From Macrostomum lignano (lineage: Eukaryota): a stretch of 64,000 nt of DNA. Both the position numbers and the translations under genes were made by a program. Shown here one piece after another: positions 1 through 64,000 of this stretch (positions are counted from its first letter, which is position 1; the number at the start of each line of letters is the position of its first letter). The stretch is from the NCBI GenBank assembly GCA_002269645.1, contig NIVC01000051.1:434001-498000 (forward strand), read 5' to 3'. The notes beneath the pieces are model-generated. The model made no database searches. It saw only the letters and a list, made by a program, of their open reading frames with translations, and was not told the DNA's origin.

Positions 1-2510
1 CCTCGCTCACCTTTCATGCATATGCACGAATTAACGCATTAATAATTTGTAACAAAATTAACTGAGAGTTACATACTCGTACATTGCACGCACAGATTGA
101 ACATAGAAAAGCTTTATTTACACCTATACTAATCGCTGCTATCCCCTTCCTACTCCTGACAAACCACGAAACTAAACATTTCCTATACTGATAAGTCTTA
201 ATGACTTTCAAATACTCAGGAAAAGTTCCGAAAAGTGATGAAAAGGTTTGCATTAGTGAGGAAAAATGTCCAATAGTGAGAAAAGGTAGCAAAAAACTTC
301 GCCAGTTGAAACTTCAATGCCCCTTGCATTGCCTCTACGCCTAAAGTGCCCACTGTGCACCTTTTATTCACCTTTCGTGCCTCCAGTGCACACTGTACAC
401 TTTTTCTGCACCTCCACAGCAGCGCACCTTTTATTCACTTTTCACTCCCCCCAATGCCCCCAATTCCTACTTTATTCACCTTCTGTGCCTCAACGCACAC
501 TGTGCACCTTTTATGCACCTAACTCCCCAACGACACCTGTGCCCCTACCGCCTATTTCGTGCCTCAAATTCACCTTCCGCCCCTGCAGAGGCACTCAGGT
601 GAACAAAAGGTGCACAAGTGGCACAAAATAGGCATAAGAGAGGCGAAAGTGAGGCAGAAGGTGCAAAACTCTTCACCTTTCATGCCTACTTTAAAAACTC
701 AAAATCCAACGGGACTCTTATCTTAAAATTTCCTATATCCAAGATCAGATTTGTGTTTTAAAGCAAGATCAAGCAATAATTTTATTACAAATTGAGATCA
801 AGAATAAGTCAATTGAAAATTGGAGATCAGGCTGCAATTGTGAATTTGTATAGAATGAGTAAAAAAAAAAGAAGATTTTTCTAATACTTATGATAAGTTA
901 TACATAAAATTTAGCCTATGGTTTTAGTATATGTCTTTGTCATCTTATATTTTATTTTATTTATTACTCAGCAGCCATAGTCTCGTTGCTCTAGCAGTAG
1001 CAGCCCCTAGTTCTTGGTGGCTCAGGGCCCCATAAGAAACATTAGCCTAAGACTAGCAAGGCACCAAGTGCTAGTGGAATCTCAACATTGTCAACCATAT
1101 ATACAACCACATTGTCAGAAAAAAATACTTCAAAGTTGGCTAAGAGAGTTTTATGATGTCTGCTGCTAGCTGTCTAACTAAGCTGCTATCCTAACTCAAC
1201 CTGCTCAGGCTATGCCCAAACTACTGCAACCTGACACTTAGCATTGGCAGTGGTAGGGTCCAGTTTTGCATGCATAAAATGTACTAGTGGCTAATAATTA
1301 GTGTTCCACAATAAGGAAGGTCCATGTACCGAGCCATAGCCATGAGCAAAACTATGGGTTATTCCAATTCTCCATATTCCATAGCCATAAGGACCCCAAT
1401 ATTCCCGTAGTTCCTATAGCCATAGCCATAGTTTTAACAAAAAGTCTAGAAAACAAAATATTTTAAATCAAGGAGATAACTTGGTGCTTAAACATCTGCA
1501 AATTAAGTTAGGAAATAAAAGAAACACTTGATTGCCTTTGTAAAATTATATTTTGTCTTTTTATAGAACAACAATACTTAATCGTTACTGAAAGTACTAA
1601 TGCTAAACTTTTTCACATTAATAAAAATTAGAGTTTGCTAGTGTTTTTTATTGTACTTTATTAGGTATATTCTATAAGTTTCTAAGTTAATAATACAGTT
1701 TACTAAAGTATCTTTGCTTTACTCTACCTGTTTCTAATATTTTTTCAATTTTTTAAATTAATAACTACGGATATGGGAATCTATGGAAAGTGACAGCAAC
1801 TACTATATTTCTGTAGTTGTAGCTATAAGAGGAGCTAGCTGCTGTAGGCATATCTATAGCTGTCATAGGCACCTATTTTACTATATTTGCTATAGGATCC
1901 TATAGCCATAGCTATGGCTATGGTGGAACACAACTAACAACAACTATTTCAAGGCTGCATTTAATTCAAGCATATGCAAAGCTAGAGCCTTTTGCCTAGA
2001 GCTCAAAGGTGTCACTGCCAAGGGCCTGCAGGCTATACTATAGTTTATATACATTGGCTTATTGGCTGTCAGATAATTAGGCTGAGGATATTCTTAATAT
2101 GGCATTGCATTTTTACAATATTTTTATACTTTCTATATTAAATGAAATCTTGCTCAACTTCTTGAATTCCAAGCCTATTCTTAAAATTTTGAGAATTTCT
2201 CAAAAAGGCTGTCTCAAAATTAAAAAATTGAGATTAAGATATCAGTTAGACTTTAGGCCTAGAAGTGATAGACTAAGGTCAAGGTGACCATAGCCACAGT
2301 CCAATGTGGTCACAAGGCAAACATATTTCTTACTGCTTTGAAGTCAAGGCAAGGCTAAAGAAAGTAAGGTATAGAAATAAAAGCTCTCTCTTATCACTTC
2401 CTCTACAGTCTTAGTTTTATCTTAACTTCTATGAGTTCATATCTTATTTGCCAAACTATCTAGTTTTGGATATGCTTAGCTTATGAATAACTAATAGTCA
2501 ATACTATAGA

Positions 2511-3900
2511 CCTATGACATTTCATCCAAGGGACATTTGTCAAAGACACTTTGTCCAAAAATTTTGGGGCACAAAATTTCATCCAAAGGGTACAACATTT
2601 CATCCCATGGGCACAACATTTTGTTTGAAAATTTTGTTAATTTTAGTCTAATCAATTGAAGTGTTCATTGTTTAAAAGGGTGCATTCAGTGAAGGGTTCA
2701 TTGTGACTAGTGCTAAAATATGTACATGTAGTTTCATGTACATCTGAGAGTGGAGTAAAATGGGTATAAAGAAAATGGGTAGCAAGTGTTCAATTCAGTT
2801 ATGTAAAGTTGGTTAGTTTGCTGGGGTTGCTTTGAGCATTTCGAGGCCCATTCAAGAATGCCCACTAGGTATATATCTCCCCTGATTTTCTTGTTGTCAG
2901 GCAGTGTACAAACTAAATATGCCTTGGAAAACACCCAAATTTGGCCAAGAAGGGGATTTATTATGCTCCGCCACTCAACCCCTCTATAGCTGTTGTACTA
3001 TTGGTGCATGTTGTGATTGAAGTGGTAGTGCTGGTCTAGCTTGGATGTTGTACATGTAGTATAAATTCCATAAGTCATCTTTTGACACACTAAGCCAAAA
3101 TTACAATTACAATGTTGGACAATGAGTGCATCAGGTGCAAAAAGTCTATACTGCCATGACAAGAAACTGTGGCATGCAATAAGTGCAGCAGTTGGGCTGC
3201 AGTTGCACTAGCTCCATCAGCAGCTCTATATTGAATTACTACTACAGTTGTGCTAGCTTTGTCAGTAGCTCCTTGTTGAATTAAGGCCGCAGCTATGCTA
3301 GCTCTATCAGTAGCTCCTTGTTGAATTGGGGCAGCAGTCGCACTAGCTTCATTAGCAGCTATTTTGTATTCATCAATGATGATACAACAGAACATAAGCC
3401 AAGCCTAAGCCTTAAGGTTGAAGCTTACAGTATAGTGTACAATATATGTATGGGTATAATTTTAGAAAAAGAACAAGGACTTTCAGGCAACTTTTCAAAA
3501 AAGGACAAATTAGCCTTGATAGCTTCCTGAAGTCTATGAGCCATATTTACTTGTCAAAATTTGTCAAACCTGATGCATTTCCTGCTTAACATTTGCATTA
3601 ACATGGCATTTTACATGTACCATTTTACTATTTGAAGTTTTAATACAATGCTATATTTTATGAAGTTTATAGGGGCCTAAGCTATTATTATTATGGCAAT
3701 GGCTTGCTAGGCCTATATGTACCATTTTAAATACTTGAAGTTTTACTGCAATGCTACTGCAATGCATTGCTACACACTCAAATGCACCCTCACCCAAACA
3801 CTTGCATTGATTAGACTAAAATTTGTATATTGGACTTGGACAAAATGTCATTCCCATTGGACAAAATGTCGTACCCTTTGGACAAAATGTCCTGTTCCCA
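2511..3900. mobile_element. Degenerate MITE-like element with inverted subterminal short repeats
   Basis: Units like GACATTT(T)GTCCAAAGGG at ~2511-2625 are mirrored by GGACAAAATGTC units at ~3838-3900 on the opposite strand. Termini and TSD not resolved. Confidence 0.35.
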
Positions 3901-4143
3901 ATACTATTATTGATAATTAGGCCAATAATTGTTTAACTAGGCCTATCCTATAGTCTAGTTATAGAATTTACAAGTTTTACCCTAGGATAGGGCCTACCCT
4001 AGGATAGGAGCTAGAATAAGCCTTGCTAATAATAATTTTAAAAAAATTAAAGTTTTTTCTGTTTGCATAAGCTGGGCATAATTTAGAACATTGCCTGTAT
4101 TGTGGCTACCTTACTTAGTGTATAGCCACCTTAGCCTAGACAC

Positions 4144-4674
4144 CTGGATGGAATTCTTGTAGAAAAATCACAACACGTTATGCGATTGTGCGAAAAAAAT
4201 GCGATTTTGCGTCAAAAAATCCAGAAAAAATGTGTTGCAGAATTTTAGACAAAATTGCTAATTCTTAATATATGCAAAAGTGCACTTGAGATATAGGATT
4301 TTGCAAAAGATTATCCTACTAGCTAAGATCACGAAGAAAAAAAGAATAAAAAGTAAAAACTAAATAAGGCACAAAGACAAAAGTAAAAATTCGAAAAAAT
4401 TCTATGAAAAGTAGAAACTCGTAACATTCTCTAACATACGTATTTGGACGAAAATTCAAATCACTACATTTTCTTAGAATGCATTTTTCGTTATTGTTAT
4501 TATTATTGAGCTTTTATAGGTTCAGGCAGTAGCTAAGCCATTAAAAAACTTGTTTTTACCATTTTGCGACGTGCTAAGTACCAAAAAAAAATGCGACCAA
4601 TAAAAAATATTTTGCGCGCCATAAAAAAATTGCATAATTCTGTTTGACTTAAGAAATACAAGAATTCCATCCTG
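4144..4674. mobile_element. MITE-like element with 16-bp terminal inverted repeats
   Basis: GGATGGAATTCTTGTA (4146-4161) is the reverse complement of TACAAGAATTCCATCC (4657-4672). The interior keeps its CpGs while the flanks are CpG-poor. No TSD found. Confidence 0.6.
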
Positions 4675-7600
4675 GCCTAGACATGCACCAACTAAGATTC
4701 TAGCAAATATTGAGATCATAACCCTACCGCCTATCCTAGTCCTAGACTAGGCACTTCAGTGAGAAAATTAAATTTCAGAAATTGTTATAGGCTGCTATTT
4801 CACTAGATAGATCTTACTTTCCCATTTCCAAAATGGCCAAACTTTAGTGATTTGGTTGAGTAATAAGGAAACTACAGCTATTTTAGTAACCCCGATTTGT
4901 GCCTTTAGCCAATGGAATTTTTACATTACGGTTTGTGATCATTTTTGGCCAAAAAGTTGGCTTTTTGTCTTTGAACACTTGTAATTAATTTTCTAGCCAA
5001 CCAAAATGACTGTGCTTGGTGTCATTTTGTTCAGTTTTTTAGTGTTAATTGTATGAATTATATATTTTAATATTATTTTATATGCCCAAGTTGCTAAGCT
5101 AATTGAAACAGGATGGGTGTATGAAATTTTGACTATTTTAACCAGATACGCAATGATTGCAATTTTAAAAATACAATAGCATCTGTTCTGCTTGCTTAAT
5201 TTATACAAGGCTAGTGTCATTTTGTTCAGGTTTTTACCTACTATAATACTATTCTACTTCTTGCCCTAAATTTTTAATGCATGACAGACACCCCAACTGC
5301 AATGTAATGTGCTGTACAGGCTTTGCGCATGGGTTTATTAAAAAACGGTTTTGCCTATCGTGTTCAGCATAGTAGAATTAGTTAAATGACACAGAGAACT
5401 AGTTTGCCGGAAGGCAGAGTCTCACAAAAAACACGAAATACACGTTTCAATGGGTATTTTACATGTAAACGTATCAAAAAAAGAAACCTCCACAAAATTT
5501 TTGCGCCTATAGCTATTGGCAAGCGGTTTTTTTTACTGTGCTTGTATTGTCAATAGGTAATGAAAAATATAAAGAGAAACAATGCAGGAAAAGGATTTCA
5601 TGGAAAATTTTGGATTTGAAATTTTGCATAGAGCCATATGGGCATTAAAAGAAAAAAAAAATTTTTTTAACACCAGAAAAATGTTTCTAAATTATCCCTT
5701 TACACTATAAAACCTTTGTTTCCATTATAAGAAACACATTGCAGCTAAGAAAAAGCATTTTCTGAACCACTGTTTTTTTATTCATTTTGGCTTCAATTTT
5801 ATATTCCTCCTAAAAAATGGTCAACTTTAAAAATAGACAGTGCAAAAAGTATAACAAAGCTAGACTTGCAGTTGGTGTCATTTGAAAGAGCTCCTTTTTA
5901 CCTTTTAAATGCATATTTTACTTTCATCCTGGCTTCTATAGTTTCTTTAAAATCGCCCTTGAAAAATTGAACTTTTTTCTTACTTTTTTGCCATTGGCAC
6001 GCACTTCTTATAACTCACTGAAGTCCCTACCTAGACCTATGTATTCTAAAAATGATATTAATTGTCTTACTTAGATTTGTAATTGCTTAGTAAATCTATT
6101 ATTTGGCCTTGGACTTATGGACAAGAAAATAATCTTGACATTAACCAGGCCCCTATTAGGCCTAGGCCCCTAACCATAATGTCACAAGATCCTGGGATGC
6201 CAGCAAAAAGTAATAACCTAATTATGCATAGGCTACCTTATACTGTAAATACAATAGGCTTATACCATGGCCTAATGGCAAAAACATGAGAACACTAGTA
6301 TATATAGGATCGTAGGCCTATTAGATAGTGCAAATTCAAGGTTCAAGTTAGGCCTAGGCCTATCCTATTTGCATAAAATATAGTCTATATTTAGATGGCC
6401 AAATATGCCCATATATCTTTGCCTTGTTGTCATGTCATGTTGATTTTTAAAAATACTACCTGACCTAGATCCTTAACTGTAGTCTAAGTTATAATTATAA
6501 TAACTTATAACTAAATTCAAACACTTTAACAAGGACTTATCTATGGCACATGCAATTTTAATCGTTATTAATATTAAAAATATTTTGTCGATTTCATTAA
6601 ATTTAGTTACAGAATAGAAGGCCCGTGAATTTCATACACGGACGGATATCTTTCTAGCGCAGTTTTGGACATTACTCATGAGATTGTGCAATATTCGCAT
6701 GATCATGCGCATGATCATAGTTAAATTTCTGCTTCAAGGTTGCATTGCATTCGAACTTTTTAAAAAATTTAATCGAATTTAACCAAATGTGTGACCATGA
6801 CCACAGCAGGCGAAAAAATGCTGTTCTAGTTCAAATGTTTTAATCGACATAAAAATAATATTAATAATGTTAATTACACTTCTAAAATAAAATTTTCCGA
6901 ACTTTAACGATCTGTGCAACCCGTATTATGCGATAATACTACATCGATTTCTCAAAAAAAATAAAAAAAATAAAAAAACCCTAAAAATAAAACTGATTCT
7001 ACTTGGAGAAGTGTCTAAATACATGTACATGTAGATTGGACACAGCAATATTCCTAATTAACCAGAATTCATAAAAAAGAAGCATGGTATCACTCTCACT
7101 GTGATTCCATACATGACATAGTTATCAAATTATAAGTAAAGTTTCATACGTAAAAGATTTTATCTTTCTCAGAGAAAATTTCTATACTTCAGCATGCGAG
7201 AAACTATACTGTTACATGTATGCACGTACATGTATATACGGCTCGTATACTCGTATAACTGATCGCTTTTCTGTATATTAGGATCCAGAGAGCAGGCCCC
7301 TTGCGCGCACGCGCTTGCAGAACAGGCGGAGGGGGCCAGGCAGCAGTAGCCAGAGAGGAGAGCTGGTCTGACAGCCACCTGCGCCTCACTCAGTGTTGAG
7401 GCGGGCGCCAGATGGTCTGAGGGGATGCGAATGATAGCTTTTTTTCTCATCATTTTGACAGGCCATCAAGATTTATGAGGTCAGGGCTTATTGTTCGTAT
7501 TCACTCAAGCGTGTGACAGCTTTGACAGCTATGCGTTTTACCCCTAAAAGTACTTTGGGATTAGCAATTAGCGATATCTCTTCATTATCTTCGCTTTCTA

Positions 7601-9664
7601 TTTAATAAGAGCTTTCTAATGTATTTTTTCATTAATTTTTGTCAATTCTACGCGAAAAGTCATAAATCATTTTGTTGCGATTTTGATTGATTTATGACCG
7701 CACCTGTCATGTTTTTACGACCCAGAGGGAACTGATAGGATCTCCCGGTCACGTGATTCTGGGTAGCAACAAGCTTAGCCAATCAGAAAATTCGACGCTC
7801 ATTTTAAAAAATCAGCTCAGCCAATCAGAATCGACGTGTCCCATTATAACAAACTGCGGTCCAGTTGGCGGTTATTTAAACCGGTGTTTTTGGCCCGCTC
7901 GGACGGCACCTTTCCGGGTGCTACCCCCCACTTTTCTGGGTGCTACCCCTGCAAACCTTCTGGCGACCGGGTGCTACCCTTGGCTCCACCGGCCAGGAAC
8001 TGACCGTCGTTTCTTGATCCTCGGATTGCGACTTCCCCCCATCATCATCAAGGACGAATCCCCCCGGTCATCAGCAGTGAACATCAAAGTGAAGAGCATC
8101 ACCTGCTAGCTATCAGCGAAGATTGTGACATCAGCATCATCCCGGGCCTACAGCTGCGAAGCACTAAGCCGATTCGGTCACTGTGGATTACCTGGTCTCC
8201 GGCTGTTGAGTTTCTGATTGGTTGAGTGAGAGGCTGCCTAGACTTGCTTGATTGGGTGATTCCTTATATGTCCCCTGTTTCAGTAGCTGGATTAGGCGCA
8301 CACTTTTGCTCATTTTATTCAGTAGTGCTGTAATCGAGGCAGAAGTCATTCAATACTGCTAGTAGTCTAAAGCTCCAATTCAATATGAAGTGTGAAGTGA
8401 ACTAAGGAGAATGTTAAATCTAACAGTTATTTTTATCGGTTTCATTTATTTGTTCGCCGATGGCTCAGATGAATAGCTAAGCTAGTAGGCGCCGGTCACA
8501 GTGGACCAATGGCAAGGCAGTTCTCAGTCGATCAAACTATAAAATCAGTTAGCGAAATTGCCAATAGTGCAGAATCGGCTCCAGAGATGTAGTACTCTGT
8601 GCACTCTAGGTTAGCCAAGCGGCTCGGGTGATGAATCATGCGGTCTCTGATGTTCGAGTTAGCCTATCATCAGCGCTATGAGAGGCTGGTTGGCGCGTTG
8701 AAGGCCAAAAGTACAATTCCTCGTATTTAGCAATGTAATAGTACATGTAGCTACCCCATAGTCTCGCCAGTGCAAGAATCCCCTGCACAAGTCCCCTCTG
8801 TACCTGCATGGCCAATGCGATCAAGTCCCAGCAGTGTCCCTTATCATCGGCTATGACTTCGAGATAGACAGCAAAAAGACACTAGTTGGCAGGTAAGTGC
8901 AAAGCCCCCTCTAGTCGGAAGCCCGATTTCGAGAGTCCCGGTATGGTGAGCCAGGACGTACGGGCTGGTGGCAGCGAGTTAGCTAATCTGCGGATTAACT
9001 AATTTCTACCTTCAAAATTCTCCCTGCTTGTCTCTCTCGCTGTCCCTCTCTTAGCTATAGGACCTAGACTGCTCGCCACACGATCAAGCTACCATGGGGC
9101 TGACCATCTGACAGGAGTGGGGGGCCAGGACTCTAATTGATTTATTTCTGAGACCTGAGGCCCGAAGGCTTCCCCACAAGGGGGCTGGAAGGTCGAAACC
9201 CATCAATGCACTAAAATTGTAATTTGAGAGATCCGACTACAAATAGAGCAGTGACTACGAGCGTAAAGACTATAGCGGAAGTTTGTTCCTCCAAAAACTT
9301 TTTACATAATCAACTAATTGCTGTAATCAAGGAAAAAATCAAAAGAAAAAGTTTTTTTAACAACAGGTGTGGAAAAAATAATGTGCTTCGCTTCCGGAGA
9401 AAAAATTGTTTTTGTTCAGGCAGCTAGTGCAAACACAATATTGCCTGTCTCTCACACTTACTATAAATGACTCTGTCTATATGCTTTTTATTGAATCAGG
9501 CAGCAAAGAGGAACACCCACAATTCCAGCTGCGAGACAATTGCATGTGACAACTGGTGGAAATATAAGTAAATGAATAATTTCTTGATGAAAGAAGCGAA
9601 ATTTGTTAATTAAAGAAAGAAAGATAGGAATCTCTCACGGTTCCTGGGCAGTGAACACGTCGAA

Positions 9665-10957
9665 ATGACCATTCGTAGACACATCAACAACTGCCGAATG
9701 GACAACATCGGTGAGTAAATTTGAATGTCACGTTGCAACATTCAGCAGACTTACGCCTTTACATGTATACATGCACCGTAGTCTGTTCTTGTACTTTAAT
9801 AGATTTAAAAAGCGAATTGCCCCCCCCATCTGCGAAACAATTAAGGACGAATTCGCGGTCTGCTGCTTATAATGCTGCTGGTTGTGGCATTGAAAGTGCT
9901 TCCCAGTCTGGTCAGAATTGAACTGGAGCAGTCTTGCGGACCCAAAACAGACTGCGGTCGGATTCCTGCTAAGAAGACTGCGCAATCAAATTTGCCAGAC
10001 GGGCTGCCTTGCAGCAAGCTGCCCTCCCAGTTCCCAGACTCCATCCCGCCGCTGGTGCACTGGACCAGCAAAGACGGCCGAGTTCCTAGTGAGATAATTC
10101 CCATTGTGCGCACATGGAGACGATTAACTAATGACAACGTCAACAAGGCCAGCTCAGAGAGCTGGCACTTCATGCACTGGGACGACAAGCAGATCTCCGA
10201 GCTCATCTCGAAGCACTATCCGTACCTTGTTCAAAGCTACCGCAAGCTGGTCAACGGGCTGGAGCGATCAGACATCGGCCGTCTGGTCGTGCTGCACCAC
10301 GTCGGCGGTCTGTACATCGACACTGATGTGGAGCTGCTTCGAGATCCGACACCGCTGCTGAGACCGTCGCAGCTTCAGGGAGTGGGGCTGACTCCGAACT
10401 TCGACTGTGAGTCAGCCGTGTGGAGTCAGGAGCCAATAGAGCATTCAATATTCATATTCAATATTGATTCAATGATTTCGAATGCTGTGATGATGAGCCG
10501 AGCGAATCACAGCTTCCTGAGCTTCGTGCTGATGAAATGGCCGTCCTGGTTCGAGAAGAATTGGGCCAATATCACACAAAGAACAGTCGATGATGCTGTT
10601 TTAGTGACTGGGCCAAAGATGCTGCAGTCATTCTACGATGAGTACACCATGCTGAAGCCGAGCGACAGACCTGCCGACTGGTGCGGCAACATGCTGGCTG
10701 AACCGGAGGCCTTCCAGCCAGTCAGCGATTGGGGCTACCTGCCAAGGATTATGCGGCAAATTTGCTCAGATGCTGGCCGGCTGAATGAGAGACAACGGCA
10801 ATATTGTCGGCGAATGGCTAAAGACGATTTTATGTCGAAGCGCATTCCCGACAGTACATTTACTTTGCATAACTTTTTGCACTTAAGCTATAGAGAGCGC
10901 ATGTTTATGTCTGTCTCATTTTCGTCTATAGTTCCTATACTTACTTGTACAATTTAG
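9665..10957 (+). CDS. GT32 glycosyltransferase paralog 1 (type II membrane, DXD). Predicted exons 9665-9710 and 9846-10957
   Basis: ORF 9872-10957 carries IPPLVHWTSK, RSDIGRLVVLHHVGGLYIDTDVE (DXD) and SNAVMMS. ATG 9665 through a phase-1 donor G|GTGAGT (9710/9711) joins acceptor TTAAG| (9845/9846) in frame, giving MTIRRHINNCRMDNIGRIRGLLLIMLLVV (cytosolic tail plus TM). Confidence 0.85.
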
Positions 10958-13329
10958 TGTTACTGATTCCACTTAAGACTGTTATTACTTAGCCATGACT
11001 TTTCTGACTTACATTAGCCAAACTGTGTCATAAACATAAACAGAATAGTAACAAGACAAACAACTTCCCTTTTTTCCACCTTCGTTCGTACTTCCATTAC
11101 AATTGAAATACTTGTTATGTCGATCAGAAAGACCGGGCCAAGTTGGAAAAAATCCTATGTCTTCCTTGTCTATTCATTTGTCTATAATAGCCAAAACGAC
11201 TTCGAACATGTTGATGGTCAATGTTAAAAATCATCATTTGGACGGGCAAAAGAAACGAAGTAAGAAAGGCTTAATTCACTTTATATGGTTTGGAATTCCT
11301 GCAGGACGCATTTAGTGGTCCCCTGCTCGCGTCGTTCGCCTCGACAATAACTTAAAGCTTTTGGTCAGCATAGACATAGATATTAATATAGAAATAGGCA
11401 TAGAAATAGGCAAGGATATAGACATACAAGTAGACATTGACAGTTCGACAAGCAAATTGAGAATTTGACATTTACTGTCATTTCGCCTAGCTCGTAACCC
11501 CACTCTCTGCATACGAAATCGCACTCCCTGCGAGTTCTGCTGATCGAAAGCCGGCTCAAAGACACGGTGAACGGTGGCGCCTCTGTCAAAAATGCTGCTA
11601 GGGTGCTCGAGGGCATCCGCCCACCGGATCATAAAGCTGCACAGGGAGGAGGGAAGAGATGAGTCGTTGCCACGAGGCGGCCGAAAGGACGCGAGCTGGT
11701 AGGTTGACAACGAGACGCGGGAATTCCTCAATACAGAAGTGTACGGAAGTGGACGACGAGTTAATCAATTTTTGGATGGCCTTCAATTTATAGACAAGAC
11801 GCTCCCAGGGCCGCAGTTTGAAAGGGACGAAATTCTTGCGAACTGTCTCCACGCAGCGAGGGCCATGCAAATGTGACAGTGTGCATGGCCCCTTGATAGA
11901 CTGGCCACATTTCCACCGCGCGGCTCGCATTCCGCAGCAGCCTCAGCACCGCATTTCGCTGCACATCAATGCCGCCGTACTCGCCACTCCTAATAAGAGC
12001 TTTCTAATGTATTTTTTCATTAATTTTTGTCAATTCTATTCGCCAACTCTTTGCTAAAGGCAGCAATCAAAAGCCGCCTGACGCAGCCGGACGTTGTCGG
12101 AGAGGAAGCAGGTGCCCCCGGCGGCATCAGCCAGGAGGAATGGAGGTCTATGTTGTTGGAGCGGGTGGCGAGAGAGTCGCTGGGCGTGGCTGTTACAGCG
12201 GAGGAGGTTGCCTGGCGATGCAGCCATTCTGAGCATTGCATTCTGCGTTGTCCTGCTTCCTGGTTTCAGCATGCATTCTGAGCTGCATCTTAATCTTTAA
12301 CTTCTCTCTGCGTTGCATTTTCGGCTTATTCTCTGTGAAGGAATGACATTCTTGCACGCTTTTGCGTCCAGGAACGGAATGTCTATCTATGGTAAAATCT
12401 CACTGAAAAAGCATTAGGCGTAGAAATGCATTCCTGCACGGTTTTGTGCATTGTTGTACGATGACTCTCACTCGTCCAACAATGGTATTCCTTCACGTTC
12501 ACTCGTGAGCGAAGAACATCATGCACGAGTGCGCGCTCTAGCAGGAATGAATTATTTGGCAGCAGTTGATTCGGTCTGGCCCATAGACATAGAGATAAAC
12601 AAAAGGCAAGCAAGTAAGTTTATATAAATGCACCTAGGTTCATACATGTGCATATAGATGCAATGGTACATATACCTGTAAATGCACGCATGCGGAATAT
12701 AAAACTCGAGCATAGATCTTATGTTCCTAAGATAAACCACTCTCAATGCATTCAATAGGAAGACCGACCATGCAAATTGCAAGAAAAAATTAATTAAGCC
12801 AACGGCGTTTGAGACAAGTCTGTCAGTAGTTTAAAGGGACATAGACATATTTTTGCCGTGGTTGCAAAAATATTCGCAACAGACACAAAGTTCGCCAGTC
12901 CTTGCTTCCTTGCGTTTTGCTATCAAACAAATTGGCAAAATAGCGCTGAATTCGAGGAGCTGCAGCTGTGTTCGGGGCTGCAGCACACATACACATGTAA
13001 AAGTGATGGAGTCCAACATCTAGCTGCACAATTTGCTGAAACTTTCTGATGTTTATCGTTTCTTGTATTTCGTTTACATGTTTAACTGTTTTGTTTGAAT
13101 TACGATTTTTCATTCGCTGGTTCAATTGAAATACACATCATTAGCAAGAATTATACTGAAAATAGCTAAATATGCCTTAAAAAAACTTAATACGCGCACA
13201 AGCTACTGACCTGATACCGTGGTCGCTAAATTCTTTTCAAGAAATACAAAGGCTCTATGGGTATGCTTTTGTGGTAGCTGAGTGGCGTATCTAGGGAATA
13301 TAAGATCTATGAACTCGAGTCAAATATTT

Positions 13330-14560
13330 GTCACTTTTTAACCTGAAGATTTGCGCATTCTCAACTTCCAGCTGCCTAGATGTAGCAGAGTTAACAGCTT
13401 TGAAACTCTCAGCAGCGCAAAGTAGCCTTGGCTGTAAAGGCCACGCCGCTTGAAGATCCAACTCTTGCAGTTATGGACCTCGGCGTGCGATCAGATGAGA
13501 GGCAGATGACGTCCTGCTCAAGCACGGTCTTGTATCCTGATGGATTAGATTAAGTAGGAGAGCACAAGGAGATCCTTGGAGTACCTCCTGATGCATGATG
13601 ACTTCCTGCTCAGCTTCAGCTGCTCCAGGGCAAAGCTCACAGTCCGATTGTCCGTCAGCCCTTCTGCTGCCTCCAAGAGGTCTTGCACACCGCATCCAGC
13701 AGACTGGTGACCTTGGTCTCAGGTGAAAACTCAGCCTTGCAGGAATCTTTAGTTTAATTCTTGATTCTGGATAATGGATTCACAAGCTGACTGGGACTTG
13801 GGAGTCAAAGCTTTTCCTCCAGTCAGTAAGTCGCTGATGCTTGCTTTTCGTGGCAGTCCATTAACTCCATGCGTGACGGAAAGGCCTTCGGCTAGGCAGT
13901 TGTAGCAGGAAACACGACACACTGACTGTCTCTAGCATATAGACGGTAGAGCCAAGAGCCTGTTGTATTGGATAGCCGTCTTAAATCCAGCTGGCGTGCT
14001 TGCTTCCTGCTCCAGCTAGCGCTGAATCTCCTGAAGGTCCGTCTCAGCAATAAAGTCAGCTTCCAGAAAGACTCCAATTCCAGCTCTCTCTCCAACTCCA
14101 TGCGCTCAGACAATGTCAATTGTTGCTCGCGGTGCCTTGTTGTCAGATCACAAGTAGATAGGAGCGTTCTCGGGAAGATGGATGGAACCGCTCCAGGCTT
14201 CAGAAAACTCCTTGACAGCGACTCGCTTCTTCTCTTATTGCATGTGACGTTGGTATCCGCCGATGCTTCAATGAAGTCATTGGAATAAAAATCGCGAGGG
14301 CAAATCTTGGAGAACTTCGCCGGCTCAAAGTATTCTCAGGTTTGCTCGCTTCCATTTCTCAAGAAGAGCTGCTTCTTGTAGAGGCTGGCTGCGGAGGCTC
14401 ACTCCAGATTCCGTGGTTGCTCGAGTTGAGCATTAGACAGTAGACACCATCAACAGTAGGCTGAACATATATGCAGCATTTAAAGCTTGTACTGAAGCAT
14501 GCTCTTGGAAATGATAGCAGTGTGGATTTGTGATTTAAGGGGCAACCTGCACGGTGCAAG
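13330..14560 (-). pseudogene. Decayed THAP-domain / P-element-family transposase relic
   Basis: Minus-strand fragments in shifting frames: LLEKWKRANLR, KICPRDFYSNDF, LKPGAVPSIFP (THAP W, C..HF and AVPTIF motifs). Further on: FALEQLKLSRKSSCIRRYSKDLLVLSYLI*..PSGYKTVLEQDVICLSSDRT, matching the P/THAP9 RRYS..AY..LP..RTL region. Multiple stops and frameshifts. Confidence 0.65.
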
Positions 14561-15623
14561 GCATCATATACTCTTTGTCAGTGCTTCGCAGAGAAGCAAG
14601 GAGGATCTGGGGGTTAGGAGGGTGAATAATTTCTTAAATTGTACATACAACGAGCACATATTGTAGAAAAAATACTAAACTAAAGAGTATTTAATTGGAG
14701 TTAAATTGAAGGAGCAGGATGAGCAGTAAGTGGGCGCAGGGCCCAAACCGATATATTTATAGAACATTTAACTTTGGGGGGTTGAGCCCAGAATAATAAA
14801 GAGAGGGGGTGGAGTGCGCGACTGAGGAAAGAGGCGAGAACGGAGAGCCAATCAGAACGCAGCAAGGGAGAGAGAGATAAGAATAACAAGATTGAGCTAG
14901 ACAGAGAGAGAGAAAACGGAGTAAACAGAGACAAGTGAAGGTGAACTAAGAAATGACTAGGAAAGTCGCGACACATATTAATGCCCTGTGCATTTCTATT
15001 CGTTTGTCGGTTTCCCTGCTCTCCCCCCAGTTCCCTATCCCCAGTTGCCCTAACTCGAAAGAACTAGTTTATTTGATTTGTGCGTTTTATTCTAGCTTCC
15101 AGCAGTCTAGTGGTGCTAGCTTTAAAAGTCCCTGGTCTTGCTATGCCTCACGACTTCGAATAGCTAGTCAGGCTTTGCTTGATTTTGCTTGATTCTGACG
15201 CCCTGCAGGCAGGCTGGAATCATGCATATTTAGTTAGCTGTCGTCGCAGTCCTTTTTATAAACTAAACTTGACTCTACTTTTTGCCTAAAGAAGTTAACG
15301 TATGACTGTTAATGTAAAACTCTTAGCTCTGGGTACGACTTTGTAAAGAGAGAAAGAGCCAATCAACAGCCACTGTCCCTCCCTGTAACAGCAGCTAGCT
15401 GACTGAGACCTCATAGGTTGTCTAACTGTACTGAGGCATTGAACAATAAAAGCATTTGTACCCTCGTACTGTGTCCAAGCGCGAGCAGGTAATAATAAAT
15501 AAACGTGTGCTGACGCGCACAGAGCTACGTGTACAGAGAGGCACACAGTTTCATCAGTTCTAGCTAGTATTGAAACAGCTTGTGCCAGTAATTGCATGTG
15601 AAAAGGATCGCTCTATCGGGTGC

Positions 15624-17517
<1,894 letters not shown>

Positions 17518-18129
17518 ATTTAACTACAATATTCAATTGCAATTTTTCTCCGTTATTGATTTTCAATTCAGACACGCACGAGTATTCACCGTAACTGCTG
17601 CAATTTGTAGCTTTAGTTCGCTAGCAGACGGACTTATCGCTGTTGGACATGGGCATTTACACATTGACTTGAAGCTTAAATTAAACATCAACTTGAACCT
17701 CTTATTAGAGGTAAATACTTTAGAGTTTTTCGGGTTCTCTCTTTTAGATATATACACAAAATTCTGCAACTGGAAATGGATTGGATGATTTATACTGAAT
17801 ACGAGTTATTGAAATACTATTGCTTTATTTTTCTGTGGTTAACATGTAGGGCTGCGTCCCCAGCCCGACATATCCCCAGAGTTGTTCTACCATGTACAGC
17901 CCAAGAGAATGCTCTCGAAAATAAGCAATCGAACTTTATAAACGATAAAAATCTTTTAATCTAGTCAGGGTGCCCATGCAGTTCCCAGTTCGCAGAATGG
18001 AACTAGCTGAATATTACTTCGAAAAATATTTTTATTCACTCATCAATCAAGTACAAAGCTCGTATCATAAAACATAAAAATCTGCACCCTCGACTTGCGC
18101 GTTCGATAATTAGAGCTAATGTAAAAATC

Positions 18130-18565
18130 GTAATGTATGATGGATCGTGGTTAAAGGATAATGGCCGATAATTTACGATGTATGATGGATCATGGATAAT
18201 GGATAATGAATAATGTATGAAGGATCATGGATAATAGATAAGGAATCATGGATAATGTATGATGGATCATGAATAATGAATAGTGTATAATGATGGATCA
18301 TGGAAAATGGATAATGGCCGATAATTTACGATGTATGATGGATCATGAATAATGGATAATGTATGATGGATCATAGATCATGAATTCGTGGATAATGGAT
18401 AATGTATGATGGATCGTAGTTAATGGATAATGGCCGATAATTTACGATGTATCGTGGATCATGGATAATGGATAATGTATGATGGATCATGGATAGTGGG
18501 TAATGGATAATGTATGATGGATCATGGATAGTGGATAGATAATGGATAATGGATAATGTATCATG
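18130..18565. repeat. Degenerate low-complexity tandem repeat (ATGGATAATG/TATGATGGATC units)
   Basis: Repeated atggataatggataatgtatgatggatc variants. Confidence 0.85.
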
Positions 18566-19343
18566 AATATTTGATAATCGAATAAAAGTATGCGCTGAAT
18601 TCCCGAATTGGGAACTTTGCTTTTTTGTTTGGAGACATCGTCAAGAAGAAAATCCTGCCTCCCATAGTTCTGGCTATACCTAATTTGCACAGTTAGAACA
18701 ATGATCCGGGTGAAAGCTTAATGCAATGTACACTCGGTAATATTGAAAACCTCTGACTGACTTCAGCTCACTACATTGCAATGGCGCAGGTTTCCAACTC
18801 TAGCCCAGGCCCACTGCAGGTCTAGCATGTTGTTAAGTATACTTTCAACTGGCTGTAACAAGTTATGAATTCACGCTTATACGTGTACATTCATAATAAC
18901 TCATGGGCATGCCTCACGTACCGAACAAACTCAGTAATTCACGGGGTAGGAACTCTTACTCAGCAACTTTGTCTGGCATTCTATAGAGAGGAGTCTCGGA
19001 GTCTAACAATACCAAGGAGAAAGAGAGCATATTGACACACAAAGCGCAGTTTTCAGCAAGCCTTGCACTGGCGAGCACAGTCATTCACGCGCAAACAAGC
19101 AAACTCTCTTCTCTCTTCATCGTTGTGCACAAAGGTCACAAAAATGGACAGTACATTCTGTGCAGTAGCATGCTCTCTTTCTGACCCCGACAGAAGCTTT
19201 TCGTGCTACTGCCAGAATTGTGAGTATTTTAGTGTTTAAGGGACAATTTTTCACTAGCTGTCCATGGCTGCTTTACTTACATGTGTCACACACAAGACGA
19301 TTGAAATTGACCACCATAGCGTAATAATTTTTTTCAAAAGTGA

Positions 19344-20668
19344 ATGCCAAGCCAAAAGTTACAATTTCCATGCTGTTGTTTGAGTACTGGTGAGTGGCCG
19401 CCCTTGTTGATACACATCACTTATGCTCGTACAATAGTTGCAGTTGAGAAAAACTGAACTTAAAAACAAACCTAAAACTTGGAATTCGAGAGACCATCAT
19501 CTTTTACGCTGATACACAGCTCTGTTTCGTAATTCATAAATGAAGCAAAACTTTTTCAAATAAAATCCCAGCAGCCAACAAGTGGAAATCGTTCCTCCTG
19601 ATCCTGGTGGCGTCGGTGCTGCTCTGCCTGCTCAGCGCAAACTGGACTTCGCAGTCGATTTTTAGCTACAAGTGGCAGTGCGGCGAGCTGCCCTACCGCT
19701 TCCCGGACTCCATCCCGCCGCTGGTGCACTGGACCAGCAAAGACGGTCGAGTGCCAGCCAAGCTGATTCCCATTGTGCGCTCATGGAGGCGACTGCTCGA
19801 TGTCAGACTCAACGATAGCAGCAGCGCTGACAGAAACAGCTCGAATGCTGACGAATTCCCCACTGACCGCTGGCACTTCATGCACTGGGACGACAAGCAG
19901 ATCTCCGAGCTCATCTCGAAGCACTATCCGTACCTTGTTCAAAGCTACCGCAAGCTGGTCAACGGGCTGGAGCGATCGGACATCGGCCGTCTGGTCGTGC
20001 TGCACCACGTCGGCGGTCTGTACATCGACACGGATGTGGAGCTGCATCGAGATCCGACACCGCTGCTGAGACCGTCGCAGCTTCAGGGAGCGGGGCTGAC
20101 TCCGAACTTCGACTGTGAGTCAGCCGTGTGGAGTCAGGAGCCTACTGAGCACGCAGTCTTCACGTTCAATCTTCCGGCACTGATTTCGAATGCGGTGATG
20201 ATGAGCCGAGCGAAACACAGCTTCCTGAACTTCGTGCTGAAGAACTGGCCGGCATGGTTCAATCAGAATTGGGCCAAGAAAGTCTTTCGATCTCATCTTG
20301 ATGCATTTCGCGTCACGGGACCCAGAATGCTGCACACATTCTACGAGAAGTACACGGCTCTGAAGAAAAGCGACCGACCTGCCGACTGGTGCGGCAACAT
20401 GCTGGCCGAGGCAGACGCCTTCCAGCCCATCTGGGACGTGGCATGGATTCCCGACAGACTAAAGTCGCTGTGCAAAAAAGCGGAAAAGCTGTCTCCATTG
20501 CAGCGTCGTCACTGCAAGCGTCTGAATGGCACAAAGTTTTCCACGAAACAGATTCCTAATCGCTCTTTTACTGTGCACAGATTTATGCATCTTAGCTACA
20601 GGGGCAGATTGCGGATGGCAACTTCGCCTATATCATCGATTTTACCGATTTTCGGTTGCAGATTATAA
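19344..20668 (+). CDS. GT32 glycosyltransferase paralog 3. Predicted exons 19344-19389 and 19572 (or 19575)-20668
   Basis: ORF 19607-20668 with GT32 core. ATG 19344 (MPSQKLQFPCCCLST), phase-1 donor G|GTGAGT (19389/19390) and a tandem CAGCAG acceptor give an in-frame join to NKWKSFLLILV. Confidence 0.85.
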
Positions 20669-20994
20669 TTCGACCACATATTCTTGTACATAATGTGCAT
20701 TAACGTTATTAATGTGCATTAACTGACTCGTTTCGTATGAGAAAACGAGTCAGTTGTGGAATACAGAGTGTCCTAAAGTAACCGTGTGGTGTGCACAGAA
20801 GGAGCCAGGGTGTCGCCCTTCCATTCGCCATTGCAATATAGTTGCGCTTCTTTAAAAACTGAATAAAAGAGGTGACCAAAATTGACGAATGACGGAGCTC
20901 AACTTTTGTCAACTCTTGGACAGGGCCCTCACAAAAAGAGACAGGGTACCCAACTAATAGATTGGGCCGCCCACCAAGAGACAGGTACACCCAC

Positions 20995-21190
20995 CAAGAT
21001 ACAGGGATGCCCACACCAAAGAGGCAGGGATGCCCACACAAAAGAGGCAGGGATGCCCACACCAAAGAGACAGGGATGCCCACACCAAAGAGGCAGGGAT
21101 GCCCACACCAAAGAGACAGGGATGCCCACACCAAAGAGACAGGGATGCCCACACCAAAGAGGCAGGGATGCCCACACCAAGAGACAGGGG
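20995..21190. repeat. 23-bp minisatellite (CCACACCAAAGAGRCAGGGATGC), about 8-9 units
   Basis: Direct tandem copies downstream of GT paralog 3. Confidence 0.92.
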
Positions 21191-21854
21191 CTCTCACTAA
21201 GAGACACAGAAGCGTTATTATCAAGGTTGGTGCTAACGGGATACTAAGTATACATGTGAGCAAATTATGACAGTTGAAGGATCAATAGAAGTGTATACAT
21301 TTTATAGCTTTTTTTATTAGAATTAATTGTAATTGTTCGGAAGCTAAGAGCAATACTTTCTAATATTATTTTGTTGATTAAATGGATTTTAAATTTTACA
21401 AAAGCTAATTGTACATGTAGGACAATTGTACTGTACAATCGAAATTCTTAATCATAATTTTGCTCGCAAAAAGAAGACTGTACTTTACTACTACTGCCAG
21501 TAATAGCACGTGACGAAGCAATTTTTTAACGAGTTTTCAAATCTGGCTTAGCACTTGAATATCTGAGCTGCTTTTTACAATGGAAAACTATTGCTATAAT
21601 TGTTTGTCGAAAATCAAGACATCCCGATCTTTGTAATGCATTTTGCGTACACAGCGACCATACAATTTTTTTCTGAGTAGATATGAAGTTTCTCACTTTA
21701 TTTTAAGTTAAGCTACGAGTATTCAGAAAAATTCCCATATAATTTAATACGGAAGCGTAATTTTGTCGGTCTTAGTTGCTATCCAATTTCTTTTACTTTG
21801 TTTTCATTAGCGGTACGAGCTATGGCGAACCTTGGCGGAATTTCATTTAAATAA

Positions 21855-23878
21855 GTGCCATTTCAGTTGAGAGAGCGCCAGTTTAGTTAGGTTGAGTGTC
21901 ATTTTAGTTAAGGTAGTGCCATTTCAGTTGAGGGAGTGCCATTTCAGTTAAGGGAGTGCCATTTCAGTTGAGGGAGTGCCATTATAGTTGAGGGAGTGCA
22001 ATTAATTGAGGGAGAGCCATTTCAGTTGAGGGAGTGCCATTATAGTTGAGGGAGTGCCATTTTAATTAAGGGAGTGCTTTTTCAGTTGAAGGAGCGCCAT
22101 TATAGTTGAGGGAGTGCCATTTTAATTGAGGGAGTGCTTTTTCAGTTGAGAGAGCGATATTTTAGTTGAAAGAGCGATATTTTAGTTGAAGTAGTGCCAT
22201 TTCAGTTGAGGGAGCGTCATTTTAGTTGAGGGAGTGCCATTTCAGTTGAGGGAGCGCCATTTTAGTTAGGTTGAGTGTCATTTTAGTTAAGGTAGTACCA
22301 TTTCAGTTGAGAGAGCGCCATTATAGTTGAGGGAGTGCCATTTTAATTGAAGGAGTGCCATTTCAGTTGAAGGAGCGCCATTATAGTTGAGGGAGTGCCA
22401 TTTTAATTGAAGGAGTGCCATTTCAGTTGAAGGAGCGCCATTATAGTTGAGGGAGTGCCATTTTAATTGACCGAGTGCCATTTCAGTTGAGGGAGTGATT
22501 TTTCAGTTGAGGGAGCGTCATTTTAGTTGAGAGAGCGATATTTTAATTGAGGGAGCGCAATTATAGTTGAGGTAGTGCCATTTTAATTGAGGGAGTGCCA
22601 TTTCAGTTGAGGGAGTGCTTTTTCAGTTGAGGGGCGTCATTTTAGTTAAGAGAGCGATATTTTAGTTGAAGTAGTGACATTTCAGTTGAGGGAGCGTCAT
22701 TTTAGTTGAGGGAGTGCCATTTCAGTTGAGGGAGCGCCATTATAGTTGAGGGAGTGCCATTTTAATTGAGGGAGTGCCATTTCAGTTGAGGGAGCGTCAT
22801 TTTAGTTAAGAGAGTGATATTTTAGTTGAAGTAGTGCCATTTCAGTTCAAGGAGCGCCATTTTAGTTGAAGTAGTGCAATTTCAGTTGAGGGAGCGTCAT
22901 TTTAGTTGAGGGAGTGCCATTTCAGTTGAGGGAGCGCCATTATAGTTGAGGGAGTGCCATTTTAATTGAGGGAGTGCCATTTCAGTTGAGGGAGCGTCAT
23001 TTTAGTTAAGAGAGCGATATTTTAGTTGAAGTAGTGCCATTTCAGTTGAGGGAGCGTCATTTTAGTTGAGGGAGTGCCATTTTAATTGACCGAGTGCCAT
23101 TTCAGTTAAGGGAGTGCTTTTTCAGTTGAGGGAGCGTCATTTTAGTTGAGAGAGCGATATTTTAGTTGAAGTAGTGCCATTTCAGTTGAGGGAGCGCCAT
23201 TATAGTTGAGGGAGTGCCATTTTAATTGACCGAGTGCCATTTCAGTTAAGGGAGTGCCATTTTAATTGACCGAGTGCCATTTCAGTTAAGGGAGTGCCAT
23301 TTCAGTTGAGGGGCGTCATTTTAGTTGAGAGAGCGATATTTTAGTTGAAGTAGTGCCATTTCAGTTGAGGGAGCGTCATTTTAGTTGAGGGAGTGCCATT
23401 TCAGTTGAGGGAGCGCCATTATAGTTGAGGGAGTGCCATTTTAATTGACCGAGTGCCATTTCAGTTAAGGGAGTGCTTTTTCAGTTGAAGGAGCGTCATT
23501 TTAGTTGAGAGAGCGATATTTTAGTTGAAGTAGTGCCATTTCAGTTGAGGGAGCGTCATTTTAGTTGACGGAGTGCCATTTCAGTTGAGGGAGCGCCATT
23601 ATAGTTGAGGGAGAGCCATTTTAATTGACCGAGTGCCATTTCAGTTAAGGGAGTGCTTTTTCAGTTGAAGGAGCGTCATTTTAGTTGATAGAGCGATATT
23701 TTAGTTGAAGTAGTGCCATTTCAGTTGAGGGAGCGTCATTTTAGTTGAGGGAGTGCCATTTCAGTTGAGAGGCGTCATTTTAGTTGAAAGAGCGCTATTT
23801 TAGTTGAAGGAATGGCATTTCAGTTGAGGGAGTTCAACTTTAGTTGAGGGAATGCCATTTCAGTTGAGGGAGCGCCAT
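21855..23878. repeat. 20-bp minisatellite (consensus TTCAGTTGAGGGAGTGCCAT), about 100 units
   Basis: Continuous 20-bp periodicity with variant units. Confidence 0.97.
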
Positions 23879-24738
23879 GTTTTTTTGCTAGCCGATGGGG
23901 CTCGGGAGGCTGCGAGATATGTAGGGAGGTGGGGATAGTCGGATAAGTGTAGGATGGTAGGGAGGGATGTAGGGAGGTAGAGAGATGCAGGGAGGCAGGA
24001 TGAGCTGTAATGATATAGGGCGATCTCTTTTGCACTCCTGATGACCATGCCTGGTCTCTTAGCGTCACTCCCTGTCCCTGTAGCCTGGGATTCCTGTGTC
24101 TATAAGTCTCCTGATTAAGATTTCATTTGTTCCAACTTCCACCTCGATCGTCCAATGATGATAAATAATTTTACTCTTCAATGCATAGCGTCCCTTTGCT
24201 TGTATAGTGAAAGCGTAAGATAGGATGTGGGCTCGTGGGGGGGTTGGCGGAGCGTGGGCTAAGCTAAGCTTCGTGGAAAGGTTTTCTGGGGGGGCCTCAA
24301 GTTAGGGAGCGCAAATGTACATCGACGAATGTACAGTGTGGAGGAGGGACGACCCACTCCCCACTGTAGATTCCACTGAGGGGCTGGGCTGCCTCAAAAT
24401 TTGTCTAGGAATTTTTCCGTCCCCCACCCGCATAGCCTGTCCCATCTCTTTGACTATAGGGGATCAGAGCCAATTGGAATAGCACGCCTAAAGCCCTTTC
24501 TCGCTGCGTACAGAATCAGAGAGCTGGGCTAAGAGCAGAAGACTTATTTCATTTGTAATTCTAGATTTCAGTAACCCCTATAGGCTATAGAAATACGACA
24601 GCGTTATATTTTGTTCGGAACTACGGTTCGTCTCTAGAACAGAACTGCACTCATAAGTAACTTCAAGTCTGAGACTGTCATTAGCTCCTTCTGTTTATCT
24701 TTATCTGTATCTATCTGATCGGTGCATTGGCAATATTG

Positions 24739-27345
24739 ATGTGGCTCAGACTTCAACGAATGCTAGTATGGAGGCATCGTACGATAGGTAGGTATTGACT
24801 CGCATTATAAAACGATTATAAACATGCTTTTTGCTTTATACCTTTCTCTACTTCTGAGTGGTCGCCATTTCATCTGAGTGGGTGCCACTTCATCTGAGTG
24901 GTCGCCATTTCATCTGAGTGGGTGCCACTTCATCTGAGTGGGTGCCACTTCATCTGAGTGGGTGCCATTCCATCTGAGTGGGTGCCATTCCATCTGAGTG
25001 GGTGCCATTTCATCTGAGTGGTCGCCATTTCATCTGACTGGGGTGCCATTCCATCTGAGTGGGTGCCATTTCATGTGAGTGGGTGCCATTCCATCTTAGT
25101 GGGTGCCATTCCATCCGTAGGCGCCATGCCCTCAGCTTGCCCCCCTGGTGGCTCCCGACCCTGTGCGGCACTTTGATCACCAACCGGTTGGTGAACTCTT
25201 GTGACAGCTGAATCACCAAGTGAAATTTTTTTAGCCTACAGTGCCTACTTCTGAATATGCAGAATGAGTGCATCATCGATAGACGATAGATAGGGTTACC
25301 GGGTCCCAGCGAGAGACAGGGTTACCGGGTTCCAGCGAGAGACAGGGTTATCGGGTCCCTGCGAGAGACAGGGTTACCGGGTCCCAGCGAGAGACAGGGT
25401 TACCGGGTCCCAGCGATAGACAGGGTTACCGGGTCCCAGCGAGAGACAGGGTTACCGGGTCCCAGCGATAGACAGGGTTACCGGGTCCCAGCAGAGACAG
25501 GGTTACTGGATCCCAGCAGAGACAGGGTTACCGGGTCCCAGCAGAGACAGGGTTACCGGGTCCCAGCAGAGACAGGGTTACCGGGTCCCAGCAGAGACAG
25601 GGTTACCGGGTCCCAGCAGAGACAGGGTTACCGGGTCCCAGCAGAGACAGGGTTACCGGATTCCAGCAGAGACAGGGTTACTGGATCCCAGCAGAGATAG
25701 GGTTACCGGGTCCCAGCAGAGACAGGGTTACCGGGTCCCAGCAGAGACAGGGTTACTGGATCCCAGCAGAGATAGGGTTACCGGGTCGCAGCGAGAGACA
25801 GTGCCAATGCCGCGCCAAGAGACTTTTGGATTAGGGTTATCGGTGGCCTTATCGAGACACCGAAGAGGGAGTAAAGAGAGGAAAGCTCATTAAGAGACCT
25901 ATTGAGAACGAGACATTAGTGAAACTTAACCATTTTTAATTAGTCGCTTTCTTTATATTTATTACACCTTTGTAAATCATTGAAAAACGTACGATTCTTG
26001 CTATACTTAAAAACAAATTTTAGCTGCCAAACGCGCCGTGTTCTCCTTTCTGGTTTCTGCTTCCGCGCTGTACCTGTTTCTTGGTTTCACTAGCACCACC
26101 TGGGAGACTGTCACATACAAATACAATGTGGACCTGGACAGCCTTAGGAATTGTAGCGACATAATCAGTACTCAGGAATTGTTTCCAAACTCCATCCCGC
26201 CGCTGGTGCACTGGACCAGCAAGTCTGGACGAGTGCCAGCCAAGCTGGTTCCCATTGTGCGCTCCTGGAGGCTACTGCTGAATATCAGAATCAATAACAG
26301 CAGGAACTTCTCTGCAGGTCTGGCTCTGTCCGTGACTTTTGTCACCAAATTTGCTCTTACAACACTAGCTTACGAGTATTCTATCCGTTTTGGCAGTGAA
26401 CTTTACAGACTATTAACATTTTATAATAAACACTTAGGTGACCAACTGGCTCTGCTCAAGTCAAATAATCTGCAAGACTTCGGCACCGGCAATGGCAGCA
26501 TCACTAACGGAAGTAACAAGGACGTAGACAGCTTTTCAACAGATCGCTGGCACTTCATGCACTGGGACGACAAGCAGATCTCCGAGCTCATCTCTAAGCA
26601 CTATCCGTACCTTGTTCAAAGCTACCGCAAGCTGGTCAACGGGCTGGAGCGATCAGACATCGGCCGTCTGGTCGTGCTGCACCACGTCGGCGGTCTGTAC
26701 GTCGACACGGATGTGGAGCTGCTTCGAGATCCGACACCGCTGCTGAGACCGTCGCAGCTTCAGGAAGCGGGGCTGACTCCGAACTTCGACTGTGAGTCAG
26801 CCGTGTGGAGTCAGGAGCCAATAGAGCACGCCGCTTTCCCGTTCGACCTTCCGGCACTGATTTCGAATGCGGTGATGATGAGCCGAGCGAATCACAGCTT
26901 CCTGAGCTTCGTGCTAACAAACTGGCCGCCGTGGTTCGAGCAGAATTGGGCCAAGAAGAGGGGTAGAAAAAGCATTGACGCAGTGCACGTCACGGGACCC
27001 GTAATGCTACAGAAATTCTATAAGAAGTACACGGCACTGAAGCAGAGTGACCGACCTGCCGACTGGTGCGGCAACATGCTGGCAGAGCCTGGGGCGTTCC
27101 ATCCTTTGAATGACGTGGCCTACGTGCCAAAAAGATTGAAAACCGCCTGCGCGAAGCCTGAAAAACTTTCCAAACTGCAGAAGCAGTTTTGCAGCCCATT
27201 AACGATATCAAATCTTGAGCTGAAGCAGATTCCAAATACTTCTTACACAGTGCACAAGTTTATGCATTTGAGTTATCGCGAAAATAATTTTAGTAATTCC
27301 ATTCGAATCTCCTCGATTGTACCAATTTTCCGCTGCAAAGTTTAA
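24739..27345 (+). CDS. GT32 glycosyltransferase paralog 4. Predicted exons 24739-24787 and 26024-27345 (possible extra intron 26318-26437)
   Basis: ORF 26038-27345 with GT32 core (YVDTDVE). Phase-1 acceptor TTTTAG| at 26023/26024. Candidate first exon ATG 24739 (MWLRLQRMLVWRHRTI) with phase-1 donor G|GTAGGT at 24787/24788. Confidence 0.8.
24859..25120. repeat. 20-bp minisatellite (TTCATCTGAGTGGGTGCCAT), about 13 units
   Basis: Direct tandem copies. Confidence 0.95.
25293..25801. repeat. 24/26-bp minisatellite (AGAGACAGGGTTACCGGGTCCCAGC[GA]), about 20 units
   Basis: Direct tandem copies; 26-bp units mostly at the left, 24-bp units at the right. Confidence 0.96.
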
Positions 27346-27659
27346 TGCACAAAATGCAACAAAGTTCTGTCGATTGGCATTCTGTCACTTGAATTGGCAT
27401 TTGAATTGTACTTACAAAATAGATTTTGCGAGTGTGCCCAACCCACAACTGTCCACATTGCCATTTGTTTGATTATATATTCACTATAGTGTGCATGTGC
27501 AGTGTGTCACTGTGCATATTGTTGGGAGTTATCGAGCCACTGACGAGGTTGTTGTTGGGTAGCGGTTTAAGTTAGCCTTGAAACTTAAAAGGCGAGGTTT
27601 CAAACGCACAACCACATATTCTATATTACCTACATGTAGATGCGTCACTAATGTATTTA

Positions 27660-28398
27660 GCGGCCGCAGGGCGAAAACCCCGGGGTTAGGGGCACAGACA
27701 CTAGCTTCTTCTTCTTCTTCCTGTCACGTCTTGACGCTGCTGCGTCAAAATGGCGGGGGCTGAGCCGCCATGCTTGGGCGCAACCTAGGGATTCACCCGG
27801 TCGTTTCTATTGGCAACAGACACACATGTAAGTCGCTATTGGACGGAATAGTAGTCACGTGACTGCTCTCAGCCAATAGCGACTTACATGTGTGTGTTGC
27901 CAATAGAAACGGCCGGGTGATTCCAAAGGTTGCGCATGTATGTAGCGCCCCACAGAGCGGACACTAGCTGCTTTTTCTTTCTTCCTTTCTTCTTCAGCGC
28001 TCGTCTAGCGGCGCGGCGGCGCCGAGATGGACGGGGGCCAACGCCCCATGCTCCGGAGGAGCGAGAGGGCCAAGCCCGGCTCGGTGAGGAGGCGCTCCAC
28101 TTCAGTGCCGACCAGGCGAATGCGGTGCGCGTCCCCCCTCGGGCAGTTGTAGATCGCGTGCAGGCTCGAGTCCGGTGCCCCGCAGTCCTGACAGAGCGGG
28201 GAGTCCGTCAGGCCGAAACGATGTCGGACCTCGGCGGCGAGCATTGAGGCACCGGCTCGGAGTTGGCAGACCGCCGTGTGCTCGGTCCGGCTTCCAGCTG
28301 CTGCTGCTGCTGCTGCTGCTACTGCATGTAATGCTGCTTGAAAACAGCAGAATTTATAGTCTATGGTCTTAACCCCGGGGTTCTCGCGCTGCGGCTGC
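27660..28398. mobile_element. MITE-like element with ~40-bp imperfect inverted repeats and an internal 158-bp hairpin (27778-27935)
   Basis: GCGGCCGCAGGGCGAAAACCCCGGGGTTAGGGGCACAGAC (27660-27699) resembles the reverse complement of 28359-28398. The internal ~63-bp arms GCGCAACC..TCGCTATTGG / CCAATAGCGA..GGTTGCGC surround the AGTCACGTGACT palindrome. Confidence 0.55.
27972..28295 (-). mobile_element. 5'-truncated Ingi/I-group non-LTR retrotransposon 3' end
   Basis: Minus frame EHTAVCQLRAGAS..SPLCQDCGAPDSSLHAIYNCP is the C-terminal CCHC region, homologous to ARLRAGHC..PICPRCEEGPEDLEHWLGCP of the 43.6-48.3 kb element. It has an (AAG)-rich tail and a 6-bp TSD AGCTGC (27966-27971 / 28296-28301). 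Confidence 0.75.
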
Positions 28399-28600
28399 GG
28401 CGGCTGGAGGCGCGCTGCTAGGCCCAACTAGGTAGTAATATATAGAATATGTGCACACGAGAGCCCGTCTACTGAGAATATCTATGGCCAAAAAACCATT
28501 GGCTCAGTACAAAACTGCTTCGCAGCCGCCAGTACCGTATTCGTAAATCGAATTTTCTTATGAATGCCAAAGGCACACCGCCGTTAAATTAATTCCGTCT

Positions 28601-29091
28601 TACACCATTTTACCCTCGATTTTGAACAAGGAGAACTTCGAAACTGACAAACTCCTCTTCAATATTGACACTCTATGGTCGGGCACTCAAAATCTACAAT
28701 CAATATTGACAGATCAAGCTTCGATTTCAAAATAGAATCGGACTTTGCAGCCCAACCAGTCAGGCTATTTTAGTCTGTGTGTAAAGGATGGAGAAAAATA
28801 AATTTTATCAATACTTGTAGATCCAAAAAGCAAAGTCAGAATAAGCTGATTTTGCACAGCTCACTTCAGCCCCGTTCAGGCTTTCATTGGATTACTTTGT
28901 TACCGAACTCTCCCAGGAGAAGTTGACTAAACGTGCATTGTCAAAATTGAACCAGAGTTTGTCAAAATTGAAGCTTGATCTGTCAATATTGATTGTAGAT
29001 TTTGAGTGCCCGACCATAGAGTGTCAATATTAAAGAGGAGTTTGTCAGTTTCGAAGTTCTCCTTGTTCAAAATCGAGGGTAAAATGGTGTA
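28601..29091. mobile_element. MITE with ~125-bp near-perfect TIRs, TA at both ends (Tc1/mariner-like)
   Basis: TACACCATTTTACCCTCGATTTTGAACAAGGAGAAC... is mirrored by ...GTTCTCCTTGTTCAAAATCGAGGGTAAAATGGTGTA. Confidence 0.85.
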
Positions 29092-29133
29092 ATAATTAAC
29101 CGAGCGGTTAAGGCCAGGTTTAGGGCCAGTAAT

Positions 29134-30410
29134 CAGTGTTGGGCAAGTTACTCTGAAAAAGTAACTTCCCGTTCCAAGGAAAGTAACTTCCGGTACTTCC
29201 GCTACCGGTCCTTTCGAATTTTAAAGAACCGCCAATTAAAAAGTACTTAAACATGTCTTCGTGAAAAAAACAAAAACATGTGTTGGTCTAGAGTTAAACA
29301 TGCTGTTATTCCTCAAAGATGCCACATAATGTTTTTGCTATTATCGCATCCAAAATTTGAGTGAATAAATGACACCTTTAAACAAAGATTAGCAGTACAC
29401 CAGGACGATACAGTCGCGATTCGCAGAAAAACTTTTAGAGGCCGATCTTCAAATGTTGATTCTGACTCATCAGAAGTATGTATGGAGATAATTTTTGTCC
29501 AATAGATGTGTCACAATGATCAGTGTAGAATACTTTAGGCTCGACTTTTAGTTTGTGCGGGCCATTCTTGTCGCCCTACTGTGGTATTTTGCTGTAGTTT
29601 TACAGCAGCTATATTTTTACAGTAGTGTAAGTATACTTTTGTACTGCTGAGCCATTTAGAATCAAAAATAATATTCTGTCAGCCTTAGAAATGCCAGTTA
29701 ACAATTAACAAAAAGGATACCGGACAACAAATGGCTGGAATTTAATTTAGATGGACCAACGCACAAGACTTTAAATAACTTGCTTAGTGCCTTTGCGCTG
29801 CAATTAGAAAATTTAGCCTGTTAAAAGTCAAAACACCTTTAGAATGCATCACTCGTGTCGTCCTGCACGAACATTGAAATGAAGAAATCGGCCTTCAAAA
29901 ATGTTCCACGAATCGCGAGTGTAGCGTCCAGATGTACTGCTAGTTATCCTGGTTAGAAAACTTCCAAGGGGTTGTTAAACAAGGATTTTATTATTTTGAA
30001 TGTGTCTTGTTTCAGCAAATAGTAGTTACTAATAATTACTTCATTCTATGATTCAATATGGTGCTTAAAACGTTCTTTAACTTAAAAAGTAATAAAACCA
30101 CATGATCTGGGATCAATTTTTTACCTTTTTATAATTTTACTACGAGGATTTTGGTGAAAATTTTTCGCTTTTTGAAAATTTTTAGTGCTAAATGGCTGTT
30201 TGGCACCTAAAATTTCATTTTCAAGTACCGGATGACCGGACTTATCAAAAAGTAACAATTCCGTTACCAAAGTCCGGCGTTCTAAAAAAAAGAACCCGAA
30301 AAAGTGCCGCTTTAAAAAAAGTAACTTCCGGTACTAAAAGTTACTTTTAGTTACTTGCCAGAAGTAACTACAAATACTTGCCGGAAGTGCCGGAACTTTG
30401 CCCAACACTG
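29134..30410. mobile_element. Non-autonomous DNA transposon (hAT-like ends)
   Basis: TIR CAGTGTTGGGCAA...TTGCCCAACACTG with subterminal AAAAGTAAC repeats at both ends. An 8-bp TSD is not evident. Confidence 0.7.
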
Positions 30411-31529
30411 TTCAGGGTATTTATAGCTATTCACCTCGTTCGCTTCTGTCTGCTTTATTTACTATGAGACGTGGTATTGAGTGCGACTGTCGCAGGGCAT
30501 GGAATAGAAGATGAGGATCTGAGGGGAAGATCACCGAGTATGAGCCGAATTTAACTAAATAATCCTCGTTTCCAGCACTGACTAGACTGTCCTTGCATGG
30601 CCTCGCATATAGTCCCTTTTTCGGCCATTTCATCGGGCAGTTGGGGTCAAGAACCTTCGTCTGTTACAGACCGGAAGTCCCGTCTCATTAGTGGGAATTT
30701 CTACCGGGTGTACTCCTTCACAGGTGACTGGTGGCGGCCAGTACCTTCAAACAATCCGAGCCTGCTGTCTAGATAATCTTGGCCGCAACGTCAGCTACCG
30801 CACCATCCAGAGGCGGATAAAGTCTAGGGGACGAGGGGTTTGCACAGGTGTTTTCATGCAGCCCGATCGTCCCTAGGGGAGACTGCAGCGCAAGTCACGA
30901 CATCATAGTCGGACTTTCTAGTCTCTCCCTTACTGGTACCCTCCCCCACTTACACGTTCGGTGAGCACACTTTCGCATCGCAAACCTACACGCACCTTGC
31001 ACATTAGCGCAGGCAATTTACACTGGGCCCGTTCCATAGAGCCATCGTAAGATAAGATCGTTCTTAACTCTAAGCTCCGCAGTGTAAAAGTTCCGACGTA
31101 TGATCAAACTTACGCTACGACAGCTTAGTTCGACCCCACTGTATTTAAGCTTTAAGCCCCAGCTAGGTCTTGCAGCACTATGAAGTAGCTCTGAAATATA
31201 CTGGTGACGCAATGTTCTGAATCTGAATTTCAACTCACTGATTTACGTTAGAATCGGTGGGTTTTAGAGCCAAGACTTAGCCGAGCAATAGAATTCAGCT
31301 TTATTTGATTCACGTGCACCAAGTCACAAGTCCTAAATAAAAAAATTATTCATTGCTGACCACAATACAATGGCAACTGGCTAGCTAAATGAGATTTTTC
31401 ATTATTTGCTATCCAATTCTTACGTCGGCATTCCCGATTAACTGAGCACACTGCTGTTCTTCCTTCCGATTTCGCTGGTGGAGATCGGCAGACAGGCGCT
31501 ACCTAGAGCCAAACTCGACTGGATCGTGA

Positions 31530-31741
31530 CTGGCTGCGCATCAAGGATGAAGAGCGCGCGCGAACCAAGCTTCGACTGTATCGCTGAATTCGCCGAGCTC
31601 AGCGCATCATGGTGCGCACACACCAGCAGCGACTGGGAGCGGCCAAGTTCTGCGATTTCAAAGTTGGTGACAAGGTGCGGCTTCGCAACGAGCGCCGTGA
31701 TGATCGCAAAGGTGGAAAAATGTCGTACCAGGAAAAATTAG
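31530..31741 (+). pseudogene. Gypsy/GIN-type integrase C-terminal fragment (second copy at 32301-32440)
   Basis: LRLYR*IRRAQRIMVRTHQQR..DFKVGDKVRLRNERRDDRKGGKM resembles the AQ..QK..YD..F.VGD.V..R..RKGGK tail of Gypsy-like integrases. The 140 bp at 31602-31741 is duplicated at 32301-32440. Confidence 0.5.
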
Positions 31742-32594
31742 GCTGGCGCCCCTGGTGCTGGCGCCCCTGGTGCTGGCGCCCCTGGTGCTGGCGCCCCTGG
31801 TGCTGGCGCCCCTGGTGCTGGCGCCCCTGGTGCTGGCGCCCCTGGTGCTGGCGCCCCTGGTGCTGGCGCCCCTGGTGCTGGCGCCCCTGGTGCTGGCGCC
31901 CCTGGTGCTGGCGCCCCTGGTGCTGGCGCCCCTGGTGCTAAAGCCCCTGGTGCTAAAGCCCCTGGTGCTGGCGCCTCTGGTGCTGGCGCCCCTGGTGCTA
32001 AAGCCCCTGGTGCTAAAGCCCCTGGTGCTAAAGCCCCTGGTGCTGGCGCCCCTGGTGCTAAAGCCCCTGGTGCTAAAGCCCCTGGTGCTAAAGCCCCTGG
32101 TGCTAAAGCCTCTGGTGCTAAAGCCCCTGGTGCTAAAGCCCCTGGTGCTAAAGCCCCTGGTGCTAAAGCCCCTGGTGCTAAAGCCCCTGGTGCTAAAGCC
32201 CCTGGTGCTAAAGCCCCTGGTGTTAAACCCTCTGGTGCTAAAGCCCCTGGTGCTAAAGCCTCTGGTGCTGACGCCCCTGGTTCTGGCGCCCCTGGTGCTG
32301 GCGCATCATGGTGCGCACACACCAGCAGCGACTGGGAGCGGCCAAGTTCTGCGACTTCAAAGTTGGTGACAAGGTGCGGCTTCGCAACGAGCGCCGTGAT
32401 GATCGCAAAGGTGGAAAAATGTCGTACCAGGAAAAATTAGGCTGGCGCCCCTGGTGCTGGCGCCCCTGGGGCTGGCGCCCCTGGTGCTGGCGCCCCTGGG
32501 GCTGGCGCCCCTGGTGCTAAACCCTCTGGTGCTGACGCCCCTGGTGCTAAAGCCTCTGGTGCTGACGCCCCTGGTTCTGGCGCCCCTGGTGCTA
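31742..32594. repeat. 15-bp minisatellite (TGCTGGCGCCCCTGG / TGCTAAAGCCCCTGG) in two blocks, 31742-32300 and 32441-32594
   Basis: Direct tandem copies. The GCG variant dominates at the left and the AAA variant at the right of the first block. Confidence 0.97.
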
Positions 32595-33813
32595 AAAGCC
32601 TACCAGTCAGACCAAAGCAGCTCAGCAATATTTCATTAAATACAAACTTGTTTGCAAACATGAAGCAACAAAAAACGCCATCTCAGCGCGATGCGCCACA
32701 ATCTTCATCGAGTTGAGATTAAAAACGCAGATTCCAGCGTCCAGATTAGACACGAACAGGTACTGGACAGTGGTATCGTGTCGTGTCCATTGAACGGTCG
32801 ATGAGGTTTGTTTCGAATGAGTTCACGACATCGCCGTCGGCTGTCTCGGCGTTGGAGCTGGACACGGACGACTCCGTGCCGCCGAGCCCAATGGGGAAGG
32901 TCTGGCTCACGCAGCAGTCGAACGGCCGCCACAAACTGCCGAATTACAAACTTATGGAAATATAACTTTATATGGCTTTGATTTAGAAAATTACAGAAAC
33001 GTTTGAACTTTCTTATACGCTCGTACTTATGAATTTTTAAATACGGCTCTTTAGGGGAAATTCATGGAGGAGATTGCAACGCAAAAGATGAAAAACACTA
33101 AGGGGACACCACACGACCAGGGAAGACTAAAAGACTAGACTATCGGCATAAAGTCTCTCCCACGGAGATTACAATGTAGGGGAGAGTTGATAGCATAATT
33201 CCGAGTTAAAAAATTAAGTTACAAGTTCTTTCGGCATTATCGCTTGGGCAGTAACAATACGTGCCGAAATAAAATGCCGGATTTGTACATGTATACACGG
33301 TATACCGCCGTTTACAGTCTATATATGGATAGGCTAAAATAATTGTAATTAAGGGCGTGGCGTAGACAAACACTCTCGACCTGTGTTTTTTTACCGAACG
33401 AGTTAGAGCTTCCAAGCGAAGGTTATCTTAAAAGAATTTACGTATGGATGCACGCTCGATCGAGACTGCAGCAGCTCATCTATTGCAGTTCGAAAGAAGA
33501 CATACAGTAATGCAAATATGCAGATAAACTGTGACTCATTCATTATAGTTTGCCTTCATTTGGAACTAACTGTGCAGAGAACAAATATCATACTGAGACG
33601 GCGAACAGCTTATAGTTTGGTAAATACAAGAATTTGCTTAGGACTCAAAATACAGTATAGCGCTATATGTGCTCAATGATGATGTATTCTCAACTACTGT
33701 CTTAAGATCGAAAATTTAAGCCGCAGCTTTAAACCAATCGCATTGCTCTTACATGAAATAAATACGTGTTATTACAAATCAGCTCGACCGACTTCGCTGG
33801 AAGATCTTACTAA

Positions 33814-35046
33814 ATGTTTACAGATTACATCGCTGTTTCTAATACTAGAATGCTTATCCGTTGGACAAGGCCCGGCAAAAGCCGAAGCATGTTGCTCATT
33901 CTGACGCTGCTATCTGCATTCAATCTGCTTCTTCTTACGAATTTAATGGCGGAAAAGTTCTTTAAGCCCATCGAATGTCTCGATGACACGGATCCCGCGG
34001 ACAACTCAACGATAAACATTACACGGCTAACGCCTTCACCCTTCAGTCGAACTTGTGGCGAGCTGCCCTACCGCTTCCCGGACTCCATCCCGCCGCTGGT
34101 GCACTGGACCAGCAAAGACGGTCGAGTGCCAGCCAAGCTGGTTCCCATTGTGCGCTCATGGAGGCGACTGCTCGATGTCAGACTCAACGATAGCAGCAGC
34201 GCTGACAGAAACAGCTCGAATACGGACGGATTCCTCGCTGACCGCTGGTACTTCATGCATTGGGACGACAAGCAGATCTCCGAGCTCATCTCAAAGCACT
34301 ATCCGTACCTTGTTCAAAGCTACCGCAAGCTGGTCAACGGGCTGGAGCGATCGGACATCGGCCGTCTGGTCGTGCTGCACCACGTCGGCGGTCTGTACAT
34401 CGACACGGATGTGGAGCTGCTTCGAGATCCGACACCGCTGCTGAGACCGTCGCAGCTTCAGGAAGCGGGGCTGACTCCGAACTTCGACTGTGAGTCAGCC
34501 GTGTGGAGTCAGGAGCCAATAGAGCATCCAGTGTTCCTTTTCAACCTAACCTCGATGATATCGAATGCGGTGATGATGAGCCGAGCGAATCACAGCTTCC
34601 TGAGCTTCGTGCTGAAGAACTGGCCGAAATGGTTCGAGCGGAATTGGGCCAGGAGAGTGAACAGGACCCACTTCGACGCGGTAATGGTGACCGGGCCCAT
34701 AATGCTGCAGGCATTCTACAAACGATATGCCTCGCTGAAGCCGAGCAGCCAGCCAGCCGACTGGTGCGGCAACATGCTGGCCAGGGGTGACGCATTCCAG
34801 CCCATCTGGGACGAGGTATTCGTTCCCAAGAAGCTGATCAAGTTCTGCCAGAGGCCGGACAAGCTTCTAAAAGTTCAACGTCGCCACTGCAAGCGTCTGA
34901 TTCGTCAAAAATTCCAGACGAAGCGCATTCCGAAGAGCTCGTACACGGTGCACAGGTTCCTGCACTTGAGCTACTCGGACAGCATGGATCTGGCCTGCAG
35001 TTTAAACATATCGTCAATTTTGCCAATTCTCAAATGCAAGCTGTAG
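33814..35046 (+). CDS. GT32 glycosyltransferase paralog 5
   Basis: 410-aa ORF with TM (MLLILTLLSAFNLLLL) and GT32 core. A phase-1 acceptor TTTACAG| (33823/33824) is present, but no first exon was identified. Confidence 0.85.
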   Translation: MFTDYIAVSNTRMLIRWTRPGKSRSMLLILTLLSAFNLLLLTNLMAEKFFKPIECLDDTDPADNSTINITRLTPSPFSRTCGELPYRFPDSIPPLVHWTSKDGRVPAKLVPIVRSWRRLLDVRLNDSSSADRNSSNTDGFLADRWYFMHWDDKQISELISKHYPYLVQSYRKLVNGLERSDIGRLVVLHHVGGLYIDTDVELLRDPTPLLRPSQLQEAGLTPNFDCESAVWSQEPIEHPVFLFNLTSMISNAVMMSRANHSFLSFVLKNWPKWFERNWARRVNRTHFDAVMVTGPIMLQAFYKRYASLKPSSQPADWCGNMLARGDAFQPIWDEVFVPKKLIKFCQRPDKLLKVQRRHCKRLIRQKFQTKRIPKSSYTVHRFLHLSYSDSMDLACSLNISSILPILKCKL

Positions 35047-35573
35047 CTGGCACTGTTAATTAAAATCTATTTGTGAGACAAGGATGACACTGTGGCATAA
35101 CAGGACGTAAAGCCCTACTCCCCCAGATCAAATAAAATCATTGATTTTGTGATAAAAATGATTGTTCCGATCTTTGCACCGCAGTGTATGTTTTCCGGGA
35201 AATTGGCCCATAAAAATGACACGAGCTTTGAGTTTTACATCCTGTTATACTTCAGTGGTCCTTGGCTTTTATAAATGTCTCACGATAGTCCGAACTTTTC
35301 TACTGAGGTTCATATGGAGATGTATACATTCTCCTCGTTTTCCTAGTGAGCGCTTTTTTCCATAGACATACTTGGAGAAAGGAAGAGAAAATATTTAACC
35401 TACTGAAAGCCAAAAGACGCATCAATATCCAGTACAGTTAGTCTATGGCGCAAGCCATGTGACTGAGTGGCTAAAGTGTTGTGAATCTAACTGCAGCAGT
35501 TCATCCATTTTTTTCGTCTCCTACATAATAGTAACATTTTACAATGCAAGACGACTTAGATTTACACCTTTTC

Positions 35574-35771
35574 ACGTTCAATTTTGATCAAAGTCCAGTT
35601 CTAAAAAAACTAGCGGAAATTCAATTCAGACTGAGGATAATTTTGTCTATGGCTAAACCTTACTTCGGTTAGAATGTTTTGAGCTGGGGTTAGACTGGGC
35701 CCCAGTCTGAATTGTCTGAATTGAATTTCCGCTAGTTTTTTTAGAACTGGACTTTGATAAAAATTGAACGT
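35574..35771. repeat. Long inverted repeat (~58-bp arms), small MITE or hairpin
   Basis: ACGTTCAATTTTGATCAAAGTCCAGTTCTAAAAAAACTAGCGGAAATTCAATTCAGAC (35574-35631) is a near-perfect reverse complement of 35714-35771. Confidence 0.85.
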
Positions 35772-35839
35772 AAAATGTGTAGTGTTAAGATATTTTGAAA
35801 GTAAATAATCCGCTGCAACGAATCCTGCTGCTGGTAGTT

Positions 35840-36500
35840 GCACCCGTCGGCCGGCACAGCTTGGATGGTATTGTTCGTGAATTAACGGCTCCCCTAACTG
35901 GAGTGACTGAAAGGTACACTAATCAGTCTCTACGCAAGACTTGCGCAAGTACTCTACACCGTGCTGGCTTCGCTAGAGAGGACGTCGCTCATGTTACAGG
36001 ACACTCTTCGACAGCTATTGAGCGCTATATTCAGTTTGACGTACAAGACCATGTTAAAGTGCACTTCTGGTCTTCTTGTGGTCAGTCATCAAGTCCGTTC
36101 ATTGCAACCGAGCCTGAACGCTCTGTTGAAGCTATGGAACAAAGCAACGTAGTGAGTGCTAATCCTGCAAAGAAAAGGAGGCTTAACATCAACGGTAACA
36201 CTAACACTGTTGAAATCGTCTTTGAGGGAGTGCTTAGAAAAGGCTTCTATTTCTTACTATGCTGAACTTAATTTTGCTGTTGGTTTTGTTAGTTTACATT
36301 CGTTAAATACAACTGTAGCAGGACTGAGAAATATTGAATATTGAATGGCACGAAACGAAGAAAGCGGCCTGGTGCACTGGAGGTGGATCCTCGCTAATGG
36401 TTTGAAGGAGATCAGCGAACTGTCGAAGATTGATCTAAATTACCTCCTTAAAAGTTTCATTCTGGAGGTGCGTACAAAGCCTATATATTGAAGGTCATTT
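35840..36500 (+). pseudogene. Crypton-type tyrosine recombinase (DUF3504-like) fragments
   Basis: PVGRHSLDGIVREL..YTNQSLRKTCASTLHRAGFAREDVAHVTGHSSTAIERY matches the YR box II (H/Q-x-x-R, GH, catalytic Y). A second piece, ISELSKIDLNYLLKSFILEVR (~36400-36480), resembles the Crypton N-terminal helix. Confidence 0.75.
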
Positions 36501-37431
36501 GCTGAAGAAAATAAAAGTGAAATTTGCTGTTTCAGACAATTCTCTCTATGTAGCCAAGTGAGCAGTTAGAAGCAGCGTTTTAATATTGTCTTTGGGCGAG
36601 TGAAATAAACCGTTTATTTGCACCGATGCAAATAAATGAAATTTACACTGAGACCATAGACGTTCGCCCGGGGCAAGTGGGGGATACATAAAAACTCGCG
36701 CGACAATAGACACTCGTCCGGGGCTACCATACCATTCAAATTTGGGGGATTTTCGGCACCCTCTGGCTTCCCATTATCGCCCTTAAAGCCTGGGTAATAC
36801 TGTAATTGTGCCATAGACTATGTGACTGAGTTGTACGAGCGCATGAGCTGCATTGATGAATATGGGCATGGTGGTGTGGGGGCGAAGCCCCCACATTTCA
36901 ACCATAGACAGAATGATTTAGTGAGAAACTATACAGTTTAACTATAGAGAAAGAATAAAGGAAATAATCCATTATCGGCCATACTTTTCGGGCCAAAATG
37001 AAATCGTCTATGGCAATAATCGAATATCAACCCGCCCGATAGCCACGTAGTCATGGTACAACTCCTCATGGTAACTAAATGCTAAATATTATACATTTAT
37101 ACAGATCTGTGTAAATGTGAGTCGCATAGCAAATGCTCAGCTATTCGTACGGCCTAACGCTATCTAAGCTTAAATAAAACCTACTAGTCTCTCTTATTGC
37201 GTATTTTATAGTTTAAAAAATTGGAATTAAAAAATTTAGACAAATTACGCGAAGACAAATAAGAAACAATAAAAAATCAAACGCGCGAACCGTTCCACTT
37301 CTCGGACGAAGTGTCTTTCTTGCCTTTCGAACGAAACGACCTGAACGAAAAGGCTTGCTTGTCAGTAACCTGCTTGGGCACCGCATAGCTGTGGCGCCAT
37401 ACATAGCTTTGTCACATTGTAATATACATGT

Positions 37432-38321
37432 AATATACCTTTTAACAGTTTTTTGGACATAAGTGAAGTTTATTTAGTCTTTGGCCAGCTCAGTCCTCGA
37501 AAAAAGAGTTTGGTTTAGTCAGCATTCGGGGTTTACCATAAACTATAGTAAAGAAATGAAATCGATTTAGTTAAGTGCCACGTATTTAAACCCTTTCATG
37601 ACAAGATTTTAGTCAAAGTGAATTTTATTTTCATGGCGGCAGCTGCAGGCATTCGCAGAGTCACCATCTCTGAGCAGGACCGGCGAAGACCCATCGACGC
37701 CTTTATTGGAAATGCCGATTGGCAGCAACCAGGGAGACAGCTAAACATCCAACGTCAGTCTGCCAGAACACCAGAACTCTACAAGAACACCGCGCCCGCA
37801 TTCTTGAGCGTGAACTGGAGGCCAGTATATTGCAGCTGTCACACAGCCTCACTGCGAAGCCTGGCATCGTGAGAGCCTTCGGTACATACCCCGCTACATT
37901 GCCATGGGAAGACATCGTTGATTGAATTGAAGAGTGAAGCGTCGTAACAATAATTTGTTGTGTCTGTGTTCGTTTGTATTGTTCTTGTTTAACTACTCGT
38001 GCATGTATCTTATCAAAGCTAACGACTAAATAAAATTCACTTTGTAACTTTTGTAAGTTACAAAAGTTACACTTTTGTTACACTTTTGAAAACAAAAGTT
38101 TCAAAAGTTTCAAAAGTGTACACTTTTGAAAAACTTTTGAAAAGTTTCACTTTCGTAACTTTTCAGAATTTAGCGGAACTTGACTAAATCGATTTTATTT
38201 CTTTACTATAGTCTATGGTAAACCCCGAGTGCTGACTAAATCAAACTCACTTTTCTAGGACTGAGCTGGCCGAAGACTAAATAAACTTCACTTATGTCCA
38301 AAAAATGTTAAAAGGTATATT
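37432..38321 (+). mobile_element. Internally deleted IS630/Tc1/mariner-like transposon with ~145-bp TIRs
   Basis: 37432-37577 is mirrored by 38177-38321. Internal fragments: RVTISEQDRRRPIDAFIGNADWQQ..QLNIQRQSAR (HTH-like) and WHRESLRYIPRYIAM.DIVD (Tc1-like C-terminus). A further TIR fragment lies near 53464-53510. Confidence 0.65.
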
Positions 38322-39152
38322 CAGCCAGTTGAAACGAGATTGCCCGCCTACTGAGAATGTTTATGGCCAAAAGTTCATTAATTCGGTGCAAACTCAGCTC
38401 GGGCGGACACGAAACGCACGACACGGTTTCACGCCTATAACGAGACTGCATTTTGGCAAATTTACACTTGACGCTGTGCTAACTGTAACACTCACTGCCA
38501 TGTACATATTAGAGAGCCGATTTAGCTGCTTCTAAGAATTACCAATAAAATGAATTTCTCTCTTAGTTCCTAACAAGCATATAGCACTAATTGCTACGTA
38601 TACGAGCTATAGTCTAATTAGACGACCAATAGCATACCGCACACTCGTTGCGCTCACGAGAATGTAGAATTGGCAAACAAATTTTACTCTGACAAATGCA
38701 GTCCTACCCCCAGTTATTTAGAGTATTCTGCAGAGCTGCGTGAACAAATTTCCGGCGCAGCAGGATTGCAAATATTTGCCCTCAGGCTTAACGTCTCTTC
38801 ACAGTGCGCGAATATTATACCAATTTTTTGCTATCTAGTTTGACAAAACAGAGCAATCTATTTTTCCCAAGGGAACTGATGCCTAACCATGTCCTATTAT
38901 GATCCCCAGCTTGAGCCATGGACTAATCTCCGAAAGCTGCATTCGATTTTAGTTTGCCCAAGAAGAATGGTATATTTCCGCACTCTAACGAGTTCGTCTA
39001 TGGCAAAAAGCACGAGTGCGCACGAGACGCACGAGTCAGAGTGTGGAAATTGCAGTGTTGTTGGATTCATTCTTGCACACAGTAAGAGTGGTAGGAAGCA
39101 GGGGTCAAGGGGACGCAGTCCCCTTGCCGGGGTGTGGGGGCGGAGCCCCCAC

Positions 39153-39459
39153 TAATACGAGACCATAGACAATTAAACCCAGACCAGTAATAGGAGACCA
39201 TAGACAATTAAACCCAGACCAGTAATAGGAGACCATAGACACTTAAACCCAGACCAGTAATAGGAGACCATAGACAATTAAACCCAGACCAGTAATAGGA
39301 GACCATAGACAATTAAACCCAGACCAGTAATAGGAGACCATAGACAATTAAACCCAGACCAGTAATAGGAGACCATAGACACTTAAACCCAGACCAGTAA
39401 TACGAGACCATAGACAATTAAACCCAGACCAGTAATACGAGACCATAGACACTTAAACC
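39153..39459. repeat. 35-bp tandem repeat, 9 units, each containing CCATAGAC
   Basis: GAGACCATAGACAATTAAACCCAGACCAGTAATAG; CCATAGAC at 39163, 39198, 39233, 39268, 39303, 39338, 39373, 39408 and 39443. Confidence 0.97.
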
Positions 39460-39678
39460 AAAGTGAACCAAAGTAAATTTAAATGAACTAAATATACTAT
39501 ATAATAAATGTTCCGTTTCCTTTATAGTGCAAGAATCGCACATCATTCCTGCACTGATTTTCTCTTTGATTTCAATGGCGTTTTTACCATAGACAGTTGC
39601 ATTCCGGTACGCGAACGAGTGCGGGAACGACATTCCTGCGCGCTGAATCCGACAACACTGTTTATTTGGAATCCATTT

Positions 39679-39863
39679 AGCAGTGAATGAACGAACAGTG
39701 AGCAGTGAATGAACGAACAGTGAGCAGTGAATGAACGAACAGTGAGCAGTGAATGAACGAACAGTGAGCAGTGAATGAACGAACAGTGAGCAGTGAATGA
39801 ACGAACAGTGAGCAGTGAATGAACGAACAGTGAGCAGTGAATGAACGAACAGTGAGCAGTGAA
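39679..39863. repeat. 22-bp perfect tandem repeat (AGCAGTGAATGAACGAACAGTG), about 8 units
   Basis: Identical tandem copies. Confidence 0.97.
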
Positions 39864-40540
39864 CACATACAGTTTAATGCACACACCGACGCACAGTCGT
39901 TGTAATGAAGAGAGAGAGAGAGAGAGAGGGGGTCAGTTGGTTGTCTGAATGTCAGTTTGTTGTCATTCAGCCAAAGGTGTCGACCAGCTCTAGACACCTC
40001 GATGTACGGTTGAGTATTGTTCACCTACTGAATGCACTTCTGCTGGGGTGGTGCCATACATTAGGGCCTCCACCTCTCGTATGGGCACTGGTATGCGATG
40101 CGGTTCGATTGAAGGGTTCGCTGGATCGTTGGATCGTTAAAAAAACCGCCGGTGCATGGTACTTCGTAATAATCCTGTCGTAAGGTGCACAAAACTACCA
40201 GACGGGAAAAATCCCCCCCCCTGACAATTTTCTTGGCTGCGCCGGAACGGAGCAACGCAGACACACAAAAAAACACGGGCTAACTTTCTGTTGCGCACCT
40301 TTTCAAACAAGAATAAAGTCGCCAGCCCTCTGGACCGTTAAGATATTCTACGATTTTGCCAAAAAGTCGGATTTTTTCCATAAGCGCTAGTGTATTCAGT
40401 ACACCCCTGTGCGCCAATCAGCACTGCGCCTCAGTGCAGCCTTGCCAAGCCTCCAAACTTCATCAGCACGTCGATCACATGTGTCTGCATCAGCACTGAC
40501 TTCTTTGGTCACTAGCCTTCACCCAGGCGGAGCTTCTGGA

Positions 40541-40835
40541 CCTTCAACAGGTGGCACCAGGTGACTATGGACACCCTGATGCGGATTTCTCTAGTTTCGC
40601 TGATCAAGCCTCGACAGTGGGCAAAACTCGACTGCTGGACGTTCTCAGCTAGTCTCTCAAGCATTCTGTCATCACTCAGACGCCATTGGCACCTTCAACA
40701 GATTACACCACGCGACTATGGACATCCTTTTGCGAATGTCTTTGATGTCACTGATCAATCATCAATAATGGGCAAACTTTAACTCCTGGTCATTCTCAGC
40801 TAAGGCTCACAAACAGTCTATCATCACTCGACGTG
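40541..40835. repeat. Diverged tandem duplication, 151-bp period
   Basis: CCTTCAACAGGTGGCACCAGGTGACTATGGACACCC (40541) versus CCTTCAACAGATTACACCACGCGACTATGGACATCC (40692); similarity continues through GGGCAAA and TTCTCAGCTA. Confidence 0.7.
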
Positions 40836-41920
40836 ATGACGCAATTAGTTAACTGAACTGTAAATTGAACCGAATTTTTGCCAAGAGAAAAAATAACAAA
40901 AAAAGTATCGAATTTCTGTGTGGACTAAAGATCAAGTAATAAATGTTACTAAAATGGCTAAAAAATAATCTCTTTTGGGTGTCCTTAGTCATGTTTTCGT
41001 CTCCTTTAAGGTGCCGACAGCGTCGGGGTGATGACTGAATGTTTGAGTCATTGCACAAGCCCCAAATGAATGATTCGTGGTGCTGGAGTCAGAGCTGTTT
41101 ACCGCTGAGCTGCTCCCCTCTAGCTTGTAAGACTAAATCGACGTGCAAGGATATAACGGACGGTATTGAATAAAAATGGAGACAATCTCGGCAGGAGTTC
41201 TTGCAAGCCAAGAAAATAAGAAAATTGCATGCAGCATGGAAGGGGCCTCCGATCAAATATAAGAGATAGATAGATAATAGCTACTCAAATAATTCAACTA
41301 ATGACGCTTGGGGCCTGTAAGAAGTTACAGGCCTGTAACATAGTCAAAGCAGTACTGAAAACTTACCTCAAACAAAGGGTGGTGTTAGAAGAACAGAAGC
41401 TTACGACCAGAGCTAAAGCACTACAGAATAAAGGAGCGAGATAGTTGAAAGAGAGTAGCTCTGCCTTTAGCCGAGCGAGAAACCTGTCCGCCAAAAAGTA
41501 GTTTATGGTCTAACCTCCCGAGCAAGAATCCGCAGCCATGTACTTTAGTCTATGGCCGAACTATCCAAACAAAGGACAACTACTGAAGCAAAGGGAATCA
41601 GCTAGCCAGTAGGCTTGGGTTAAAAGATAGCTATAGTTTATGGCAGAAACCCCAAATCTCGACAAACAGCCAGCCAGCCAGCCAGACAAGTGCATATGAA
41701 CCTAGTCATACAAACATAGCATTCGTCAGATGCACTCATGCGATTGCTGCAAAATTAAAGAAAAAATCTGGGGGATGGGTGCTTCTTCAGCTTAAGAAAT
41801 ATGGGGTTGGGTGCTAAAGGTTTGATGGAGGTTGATGGGGAGGGCACTTGAGTAGTAGTAGTGTAGAAAAAATTGTATTGGCGCTTAATAATTAGAAAAT
41901 ATATATTTACTTAGGAGGAA

Positions 41921-43585
41921 ATGGCTTCGAAATGCCGCCGAAATTCGGAATGCCCTGTGTGTGGCGAGACTGTACCTGGTGGAACTTGAAGCGCCACTAT
42001 ATAAATCGCCATGAGAAAGAGGTCCTGCAGAGCTTCCAGCTGAGTGATGTACCAGAGCGCATGCGCCCTACGGAGGCACAATGGTCTGCCGCAGACGGCA
42101 AGCAGCGGAGAAACATTGCTTGGTTGGCGATCAAGTGCAGCCGCAGCACCAAAGCCAGCCATCGATTGGAAGTCTGCGGAGAGGCGCGGTGTCGGCTTCG
42201 GGCCCATCGCTGTCAGGGTTCAATCGATTCCGCCGCGCAGTCAGTACCTCCGGCAGCGGACCCCGATGATGCATCAGCATCGGTAGCGGCGGCGACTGCT
42301 GATGTCATCTTTGAAGAGGATAATACAGCGATCATCGATAGGTTGATGGTCGCTGTAGATGCAATGGGACGCGCTGCCAGCTTCTCATCAAACGATCGCC
42401 GCCGCCGCCTGCTGCTTTGCCCGACGGTTGAGGAGCAGGAGGAAGCTGACGACGAGCCGCAGATGCTGCAGCCAGACAGTTCTACTGCTGCTGCTGCTGC
42501 TGCTGTTGCAGCTGCGCCGACAGTCGTGCCGCCATTGGCCAGTCATTCGCCATTGTCGTTGCAGACAGCTGATATCGCGCTGGAGCGACCCAGCAGCTCG
42601 TCTGCCAACATCAGCAATGGCCAACAACTGCTCGTCAGACTACCTGCCACGCCACCAAAGCAGCGCCGGGCGAAAGCGGCAAAGTGGGCGGCGCTGAAGC
42701 CTCATTCTTCTTCTGCTGCTGCTGCTGCTGACAATGTTGAGGAGGAGACCTCGTCGGCAGCGCCCAGTGCCAGCAGCGGCGACGCCATGGCGAGCGTCAG
42801 TCTGCCAGCTCCGCCTCCGTCTTTCGCCACTTCAGCAAGGAGCACCCAGCCAGGAAAGTGTCGCTCGGCGACCGGCCGTCGATTGAGGCCACGCTGAACC
42901 GACTGTCCGTGCTCTGGTGGACGGCGCCAACTAAGATGCGCATCTCCGCCAACTAAAGCCACAAACGCCGCTGGGGAAAGATCCGCGATTCCGTTGAGGC
43001 AACACTGGAGCGGCTGTGGCAGCGCAAGCAGCTCACTCTGGCCGACCTAGTGCTGCGGCCTTTCCTCATCGCTGGCGTCTTTGGCTTGGAGGTGGTCACC
43101 AATCAGTTGAAGCTGGCGCCTTCAACGGCGGGCCGCAAGTGCCAGGAGATAGTTACCATCCTGCTCTCCCTGGAGGGTTGGCTCACATTGCGCGGCAATC
43201 GCTGTCTTGAGCAGGTGCTCGACGCGATCGGACTGCGCCAATCAGAGTTGTTTTGTGCCGCCGCCGCCGCCGATGCCGACGACAGAGGGGATGCCGAGCA
43301 GGCCGGCTGGCGAGCTCAGCAGCAGCTGATGAGCGACAACCCACTCGCTGCTAGGCAGTTTGCAGTTGTGCGCATGTCTTCGCTGATCGACGAAGCCAAA
43401 GGTGAGTTCGCCGCTGTACGCTCACTCCAAGAGCAGCTCCATAAGCTGGGCCACCATGGTCGGCAGATGAGCTATACGGCCAGCTATATTAAACGTAGCG
43501 AAGTTGCAACATTTTTGACCGGCGCGATCGGTTTTTTAATATGCTGCTTGAGCACAGTTGGGAGGCGCTGCCGCAAACTGGAGAC

Positions 43586-43620
<35 letters not shown>
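41921..43620 (+). pseudogene. 5' part of a frameshifted zinc-finger / putative tyrosine-recombinase-like gene, interrupted by the LINE
   Basis: A 1-nt frameshift near 41975 joins CPVCGETV to WNLKRHYINRH (C2H2-like finger). A second C/H cluster (VCGEARCRLRAHRC) and Ala/Gln low-complexity linkers follow, then a helical region (43050-43600) ending at the (CAG)n target of the LINE. Confidence 0.4.
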
Positions 43621-43622
<2 letters not shown>

Positions 43623-46600
43623 CGCTACGTCAACGGACGTAGGCGGCCACAACAGCACCGTGGCCGCGGTCATGGGCATCGCCTCTACCCGGCGACCCGG
43701 ATGGTCGGACAGCTACGACCGTGCCAAGATGCCCAACCCTAGGCAACCGCCTCCCCCGGTACGCGACTACGTCACGACCGCGGTGCGAGGCGACGATCAC
43801 TTCCTGGTGTCCAGACATGTCATCATCGTCATCAGCCTCTTTTTCTGGCTCGAAAGGGGGCGAAACAGGCGGCGAAACCCCGGGCCCGACTGCGACTGCT
43901 GCGGTCGCCCCATCAGAAGAGGCTCGAATTTCCTCTCCTGCCAGTCCGGTCAGTGCCCCACCCGCTGCCACAAGCAACCATCTTGCAGCGGCATCCGCCG
44001 ATACCAACAGAACCAACGCTGGCTCTGCCAACAACACGGCGGACCAGAGCGCACCCCCGCAACCCGCCAACCGCGGAGGCAGCTACCCCCGGCAACTGCA
44101 GTGCCTGCTCGGGCCCAATCCGCTCCGGCACCACTCCGCTACGGTGCGCAACCGCCGGCTGCACGTCAACCTGCCACCGTACAACCAAATGCAACAGCAT
44201 CCCGCGCTTCAAGGGCTGCCCTCGCTGGCGCTGCCCCGTCCACACCCCACCTGCGGTGAGGTCCCTGGCCGGCCGCCCGATCGCGGATAGGCGCCCCGCG
44301 GATGCCGACCACCCCCGCCCGCCGACTCAAGACTCCGGCTGCTGCAGCGGGTGCTACTCTCTCTTCCGCTCTAACCACCACCCCATCGCCTGCCGTCAGT
44401 GTAATGCTAAGTTCCACAAGAAATGCACCCGTCTCACCAGGCTCGCGGCCGACCTGGCTGCCACCCAGGGTCACTGGACCTGCCCGGCCTGCACCTCATC
44501 ACAGGCGGCACACGAAACGGCAGCCACTAACCAGACCACGACTCAGGCCCGGATTTCCACCCAGCGCGCCTGCCTCCGCACCACGACCCGCCAGGAATCC
44601 CTGCTGACTCTTCAGTGGAATGCGGACGGCATCTCAACCCGGGTCGCCGAGCTGGCAAACTGCATCAACTCTCTCAAACCAGACCTGATCCTGATCCAGG
44701 AGTCCAAACTGCGCCCGCAGGACCCCACCCCCTGCCTCCATGGTTACGCCGCGGTTCGGGTGGACCGCAAGCGGCCGGACGGCGGAGGTGGGCTGCTCAC
44801 ATTCATACGGGACTGTCTCGCATTCGAACGCAAGCCGGTGACGACCCGCGAGCCAATCGAAGCCTGCCGCGTGCGTATCTTTCTGAGCTCCAAGAAATCC
44901 CTGGACGTGGACAACGTGTACGTCCCGCCTGTCCGTGGCGGCGAAGAACACGGCGAGGTACCAACGGACGCCGACCTGCTCGCCGGCGACTTCAACGCCC
45001 ACTCGGCCATCTGGGACCAGATCCAACCGGCCGATGGTCGTGGCGACACCCTGCTGGACTGGGCCAGCGAACATGGCCTGACGGTCGTGAACGACGGCTC
45101 ACCAACCAGAATTAACCGCGGTACAGGCGGCGAGAGCACCCCAGACGTATCGCTTTGCCGCAACGCTTGGCATCACCGCACCTCTTGGAGTACCCTCGAC
45201 GACCTCGGCTCCGACCACCTCCCAATCGCCATCAACCTCCGCTGCACCACCGAAAATCTCCATCGTCAGACCAGGACTTTCTGGAGAAGCACCGGGGTGG
45301 ACTGGACGGCGTTTGCCCAGGACGTCGACTCGCAAGTCGCCACCTTCAAAAGCACCGGCGTCTCATTCAAACAACGAGCCAGCCGCCTCACGGAGGCCAT
45401 CATAGCATCGGCACACCGCCACGTGGGGAAAAAGTCCTCTAAACGTCCAGCCCGGCCCTGGCTCTCCCAGGAGGCTCGCGAGGCCATCCGCAAGCGCAAT
45501 CGCCTTCGCAGAGACGTCAGTAACCGCCGCGCCGAATGGCTCCAAGCCTGTGCGGACGCCGCTACGCTCTCCCGCGAGAGCAAGGAGAAGAGCTGGCGGG
45601 AATTCCTGTGCGACACCGACCTATGCCAAGATGCCACCAAGGCCTGGCGCCTCGTCCGCAGCCTCAGCGGTACCTCGGGTGACAACGCCACTAACGAGGC
45701 CCTGTCCGTCAGAGACAAAACCTACTGCGACGACGCGAGTAAGGCTGAGATCTTCATCAAGCACTACGCGGCGGTCAACCGTCTCCACTTCAACAAAGCC
45801 GACCGCGCCGTCAACCTCTCCGCTAAGTCTGCCGTACGCGCCTGCGACACCAACCAGGAGGCTGAAGAGTGCGCCCTATTTTTGGAACACGAGCTCGACG
45901 CGGCCATCAAGCAACAACGAGCCACTGGCGCCCCCGGCCCGGACGACGTCTCGCCGCGCTTCCTCAAGGCCTTGGGCCCCATCGCCAGAGCCGAGCTCCT
46001 CGCACTGTTCAACCAGTCTTTCTCCAGGGGCATCGTGTCACAGTGCCACCATCATTCCGCTGCTCAAGAAGGGCAAGCCACCCGGCGACTTGGCTTCCTT
46101 CCGCCCGGTCAGCCTCACCTCCTGCGTTGTCAAGCTGCTGGAACGCATGATGACCGCGCGCCTCACCTTCTTGGCTGAGTCCCGCGGCTGGCTCTCACAA
46201 CAGCAGGCCGGCTTCCGCCGACTCCGCAGCTGCGAGGACCAAATTCTGTCAGCTGTCCAGAGCATCAGCGACGGCTTCCAGAACTCGCCCATGCTGCGCT
46301 CCATCATGGCGTTTCTCGATTTTAGTAAAGCCTATGACAAAGTCTGGATTGAGCGCCTACTCCTCACTCTCATCGAGAAAGGTGTACCAGGGATCCACAT
46401 CCGGTGGGTCCGCGCCTTTCTCAGCAACCGCCAAGCCCGCGTGTGCGTCAACGGCACCAACGGACGCTACCGCCGGCTTCGCCAAGGGCTCCCGCAGGGC
46501 TCAGTCATCACCCCGCTGCTTTTTATTGTTTCTTGACCCTGTGGTGTCGGCCATCCCGGCGCAAGTTGACGCCCTGATGTACGCTGACGACATCGCCCTC

Positions 46601-48320
46601 CGCAGCCAGAGCAACGACGTCGCAACAGCTACACTCGTCCTCCAAGACGCGGTCGACTGCATCGCGAACTGGAGCCGAGCCAACCACATGGTGCTGAACC
46701 CGACCAAAAGCGAATGCGCCCTGTTCACTACCGACCCGCATCAGGCCGCCCTCCAGCCCAGCATCTGCCTCAACGACACTACCATTCCGTTCTGCAGCAG
46801 CCCTCGTTTCTTGGGCGTCTATCTCGACCGCACGCTTTCCTTTAGCAAACAGGTATCCGAAGTTTGCAGAACAGTCGGCAACCGCTGCCGTCTCCTAGCG
46901 TGCCTCGCTGCCAGGTCGTGGGGCTGGTCTAAAGACAGTCTCCTAACTACCTTCAAAGCAATGCAACTCAGCATCCTGCACTACGCGTCACCAGCATGGC
47001 AACCCTGGCTGGCAGACACCGCCATGTCTCATCTCCAACGCGCGCAGAACCAGGCACTCCGTATTGTCACAGGTCAGCTTCGCACAACCCCGGCTGAGGC
47101 TCTCCACCTCGAGGCTGGAGTGTGCACCGTCGCTACCATGCGCGACCAACTCTGCCTCGCGGCGTACGAAAAAGCGCTGCGCCTCCCGGAGGACCACCCG
47201 CGCCACCGCGCGGCCGCGGCCCAGGTTCCGCACCGCACGGCCAGAAACAGCTGGCGCCACCGCGCCCAGCAACTTCTGGCAAGAATGCCGGGAAACCTGG
47301 GCCACCGCGAAGCCCTCCCACCGCTCCCCCGCTGCCCTTGGATCCACCTGGCGGCGGGCTGGACCGTGACCCGCTTGCTGTCGACCGTCGCCGTCAGACC
47401 CAGGCAGGCTGCTCACCCGACGACGCAACAAGACAGCGCTGACTTAGCCAGGGACCAGGCGATATCATCCATCCGCACGGCGAACGCTGACCTGGTTCTT
47501 TACACGGACGGCTCCGCCGAAGGCGGCTGCTCCGAGGGGGGCGCAGCATGCGTGGTTACCCGCGGCGACCCTGCCACCCCGCAGGTCGTCGACACCGTCG
47601 CTGCCCGCGGCGCCTCGCCGACCTGCAGCTTCGACGAGGAGCGCCGCGCCCTCGGACTGGCCATGGCCTGGCTCAACGACCATCAAGTCACCGGCCGAGT
47701 GTTGATCTGCTCCGACAGTCGCGCACTGCTCGACGCCCTCATGAGCATCGTGCCGAGATGCTCGCTCCCGGACTTGAACTGCCGGGTTGCCTCCCTCACT
47801 CTCCAGTGGATCCCAGCGCACTGCGGCATCCCTAGTAACGAGATGGCGGACGCAGCCGCCAAGAATGCCGCATCCATCGCTGGCGCGCCAGCGAGCACCT
47901 CGTACAGCAGCGCGGTGGCAGCGGTCAGGCGCGAGATCGGCGACCCGCCCCTGACCCATGCCCGCACGATTTCTGTGTACCGCGCGCTCAACCGGCAACG
48001 CGACCGCGCCGAACTTCAGAATCGTCAGAATGCCGTCCTCCTGGCGAGGCTCCGCGCGGGCCACTGCAGCCTTCTCCGTGCGTACAGTCGCATCGTCAAC
48101 CCGACGGCGGACCCCATTTGCCCACGCTGCGAGGAGGGCCCGGAAGACCTCGAGCACTGGCTCGGTTGCCCGGCCCTCCGGAGGCTCCGCCTCGAGCTGT
48201 TCGACGAGGACACCCTGGACCCCGGGATTCTGACCGTCGCCCCCGCGAGGTCGGTGGCGCTTGCGAGGCGAAGCCGCTGACTCCCTCGGCGCCTTTGCCC
48301 CAACAACAACAACAACAACA
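43621..48320 (+). mobile_element. Full-length Ingi-like (I-group) non-LTR retrotransposon: 2 PHD-like fingers, APE endonuclease, RT, RNase H, CCHC; three frameshifts
   Basis: QWNADGI..LIQESKL..LAGDFNAH..SDHLPI (APE); FRPVSLTS..QQAGFR..FLDFSKAYD..QGSV and YADD (RT); LYTDGS..ICSDSRA..WIPAHCGIPSNEMADAAA (RNase H); CPRC..HWLGC. It has a (CAA)n tail at 48301-48320 and (CAG)n on both sides. Confidence 0.92.
43664..43735 (+). ncRNA. HDV-like self-cleaving ribozyme fold at the 5' end of the Ingi-like element
   Basis: P2 UGGGCAUC(43673-80)/GAUGCCCA(43728-35); P3 GCC/GGC around a 7-nt loop UCUACCC; P1 GGUC(43668-71)/GACC(43694-97); J1/4 GG; P4 AUGGUCG/CGACCGU; J4/2 GCCAA. P1 is short and L3 deviates from consensus. 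Confidence 0.6.
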
Positions 48321-48781
48321 GCAGCAGCAGCAGCAACAGCTCGTCTCGCAGCGACGACGACAATCAGCTGTGCGCCAAGATGGTATGTGTCCGGCGCATT
48401 GTGCAGGAGTTCGTTTTCTTCTGCAGCGTGGAACAGCCAATTAGTCTATTGCCGTGGATTTATCTGCGGCGGCAGCATCTGCTTAACCGTGCAGTGCGAC
48501 ACAGGGCGGCGGACGACCGGGACCAGCTGTTTCGCGACACCAGCATCAGTGCCACTGAAGAAGATCTCGTTGGGCACTCGCACCTGGTGCTGCCGCCGAC
48601 CGAAGTTCCGCACAAGGCCGGGCACACTGGCCAGCCAGCCACAATGGTGCTGCCCGACCTCTTCTGCGACGCCCTGCTGCGCCTGCACGACGCCTACATC
48701 AGGCCGAGCCTCGTTGCGCGCGGAGTCACTGTTCCTCCGCCCGAGGTGTCCAGTATGAACTGTACGATGGACATGCGTTAG
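48321..48781 (+). pseudogene. 3' part of the LINE-interrupted gene, putative tyrosine-recombinase-like segment
   Basis: ORF 48380-48781 includes VPHKAGHTGQPATMVLPDLFCDALLRLHDAYIRP, recalling the HK..G.PA.vl..l..l..Y...RP segment of animal Crypton-like YR proteins (recognition from memory, unverified). No complete box II seen. Confidence 0.3.
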
Positions 48782-49435
48782 TTAGCCAGCCCTTGCTTAT
48801 AAATTTTTCATCTTTTGATATTGCGCGATCAGTTTTTCGATGTTATTATTATATTATATATTATTATTTATTATGTTAATTTATCAGTTATTTATAGATG
48901 TAATCAAAGTTAAAGCCATAAACTATTAATGTATTGGACTGTTAAGACAAGGAAGATTAAAGTCGTTGAACGAAGCCATCCCTAACAGCAGCTAGCTAGT
49001 AATTTCTTCTTCTATATGATTGATAGGTATATATTTTATTATTGAGACTAAGCTTTCTGCTTCGGCACGCCATTTGAATTTTAGCGTCCTTTTTCTACTG
49101 CCGCCGTTGTTGTTAATCTACCGCTGCTCATCGCTGCTGTCCATTGCTGTGGATTATTATTATTATCAAAGTAAGAAATCTTCATACCTGCAGTTTTTAG
49201 TCAACGGAAAACTGTATAGTCAATAGACAGGAACAATAGGCTTAAGAAGGCTTTAAACTATGCGACAAAAACATTGGGGGAGGGGGGGAATAGCTGGCTG
49301 GCTAGCTGAATAAATGAATTGATTATTAAACAAAGAACCGTTATTAGGCCAGAGTCTCTAATAGTAGTAGTACTAGCCAAGTAATTAGTCAAGAAACAGA
49401 ACATTAATCAATCGATCGATCGATCGATCAAAAGA

Positions 49436-50422
49436 TCAGTACATGCCATTGTCGGGCTCATCGTCGGCGGCAGCAACGTAGGCGCCATCAGGTACTGGCT
49501 GGCACTCCCCATGACATTCTTCAATGTCGTGATCCATTTCTATAGCGACATTATTCTCGTTCCGCAGCCGGCGCTGAAAATCCGGACTGTATTCTTCAGG
49601 CGAAGCGTGCCCGGCCAGGACTACTATGAGTCTTTGCGCCCAGTCGATGTACACATGCGATTGATGCTTCGTGTTGATTAGAAACGAGTTCCCATTCAAC
49701 AGCCGCAGTAGCGTCGCTTCTAGGTCACTACTCCCTTCAAAATATTGGGGCCGAATTTCGTCAATGAAGATGACAGAGTGCCTGTTGATGTCGAGCCCAT
49801 CAAAGATGAAGTCGTTGCCACCGAAAGGCTTGATTGTTGGGCAGAATATTCACTCTAGGCCCCAGTGGCGCTCAACGGCCGTGGTTTTTCCGACTCCTGA
49901 TGGCCCGTAAAGGTACACGACACCTGATGTCCGGAGTAGGGCATTGCACACGGCCACCCGGAGCGGGCACTGACGGCGCTTCAGGTGTCGCATTGTCTGC
50001 TTCAGTGCTTCTGAGCAAGCCGAGCAGCGTTGAGGGCGCTCCTGACGGATACGACGCTGGCGCTGGATATCCTTAAGCATCGTAAGGACTAAGGAGTGCC
50101 GCCCGCATCTGCTGGTGAGCTAGCAGAAAGCCATCGGTATTATTTGGCAGGCTGGCCGTCCGCGGGTAGGAGAGCACCCAGCGCGTTGCCTGCACCAGCA
50201 TGCTGCATTGAGATACGCCAATGCCGACCAGGAGCGGGTATCCGTCGTGCTGCGTGAGACTATCGTATCAGGGGAACGCACACCGCAGACTGTCAGCGTT
50301 GTGAGGTTGTTGAGCACGAAACCTCGGCCCACCTCGGATCCCGGCAGCAGTCTGTGCAGCAGCTCGTAAACGTGCCAGCCGGCGGTGTTGGTCACAAGCC
50401 GAATGTAGCCCGACAAGGTGCG

Positions 50423-50463
<41 letters not shown>

Positions 50464-51712
50464 CGTCGACAGCCAGCGGGTCCTCCACTAGCCGGCGGTA
50501 ACACGACTCGTCCATGCCGACGTTAAGTTCCGGACTGGACGCCAATAGCAACTCAGTGCAGTGCGGCTCGAGCGCCTCGCCCAAGTACACCTTTGCACGG
50601 CCTGTACATGGGATTGTTGTGGCGTTGCATGCATAAGTATAAAGTTAAGCAGAGAGAAGAGCAGTCTACTACTACTCACCGATGAAGCGCAAATTATCGA
50701 TGTGGATGACGTGCAGATAGCGCCGCACAGTTAGTACTCCGGTGTCCTCAACCAGCCGCTGTACCGGAGCGGCACCATACAGCGGTAGCGAACGGCTAGC
50801 TGATCGAGTGACCGTGAACTGTTGGCGGAACGCGTCGGCCTGCAGCAGCGGATTCTGGCCGATTTGCCGGACGCCGACGCCTCTGCGTCGACCGTTTGCC
50901 GCTGCGCCTCTGCCGCGTTGGGAGCTGAAGCTGCTGCTGCTGCTGCTGCTGCTGATGGTACTGCCAGACTCCGAGCGCTGTAGCATTCGGATTAACTGTG
51001 CAGCAGATGACGACGGGCTGTAGCTTAACGAGGACAGTTCGTCCGGTCGAAGCTCCTCGGCGGCTCGAGCTTCAGGCCGGTTCCAGCTCCGTCGTTGGCT
51101 CGCCAGAGGCATGGTCTGCATTGACCAACGTGAGATTGCTTGCGAGTACGGCTCCCGCTGCTGCGTTCGCTGCCATTCAGTCTGCTGTTGCTGTTGCTGC
51201 TGCTGTTGACGATGCAGCTCGGCGGCTACTTCTGGCGGTTTCGGCAGCGTTGAGAGCTCGGCAGGGTTGGCGACAGCTGCAGCAGGTTCCGGCGGCGGTT
51301 TTTGCTGCGGCACGGCAGGGCTCATGGACGCCTTGTAGTCGAGCATGGCGTTGAGAGCCGCCCGGTCGTCCGAGTCCATCTCATCAAGCTCGTAGGAGGC
51401 GGATGACTGTTGCTGCATAGTTGACTGTGACGGCAGTGTCGGCTGTGGTGGCTGCCGCGGTGCTCCACCACTAAACGCCAGCACACTGAACTCGTCGGCT
51501 TCATCGTCGTCCGTCGTGGCGTTCCGCCGCCTTTTCTGTGCCGGCTGACCAGCAGGTGGGATATCATCGGCGGAAACTTCTCGCTTGCGGACAGAAGACA
51601 CGGGGCCTGCAGTATTCTGGGCAGCAGCGGCTCTCTCTCGCTCGTACTCATCTAATGCAGCTGCGATGCGCTCGTCGTCGCTGTCAGTAAACTCGTCTTG
51701 CCAAGGAGACAT
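49436..51712 (-). pseudogene. Rep-like protein with SF3 helicase. Exons 51712-50680 and 50601-49436; two in-frame stops
   Basis: Walker A LYGPSGVGKT (49883-49906), Walker B VIFIDE (49757-49774), B' INTKH, C-like IVVLAG and FQRR Arg finger; HUH motif II-like HRTLSGYIRL. The 78-nt intron GTGAGT..TACAG (50679-50602) joins the ORFs in frame. TAG (50120-22) and TGA (49850-52) interrupt an otherwise continuous frame. Confidence 0.75.
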
Positions 51713-51940
51713 TCTGTTACGACAGCACACAATGCGGTGATCCAATTAATAACTGGCAAATCATATGTACAGGCTTCTGTCCAGTTCGACTCCATCGCTG
51801 CTGCCGCCGCTCAATAAAATTAAATCCACACTTAGTATTTTAGGTAAATACTTATATTTTGAAAGGTAAAGCAGTCAATCAATCAATTCATCGATTATAC
51901 TAATAGTAGTAGCAGTAGTGATTCTTTTCAAAACCATCTA

Positions 51941-52040
51941 ACTGACGCGTCTGCCCCATTAGAAAGCTATGCACTGACGACTCTGCCCCATTTAAAGCTA
52001 TGCACTGACGCCTCTGCCCCATTTAAAAGCTCTACTGAAG
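51941..52040. repeat. Three 31-32-bp direct repeats upstream of the Rep-like gene, with further copies near 52262 and 52310
   Basis: ACTGACG(CG/AC/CC)TCTGCCCCATT..AAGCT at 51941, 51973 and 52004; ACTGACGCGTTTGCCCCATTTAA at 52310. Confidence 0.85.
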
Positions 52041-53395
52041 TGTGAGCATTCTATGCACCTATAAATATTCTAATGTTGTTCGTAGTCATATTTGTACGTG
52101 CTTGTGTATGGGGGGTGGTTGCTTGCAACGTGCGGTTGCGCCCGTGCGTGTGCAACACCCAAAACCCACCTCAATCTTCGGCTTATAAAATATATCGATT
52201 GTCAGGCCTGAGCGCCAAGTCGGTTTTCTCGCAATCTCAAACCTCGCTCGTTTTACAGAAGACTTTGCCCCATTCAAATGCATGGAAGACAGCCATAGAC
52301 TATCAAGTTACTGACGCGTTTGCCCCATTTAACCCATTACTGCAATTTCAATATAGAGTGAGCGTGCGTTCGTGGCAAATATGTCACAGGGAGAAGCCTT
52401 ACAATAAGGAGTGTACACAGTATTAAGTAAGGTTGAACATGGACAGCACGCAAATTTCTCACCGAGAAGCTCAACTGAGGGACCGGCAAACCTAGAAGTA
52501 GACATCTAAACTTGCAGTTTACATTTCGAACGAATTGATTAACATCTGAGTGCGAGTGCAGATATCATTTCCGCTTTTGTGATCGTCCAGGAATCATTCA
52601 ATCTTTAAGTGCCTAATACGAGAGATTCCACTGGGCTAAGAAAAGATATTTTCATAGCTTGCTTATTGCTTATGACGAAACTTTAACTGCCTGATCAGAA
52701 ACCTTTGCTCTGTCAGCAAGAATGCGATGATTGTTTCCGATTTTTTCTTTGATTCAATAATTGACGATGCAATTTAAAAGTACAGATTTACATATTTAAT
52801 GGAACAGACGTACGTGCAACACCGAAAAAACGCTGCAATTAGTAGGGGTTGACATTTTCGCGAAGGTTTGCACTCGCTGATGCCTAATAGACAGAATGAC
52901 TGAGCTAGCGGGTGACTGGAAGAGCTAACAAGAGTTTTCGACAAGGCGAAATTTTGAGCTTGTAAGACCCCCCCCCCCCCCTATTACAGTTCACCTAGTT
53001 GAATTTATCCTTCCTGGTTTGGCTTTTTGGTTTAAACCAGCATGGAGAAAAAGAAGTCGCAGATTCAGCGTTCAGGTTCAACGCAATTTAGCTAGTACAG
53101 TCCATACTCAGTCGTGAATGGATAGCAGCTGGATAAACAGGCACTATTACACTCGCTTCATTCATTGGCCGAATAAAAATGTCCTAGGCAGAAAGGCAGT
53201 GCAGTGCACAGGGGTGGAGTCCAAATGCGCATACAAGGGGTGAATTGACAGAAAGCTTTAAATAAAGTCAAATAAATTTTTTCAACATGTTTCGTCTATC
53301 TGAACAATACAGTATAGCTGCCGACGTAAAATTAAGGCAATTGAAAGCGGAAAAGATCAGGATTAACTAATAAAAACTCGATCTAGAAAATTGTG

Positions 53396-54919
53396 ATGGC
53401 CAATGGACTAAAGCGATATTGTACCCCAGGTGAGTATGTACTCGTTTGGATCAAGTGGGCACAAATATACCTTTTAACAATTTTTTGGACATTAGTGAAT
53501 TTTATTTAGTCTGACTGACTAGCCAACAACAGTGCTACGTACCGAAAGACAAACATCTGTTAATTTGATCTATCGATACTCGAAAGCCGCCGCAATCGAC
53601 GACTCTAGCGCTGGGTACAGAATCAAGAAATACTGAAGTTCCATGGCAAGTTAGTATAGCTGTGTCTGTGATTAGTGGAATAGTCGGGTTATACATGTAA
53701 TAGGTCGAGAAGTATTGTTAAAGAAGGCTGCAGTAAAAGGTGGCTAGAACAAGCCTTCAATTGACCGTATAGACCCCTCTCTCTGGCAACGCCCTTGACT
53801 GCAACTATACCTGTGATTACCATCTATATCTTTTTAGCGAATAGCCGAAAACTGATGCTTCTAATAATACTGACGATTGCGATACAGCTGATAATCTATC
53901 TAAATAAAAGGCCAACTACAAATACTCAATCAGAATGGCAAAACGATTCGTCAGCCTTAAAGAATTCAAGTTGCAGCGAGCTGCCCTCCCAGTTCTCGGA
54001 CTCCATCCCGGCGCTGGTGCACTGGACCAGCAAAGACGGCCGAGTGCCAGCCAAGCTGGTTCCCATTGTGCGCTCCTGGGCACGGCTGAGTAACGGTAGC
54101 CGAATCCAGGCCTGGCACTTCATGCACTGGGACGACAAGCAGATCTCCGAGCTCATCTCGAAGCACTATCCGTACCTTGTTCAAAGCTACCGCAAGCTGG
54201 TCAACGGGCTGGAGCGATCGGACATCGGCCGTCTGGTCGTGCTGCACCACGTCGGCGGTCTGTACATCGACACGGATGTGGAGCTGCTTCGAGATCCGAC
54301 ACCGCTGCTAAGACCGTCGCAGCTTCAGGGAGTGGGGCTGACTCCGAACTTCGACTGTGAGTCAGCCGTGTGGAGTCAGGAGCCTACTGAGCACGCAGTC
54401 TTCACGTTCAATCTTCCGGCACTGATTTCGAATGCGGTGATGATGAGCCGAGCGAATCACAGCTTCCTGAGCTTCGTGCTAACAAACTGGCCGCAATGGT
54501 TCGAGCAGAATTGGGCCAGTAACACCAAGAGAGTTCATAACGATGCGGTGCACGTCACGGGACCCAGAATGCTGCACACATTCTACGAGAAGTACACGGC
54601 TCTGAAGAAGAGCGACCGACCTGCCGACTGGTGCGGCAACATGCTGGCCGAGGCAGACGCCTTCCAGCCCATCTGGGACGTGGCATGGATTCCTGACAGA
54701 CTAAAGAAGCTCTGTCTAGCACCAGAAAAGCTGTCTAAGCCGAAACAGGACCATTGCAAGCGACTGAACCGCACAAAGTTCGAGACGAAACAGATTCCGA
54801 ATGGTTCCTACACGGTCCACAGGTTTATGCATTTGAGCTACACGCATAACATGCTAACTTCTAGTGCTTTGGAAATTTCTTCAATTTTACCTATTATAAA
54901 CTGCAACCTGAACTTTTAA
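53396..54919 (+). CDS. GT32 glycosyltransferase paralog 6. Predicted exons 53396-53429 and 53838-54919
   Basis: ORF 53795-54919 with GT32 core. ATG 53396 (MANGLKRYCTP), phase-1 donor CAG|GTGAGT (53429/53430) and acceptor TTTTTAG| (53837/53838) join in frame to NSRKLMLLIILTIAIQLIIY (TM). Confidence 0.87.
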
Positions 54920-55265
54920 TCTATAGTGTTCATTCGGAGCAACACTCTGCATTCAATGGTGTGCTCACTCTATGTGTCAGACATTAATCTGTGTATATTG
55001 ACAATGCACCGGTTTAAGTGTTAGTAATAATAAAATATACCTGCAAAGTGCAAAGTATTCTTCTTAATTGATCTATGTACAAATAGATAAAGACGAATTA
55101 AAAAACTAGGCCGCAACTGTTTAAAGAGATTCAATAGAAATAGTAGCGGTTAATTTTGACAGACCGAAATTGGAAATGCTTTTGAACATGTATATTGTAT
55201 ACGAATACAAGTACAGAACCGACGAGAAGTCCAATAATTCAGGGTATAATTAATCATGCTCCCGA

Positions 55266-56408
55266 CTAAAGCACCTGATTCGGATCGCGAGACGAGTAAA
55301 ACGCGTAAATACGTTTCCCCAATTCCGGTCCCAGTCGCCTGGCAGTGCTAAGCGGCCCGGTGCCTTTGCACACCTGCAGATCGGCCACAAGTTTGACGGC
55401 CTCCTCGGCGCTGGCGCACCCGGCGTAGGCCCGAATCAAGTGGCCAGGCGACGGGTAGGCTCGCATTATTGTCCGAGCCACCTCGGCCGTAACCAAAGGA
55501 AAACACTGCAGCTGGCAGCGCCACAGCTCGTCAATGCCAGCTGGCGAGCCTCCGTCCGCGCTCTCTTCCAGCCGGCAGCCGGCGCCAACACCGGCGCCAA
55601 CGTGAAACGAGAAGACGGATTCAAGTCTGGCAGCTTTGAAAGGCCGCTCGGCAATGGCTTTGGTCAGACAGTAGACCAGTTTGCCCAGTTGAACTGGATC
55701 CTCTAGCACGCGTACAGTGACACCGCGAGTCAGCTGCAGCGAGACGAACGCTTCCTCGCACTGGAGTCGAGTGACCTGATCAGCTGTGCTAGCTTTGGGC
55801 TTCTTAGCTGGCGGCGCTGCTGGCTTATCGGAATTGGCCAGCATCTTTGCACGCAGAGCGTTGCCTTCAGCGGCTCGGCTGGACTGGGTTATGTGAAGCT
55901 CCAGATCGTAAACGACAAGACTGGGCGACCAACGATTAGTGCTGACAAGCTGCTCGGGAAACACTAATGAGCTCAGCTCACTCTGCCGCTTCTGCTGAAT
56001 CAATTCAACTAATTGGCGACCGTCCATTATTAGCAAGGAATCGGACTCGAGCTCTTCAAATTCTACTGAAGCAGCAGCTAGCGACGATGGCAAAGCGTCG
56101 TGAGCCAGATCGGCAAACGCGGCCGGGTCCAACGCGTGAACGTTTCTACGCCAGCGAATAGCGGGCAGAGGCAACAGTCGCTGTTCATCGGCGTCTAATG
56201 GAACAACTTGTTGCCCGTTCAGACAGCCGGTTATCGACGGGCCAAGCCGCTGGTCATTGGCAATGCGATCGTCCAGCAATACGGCGACGTGTTTCAAGCA
56301 CTCGCGCGGCTGCATGCACTTTCGAATGCGGCGCAGTGCAGCTTTCTCGGCTTTTTGACGCTTTGCGACCAGCTTTGCCGCCGCCGCGTTGGAAGGATTT
56401 GTAGCCAT
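55266..56408 (-). CDS. EME1: Crossover junction endonuclease subunit EME1 homolog
   Basis: QPRECLKHVAVLLD (P.ECLK motif), an inactive ERCC4-like region (CEEAFVSLQL..LTKAIAERPFK) and the HhH tail LWRCQLQCFPLVTAEVARTIMRAYPSP..RRLGPELGKRIY. First ATG in the ORF is at 56408; upstream exons cannot be excluded. Confidence 0.88.
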   Translation of the reverse strand: MATNPSNAAAAKLVAKRQKAEKAALRRIRKCMQPRECLKHVAVLLDDRIANDQRLGPSITGCLNGQQVVPLDADEQRLLPLPAIRWRRNVHALDPAAFADLAHDALPSSLAAASVEFEELESDSLLIMDGRQLVELIQQKRQSELSSLVFPEQLVSTNRWSPSLVVYDLELHITQSSRAAEGNALRAKMLANSDKPAAPPAKKPKASTADQVTRLQCEEAFVSLQLTRGVTVRVLEDPVQLGKLVYCLTKAIAERPFKAARLESVFSFHVGAGVGAGCRLEESADGGSPAGIDELWRCQLQCFPLVTAEVARTIMRAYPSPGHLIRAYAGCASAEEAVKLVADLQVCKGTGPLSTARRLGPELGKRIYAFYSSRDPNQVL

Positions 56409-56827
56409 GGGTTGGGCGAGAGCATCAAAGTTGCAGAGAATTAGTACATAGGTTGAATATCTATAAAAGAATTTAAGTTGAAGTATCGTTACAGATCTTA
56501 ATGAAGTGCGTATTGATAAATGCATGAAATGTAAAACTCAGCTTCGCCGCTTTCACATCTGCAGTTTTCGCACTCTAATTGGATATACTCGTATATAACT
56601 ATTCTGTTAGTAATTGAGACCTATTTGAAGCTAACTTAAGTCAAATTATTCAGTCTAGCTTAGACCACAGAACTTACACAGAATGGTCAATCAATCAATG
56701 TCTATGACTCCGAAATGCGTGCGCGTGCACACTACTTTTTTAGTGAAGGGCCCCGAAGTATATTATAGTGCAGAGGAAACTGATAGAGCAACATATTTAA
56801 TTTTGACACAGAGATTTTTTCCATCAA

Positions 56828-57050
56828 GGGGTTAAATAAAGGTCGAGAGTTCGATTCTCGACCCACTCGGAATAATTTGTGTCATTGAGCAAGACACTTA
56901 ACTCTGCATTGCTTCAGTTCACCCAGCTGTAAAATGGGTGCCGCCAGCATTAGCTGGGGTAATTGAGGCTGTGGGTGGCGACCCCCCAGTCTTTGGACTG
57001 GACAGCCGTACGCAGCTTTCAGATGCGCCGCGCAATAGGGCAGGTGTAAT
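56828..57050 (+). mobile_element. tRNA-derived CORE-like SINE remnant
   Basis: B box GAGTTCGATTC followed by GTGTCATTGAGCAAGACACTTAACTC..CAGCTGTAAAATGGG, similar to the SINE CORE domain. The 3' end is approximate. Confidence 0.55.
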
Positions 57051-58211
57051 CAATTACGAGCTATTACCGGTTGAATAATCAGTCACGGACTTGAAACTCT
57101 GACAGCGGGCACCAATTTTGCCAGGAACCTCAGTCCGTGACTTGATCATAAAATATAAATCCTTAAGAACTGCAGCACGAATGAAAAGTTATCCTCGACG
57201 ATTTATATTAAGTTTTTTGGCCTAAGAAAAATGGAAAATCATCATTCGACCTAGAGATCTAAGCATCTGGCAGAGAGGTGAACTTGTGAATGACCTCTCA
57301 AGATTTTAGTCGTTAGGCTACCGCGCATCATATTTGTCACACTTTTGATATTAAAAGAAGACTGGCTGCAATAGAGAAGCGTGCCACTCTTCAGAAATGC
57401 GGCGCGCGAAAATGAATGATTTCAACGGATTTTTTATTAAGATCTGCAGAGACCCATTTAACGTGTTCATCGTTTACGTTGTAGTGTTATCATTGTTTAA
57501 CTGTCGAATCTTCATAAAAAAAAAGTTGTTCTTGGCAAAAAAGTTTAGATCACATCCTTAATGAAAAAACGTTTAAAAAAATAAAATTTTAATCTAAAAA
57601 ATTAAAAGCAGCAGTCTTAACTAGTAAGTGGGGGAAGGGAGACGACTCTTACGAAACTGACTGTCCCGTCATCAGGTCAGGAGCGAGGCCTAGTCAGGTT
57701 AAACTGACACTGACTAGAGTTTTTCAGTGTTTCAATTTTGTTGAGTATGTGCACATGCTAGGGTTCATTTGAAACATGTGGTTGTTTCTCATAATTCGAA
57801 GAATTCCGTGTACAGCGGACCTGACTCTGATCTGAACCTTTACTCTGATTCTGTTTAATGACTGTGCAAAAATGTGCTAAAATGACCGGCGCACTAAAAG
57901 TGCATTAGGGTACATTTGTATCCTGTATTTAAAATAGCCAAGTTTTTAGTAACCCAGTTGGAGTTAGAGAGAGTTTTATAATTTGATCCCTAACAATCAG
58001 AATAAATTACTAAAGCAACCGGGAAACCACGGATGAGATAGTGGAATTCAATATATCCATAGCAAAAAATTGAGCAGGGAATATACGCGAGCCTTAAGCG
58101 GGCAGTCAAGCCTCAAGTCAGAAACCATTGAATTGTCAATATTGCAGCCAAATGCCTTTTGGCATAGATAGGTACTGAAGTTGAAGAGAAGTAAGGTAAG
58201 TTTGAGCTCAC

Positions 58212-58213
<2 letters not shown>

Positions 58214-58284
<71 letters not shown>
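58214..58284. repeat. (CT)n microsatellite
   Basis: About 35 CT units. Confidence 0.99.
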
Positions 58285-58287
<3 letters not shown>

Positions 58288-58960
58288 AACCCTTGGGTTG
58301 CAGCGATATTTACTCATAGTATAAAGTGGGCACTTCCACTTAAAATTGCCCCGAATTCTCTATTCGCGACCGTATTTTGGGTTGGGGGGTTAACACGGCA
58401 GCTGTAGGGTATTTTTGTATTGCATAGAAAAGGAGGCATATATATGTAATATATATAGAAAAGTGCATATAATACAAATAAAATTCTATGGCTATACATT
58501 GAACTGAGCATAACTACAAATAATTATCGTGGTGATAAATAAAAATTAAATTTCACGTTATTGTCTTGTTAAAACACAGCTAGCCAACAAAAACGGTTTC
58601 AATTTATTATAGTAAGCTAAGCAATAATATTCATAACGCAACTTAAGGATCTAAAATATCATACTATTTACCCAGAAAAAAGTAATAAACTTGCAAATAT
58701 TACAGGAATGTTGATCTGCAGTGCTGGTTTACTTCCGGTCCGACAGTTGAAGTTGGCTGCTTGCGTTAAAACTGGTGCTAACTGTCAATAATAGCCCAAA
58801 CCCATGTTTACATAGGAACAGGGACACAGAAACTAAAGGCTGAGGGAAGGTGCAGAAAAGGCTAGTTTAGAAATATGAACATTTAGTATATTTGCATTAA
58901 TACCTAGATTACTGTCTTTTCTGACTTTCTAATTTATGCTGAGGGTACATTGGGTAGCTA

Positions 58961-59780
58961 TTTCAACTGAGGGGGGGAGGCACCATTTCAGTTTATTGAG
59001 GCGCCATCTTAAATGATGGGGGCGCCATTTCAATTGATGGGGGCGCCATTTCAATTGGTGGGGGCGCCATTTCAATTGATGGGGGCGCCATTTCAATTGG
59101 TGGGGGCGCCATTTTAATTGATGGGGGCGCCATTTCAATTAGTGGGGGCGCCATTTCAATTGGTGGGGGCGCCATTTCAATTGATGGGGGCGCCATTTCA
59201 ATTGGTGGGGGCGCCATTTCAATTGATGGGGGCGCCATTTCAATTGGTGGGGCGCCATTTCAGTTTCTTCGGGCGCCATTTCAATTGGTGGGGCGCCATT
59301 TCAGTTTCTTCGGGCGCCATTTCAATTGGTGGGGCGCCATTTCAATTGATGGTGCGCCATTTCAGTTTCTTCGGGCGCCATTTCAATTGGTGGGGCGCCA
59401 TTTCAATTGATGGGGCGCCATTTCAGTTTCTTCGGGCGCCATTTGAATTGGTGGGGCGCCATTTCAATTGATGGGGCGCCATTTCAGTTTCTTCGGGCGC
59501 CATTTCAATTGGTGGGGCGCCATTTCAATTGATGGGGGCGCCATTTCAATTGGTGGGGGCGCCATTTCAATTGATGGGGGCGCCATTTCAATTGGTGGTG
59601 CGCCATTTCAATTGATGGGGCGCCATTTCAATTGGTGGGGGCGCCATTTCAATTGATGGGGGCGCCATCTCAATTGATGGGCGCTATTTCAATTTATGGG
59701 GCGCTATTTCGATTGATGGGGGCGGCGGCGCCTTTTCAATATATTGGGGCGCCATTTCGTAATTGATGGGGGCGCCATTG
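58961..59780. repeat. 20/21-bp minisatellite (TTCAATTGRTGGGGGCGCCAT), about 38 units
   Basis: Tandem copies with an interspersed TTCAGTTTCTTCGGGCGCCAT variant. Confidence 0.96.
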
Positions 59781-59893
59781 CACTTGAGGGGATGACAGGG
59801 GCAGGGGGCGCCAAAGCTACTGTATGAGGGAGCCAATCAACCTTTGCCAGCCAACTCATAAACTTTGCGAGCTAAACAGAAAACGACAACAGG

Positions 59894-60202
59894 TTAATTA
59901 GCGGCGCCAAAGTCGCGCATCCGAGCCACCGCTGACACAATCCGACGCGGGGCGCCTTCGGCGGCGCGCCGATGAAAAGCGGTAGAGTCGGCGGCTGAGA
60001 CCAAGTCGCGCAGGGCCTGCAGTCGATCGCTAGCGGATACGCCCAGATCGTCCAGACAGCTGGCTAGATAATTGGCGTCAGTAATGAGCTGCTGCACAGC
60101 CGAGTTGGCGGTTAGCTGGGGAATTTCCATGGCCCGATCAACGAACTTGTCCATAGTGTGCGCCGCCACGCATTCGATCCACAGTTCTATGCCGGCCGAG
60201 GC
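59894..60202 (-). CDS. COG7: Terminal coding exon of a conserved oligomeric Golgi complex subunit 7 homolog
   Basis: LWIECVAAHTMDKFVDRAMEIPQLTANSAVQQLITDANYLASCLDDLG..GAPRRIVSAVARMR parallels the COG7 C-terminus (W..A..TM..I.QIP.L..QL.TD..YL..LG..PRR..V..MR). Phase-0 acceptor after a pyrimidine tract, CCCAG| at 60203/60202. Upstream exons not found in the window. Confidence 0.72.
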   Translation of the reverse strand, partial: ASAGIELWIECVAAHTMDKFVDRAMEIPQLTANSAVQQLITDANYLASCLDDLGVSASDRLQALRDLVSAADSTAFHRRAAEGAPRRIVSAVARMRDFGAAN

Positions 60203-60239
60203 CTGGGATCAAGGAGGGAAAAGTAGAGTGAGCGCGCAC

Positions 60240-60590
60240 TTGAAGTGTCTCAATGAAGTAAGCTTGAATTTTGAAGTTAGTCTCAGTGACACAAGCGTGC
60301 AATTTGAAGTGTGTCTCAATGAAGTAAGCGTGCAATTTGAAGTGTGTCTCAATGAAGTAAGCCCGAATTTTCAAGTGTCTCAATGAAGTAAGCGTGCAAT
60401 TTGAAGTGTGTATCAATGAAGTAAGCGTGCAATTTGAAGTGTGTCTCAATGAAGTAAGCCCGAATTTTCAAGTGTCTCAATGAAGTAAGCGTGCAATTTG
60501 AAGTGTGTCTCAATGAAGTAAGCGTGCAATTTGAAGTGTCTCAATATAGTAAACCCGCATTTTTAAGTGTCTCGATGAAGTAAGCGTGCA
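60240..60590. repeat. 31-33-bp minisatellite (AAGTGTGTCTCAATGAAGTAAGCGTGCAATTTG), about 10 units
   Basis: Tandem copies inside the COG7 intron. Confidence 0.92.
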
Positions 60591-60919
60591 TGATATACAC
60601 GTATACACGCAGCAAAATAAGCGCGCGCGTAAACTGATGTGCAATAACACAAAATGCGCGCAAAGATACTAGCGAGTTCCGGTCTAAACCACGCAAGGTT
60701 AAGAGTGTAATAAGAGGGCTATTACTGTGAAACTATACAGTTAAGTTAGCTTGTAGATAAGACAGCAGTGAAATTTCTATCATAATATCACTGATTATCA
60801 CATCACTTCGCAACACAGGGTGGCTAAGAATCGTATCGCATTGCAAAAAATTAGCAGAGATGACTAATTAAAGAACAGAAGTCAAGTCAATTAGCTAATG
60901 AGTCATTGCTACAACTTGT

Positions 60920-63129
60920 GGTGCCACCAGTTGAAGGCTACCGATGCCGTTAGGATGAGAACTGAGTGCTTAAGACACTATAGTTGAGGGTATCCATAGT
61001 CACCTGGTGCCACCTGTTGAAGGCTACCGATGCCGTTAGGATGAGGACGGAGTGCTTAAGACACTATAGTTGAGGGTATCCATAGTCACCTGGTGCCACC
61101 TGTTGAAGGCTACCGATGCCGTTAGGATGAGGACGGAGTGCTTAAGACACTATAGTTGAGGGTATCCATAGTCACCTGGTGCCACCAGTTGAAGGCTACC
61201 GATGCCGTTAGGATGAGGACAGAGTGCTTAAGACACTATAGTTGAGGGTATCCATAGTCACCTGGTGCCACCTGTTGAAGGCTACCGATGCCGTTAGGAT
61301 GAGGACGGAGTGCTTAAGACACTATAGTTGAGGGTATCCATAGTCACCTGGTGCCACCTGTTGAAGGCTACCGATGCCGTTAGGATGAGGACTGAGTGCT
61401 TAAGACACTATAGTTGAGGGTATCCATAGTCACCTGGTGCCACCTGTTGAAGGCTACCGATGCCGTTAGGATGAGGACGGAGTGCTTAAGACACTATAGT
61501 TGAGGGTATCCATAGTCACCTGGTGCCACCAGTTGAAGGCTACCGATGCCGTTAGGATGAGGACTGAGTGCTTAAGACACTATAGTTGAGGGTATCCATA
61601 GTCACCTGGTGCCACCTGTTGAAGGCTACCGATGCCGTTAGGATGAGGACAGAGTGCTTAAGACACTATAGTTGAGGGTATCCATAGTCACCTGGTGCCA
61701 CCTGTTGAAGGCTACCGATGCCGTTAGGATGAGGACTGAGTGCTTAAGACACTATAGTTGAGGGTATCCATAGTCACCTGGTGCCACCTGTTGAAGGCTA
61801 CCGATGCCGTTAGGATGAGGACGGAGTGCTTAAGACACTATAGTTGAGGGTATCCATAGTCACCTGGTGCCACCTGTTGAAGGCTACCGATGCCGTTAGG
61901 ATGAGGACGGAGTGCTTAAGACACTATAGTTGAGGGTATCCATAGTCACCTGGTGCCACCTGTTGAAGGCTACCGATGCCGTTAGGATGAGGACTGAGTG
62001 CTTAAGACACTATAGTTGAGGGTATCCATAGTCACCTGGTGCCACCTGTTGAAGGCTACCGATGCCGTTAGGATGAGGACGGAGTGCTTAAGACACTATA
62101 GTTGAGGGTATCCATAGTCACCTGGTGCCACCTGTTGAAGGCTACCGATGCCGTTAGGATGAGGACTGAGTGCTTAAGACACTATAGTTGAGGGTATCCA
62201 TAGTCACCTGGTGCCACCTGTTGAAGGCTACCGATGCCGTTAGGATGAGGACAGAGTGCTTAAGACACTATAGTTGAGGGTATCCATAGTCACCTGGTGC
62301 CACCTGTTGAAGGCTACCGATGCCGTTAGGATGAGGACGGAGTGCTTAAGACACTATAGTTGAGGGTATCCATAGTCACCTGGTGCCACCTGTTGAAGGC
62401 TACCGATGCCGTTAGGATGAGGACGGAGTGCTTAAGACACTATAGTTGAGGGTATCCATAGTCACCTGGTGCCACCTGTTGAAGGCTACCGATGCCGTTA
62501 GGATGAGGACTGAGTGCTTAAGACACTATAGTTGAGGGTATCCATAGTCACCTGGTGCCACCTGTTGAAGGCTACCGATGCCGTTAGGATGAGGACGGAG
62601 TGCTTAAGACACTATAGTTGAGGGTATCCATAGTCACCTGGTGCCACCAGTTGAAGGCTACCGATGCCGTTAGGATGAGGACGGAGTGCTTAAGACACTA
62701 TAGTTGAGGGTATCCATAGTCACCTGGTGCCACCTGTTGAAGGCTACCGATGCCGTTAGGATGAGGACGGAGTGCTTAAGACACTATAGTTGAGGGTATC
62801 CATAGTCACCTGGTGCCACCTGTTGAAGGCTACCGATGCCGTTAGGATGAGGACGGAGTGCTTAAGACACTATAGTTGAGGGTATCCATAGTCACCTGGT
62901 GCCACCTGTTGAAGGCTACCGATGCCGTTAGGATGAGGACGGAGTGCTTAAGACACTATAGTTGAGGGTATCCATAGTCACCTGGTGCCACCAGTTGAAG
63001 GCTACCGATGCCGTTAGGATGAGGACGGAGTGCTTAAGACACTATAGTTGAGGGTATCCATAGTCACCTGGTGCCACCTGTTGAAGGCTACCGATGCCGT
63101 TAGGATGAGGACGGAGTGCTTAAGACACT
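60920..63129. repeat. 86-bp satellite, about 26 near-identical units
   Basis: CACCTGGTGCCACC(T/A)GTTGAAGGCTACCGATGCCGTTAGGATGAGGAC(G/T/A)GAGTGCTTAAGACACTATAGTTGAGGGTATCCATAGT; period measured from 61001 to 61087. Confidence 0.98.
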
Positions 63130-63831
63130 TAAGTGCTTAAGTGTTTAAGAATATGCATGGCGCATATGGTAAGAATCCGACCTTCTGGCGACTTGATTCT
63201 CACTCAAGAAGTTTAAGAAGCTTTAAGTTTGTATGTACTACTAGCTTTTTCAACTAGCGCTTATTCCATCATCCAGGGAGAGATGGGAGGTAAAGAGAAT
63301 GGAGATGTGAGAGAAGGGAGCAAGATGAAATACGTTTGGAGATAGAGAAGTGAGGCGCAGAAAAATAAGGAATCGTAATTCAAAGGCGATTTCCAGACCG
63401 ACAGGCAGGCAAACAGACAGCCAGCCAGCCAGCAGACAGGCAAACACACAGACCCGATGAAAACGGTACCCAGGCTAAGAAGCGTCTGTCACTTGCGTCG
63501 CCCCAGAGCTGTTTGAGAGTCATTGCAGGTAATACAGGTACGAGAATAGGAAAAAAGTGACTCACGTCTCTAAAACGACGTGACGCATTTTGCATTTATA
63601 ACAACTCCATTTAGTCTACTTGAGTTAGTAGAAAGTTAAGCGTTAACACAGCGACTCTTGGACAACTGTTTCGTGACTCTTTAATTATGCAACAAGTCGC
63701 TTCTACGTCGCATACAGTCGTTTGAGTCGTGAAGGTCTCAAGAGTTGCCCCAGAGTCGTTAGAGTCACTACTGAGTTGTTTGCAATGACTCTTTATCGAT
63801 TCTTGTCACGGTAACGTTTTCAACGGGAAAT

Positions 63832-63833
<2 letters not shown>

Positions 63834-63865
<32 letters not shown>

Positions 63866-63868
63866 CTC

Positions 63869-63905
<37 letters not shown>

Positions 63906-63940
63906 CTCAGACAGACAGACAGACAGACAGACAGACACTC

Positions 63941-64000
<60 letters not shown>
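63834..64000. repeat. (CAGA)n microsatellite with CACT interruptions
   Basis: Runs to the end of the window. Confidence 0.98.

Follow-up and report, generated by a model that had tools for sequence, protein, structure and literature searches.

Evidence for short-tract gene conversion confined to conserved blocks among six old GT32 glycosyltransferase paralogs of Macrostomum lignano

Six GT32 glycosyltransferase genes (PF04488) lie on the forward strand within 45 kb of the Macrostomum lignano genome and, very probably, these old paralogs are subject to ongoing short-tract interlocus gene conversion that is confined to conserved blocks. The largest of these blocks, a 272-nt core running from WHFMH to VWSQEP in all six genes, is nearly identical between copies at synonymous as well as nonsynonymous sites, whereas the coding sequence outside the blocks has diverged to saturation. 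The locus presents an unusually clean and quantifiable case of partial concerted evolution: within 272 nt divergence falls 25-fold, and one exchange is still polymorphic between the three subgenomes of this neopolyploid flatworm. All coordinates given here are positions in the window, the 64,000-nt stretch of assembly Mlig_3_7 that was analysed (contig NIVC01000051.1:434001-498000). Literature searches returned no papers for the gene identifiers and nothing specific for Macrostomum and glycosyltransferase.

Results

Both motifs that bound the core have exactly six matches on the forward strand of the window. The 5' 15-mer matches without mismatch in five of the six copies and with two mismatches in G5 (0.14 matches expected by chance), and all six carry the 3' 17-mer unchanged (0.00 expected). 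Two shorter homogenised blocks, A and C, flank the core. G1 (9872-10957, + strand; PF04488 E = 3.1e-11) lies in a frame open from 9845 and carries block A at 10031-10117, the core at 10163-10434, the DTD motif at 10319-10327 and block C at 10475-10531. The main coding exon of G2, recognised by its open reading frame and PF04488 match, spans 16408-17517 (+), with block A at 16549-16635, the core at 16720-16991 and block C at 17035-17091; G2 is uncalled in the window contig, and its gene models are those of its counterparts in L001 (P0002) and L004 (P0165). G3 (PAA92476.1/P0164; 19344-20668, +) has a gene model in which, together with the splice sites, exon 1 occupies 19344-19388 and exon 2 ~19572 to 20668, with the core at 19871-20142. 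The gene model of G4 (PAA92477.1/P0167; 24739-27345, +) places the start of exon 1 at 24739 and the core lies at 26548-26819; splice-site sequence indicates a 120-nt, in-frame GT..AG intron at ~26318-26438 in the linker, and the 40 residues that it would encode are absent from proteins P0003 and P0167.

The two remaining copies were also recognised by open reading frame and PF04488 match. G5 (33814-35046, +), for which the window annotation has no called gene, carries block A at 34075-34161, the core at 34246-34517 and block C at 34558-34614, and its linker is of the G2 type. G6 (53795-54919, +; first ATG at 53855) carries the same parts at 53993-54079, 54113-54384 and 54425-54481. Transcript-based gene models exist only for G2-G4, three of the six copies, and look-ups of the exact products of G1, G5, G6 and an EME1-like open reading frame found nothing on record. 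Other genes and a LINE are interspersed between the array members, and tblastn of the window found no further GT32 fragments or pseudogenes.

All six genes exceed the PF04488 gathering cut-off of 23 bits (41.5-44.5 bits, E = 2.6e-11 to 2.3e-10), and the match spans the core. ERSDIGRLVVLHHVGGLYIDTDVE, with the DXD motif (DTD here) following an SD..R..L..GG.Y motif, is invariant in all copies. An exhaustive HMM search recovered 62 distant relatives, at an identity of just ~22-30% for those outside Macrostomum; word-indexed profile searches had returned almost only M. lignano proteins. These relatives show little or no variation at D181, R184, G192, G193, Y195, D197 and D199, and they share with the cluster genes the motifs IPxxxHxTW, SD..R..(L)..GG.Y.D.D, SQEP, NA.M..R..H.F and H.F/W.H. 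A shallow profile gave nothing significant against the PDB, and only the profile of the 62 relatives reached the GT32 enzyme Och1 (9n3s_A; E = 1.4e-20, profile positions 45-219). In the profile alignment, block A and the core meet the residues T, D, D..R and DxD, which form the donor pocket in the solved Och1 structure (PMC12312940). The homogenised blocks coincide both with the consensus motifs of the 62 relatives and with the donor-site region of Och1, in agreement, by homology, with the earlier note's placement of the core on the donor side; a division into donor half and acceptor half is nevertheless only approximate, because donor and acceptor contacts in Och1 both use the C-terminal end.

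The six genes encode putative type II membrane glycosyltransferases of an ordinary animal kind. Membership of the A4GALT/A4GNT subfamily (Gb3 synthase-like) was rejected since the C-terminal Gb3_synth domain is missing: with a threshold as lenient as E <= 10, PF04572 had no match in G5 or in P0004 and P0005, two unlinked paralogs, and just one of the 62 relatives matched it (1.8e-4). For the same reason the automatic UniRef name 'alpha-1,4-N-acetylglucosaminyltransferase' is unsupported. The automatic names also contradict one another (A4GNT, alpha-1,6-mannosyltransferase, IPC mannosyltransferase-like). A bacterial GT44-type toxin domain (PF12919) was likewise rejected: its scores of 11.7-13.2 bits (E = 0.05-0.16) fall short of the gathering cut-off, 23.6, and the match is limited to 21 residues at the DXD motif. 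The PDB profile matches here are short and cover shared nucleotide-binding motifs, and the tie to the toxin domains is one of fold level only. An AlphaFold model of G5 built from an 8-sequence alignment was poor (pLDDT 39.5, pTM 0.27).

We compared the core with the rest of the genes using Nei-Gojobori distances. Among the six paralogs, dS and dN were 0.04 and 0.01 in the core (91 codons) and 1.15 and 0.31 in the C-terminal half (172 codons), a ~25-fold contrast in dS. Polymorphic third codon positions numbered 5 of 90 in the core as against 189 of 248 elsewhere (Fisher P = 5e-34). Mean pairwise nucleotide identity was 0.96-0.99 in the core, 0.50-0.78 over most of the C-terminal half and ~0.4, the level of noise, between genes. 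Block A (FPDSIPPLVHWTSKDGRV...PIVRSW; ~87 nt, pS ~0.2) and block C (ISNAVMMSRANHSFLSFVL; 57 nt, pS 0.09) are homogenised to a lesser extent. The blocks have sharp edges, and a divergent loop of 14 codons separates the core from block C. The near-identity of the six copies, synonymous sites included, and their strong divergence just outside it had both been claimed in the earlier note; dS is indeed far from uniform along the gene, all the peptide examples quoted there were found, and anchor motifs, cysteines and open frames are kept in every copy. Homology between the paralogs ends with the coding sequence, and the intergenic and intronic DNA is unalignable, which implies that the duplications are old. 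GC3 gave no clear signal of biased conversion: values were 0.76-0.78 for the core and 0.55-0.75 for the C-terminal half, but the core of the unlinked paralogs also reached 0.76-0.85.

The description of the flanks as hypervariable was overstated. In the C-terminal half, dN/dS is ~0.27 by distance and pN/pS 0.37-0.49, and no window has pN > pS, although window-wise pN/pS is a weak test where dS is saturated. Moreover, the C-terminal halves of the cluster paralogs are closer to each other (JC 0.449) than to those of the unlinked paralogs (0.585), and the proposed active diversification of this half finds no support in these values. We conclude that the flanks represent ordinary divergence of old paralogs under purifying selection.

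The unlinked paralogs also served as a reference for the core. Between them and the cluster, and between P0004 and P0005 themselves, core dS is 1.14-1.36, as saturated as in the flanks, and nucleotide identity of the cluster core is just 75% to P0004 and 66% to P0005. Nothing intrinsic to the core therefore shields its synonymous sites. Neighbour-joining trees were then computed with two outgroups for 14 sequences of the cluster, drawn from three versions of the genome (W, A and B); these versions are subgenome copies within one assembly of one inbred line, so that the comparison is one between subgenomes rather than between species. In the C-terminal half, sequences group by gene across the three versions, with pS of 0.02 and pN of 0.004 between versions, values that speak against current hypermutation. 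In the core (JC 0.018; 16 of 291 sites variable among the 14 sequences), orthology is broken: G1 of version B joins G2, and G3 of version W stands apart from G3 of A and B. Orthology is kept in one part of the gene and lost in the other. At core sites 10270, 10316, 10380 and 10383, variants are common to paralogs yet differ between versions of one gene, an argument weakened by the chance that multi-mapping during Pilon polishing distorted single core sites. Four bases diagnostic of the G4 core are unchanged between W, A and B. G1 is intact in all three versions, between which there are 7 nonsynonymous and 10 synonymous changes (ratio 0.21), and it is under purifying selection.

To locate tracts we used a self-written run test of the Sawyer type with 2000 permutations. 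Five pairs had significant tracts (global P <= 0.005): G2-G3 with 143 sites, G2-G5 and G3-G5 with identity over 31 consecutive polymorphic sites (global P = 0.0005), and G6 with 43 sites shared with G3 and 21 with G4. In the window, G3 is 100% identical to G2 from ~19602 to 20118, after which identity falls to 78% and lower; its identity to G6 is 96-100% over 20119-20215 and 20316-20465. G3 is a chimera, with a 5' part equal to G2 and a G6-like 3' part. The linker that joins its block A to its core (19769-19868, +) matches the G2 linker at 100% in the window and L004, but in L001 it is the G6 linker that it matches at 100%; the sequences flanking it are 90-100% identical between versions. At the protein level the two types read SWRRLLDVRLNDSSSADRNSSNADEFPTDRW and SWARLSNGSRIQAW, and the swap of 100 nt entails a length difference of 48 nt. 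As the linker is of the G2 type in two versions and of the G6 type in the third, this non-allelic exchange is polymorphic. The cluster genes also combine linker types and C-terminal types in different ways.

Discussion

Several observations bear out the earlier proposal that gene conversion homogenises the DXD/donor module: dS differs sharply along the genes, the core is saturated when compared with unlinked paralogs, orthology is lost there and only there, five gene pairs have significant tracts, and one exchange is polymorphic. On this reading, six old tandem or dispersed paralogs encoding Golgi-type GT32 enzymes (predicted GT-A fold, DXD) lie within 45 kb and convert one another in short tracts. 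Conversion would be limited to blocks A, core and C, which bear the family-wide motifs that are predicted to form the nucleotide-sugar/metal site and where constraint on the protein may leave the DNA alike enough to pair. Between and beyond the blocks, saturation would block heteroduplex formation, or selection would purge converted variants, or both. In consequence, block identity would perpetuate itself; a review has argued that purifying selection keeps similarity and thereby sustains conversion (PMC3924837). The blocks would also act as junctions at which exchanges start and stop, giving rise to chimeric genes such as G3 and to reassorted linkers. The molecular mechanism (homology-dependent repair), the cause of the tract limits and any functional consequence are inferred. 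Blocks A and C are short for homology-dependent conversion (87 and 57 nt), so that very short tracts, or counter-selection where conversion reaches the intervening segment, must be assumed.

It is tempting to speculate that conversion is overlaid by selection for modular diversification, in which variable segments are kept distinct, in acceptor or in expression, and their reassortment is favoured, as in a glycan-diversifying array. The roles in mucus, adhesion or a self/non-self glycocalyx that the earlier note suggested for such a system find no support in these data. The sharp block edges, the 14-codon loop between core and block C, the reassorted linker and C-terminal types, the conservation of motifs, cysteines and open frames in all copies and the purifying selection on G1 would fit such a system, but no signal of positive selection was seen, and a passive limit that divergence sets on conversion accounts for the same edges; we regard this as a minor possibility. 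That the three blocks are more than passive remnants of homology, and serve under selection as the joints of a cassette system in the germline, with a constant donor module to which stem/linker and acceptor modules are reassorted, is a slimmer one. If it were true, at least six genes in three subgenomes would generate new chimeric enzymes, and surface or secreted glycans would change faster than by point mutation.

It is very improbable that the core was homogenised in the consensus only, through cross-mapped short reads or partly collapsed paralogs. Mlig_3_7 is a Canu assembly of PacBio reads to which Pilon polishing was applied with Bowtie2-mapped Illumina and STAR-mapped RNA-seq reads (PMC5730564), REAPR rated just 64% of its bases error-free, and three near-identical subgenome copies are present, all of which would favour such an error. 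However, cross-mapping presupposes near-identity and cannot bring a divergence of ~25-35%, as found for the flanks and for the unlinked paralogs, down to ~1-2%, long reads span the unique flanks around each 272-nt core, and the same pattern occurs in three separately assembled contigs with consistent gene-specific core variants, as in G4. The linker swap, with its length difference, is a structural change and not a polishing edit; neither it nor the 25-fold contrast is affected by possible multi-mapping.

Less probable again is constraint at the nucleotide level, by an RNA or DNA element peculiar to the cluster, be it a small-RNA target, a structured RNA, an antisense transcript or an internal regulatory element. 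Identity extends to synonymous sites and the edges are sharp, as such an element would predict, but the same block has freely diverged at synonymous sites in the unlinked paralogs, and a separate element would be needed for each of the three blocks. The idea of an RNA element was rejected on an Rfam scan of the whole window, which gave no matches, and on the predicted fold of the core, which is unremarkable (z = -1.29). Selection alone also leaves the loss of orthology, the shared polymorphisms, the reassorted linkers and the chimeric G3 unexplained. Finally, a recent duplication (dS ~0.04) with hypermutated or strongly positively selected flanks, suggested by the amino-acid divergence of the C-terminal half and the N-terminal stem, is the least credible reading, as flank synonymous sites are saturated, with a dN/dS of ~0.3-0.45 and no window of pN > pS, and the unalignable intergenic and intronic DNA fits old duplicates.

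Phylogenies, orthology calls and duplication dates of these genes will be wrong where they include the core, and any CRISPR guide, RNAi or in situ probe or short-read mapping that relies on the core will strike all six copies. If acceptor specificity proved to vary between the variable halves, the array would offer a natural experiment in GT-A enzymes, with a fixed donor site and changing acceptor sites. RNAi and transgenesis are both feasible in M. lignano.

The array is an ordinary case of a known kind, closest to the regional conversion documented for protocadherin paralogs of fugu and zebrafish (PMC1852091). In the protocadherin clusters of fugu, zebrafish and human (Noonan et al. 2004; PMC1852091), tandem paralogs likewise share a region that is >99% identical, synonymous sites included, an adjoining divergent region tells them apart and is thought to carry specificity, and conversion is lineage-specific and affects linked copies only. 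There the homogenised part is the 3' half of a long exon, whereas in M. lignano it is an internal 272-nt catalytic block with two mini-blocks in a single-domain enzyme, and the array is small, with 6 genes over 45 kb interspersed with other genes and a LINE. The vertebrate variable-first-exon clusters UGT1A and GCNT2 (PMC1885805) also combine a constant donor-binding module with several variable acceptor-side modules; in UGT1A, of family GT1 and the GT-B fold, variable first exons are spliced onto shared exons and evolve by birth-and-death with little gene conversion (PMC1885805), while each M. lignano gene, of family GT32 and a predicted GT-A fold, has its own copy of the constant module, very probably equalised by conversion. 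Yeast Och1 (PDB 9N3S), animal A4GALT/A4GNT and fungal IPC mannosyltransferases share PF04488, the DXD motif and the type II membrane layout with these genes, which differ from A4GALT/A4GNT in having no Gb3_synth (PF04572) C-terminal domain. The human tandem pairs red/green opsin and RHD/RHCE (PMC3924837) resemble the array in the ongoing conversion of linked duplicates, in their islands of divergence and in hybrids joined within shared sequence. Those, however, are young duplicates, similar throughout with small divergent islands (PMC3924837), whereas in M. lignano old duplicates have diverged along their whole length, save for small islands of identity.

Gene content of the cluster

Two loci retrieved through exact protein look-up (L005 and L006) agree with the window at every base and place it at NIVC01000051.1:434001-498000 of the M. 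lignano assembly Mlig_3_7 (GCA_002269645.1). The window holds six ORFs of 353-435 aa on the + strand, G1 (9872-10957), G2 (16408-17517), G3 (19344-20668), G4 (24739-27345), G5 (33814-35046) and G6 (53795-54919). All six match PF04488 (glycosyltransferase sugar-binding region with DXD motif) with scores of 41.5-44.5 bits (cut-off 23), and no additional GT32 copies or fragments were found in the window. The G1-G4 region occurs in the assembly in three collinear versions that are 91-99.8% identical, namely that of the window (W), version A (locus L001, NIVC01001938.1) and version B (locus L004, NIVC01001789.1), which agrees with the published description of this M. lignano line as having three subgenomes (PMC10733133).

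Only G3 and G4 are annotated in NIVC01000051.1, both with transcript-based gene models that include a short 5' exon. The G4 linker, i.e., the segment between block A (described below) and the core, contains a canonical 120-nt in-frame intron (26318-26438) that is stop-free in each of the three genome versions, so that the unspliced ORF reads through it as 40 extra residues. Annotation of G2 differs among the subgenome copies, with a gene model in A and B and none in the window contig; its ORF is intact in the window and differs from versions A/B by one residue. An exact-product look-up for G1, G5 and G6 returned no product on record. For G1, comparison of the versions reveals purifying selection (7 nonsynonymous against 10 synonymous differences, ratio 0.21). 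The names that sources give to these genes are automatic and mutually inconsistent, and membership of A4GNT/A4GALT is unsupported, the PF04572 domain being absent.

Other elements are interspersed with the genes. A perfect (ATAG)161 microsatellite (15742-16386, 100% matches) is located some 20-70 bp 5' of the coding exon of G2 and is of different length in the other genome versions, as seen from alignment gaps. Three arrays (21854-23878, 24853-25115 and 58979-59791) consist of a related 20/21-bp unit in which GCCATTTCA(G/A)TT is shared; their mutual identity is about 70%, and two of the arrays are situated between G3 and G4. Inverted repeats are present as two pairs, at 28600-28727/28965-29092 (128 bp, 98% identity, about 240 bp apart) and 37432-37579/38175-38321 (148 bp, 93% identity, about 600 bp apart), and resemble the terminal repeats of small DNA transposons. 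A 15-bp minisatellite (GCCCCTGGTGCTAAA; 31748-32299, 36.8 copies, 94% matches) gives rise to long spurious ORFs on both strands. Just downstream of G5, a 156-aa ORF (35795-36265, +) has a weak, sub-threshold match to the tyrosine recombinase family (phage integrase; E = 4.9e-4, 20.4 bits, cut-off 27.1) and may be what is left of a Crypton- or DIRS-like element. Between G5 and G6 lies a degenerate non-LTR (LINE-type) retrotransposon (43953-48280, +), whose AP-endonuclease, reverse transcriptase and RNase H domains are spread across at least three reading frames and whose GC content is 0.61-0.65 versus 0.42-0.49 in the surroundings. Immediately 3' of G6, a 419-aa ORF in the reverse orientation (55266-56525, -) carries an EME1/MUS81 C-terminal domain (PF21292, E = 7e-23), with no exact product on record; further on, an 86-bp satellite is present in 25.7 copies with 98% identity (60919-63129).

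A near-identical core in a diverged coding sequence

Each of the two strings that bound the core, the 272-nt stretch from WHFMH to VWSQEP, was found six times, against chance expectations of 0.14 and 0. Nucleotide identity among the six genes is 0.96-0.99 across the core, whereas it is 0.50-0.78 over most of the C-terminal half and amounts to alignment noise outside the coding sequence. In a codon alignment evaluated by the Nei-Gojobori method, the core (91 codons) gave a dS of 0.04 and a dN of 0.01, and the C-terminal half (172 codons) a dS of 1.15 and a dN of 0.31. Third positions are polymorphic at 5 of 90 sites in the core versus 189 of 248 elsewhere (P = 5e-34). This confirmed that, as the earlier note had claimed, all six cores are nearly identical even at synonymous sites, and that dS is not uniform along the gene. 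Two shorter blocks flanking the core are also homogenised, block A (FPDSIPPLVHWTSKDGRV...PIVRSW) with a pS of about 0.2 and block C (ISNAVMMSRANHSFLSFVL) with a pS of 0.09; the loop of 14 codons between block C and the core is deeply diverged. The same note had called the flanks hypervariable, a description that does not hold: for all pairs the C-terminal half has a pN/pS of 0.37-0.49, none of its 15-codon windows has pN>pS, and across the three genome versions it differs by a pS of 0.02 and a pN of 0.004.

Evidence for exchange among the linked copies

Homology between the paralogs stops at the ends of the coding sequence, which indicates that the duplicates are old and that the identity of the core is secondary. 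In NJ trees of the C-terminal half, the versions of each gene cluster together and the branches between paralogs are deep (JC 0.449), whereas trees of the core give a paralog distance of 0.018 and no longer follow orthology. Among 14 core sequences 16 of 291 sites are variable, and several variants are common to paralogs yet different between versions of one gene. In the W copy of G3, a His replaces Leu four residues past the DTD motif (VELHRD, window 20036-20047) through an A instead of T at site 10338 in G1 coordinates; the 13 other cluster sequences have Leu, and the change may be either a genuine substitution private to this copy or an error in the consensus.

As a whole, G3 is chimeric. 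Over about 570 nt, from the beginning of exon 2 through the core, it shows a single difference from G2, and past the core it is G6-like, with alternating tracts of 96-100% and 56-84% identity. Its linker (19769-19868) is 100% identical to that of G2 in W and B and to that of G6 in A, the flanks being 90-100% identical between versions; the exchange is thus polymorphic among genome versions. A Sawyer-type run permutation test gave a global P <= 0.005 for G2-G3, G2-G5, G3-G5, G3-G6 and G4-G6. The G2-type linker is combined with three different C-terminal halves and the G6-type linker with two different N-termini, which suggests that the blocks also serve as junctions at which chimeras form.

As the assembly was polished using Pilon with Illumina and RNA-seq reads (PMC5730564), multi-mapping could have blurred single-site variants in the core, and the argument from shared polymorphisms is therefore taken with this caveat. 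Cross-mapping cannot, however, turn 25-35% divergence into near-identity; moreover, the diagnostic core bases of G4 are shared by all three contigs, and the linker swap is structural, spanning 100 nt and altering the length by 48 nt.

P0004 and P0005 (loci L002 and L003), two unlinked GT32 paralogs located on other contigs, share the motifs of the cluster genes, with core nucleotide identities to G1 of 75% and 66%, respectively. Core dS between them and the cluster, and between each other, is 1.14-1.36, saturated like the flanks, so the block has no intrinsic protection of its synonymous sites. Nucleotide-level constraint or an RNA element in the core is rejected by this free synonymous divergence; no Rfam family matched, and the RNA fold of the core is unremarkable. 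GC3 is higher in the core but uninformative, because it is likewise elevated in the unlinked paralogs. Altogether, the low dS within the cluster, its saturation against unlinked paralogs, the loss of orthology and the significant tracts strongly support the gene conversion of the core that had been put forward from the sequence. The role in mucus, adhesion or self-recognition suggested alongside it is unsupported.

Proposed mechanism and relation to known systems

We propose that linked copies undergo short-tract, homology-dependent non-allelic gene conversion, which would continue only at DNA kept similar through protein constraint. Block A, the core and block C are family-wide motifs of 62 distant relatives, and a profile of these aligns the blocks with the solved GT32 enzyme Och1 (E = 1.4e-20), in which conserved T, D, D..R and DxD residues line the GDP-mannose/Mn site (PMC12312940); motif correspondence suggests a residue-by-residue mapping onto Och1. 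Either mismatch-limited formation of heteroduplexes or selection against conversion of the specificity segments could underlie the sharp block edges, and the data fit both.

We found no report in the literature on this GT32 cluster or on conversion in Macrostomum glycosyltransferases. The cluster is a neat example of a known phenomenon, unsurprising to the specialist, with practical bearing on orthology, probe design and guide design in the M. lignano model. In theory, similarity kept by purifying selection sustains conversion (PMC3924837). The closest described phenomenon is the regional gene conversion of protocadherin clusters, where an identical region likewise lies beside a divergent one: the paralogs share a 3' region that is >99% identical, and their divergent 5' regions distinguish them (PMC1852091). 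UGT1A and GCNT2 have a similar design, with a constant donor module plus variable modules, but achieve it by splicing, with little conversion (PMC1885805).

Follow-up and report, generated by a model that had tools for sequence, protein, structure and literature searches.

A decayed copy of a two-gene mobile element pairing a Rep helicase with a tyrosine recombinase in Macrostomum lignano

Introduction

The gene at 49436–51712 on the minus strand of the window belongs to an ~8 kb two-gene mobile element of Macrostomum lignano, in which a Rep helicase is accompanied by a tyrosine recombinase; it is a copy, now decayed, of the element's replication gene. Here, the window is the whole analysed stretch of 64 000 nucleotides (positions 434001–498000 of contig C51). 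An earlier, sequence-only reading had described an HUH plus SF3 replicase with one intron, broken by two point mutations. The gene is real, with an HUH-fold domain, an SF3 helicase domain and a 78-nt intron. The two-gene element to which it belongs is almost certainly real, and the copy in the window is dead in its Rep and recombinase genes alike. We propose, with a probability of about 0.6, that the element moves by excision and integration through its recombinase and multiplies as a double-stranded circle by means of a nuclease-dead Rep helicase.

For eukaryotic recombinase transposons, passage through a circle is the assumed route, and their gain in copy number is poorly explained; the present element carries a candidate replicase. 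It would also provide a sequence-alignable case of an HUH Rep turned from a nicking enzyme to a plain origin-binding domain, a step by which papillomavirus E1 and polyomavirus large T have been proposed to arise (PMC6668415, in the part of the text available). A eukaryotic element pairing a recombinase with a Rep helicase was not found in full-text searches of the literature, judged from the listings and the openings of abstracts; Repbase, Dfam and subscription papers lay outside this search, and it is possible that the element has already been catalogued as an unclassified or Crypton-like repeat. Relatives might also be present in the contig files that accompany PMC11071296. We regard the element as a variant of recombinase-mobilized DNA elements that possibly forms a new group. 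A more far-reaching view is put forward tentatively, at somewhat less than even odds: that it represents a new class of eukaryotic mobile element, an integrative, capsid-less animal DNA plasmid moved by a recombinase, whose CRESS-derived Rep lost its nuclease independently of papillomaviruses and polyomaviruses and thereby re-ran the switch from rolling-circle to theta replication. Macrostomum lignano is a laboratory model with a spliced transcript of a sibling copy, so that circles and protein activities are open to experiment.

Copies and sampling

The gene family gave 50 matches across 33 contigs of the Macrostomum lignano genome (764 Mb searched). Flanks were collected for 22 Rep-bearing regions picked from these 33 contigs, some of which are non-independent; the window, C1789 and C1938 are one and the same locus. 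In a word-based protein search, the Rep of the window returned a single match, a Macrostomum lignano hypothetical protein of 97% identity, and the recombinase returned none.

Structure and decay of the Rep gene

Exon 1 (50680–51712, minus strand) starts with the ATG at 51712 and encodes an acidic/Gln-rich disordered N-terminus, a basic KRRR patch and the first strand of the HUH fold, the position of which was judged by eye against alignments. At its very start (51640–51712) lies a short acidic-hydrophobic helix that is echoed in other subfamilies and presumably resembles RPA-binding motifs. The intron (50602–50679, minus strand) begins with GTGAGT, ends with AG and contains an in-frame stop. 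The prediction of a 78-nt GT-AG intron was confirmed by one contig of run X5 (likely RNA, by our guess), in which exactly these 78 nt, 50679–50602, are skipped. The 50680/50601 joint, for which an RNA check had been suggested, was present in one of the four runs examined; the X5 contig bears variants of a sibling copy, and splicing is thus shown for the family rather than expression for the window copy. Exon 2 (49436–50601, minus strand) encodes the remainder of the HUH-fold domain, which lacks the catalytic His pair and Tyr, followed by a helical domain, a Cys cluster and the SF3 helicase. The SF3 domain occupies 49436–49930 on the minus strand, with Walker A at 49883–49906, Walker B at 49757–49774, the B′ Lys at ~49668, the motif C position at ~49608 and the Arg finger at ~49570. 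Upstream of Rep, 31-bp tandem repeats and two further copies of the repeat (51941–52336) are candidate promoter or origin sites.

The gene had been regarded as nearly intact, with two point stops as its sole breaks and a single frame of ~730 codons. Comparison with sibling copies gives a different picture, with two frameshifting indels and one nonsense codon. Relative to the siblings C150, C283 and C3646 and to C1938, the window Rep carries one 7-nt indel near 50262 and a second one, opposite in sign, near 50090; both are common to C1789 only. The segment between them (approximately 50090–50262, minus strand) is out of frame, so that ~58 codons in the middle of the proposed frame are wrong; in C150 and C283, exon 2 is open over 400–410 codons, and ~58 residues of it differ from that frame. 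One of the two proposed point stops, the TAG at 50120–50122, lies within this shifted segment, whereas the other (49850–49852, minus strand, between Walker A and Walker B) is a true in-frame nonsense codon at a position where other copies read through. A search for stop-free copies had been suggested, and C150 and C283 answer that description in exon 2. Inactivation was recent, as had been supposed: the window differs from a copy with an open exon 2 by 18 substitutions in 1150 nt. The idea that the first frameshift is common to the window and allele C1938 was rejected, as C1938 has its own 4-nt loss.

The Rep protein and its relatives

A profile built from 13 natural element Rep pieces was searched against 1.84 billion proteins and matched 201 of them at E ≤ 0.001. 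The best outside matches examined are unnamed HUH plus SF3 Reps with intact motifs (HxH and YxxK), and in this protein search the lineage, suspected to be undescribed, proved to be an unnamed one. These relatives align with the element Reps across the HUH domain and the following helical region, and some of them give weak scores to papillomavirus (PPV_E1_C) and parvovirus helicase families. Their genomic loci were sought in viral contigs, metagenome contigs and phages, and none was found.

The HUH plus SF3 architecture held up in a sibling structure model and in the family profile. The intron-free N-terminal part of the C267 Rep was modelled with a mean pLDDT of 72.4. Of the 65 rows in the underlying alignment, 53 are active Reps, a composition that biases the fold. 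This model matched circovirus and nanovirus Reps with a Z score of 9.5 (r.m.s.d. 3.0–3.8, 91–98 residues aligned), tied with the origin-binding domains of E1 and large T at 8.9. A Foldseek search of the PDB with the Rep and recombinase models returned nothing at E ≤ 0.001. For the helicase, the best PDB matches of the family profile are SF3 helicases, namely AAV Rep (E = 5 × 10−11), NS1, E1 and PCV2 Rep, whereas the suggested Pfam check fell short, with RNA_helicase scoring under its cutoff on Rep. When a profile of element Reps only was used against the PDB, no SF3 helicase was recovered and the best match was an AAA protein (E = 0.06). A cellular AAA+ protein was considered and ruled out by the fold and the family profile; the Pfam AAA matches span the P-loop only.

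The HUH domain has lost its catalytic residues throughout the family. The motif III Tyr is missing in all seven aligned element Reps and also in two outside fragments, whereas it is kept in 107 of the 109 outside relatives with a letter in this column (110 examined); the Tyr scored there for P0011 is a misaligned low-complexity residue. The motif II His pair is complete in 90 of 107 relatives and in none of the five element rows with letters at these positions. The segment HRTLSGYIRL, previously read as motif II-like, is indeed the strand at motif II but lacks the two catalytic His residues. A family-wide absence of this kind means that the protein is not a rolling-circle nicking Rep. In the helicase, Walker A, Walker B, B′ and the Arg finger are present as described; at the motif C position, however, all eight covering element rows read AGH rather than SN (Asn to His), and with a His at this position helicase activity would not be assured.

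The dN/dS ratios were 0.12–0.55 for Rep (seven pairs), 0.12–0.17 for its helicase part and 0.34 for the HUH domain (the one scorable pair), and 0.16–0.24 for the recombinase (four pairs). These ratios indicate that the Rep and recombinase genes are under purifying selection. In a FastTree phylogeny without named references, six element Reps and three metagenomic proteins (P0008, P0010 and P0011) formed one group with an SH-like support of 98. Together with P0012, a nuclease-dead outside fragment that is absent from the tree, these metagenomic sequences suggest that the group may extend beyond Macrostomum lignano.

The partner gene

The replicase had been taken to stand alone as a viral or plasmid fossil. 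Instead, it makes up one half of a mobile element that carries a tyrosine recombinase, whose ends are defined and for which empty sites exist. On the plus strand of the window, the ORFs at 41.9–43.6 kb and 48.3–48.75 kb are one recombinase gene split by a LINE. The 5′ part (41921–43621) encodes a C2H2-like finger, a low-complexity linker and a helical domain and is broken by frame changes. In the 3′ part (48301–48751), the His-Lys motif and the first Arg are retained; a deletion has removed the catalytic Tyr as well as the second Arg. The LINE retrotransposon (approximately 43622–48300, plus strand; endonuclease, RT and RNase H) sits within a CAG tract of the recombinase gene and is not part of the element. 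Between the convergent genes, the spacer (48752–49435) is short of 1.1–1.4 kb at 48751/48752 in comparison with C150, C283 and C3646, and the missing sequence corresponds to the recombinase 3′ end and an inverted-repeat cluster in these siblings. In C150 the recombinase is an 885-codon ORF facing Rep.

In five of five diverged copies, the Arg, Lys, Arg and Tyr are invariant; the His of the His-Lys motif is there, but two His positions are unconserved. Although the structure model of the recombinase is weak (mean pLDDT 55.5), all of its 11 best fold matches (Z 6.0–7.7) are tyrosine recombinases or homologues of these. Pfam gave no match to the recombinase, including to DUF3504, and its profile, searched against PDB sequences, returned no match. 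In PHROGs, one of four recombinase pieces had a single weak integrase match (E = 0.009). A protein atlas placed the recombinase near clusters rich in Preplasmiviricota, in one of which 16% of members are Phage_integrase.

By profile, the recombinase lies beside Rep in 13 of the 22 Rep regions (14 with one weak tblastn match), and this linkage spans subfamilies that are only ~30–45% identical in protein. The other nine (eight after the weak tblastn match) show no recombinase profile match within flanks of 10–40 kb, and five recombinase regions are without Rep. Rep and recombinase have a convergent arrangement in the window's subfamily; head-to-tail arrangements occur in other subfamilies. The Rep of the window locus shares ~93% identity with that of C150, the recombinase only 70–82%, an inequality which indicates that modules have been exchanged between subfamilies. 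The related copies C2367 (L061–L042) and C157 (L076–L077) have opposite relative orientations of Rep and recombinase, with internal inverted repeats between the genes, and the difference is possibly an inversion.

Element ends and empty sites

The Rep-side end of the window copy is an 8-bp recombination core at 52377–52384 (minus strand), which reads ACATATTT in the window and ACAAACTT in C150 and C283; homology to these two copies ceases there, and the flanks differ. Across the window's subfamily, homology ends at an 8-bp core at three Rep-side and four recombinase-side sites. For the window copy itself, no empty site was found and the recombinase-side end could not be placed.

Complete copies have an imperfect 8-bp core at both ends, which is single in empty sites, as observed for four of the six tested insertions (C150, C283, C957 and C1267). 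The filled site of C150 has the cores ACAAACTT and ACAAATTT, and all four loci examined join its left and right flanks by the single core ACAAATTT. For C283, the empty site is a locus whose left flank is 98% identical over 1.5 kb and which has a single core; for C3646 the right junction alone was examined. In a second subfamily (C957, C1267 and C2240), copies start with GCTATCTT or AATATCTT and end with GCAAACTT or GCTAACTT. All nine loci examined for C957 are empty and have one core each; one of these loci agrees with both flanks at every position over the stretches compared (60 and 52 nt). The two cores of C957 differ at two of eight positions, the left core being that of C1267; such unequal cores beside an identical empty site fit recombination with the core carried by the element and do not fit duplication by fill-in. 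For C1267, the empty site is a repeat of high copy number, which is represented in the window at 40190–41050 (core 40279–40286). Direct repeats of 186 bp near C957 were considered as element ends and rejected, as they lie outside the ends in flanking sequence.

The elements so delimited are 7960, 8089, 8235 and 9993 bp in length, the last including an insertion. Rep lies within the ends, and the C150 copy has little room beyond the two genes. The ends are of the Crypton type, with short terminal direct repeats, no TIRs and a single core in the empty site. Two unequal cores, one from the element and one from the target, fit tyrosine-recombinase strand exchange through a circle, and the element recombinase appears to accept mismatched cores of 6–8 bp; YR spacers are 6–8 bp (PMC3212892, in the available part). 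Integration by the recombinase is strongly supported by these junctions.

Proposed mechanism and alternatives

In the proposed cycle, the recombinase would join the two element ends into a circle. Rep would bind the origin by its dead HUH domain, unwind the DNA by its SF3 domain and recruit host polymerases in the manner of papillomavirus E1 and polyomavirus large T, and the recombinase would insert the circles at degenerate nnAAACTT-like sites. Circle replication by Rep is suggested by the layout of a dead HUH domain plus SF3 and by selection on the helicase. Two sets of sequences are no more than origin candidates: the inverted repeats lying between Rep and the recombinase in C150, and the 31-bp repeats located upstream of Rep. 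Circles, origin and replication are proposed from sequence, in assembled contigs only.

An endogenized CRESS-type Rep that stood alone, nicked for rolling-circle replication and was broken by two point mutations would explain the HUH fold, the SF3 motifs and the intron. This very improbable reading is largely refuted by the family-wide lack of the catalytic His and Tyr residues, by the two frameshifts in the window copy and by the empty sites and ends that Rep has in common with the recombinase gene. Rep might otherwise be an accessory in a recombinase transposon. Its role could be that of a DNA-binding helper, driven by ATP, in excision or target capture, or that of a dominant-negative shield against ssDNA viruses. 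The dead nuclease and altered motif C agree with such a role, as do the regions with a recombinase only and the precedent of Cryptons, which move by recombinase alone (PMC3212892, in the text available). However, Walker A, Walker B, B′ and the Arg finger are kept, the helicase dN/dS is 0.12–0.17, and the E1 and large T replicases are known to be laid out in this way, as a dead HUH domain with SF3 (PMC6668415, in the available excerpt); an accessory role is considered unlikely.

Alternatively, the element could stem from an unknown dsDNA virus, as its integrated satellite or defective provirus; lacking a capsid, it would be packaged in trans, by Polintons for instance. The resemblance of the recombinase to Preplasmiviricota-rich clusters and the virus-type relatives of Rep point in this direction, and the C957 copy lies in a probable Polinton end with a double-jelly-roll-like ORF (E = 2 × 10−4) nearby. 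That ORF, however, is the one capsid-like ORF encountered and lies beyond the element ends; among the ORFs scanned in five element regions none matched a capsid family, other insertions are in unrelated repeats and scans of viral contigs gave nothing. Capsid genes were sought by Pfam in the element-region ORFs, a search that a divergent capsid could escape. A satellite origin is thus judged rather improbable, and movement by the recombinase with replication by Rep is the reading that we prefer.

Comparison with known systems

Cryptons resemble the element in having no long terminal repeats, short direct repeats at the ends and a proposed circular intermediate (PMC3212892, as far as the available text goes). 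Their repeats are 4–6 bp, whereas the element cores are ~8 bp and often mismatched. As regards membership of a Crypton clade (A, F, I, S or V), the element recombinase gave no match to DUF3504 or any other Pfam family, while a neighbouring Crypton-like ORF does match DUF3504. The element also differs in its second gene, the Rep helicase, which is located within the ends and subject to selection; the main text of the Crypton paper never uses the word 'helicase' (PMC3212892).

Papillomavirus E1 and polyomavirus large T share with the element an inactivated HUH domain joined to an SF3 helicase (PMC6668415, in part), with a fold similarity of Z = 8.9, and in these viruses this combination is the mark of a change to a structural role in origin binding (PMC6668415, in part). 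In contrast to theirs, the dead domain of the element is still alignable in sequence to catalytically intact Reps, which points to a loss separate from that in E1 and large T. No capsid genes were found in the element, and its Rep is carried by an integrating element. E1 has a disordered acidic N-terminus, like the element Rep. The element is thus Crypton-like in integration and likely E1/large T-like in replication.

Reps encoded by CRESS-DNA viruses, including the RepE1 type, likewise combine an HUH domain, a helical domain and SF3. The element Rep differs from them in having lost the catalytic residues, in having an intron gained and a recombinase partner, and in that no capsid gene was found. 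RepE1 cressviruses are reported to be endogenized in anemones (PMC11071296, in the available part). Bacterial pCRESS integrative plasmids resemble the element, in which no capsid gene was found, in being capsid-less and in having a CRESS-like Rep, site-specific integration and direct repeats at attachment sites (PMC6668415, in the portion available); they keep their nuclease motifs, whereas the element is animal-hosted, spliced and nuclease-dead. Replitrons and Helitrons are eukaryotic transposons with an HUH domain, but the domain is their transposase, whereas in the element it is dead and a recombinase is present. Helitrons have a PIF1-type helicase. Replitrons have no fused helicase, according to the accessible part of PMC10288648. 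Polinton-like viruses with a tyrosine recombinase also combine a recombinase and a helicase, with similar recombinase features, but are 14–40 kb in length (PMC12220804, in part) and have capsid genes, compared with ~8 kb, two genes and an HUH-derived Rep in the element. No Polinton-like capsid or packaging ATPase genes were found by Pfam in C150 and C957. The element differs in a defining feature from Cryptons, CRESS Reps, Helitrons and Replitrons alike.

Observations on individual copies and flanks

At C267 (18500–58499; L037–L040), tandem units of ~19.5 kb each contain one Rep and an acidic 307-residue ORF. The Reps of this array have an intron inside the helicase instead, and no recombinase lies within 40 kb. 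In C1811 (L050:1360–2148), a SET-domain ORF (E = 8 × 10−16) and C2H2-like ORFs lie a few kilobases downstream of a Rep copy. The C957 element (80449–88537; L033–L034 and L133) lies inside a repeat that recurs inverted ~25 kb away as an empty site, and the double-jelly-roll-like ORF (E = 2 × 10−4) is located between these inverted repeats; the host repeat is probably a Polinton-like terminal inverted repeat. In allele C1789, the recombinase gene carries another insertion, of 4.5 kb and different in kind, at a second CTG tract; taken together with the LINE in the window (with Cys-rich fingers), this suggests microsatellite targeting.

In the window, the repeat at 40190–41050 has 355 matches, often as inverted pairs. 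A fragment of a separate Crypton-like tyrosine recombinase lies at 35789–36265 (Phage_integrase, E = 5 × 10−4), and ORFs similar to it occur beside C150, where DUF3504 is matched, and inside C283. Just beyond the element end lie host genes for a DXD glycosyltransferase (53765–54919, plus strand) and an EME1-like protein (55266–56537, minus strand).
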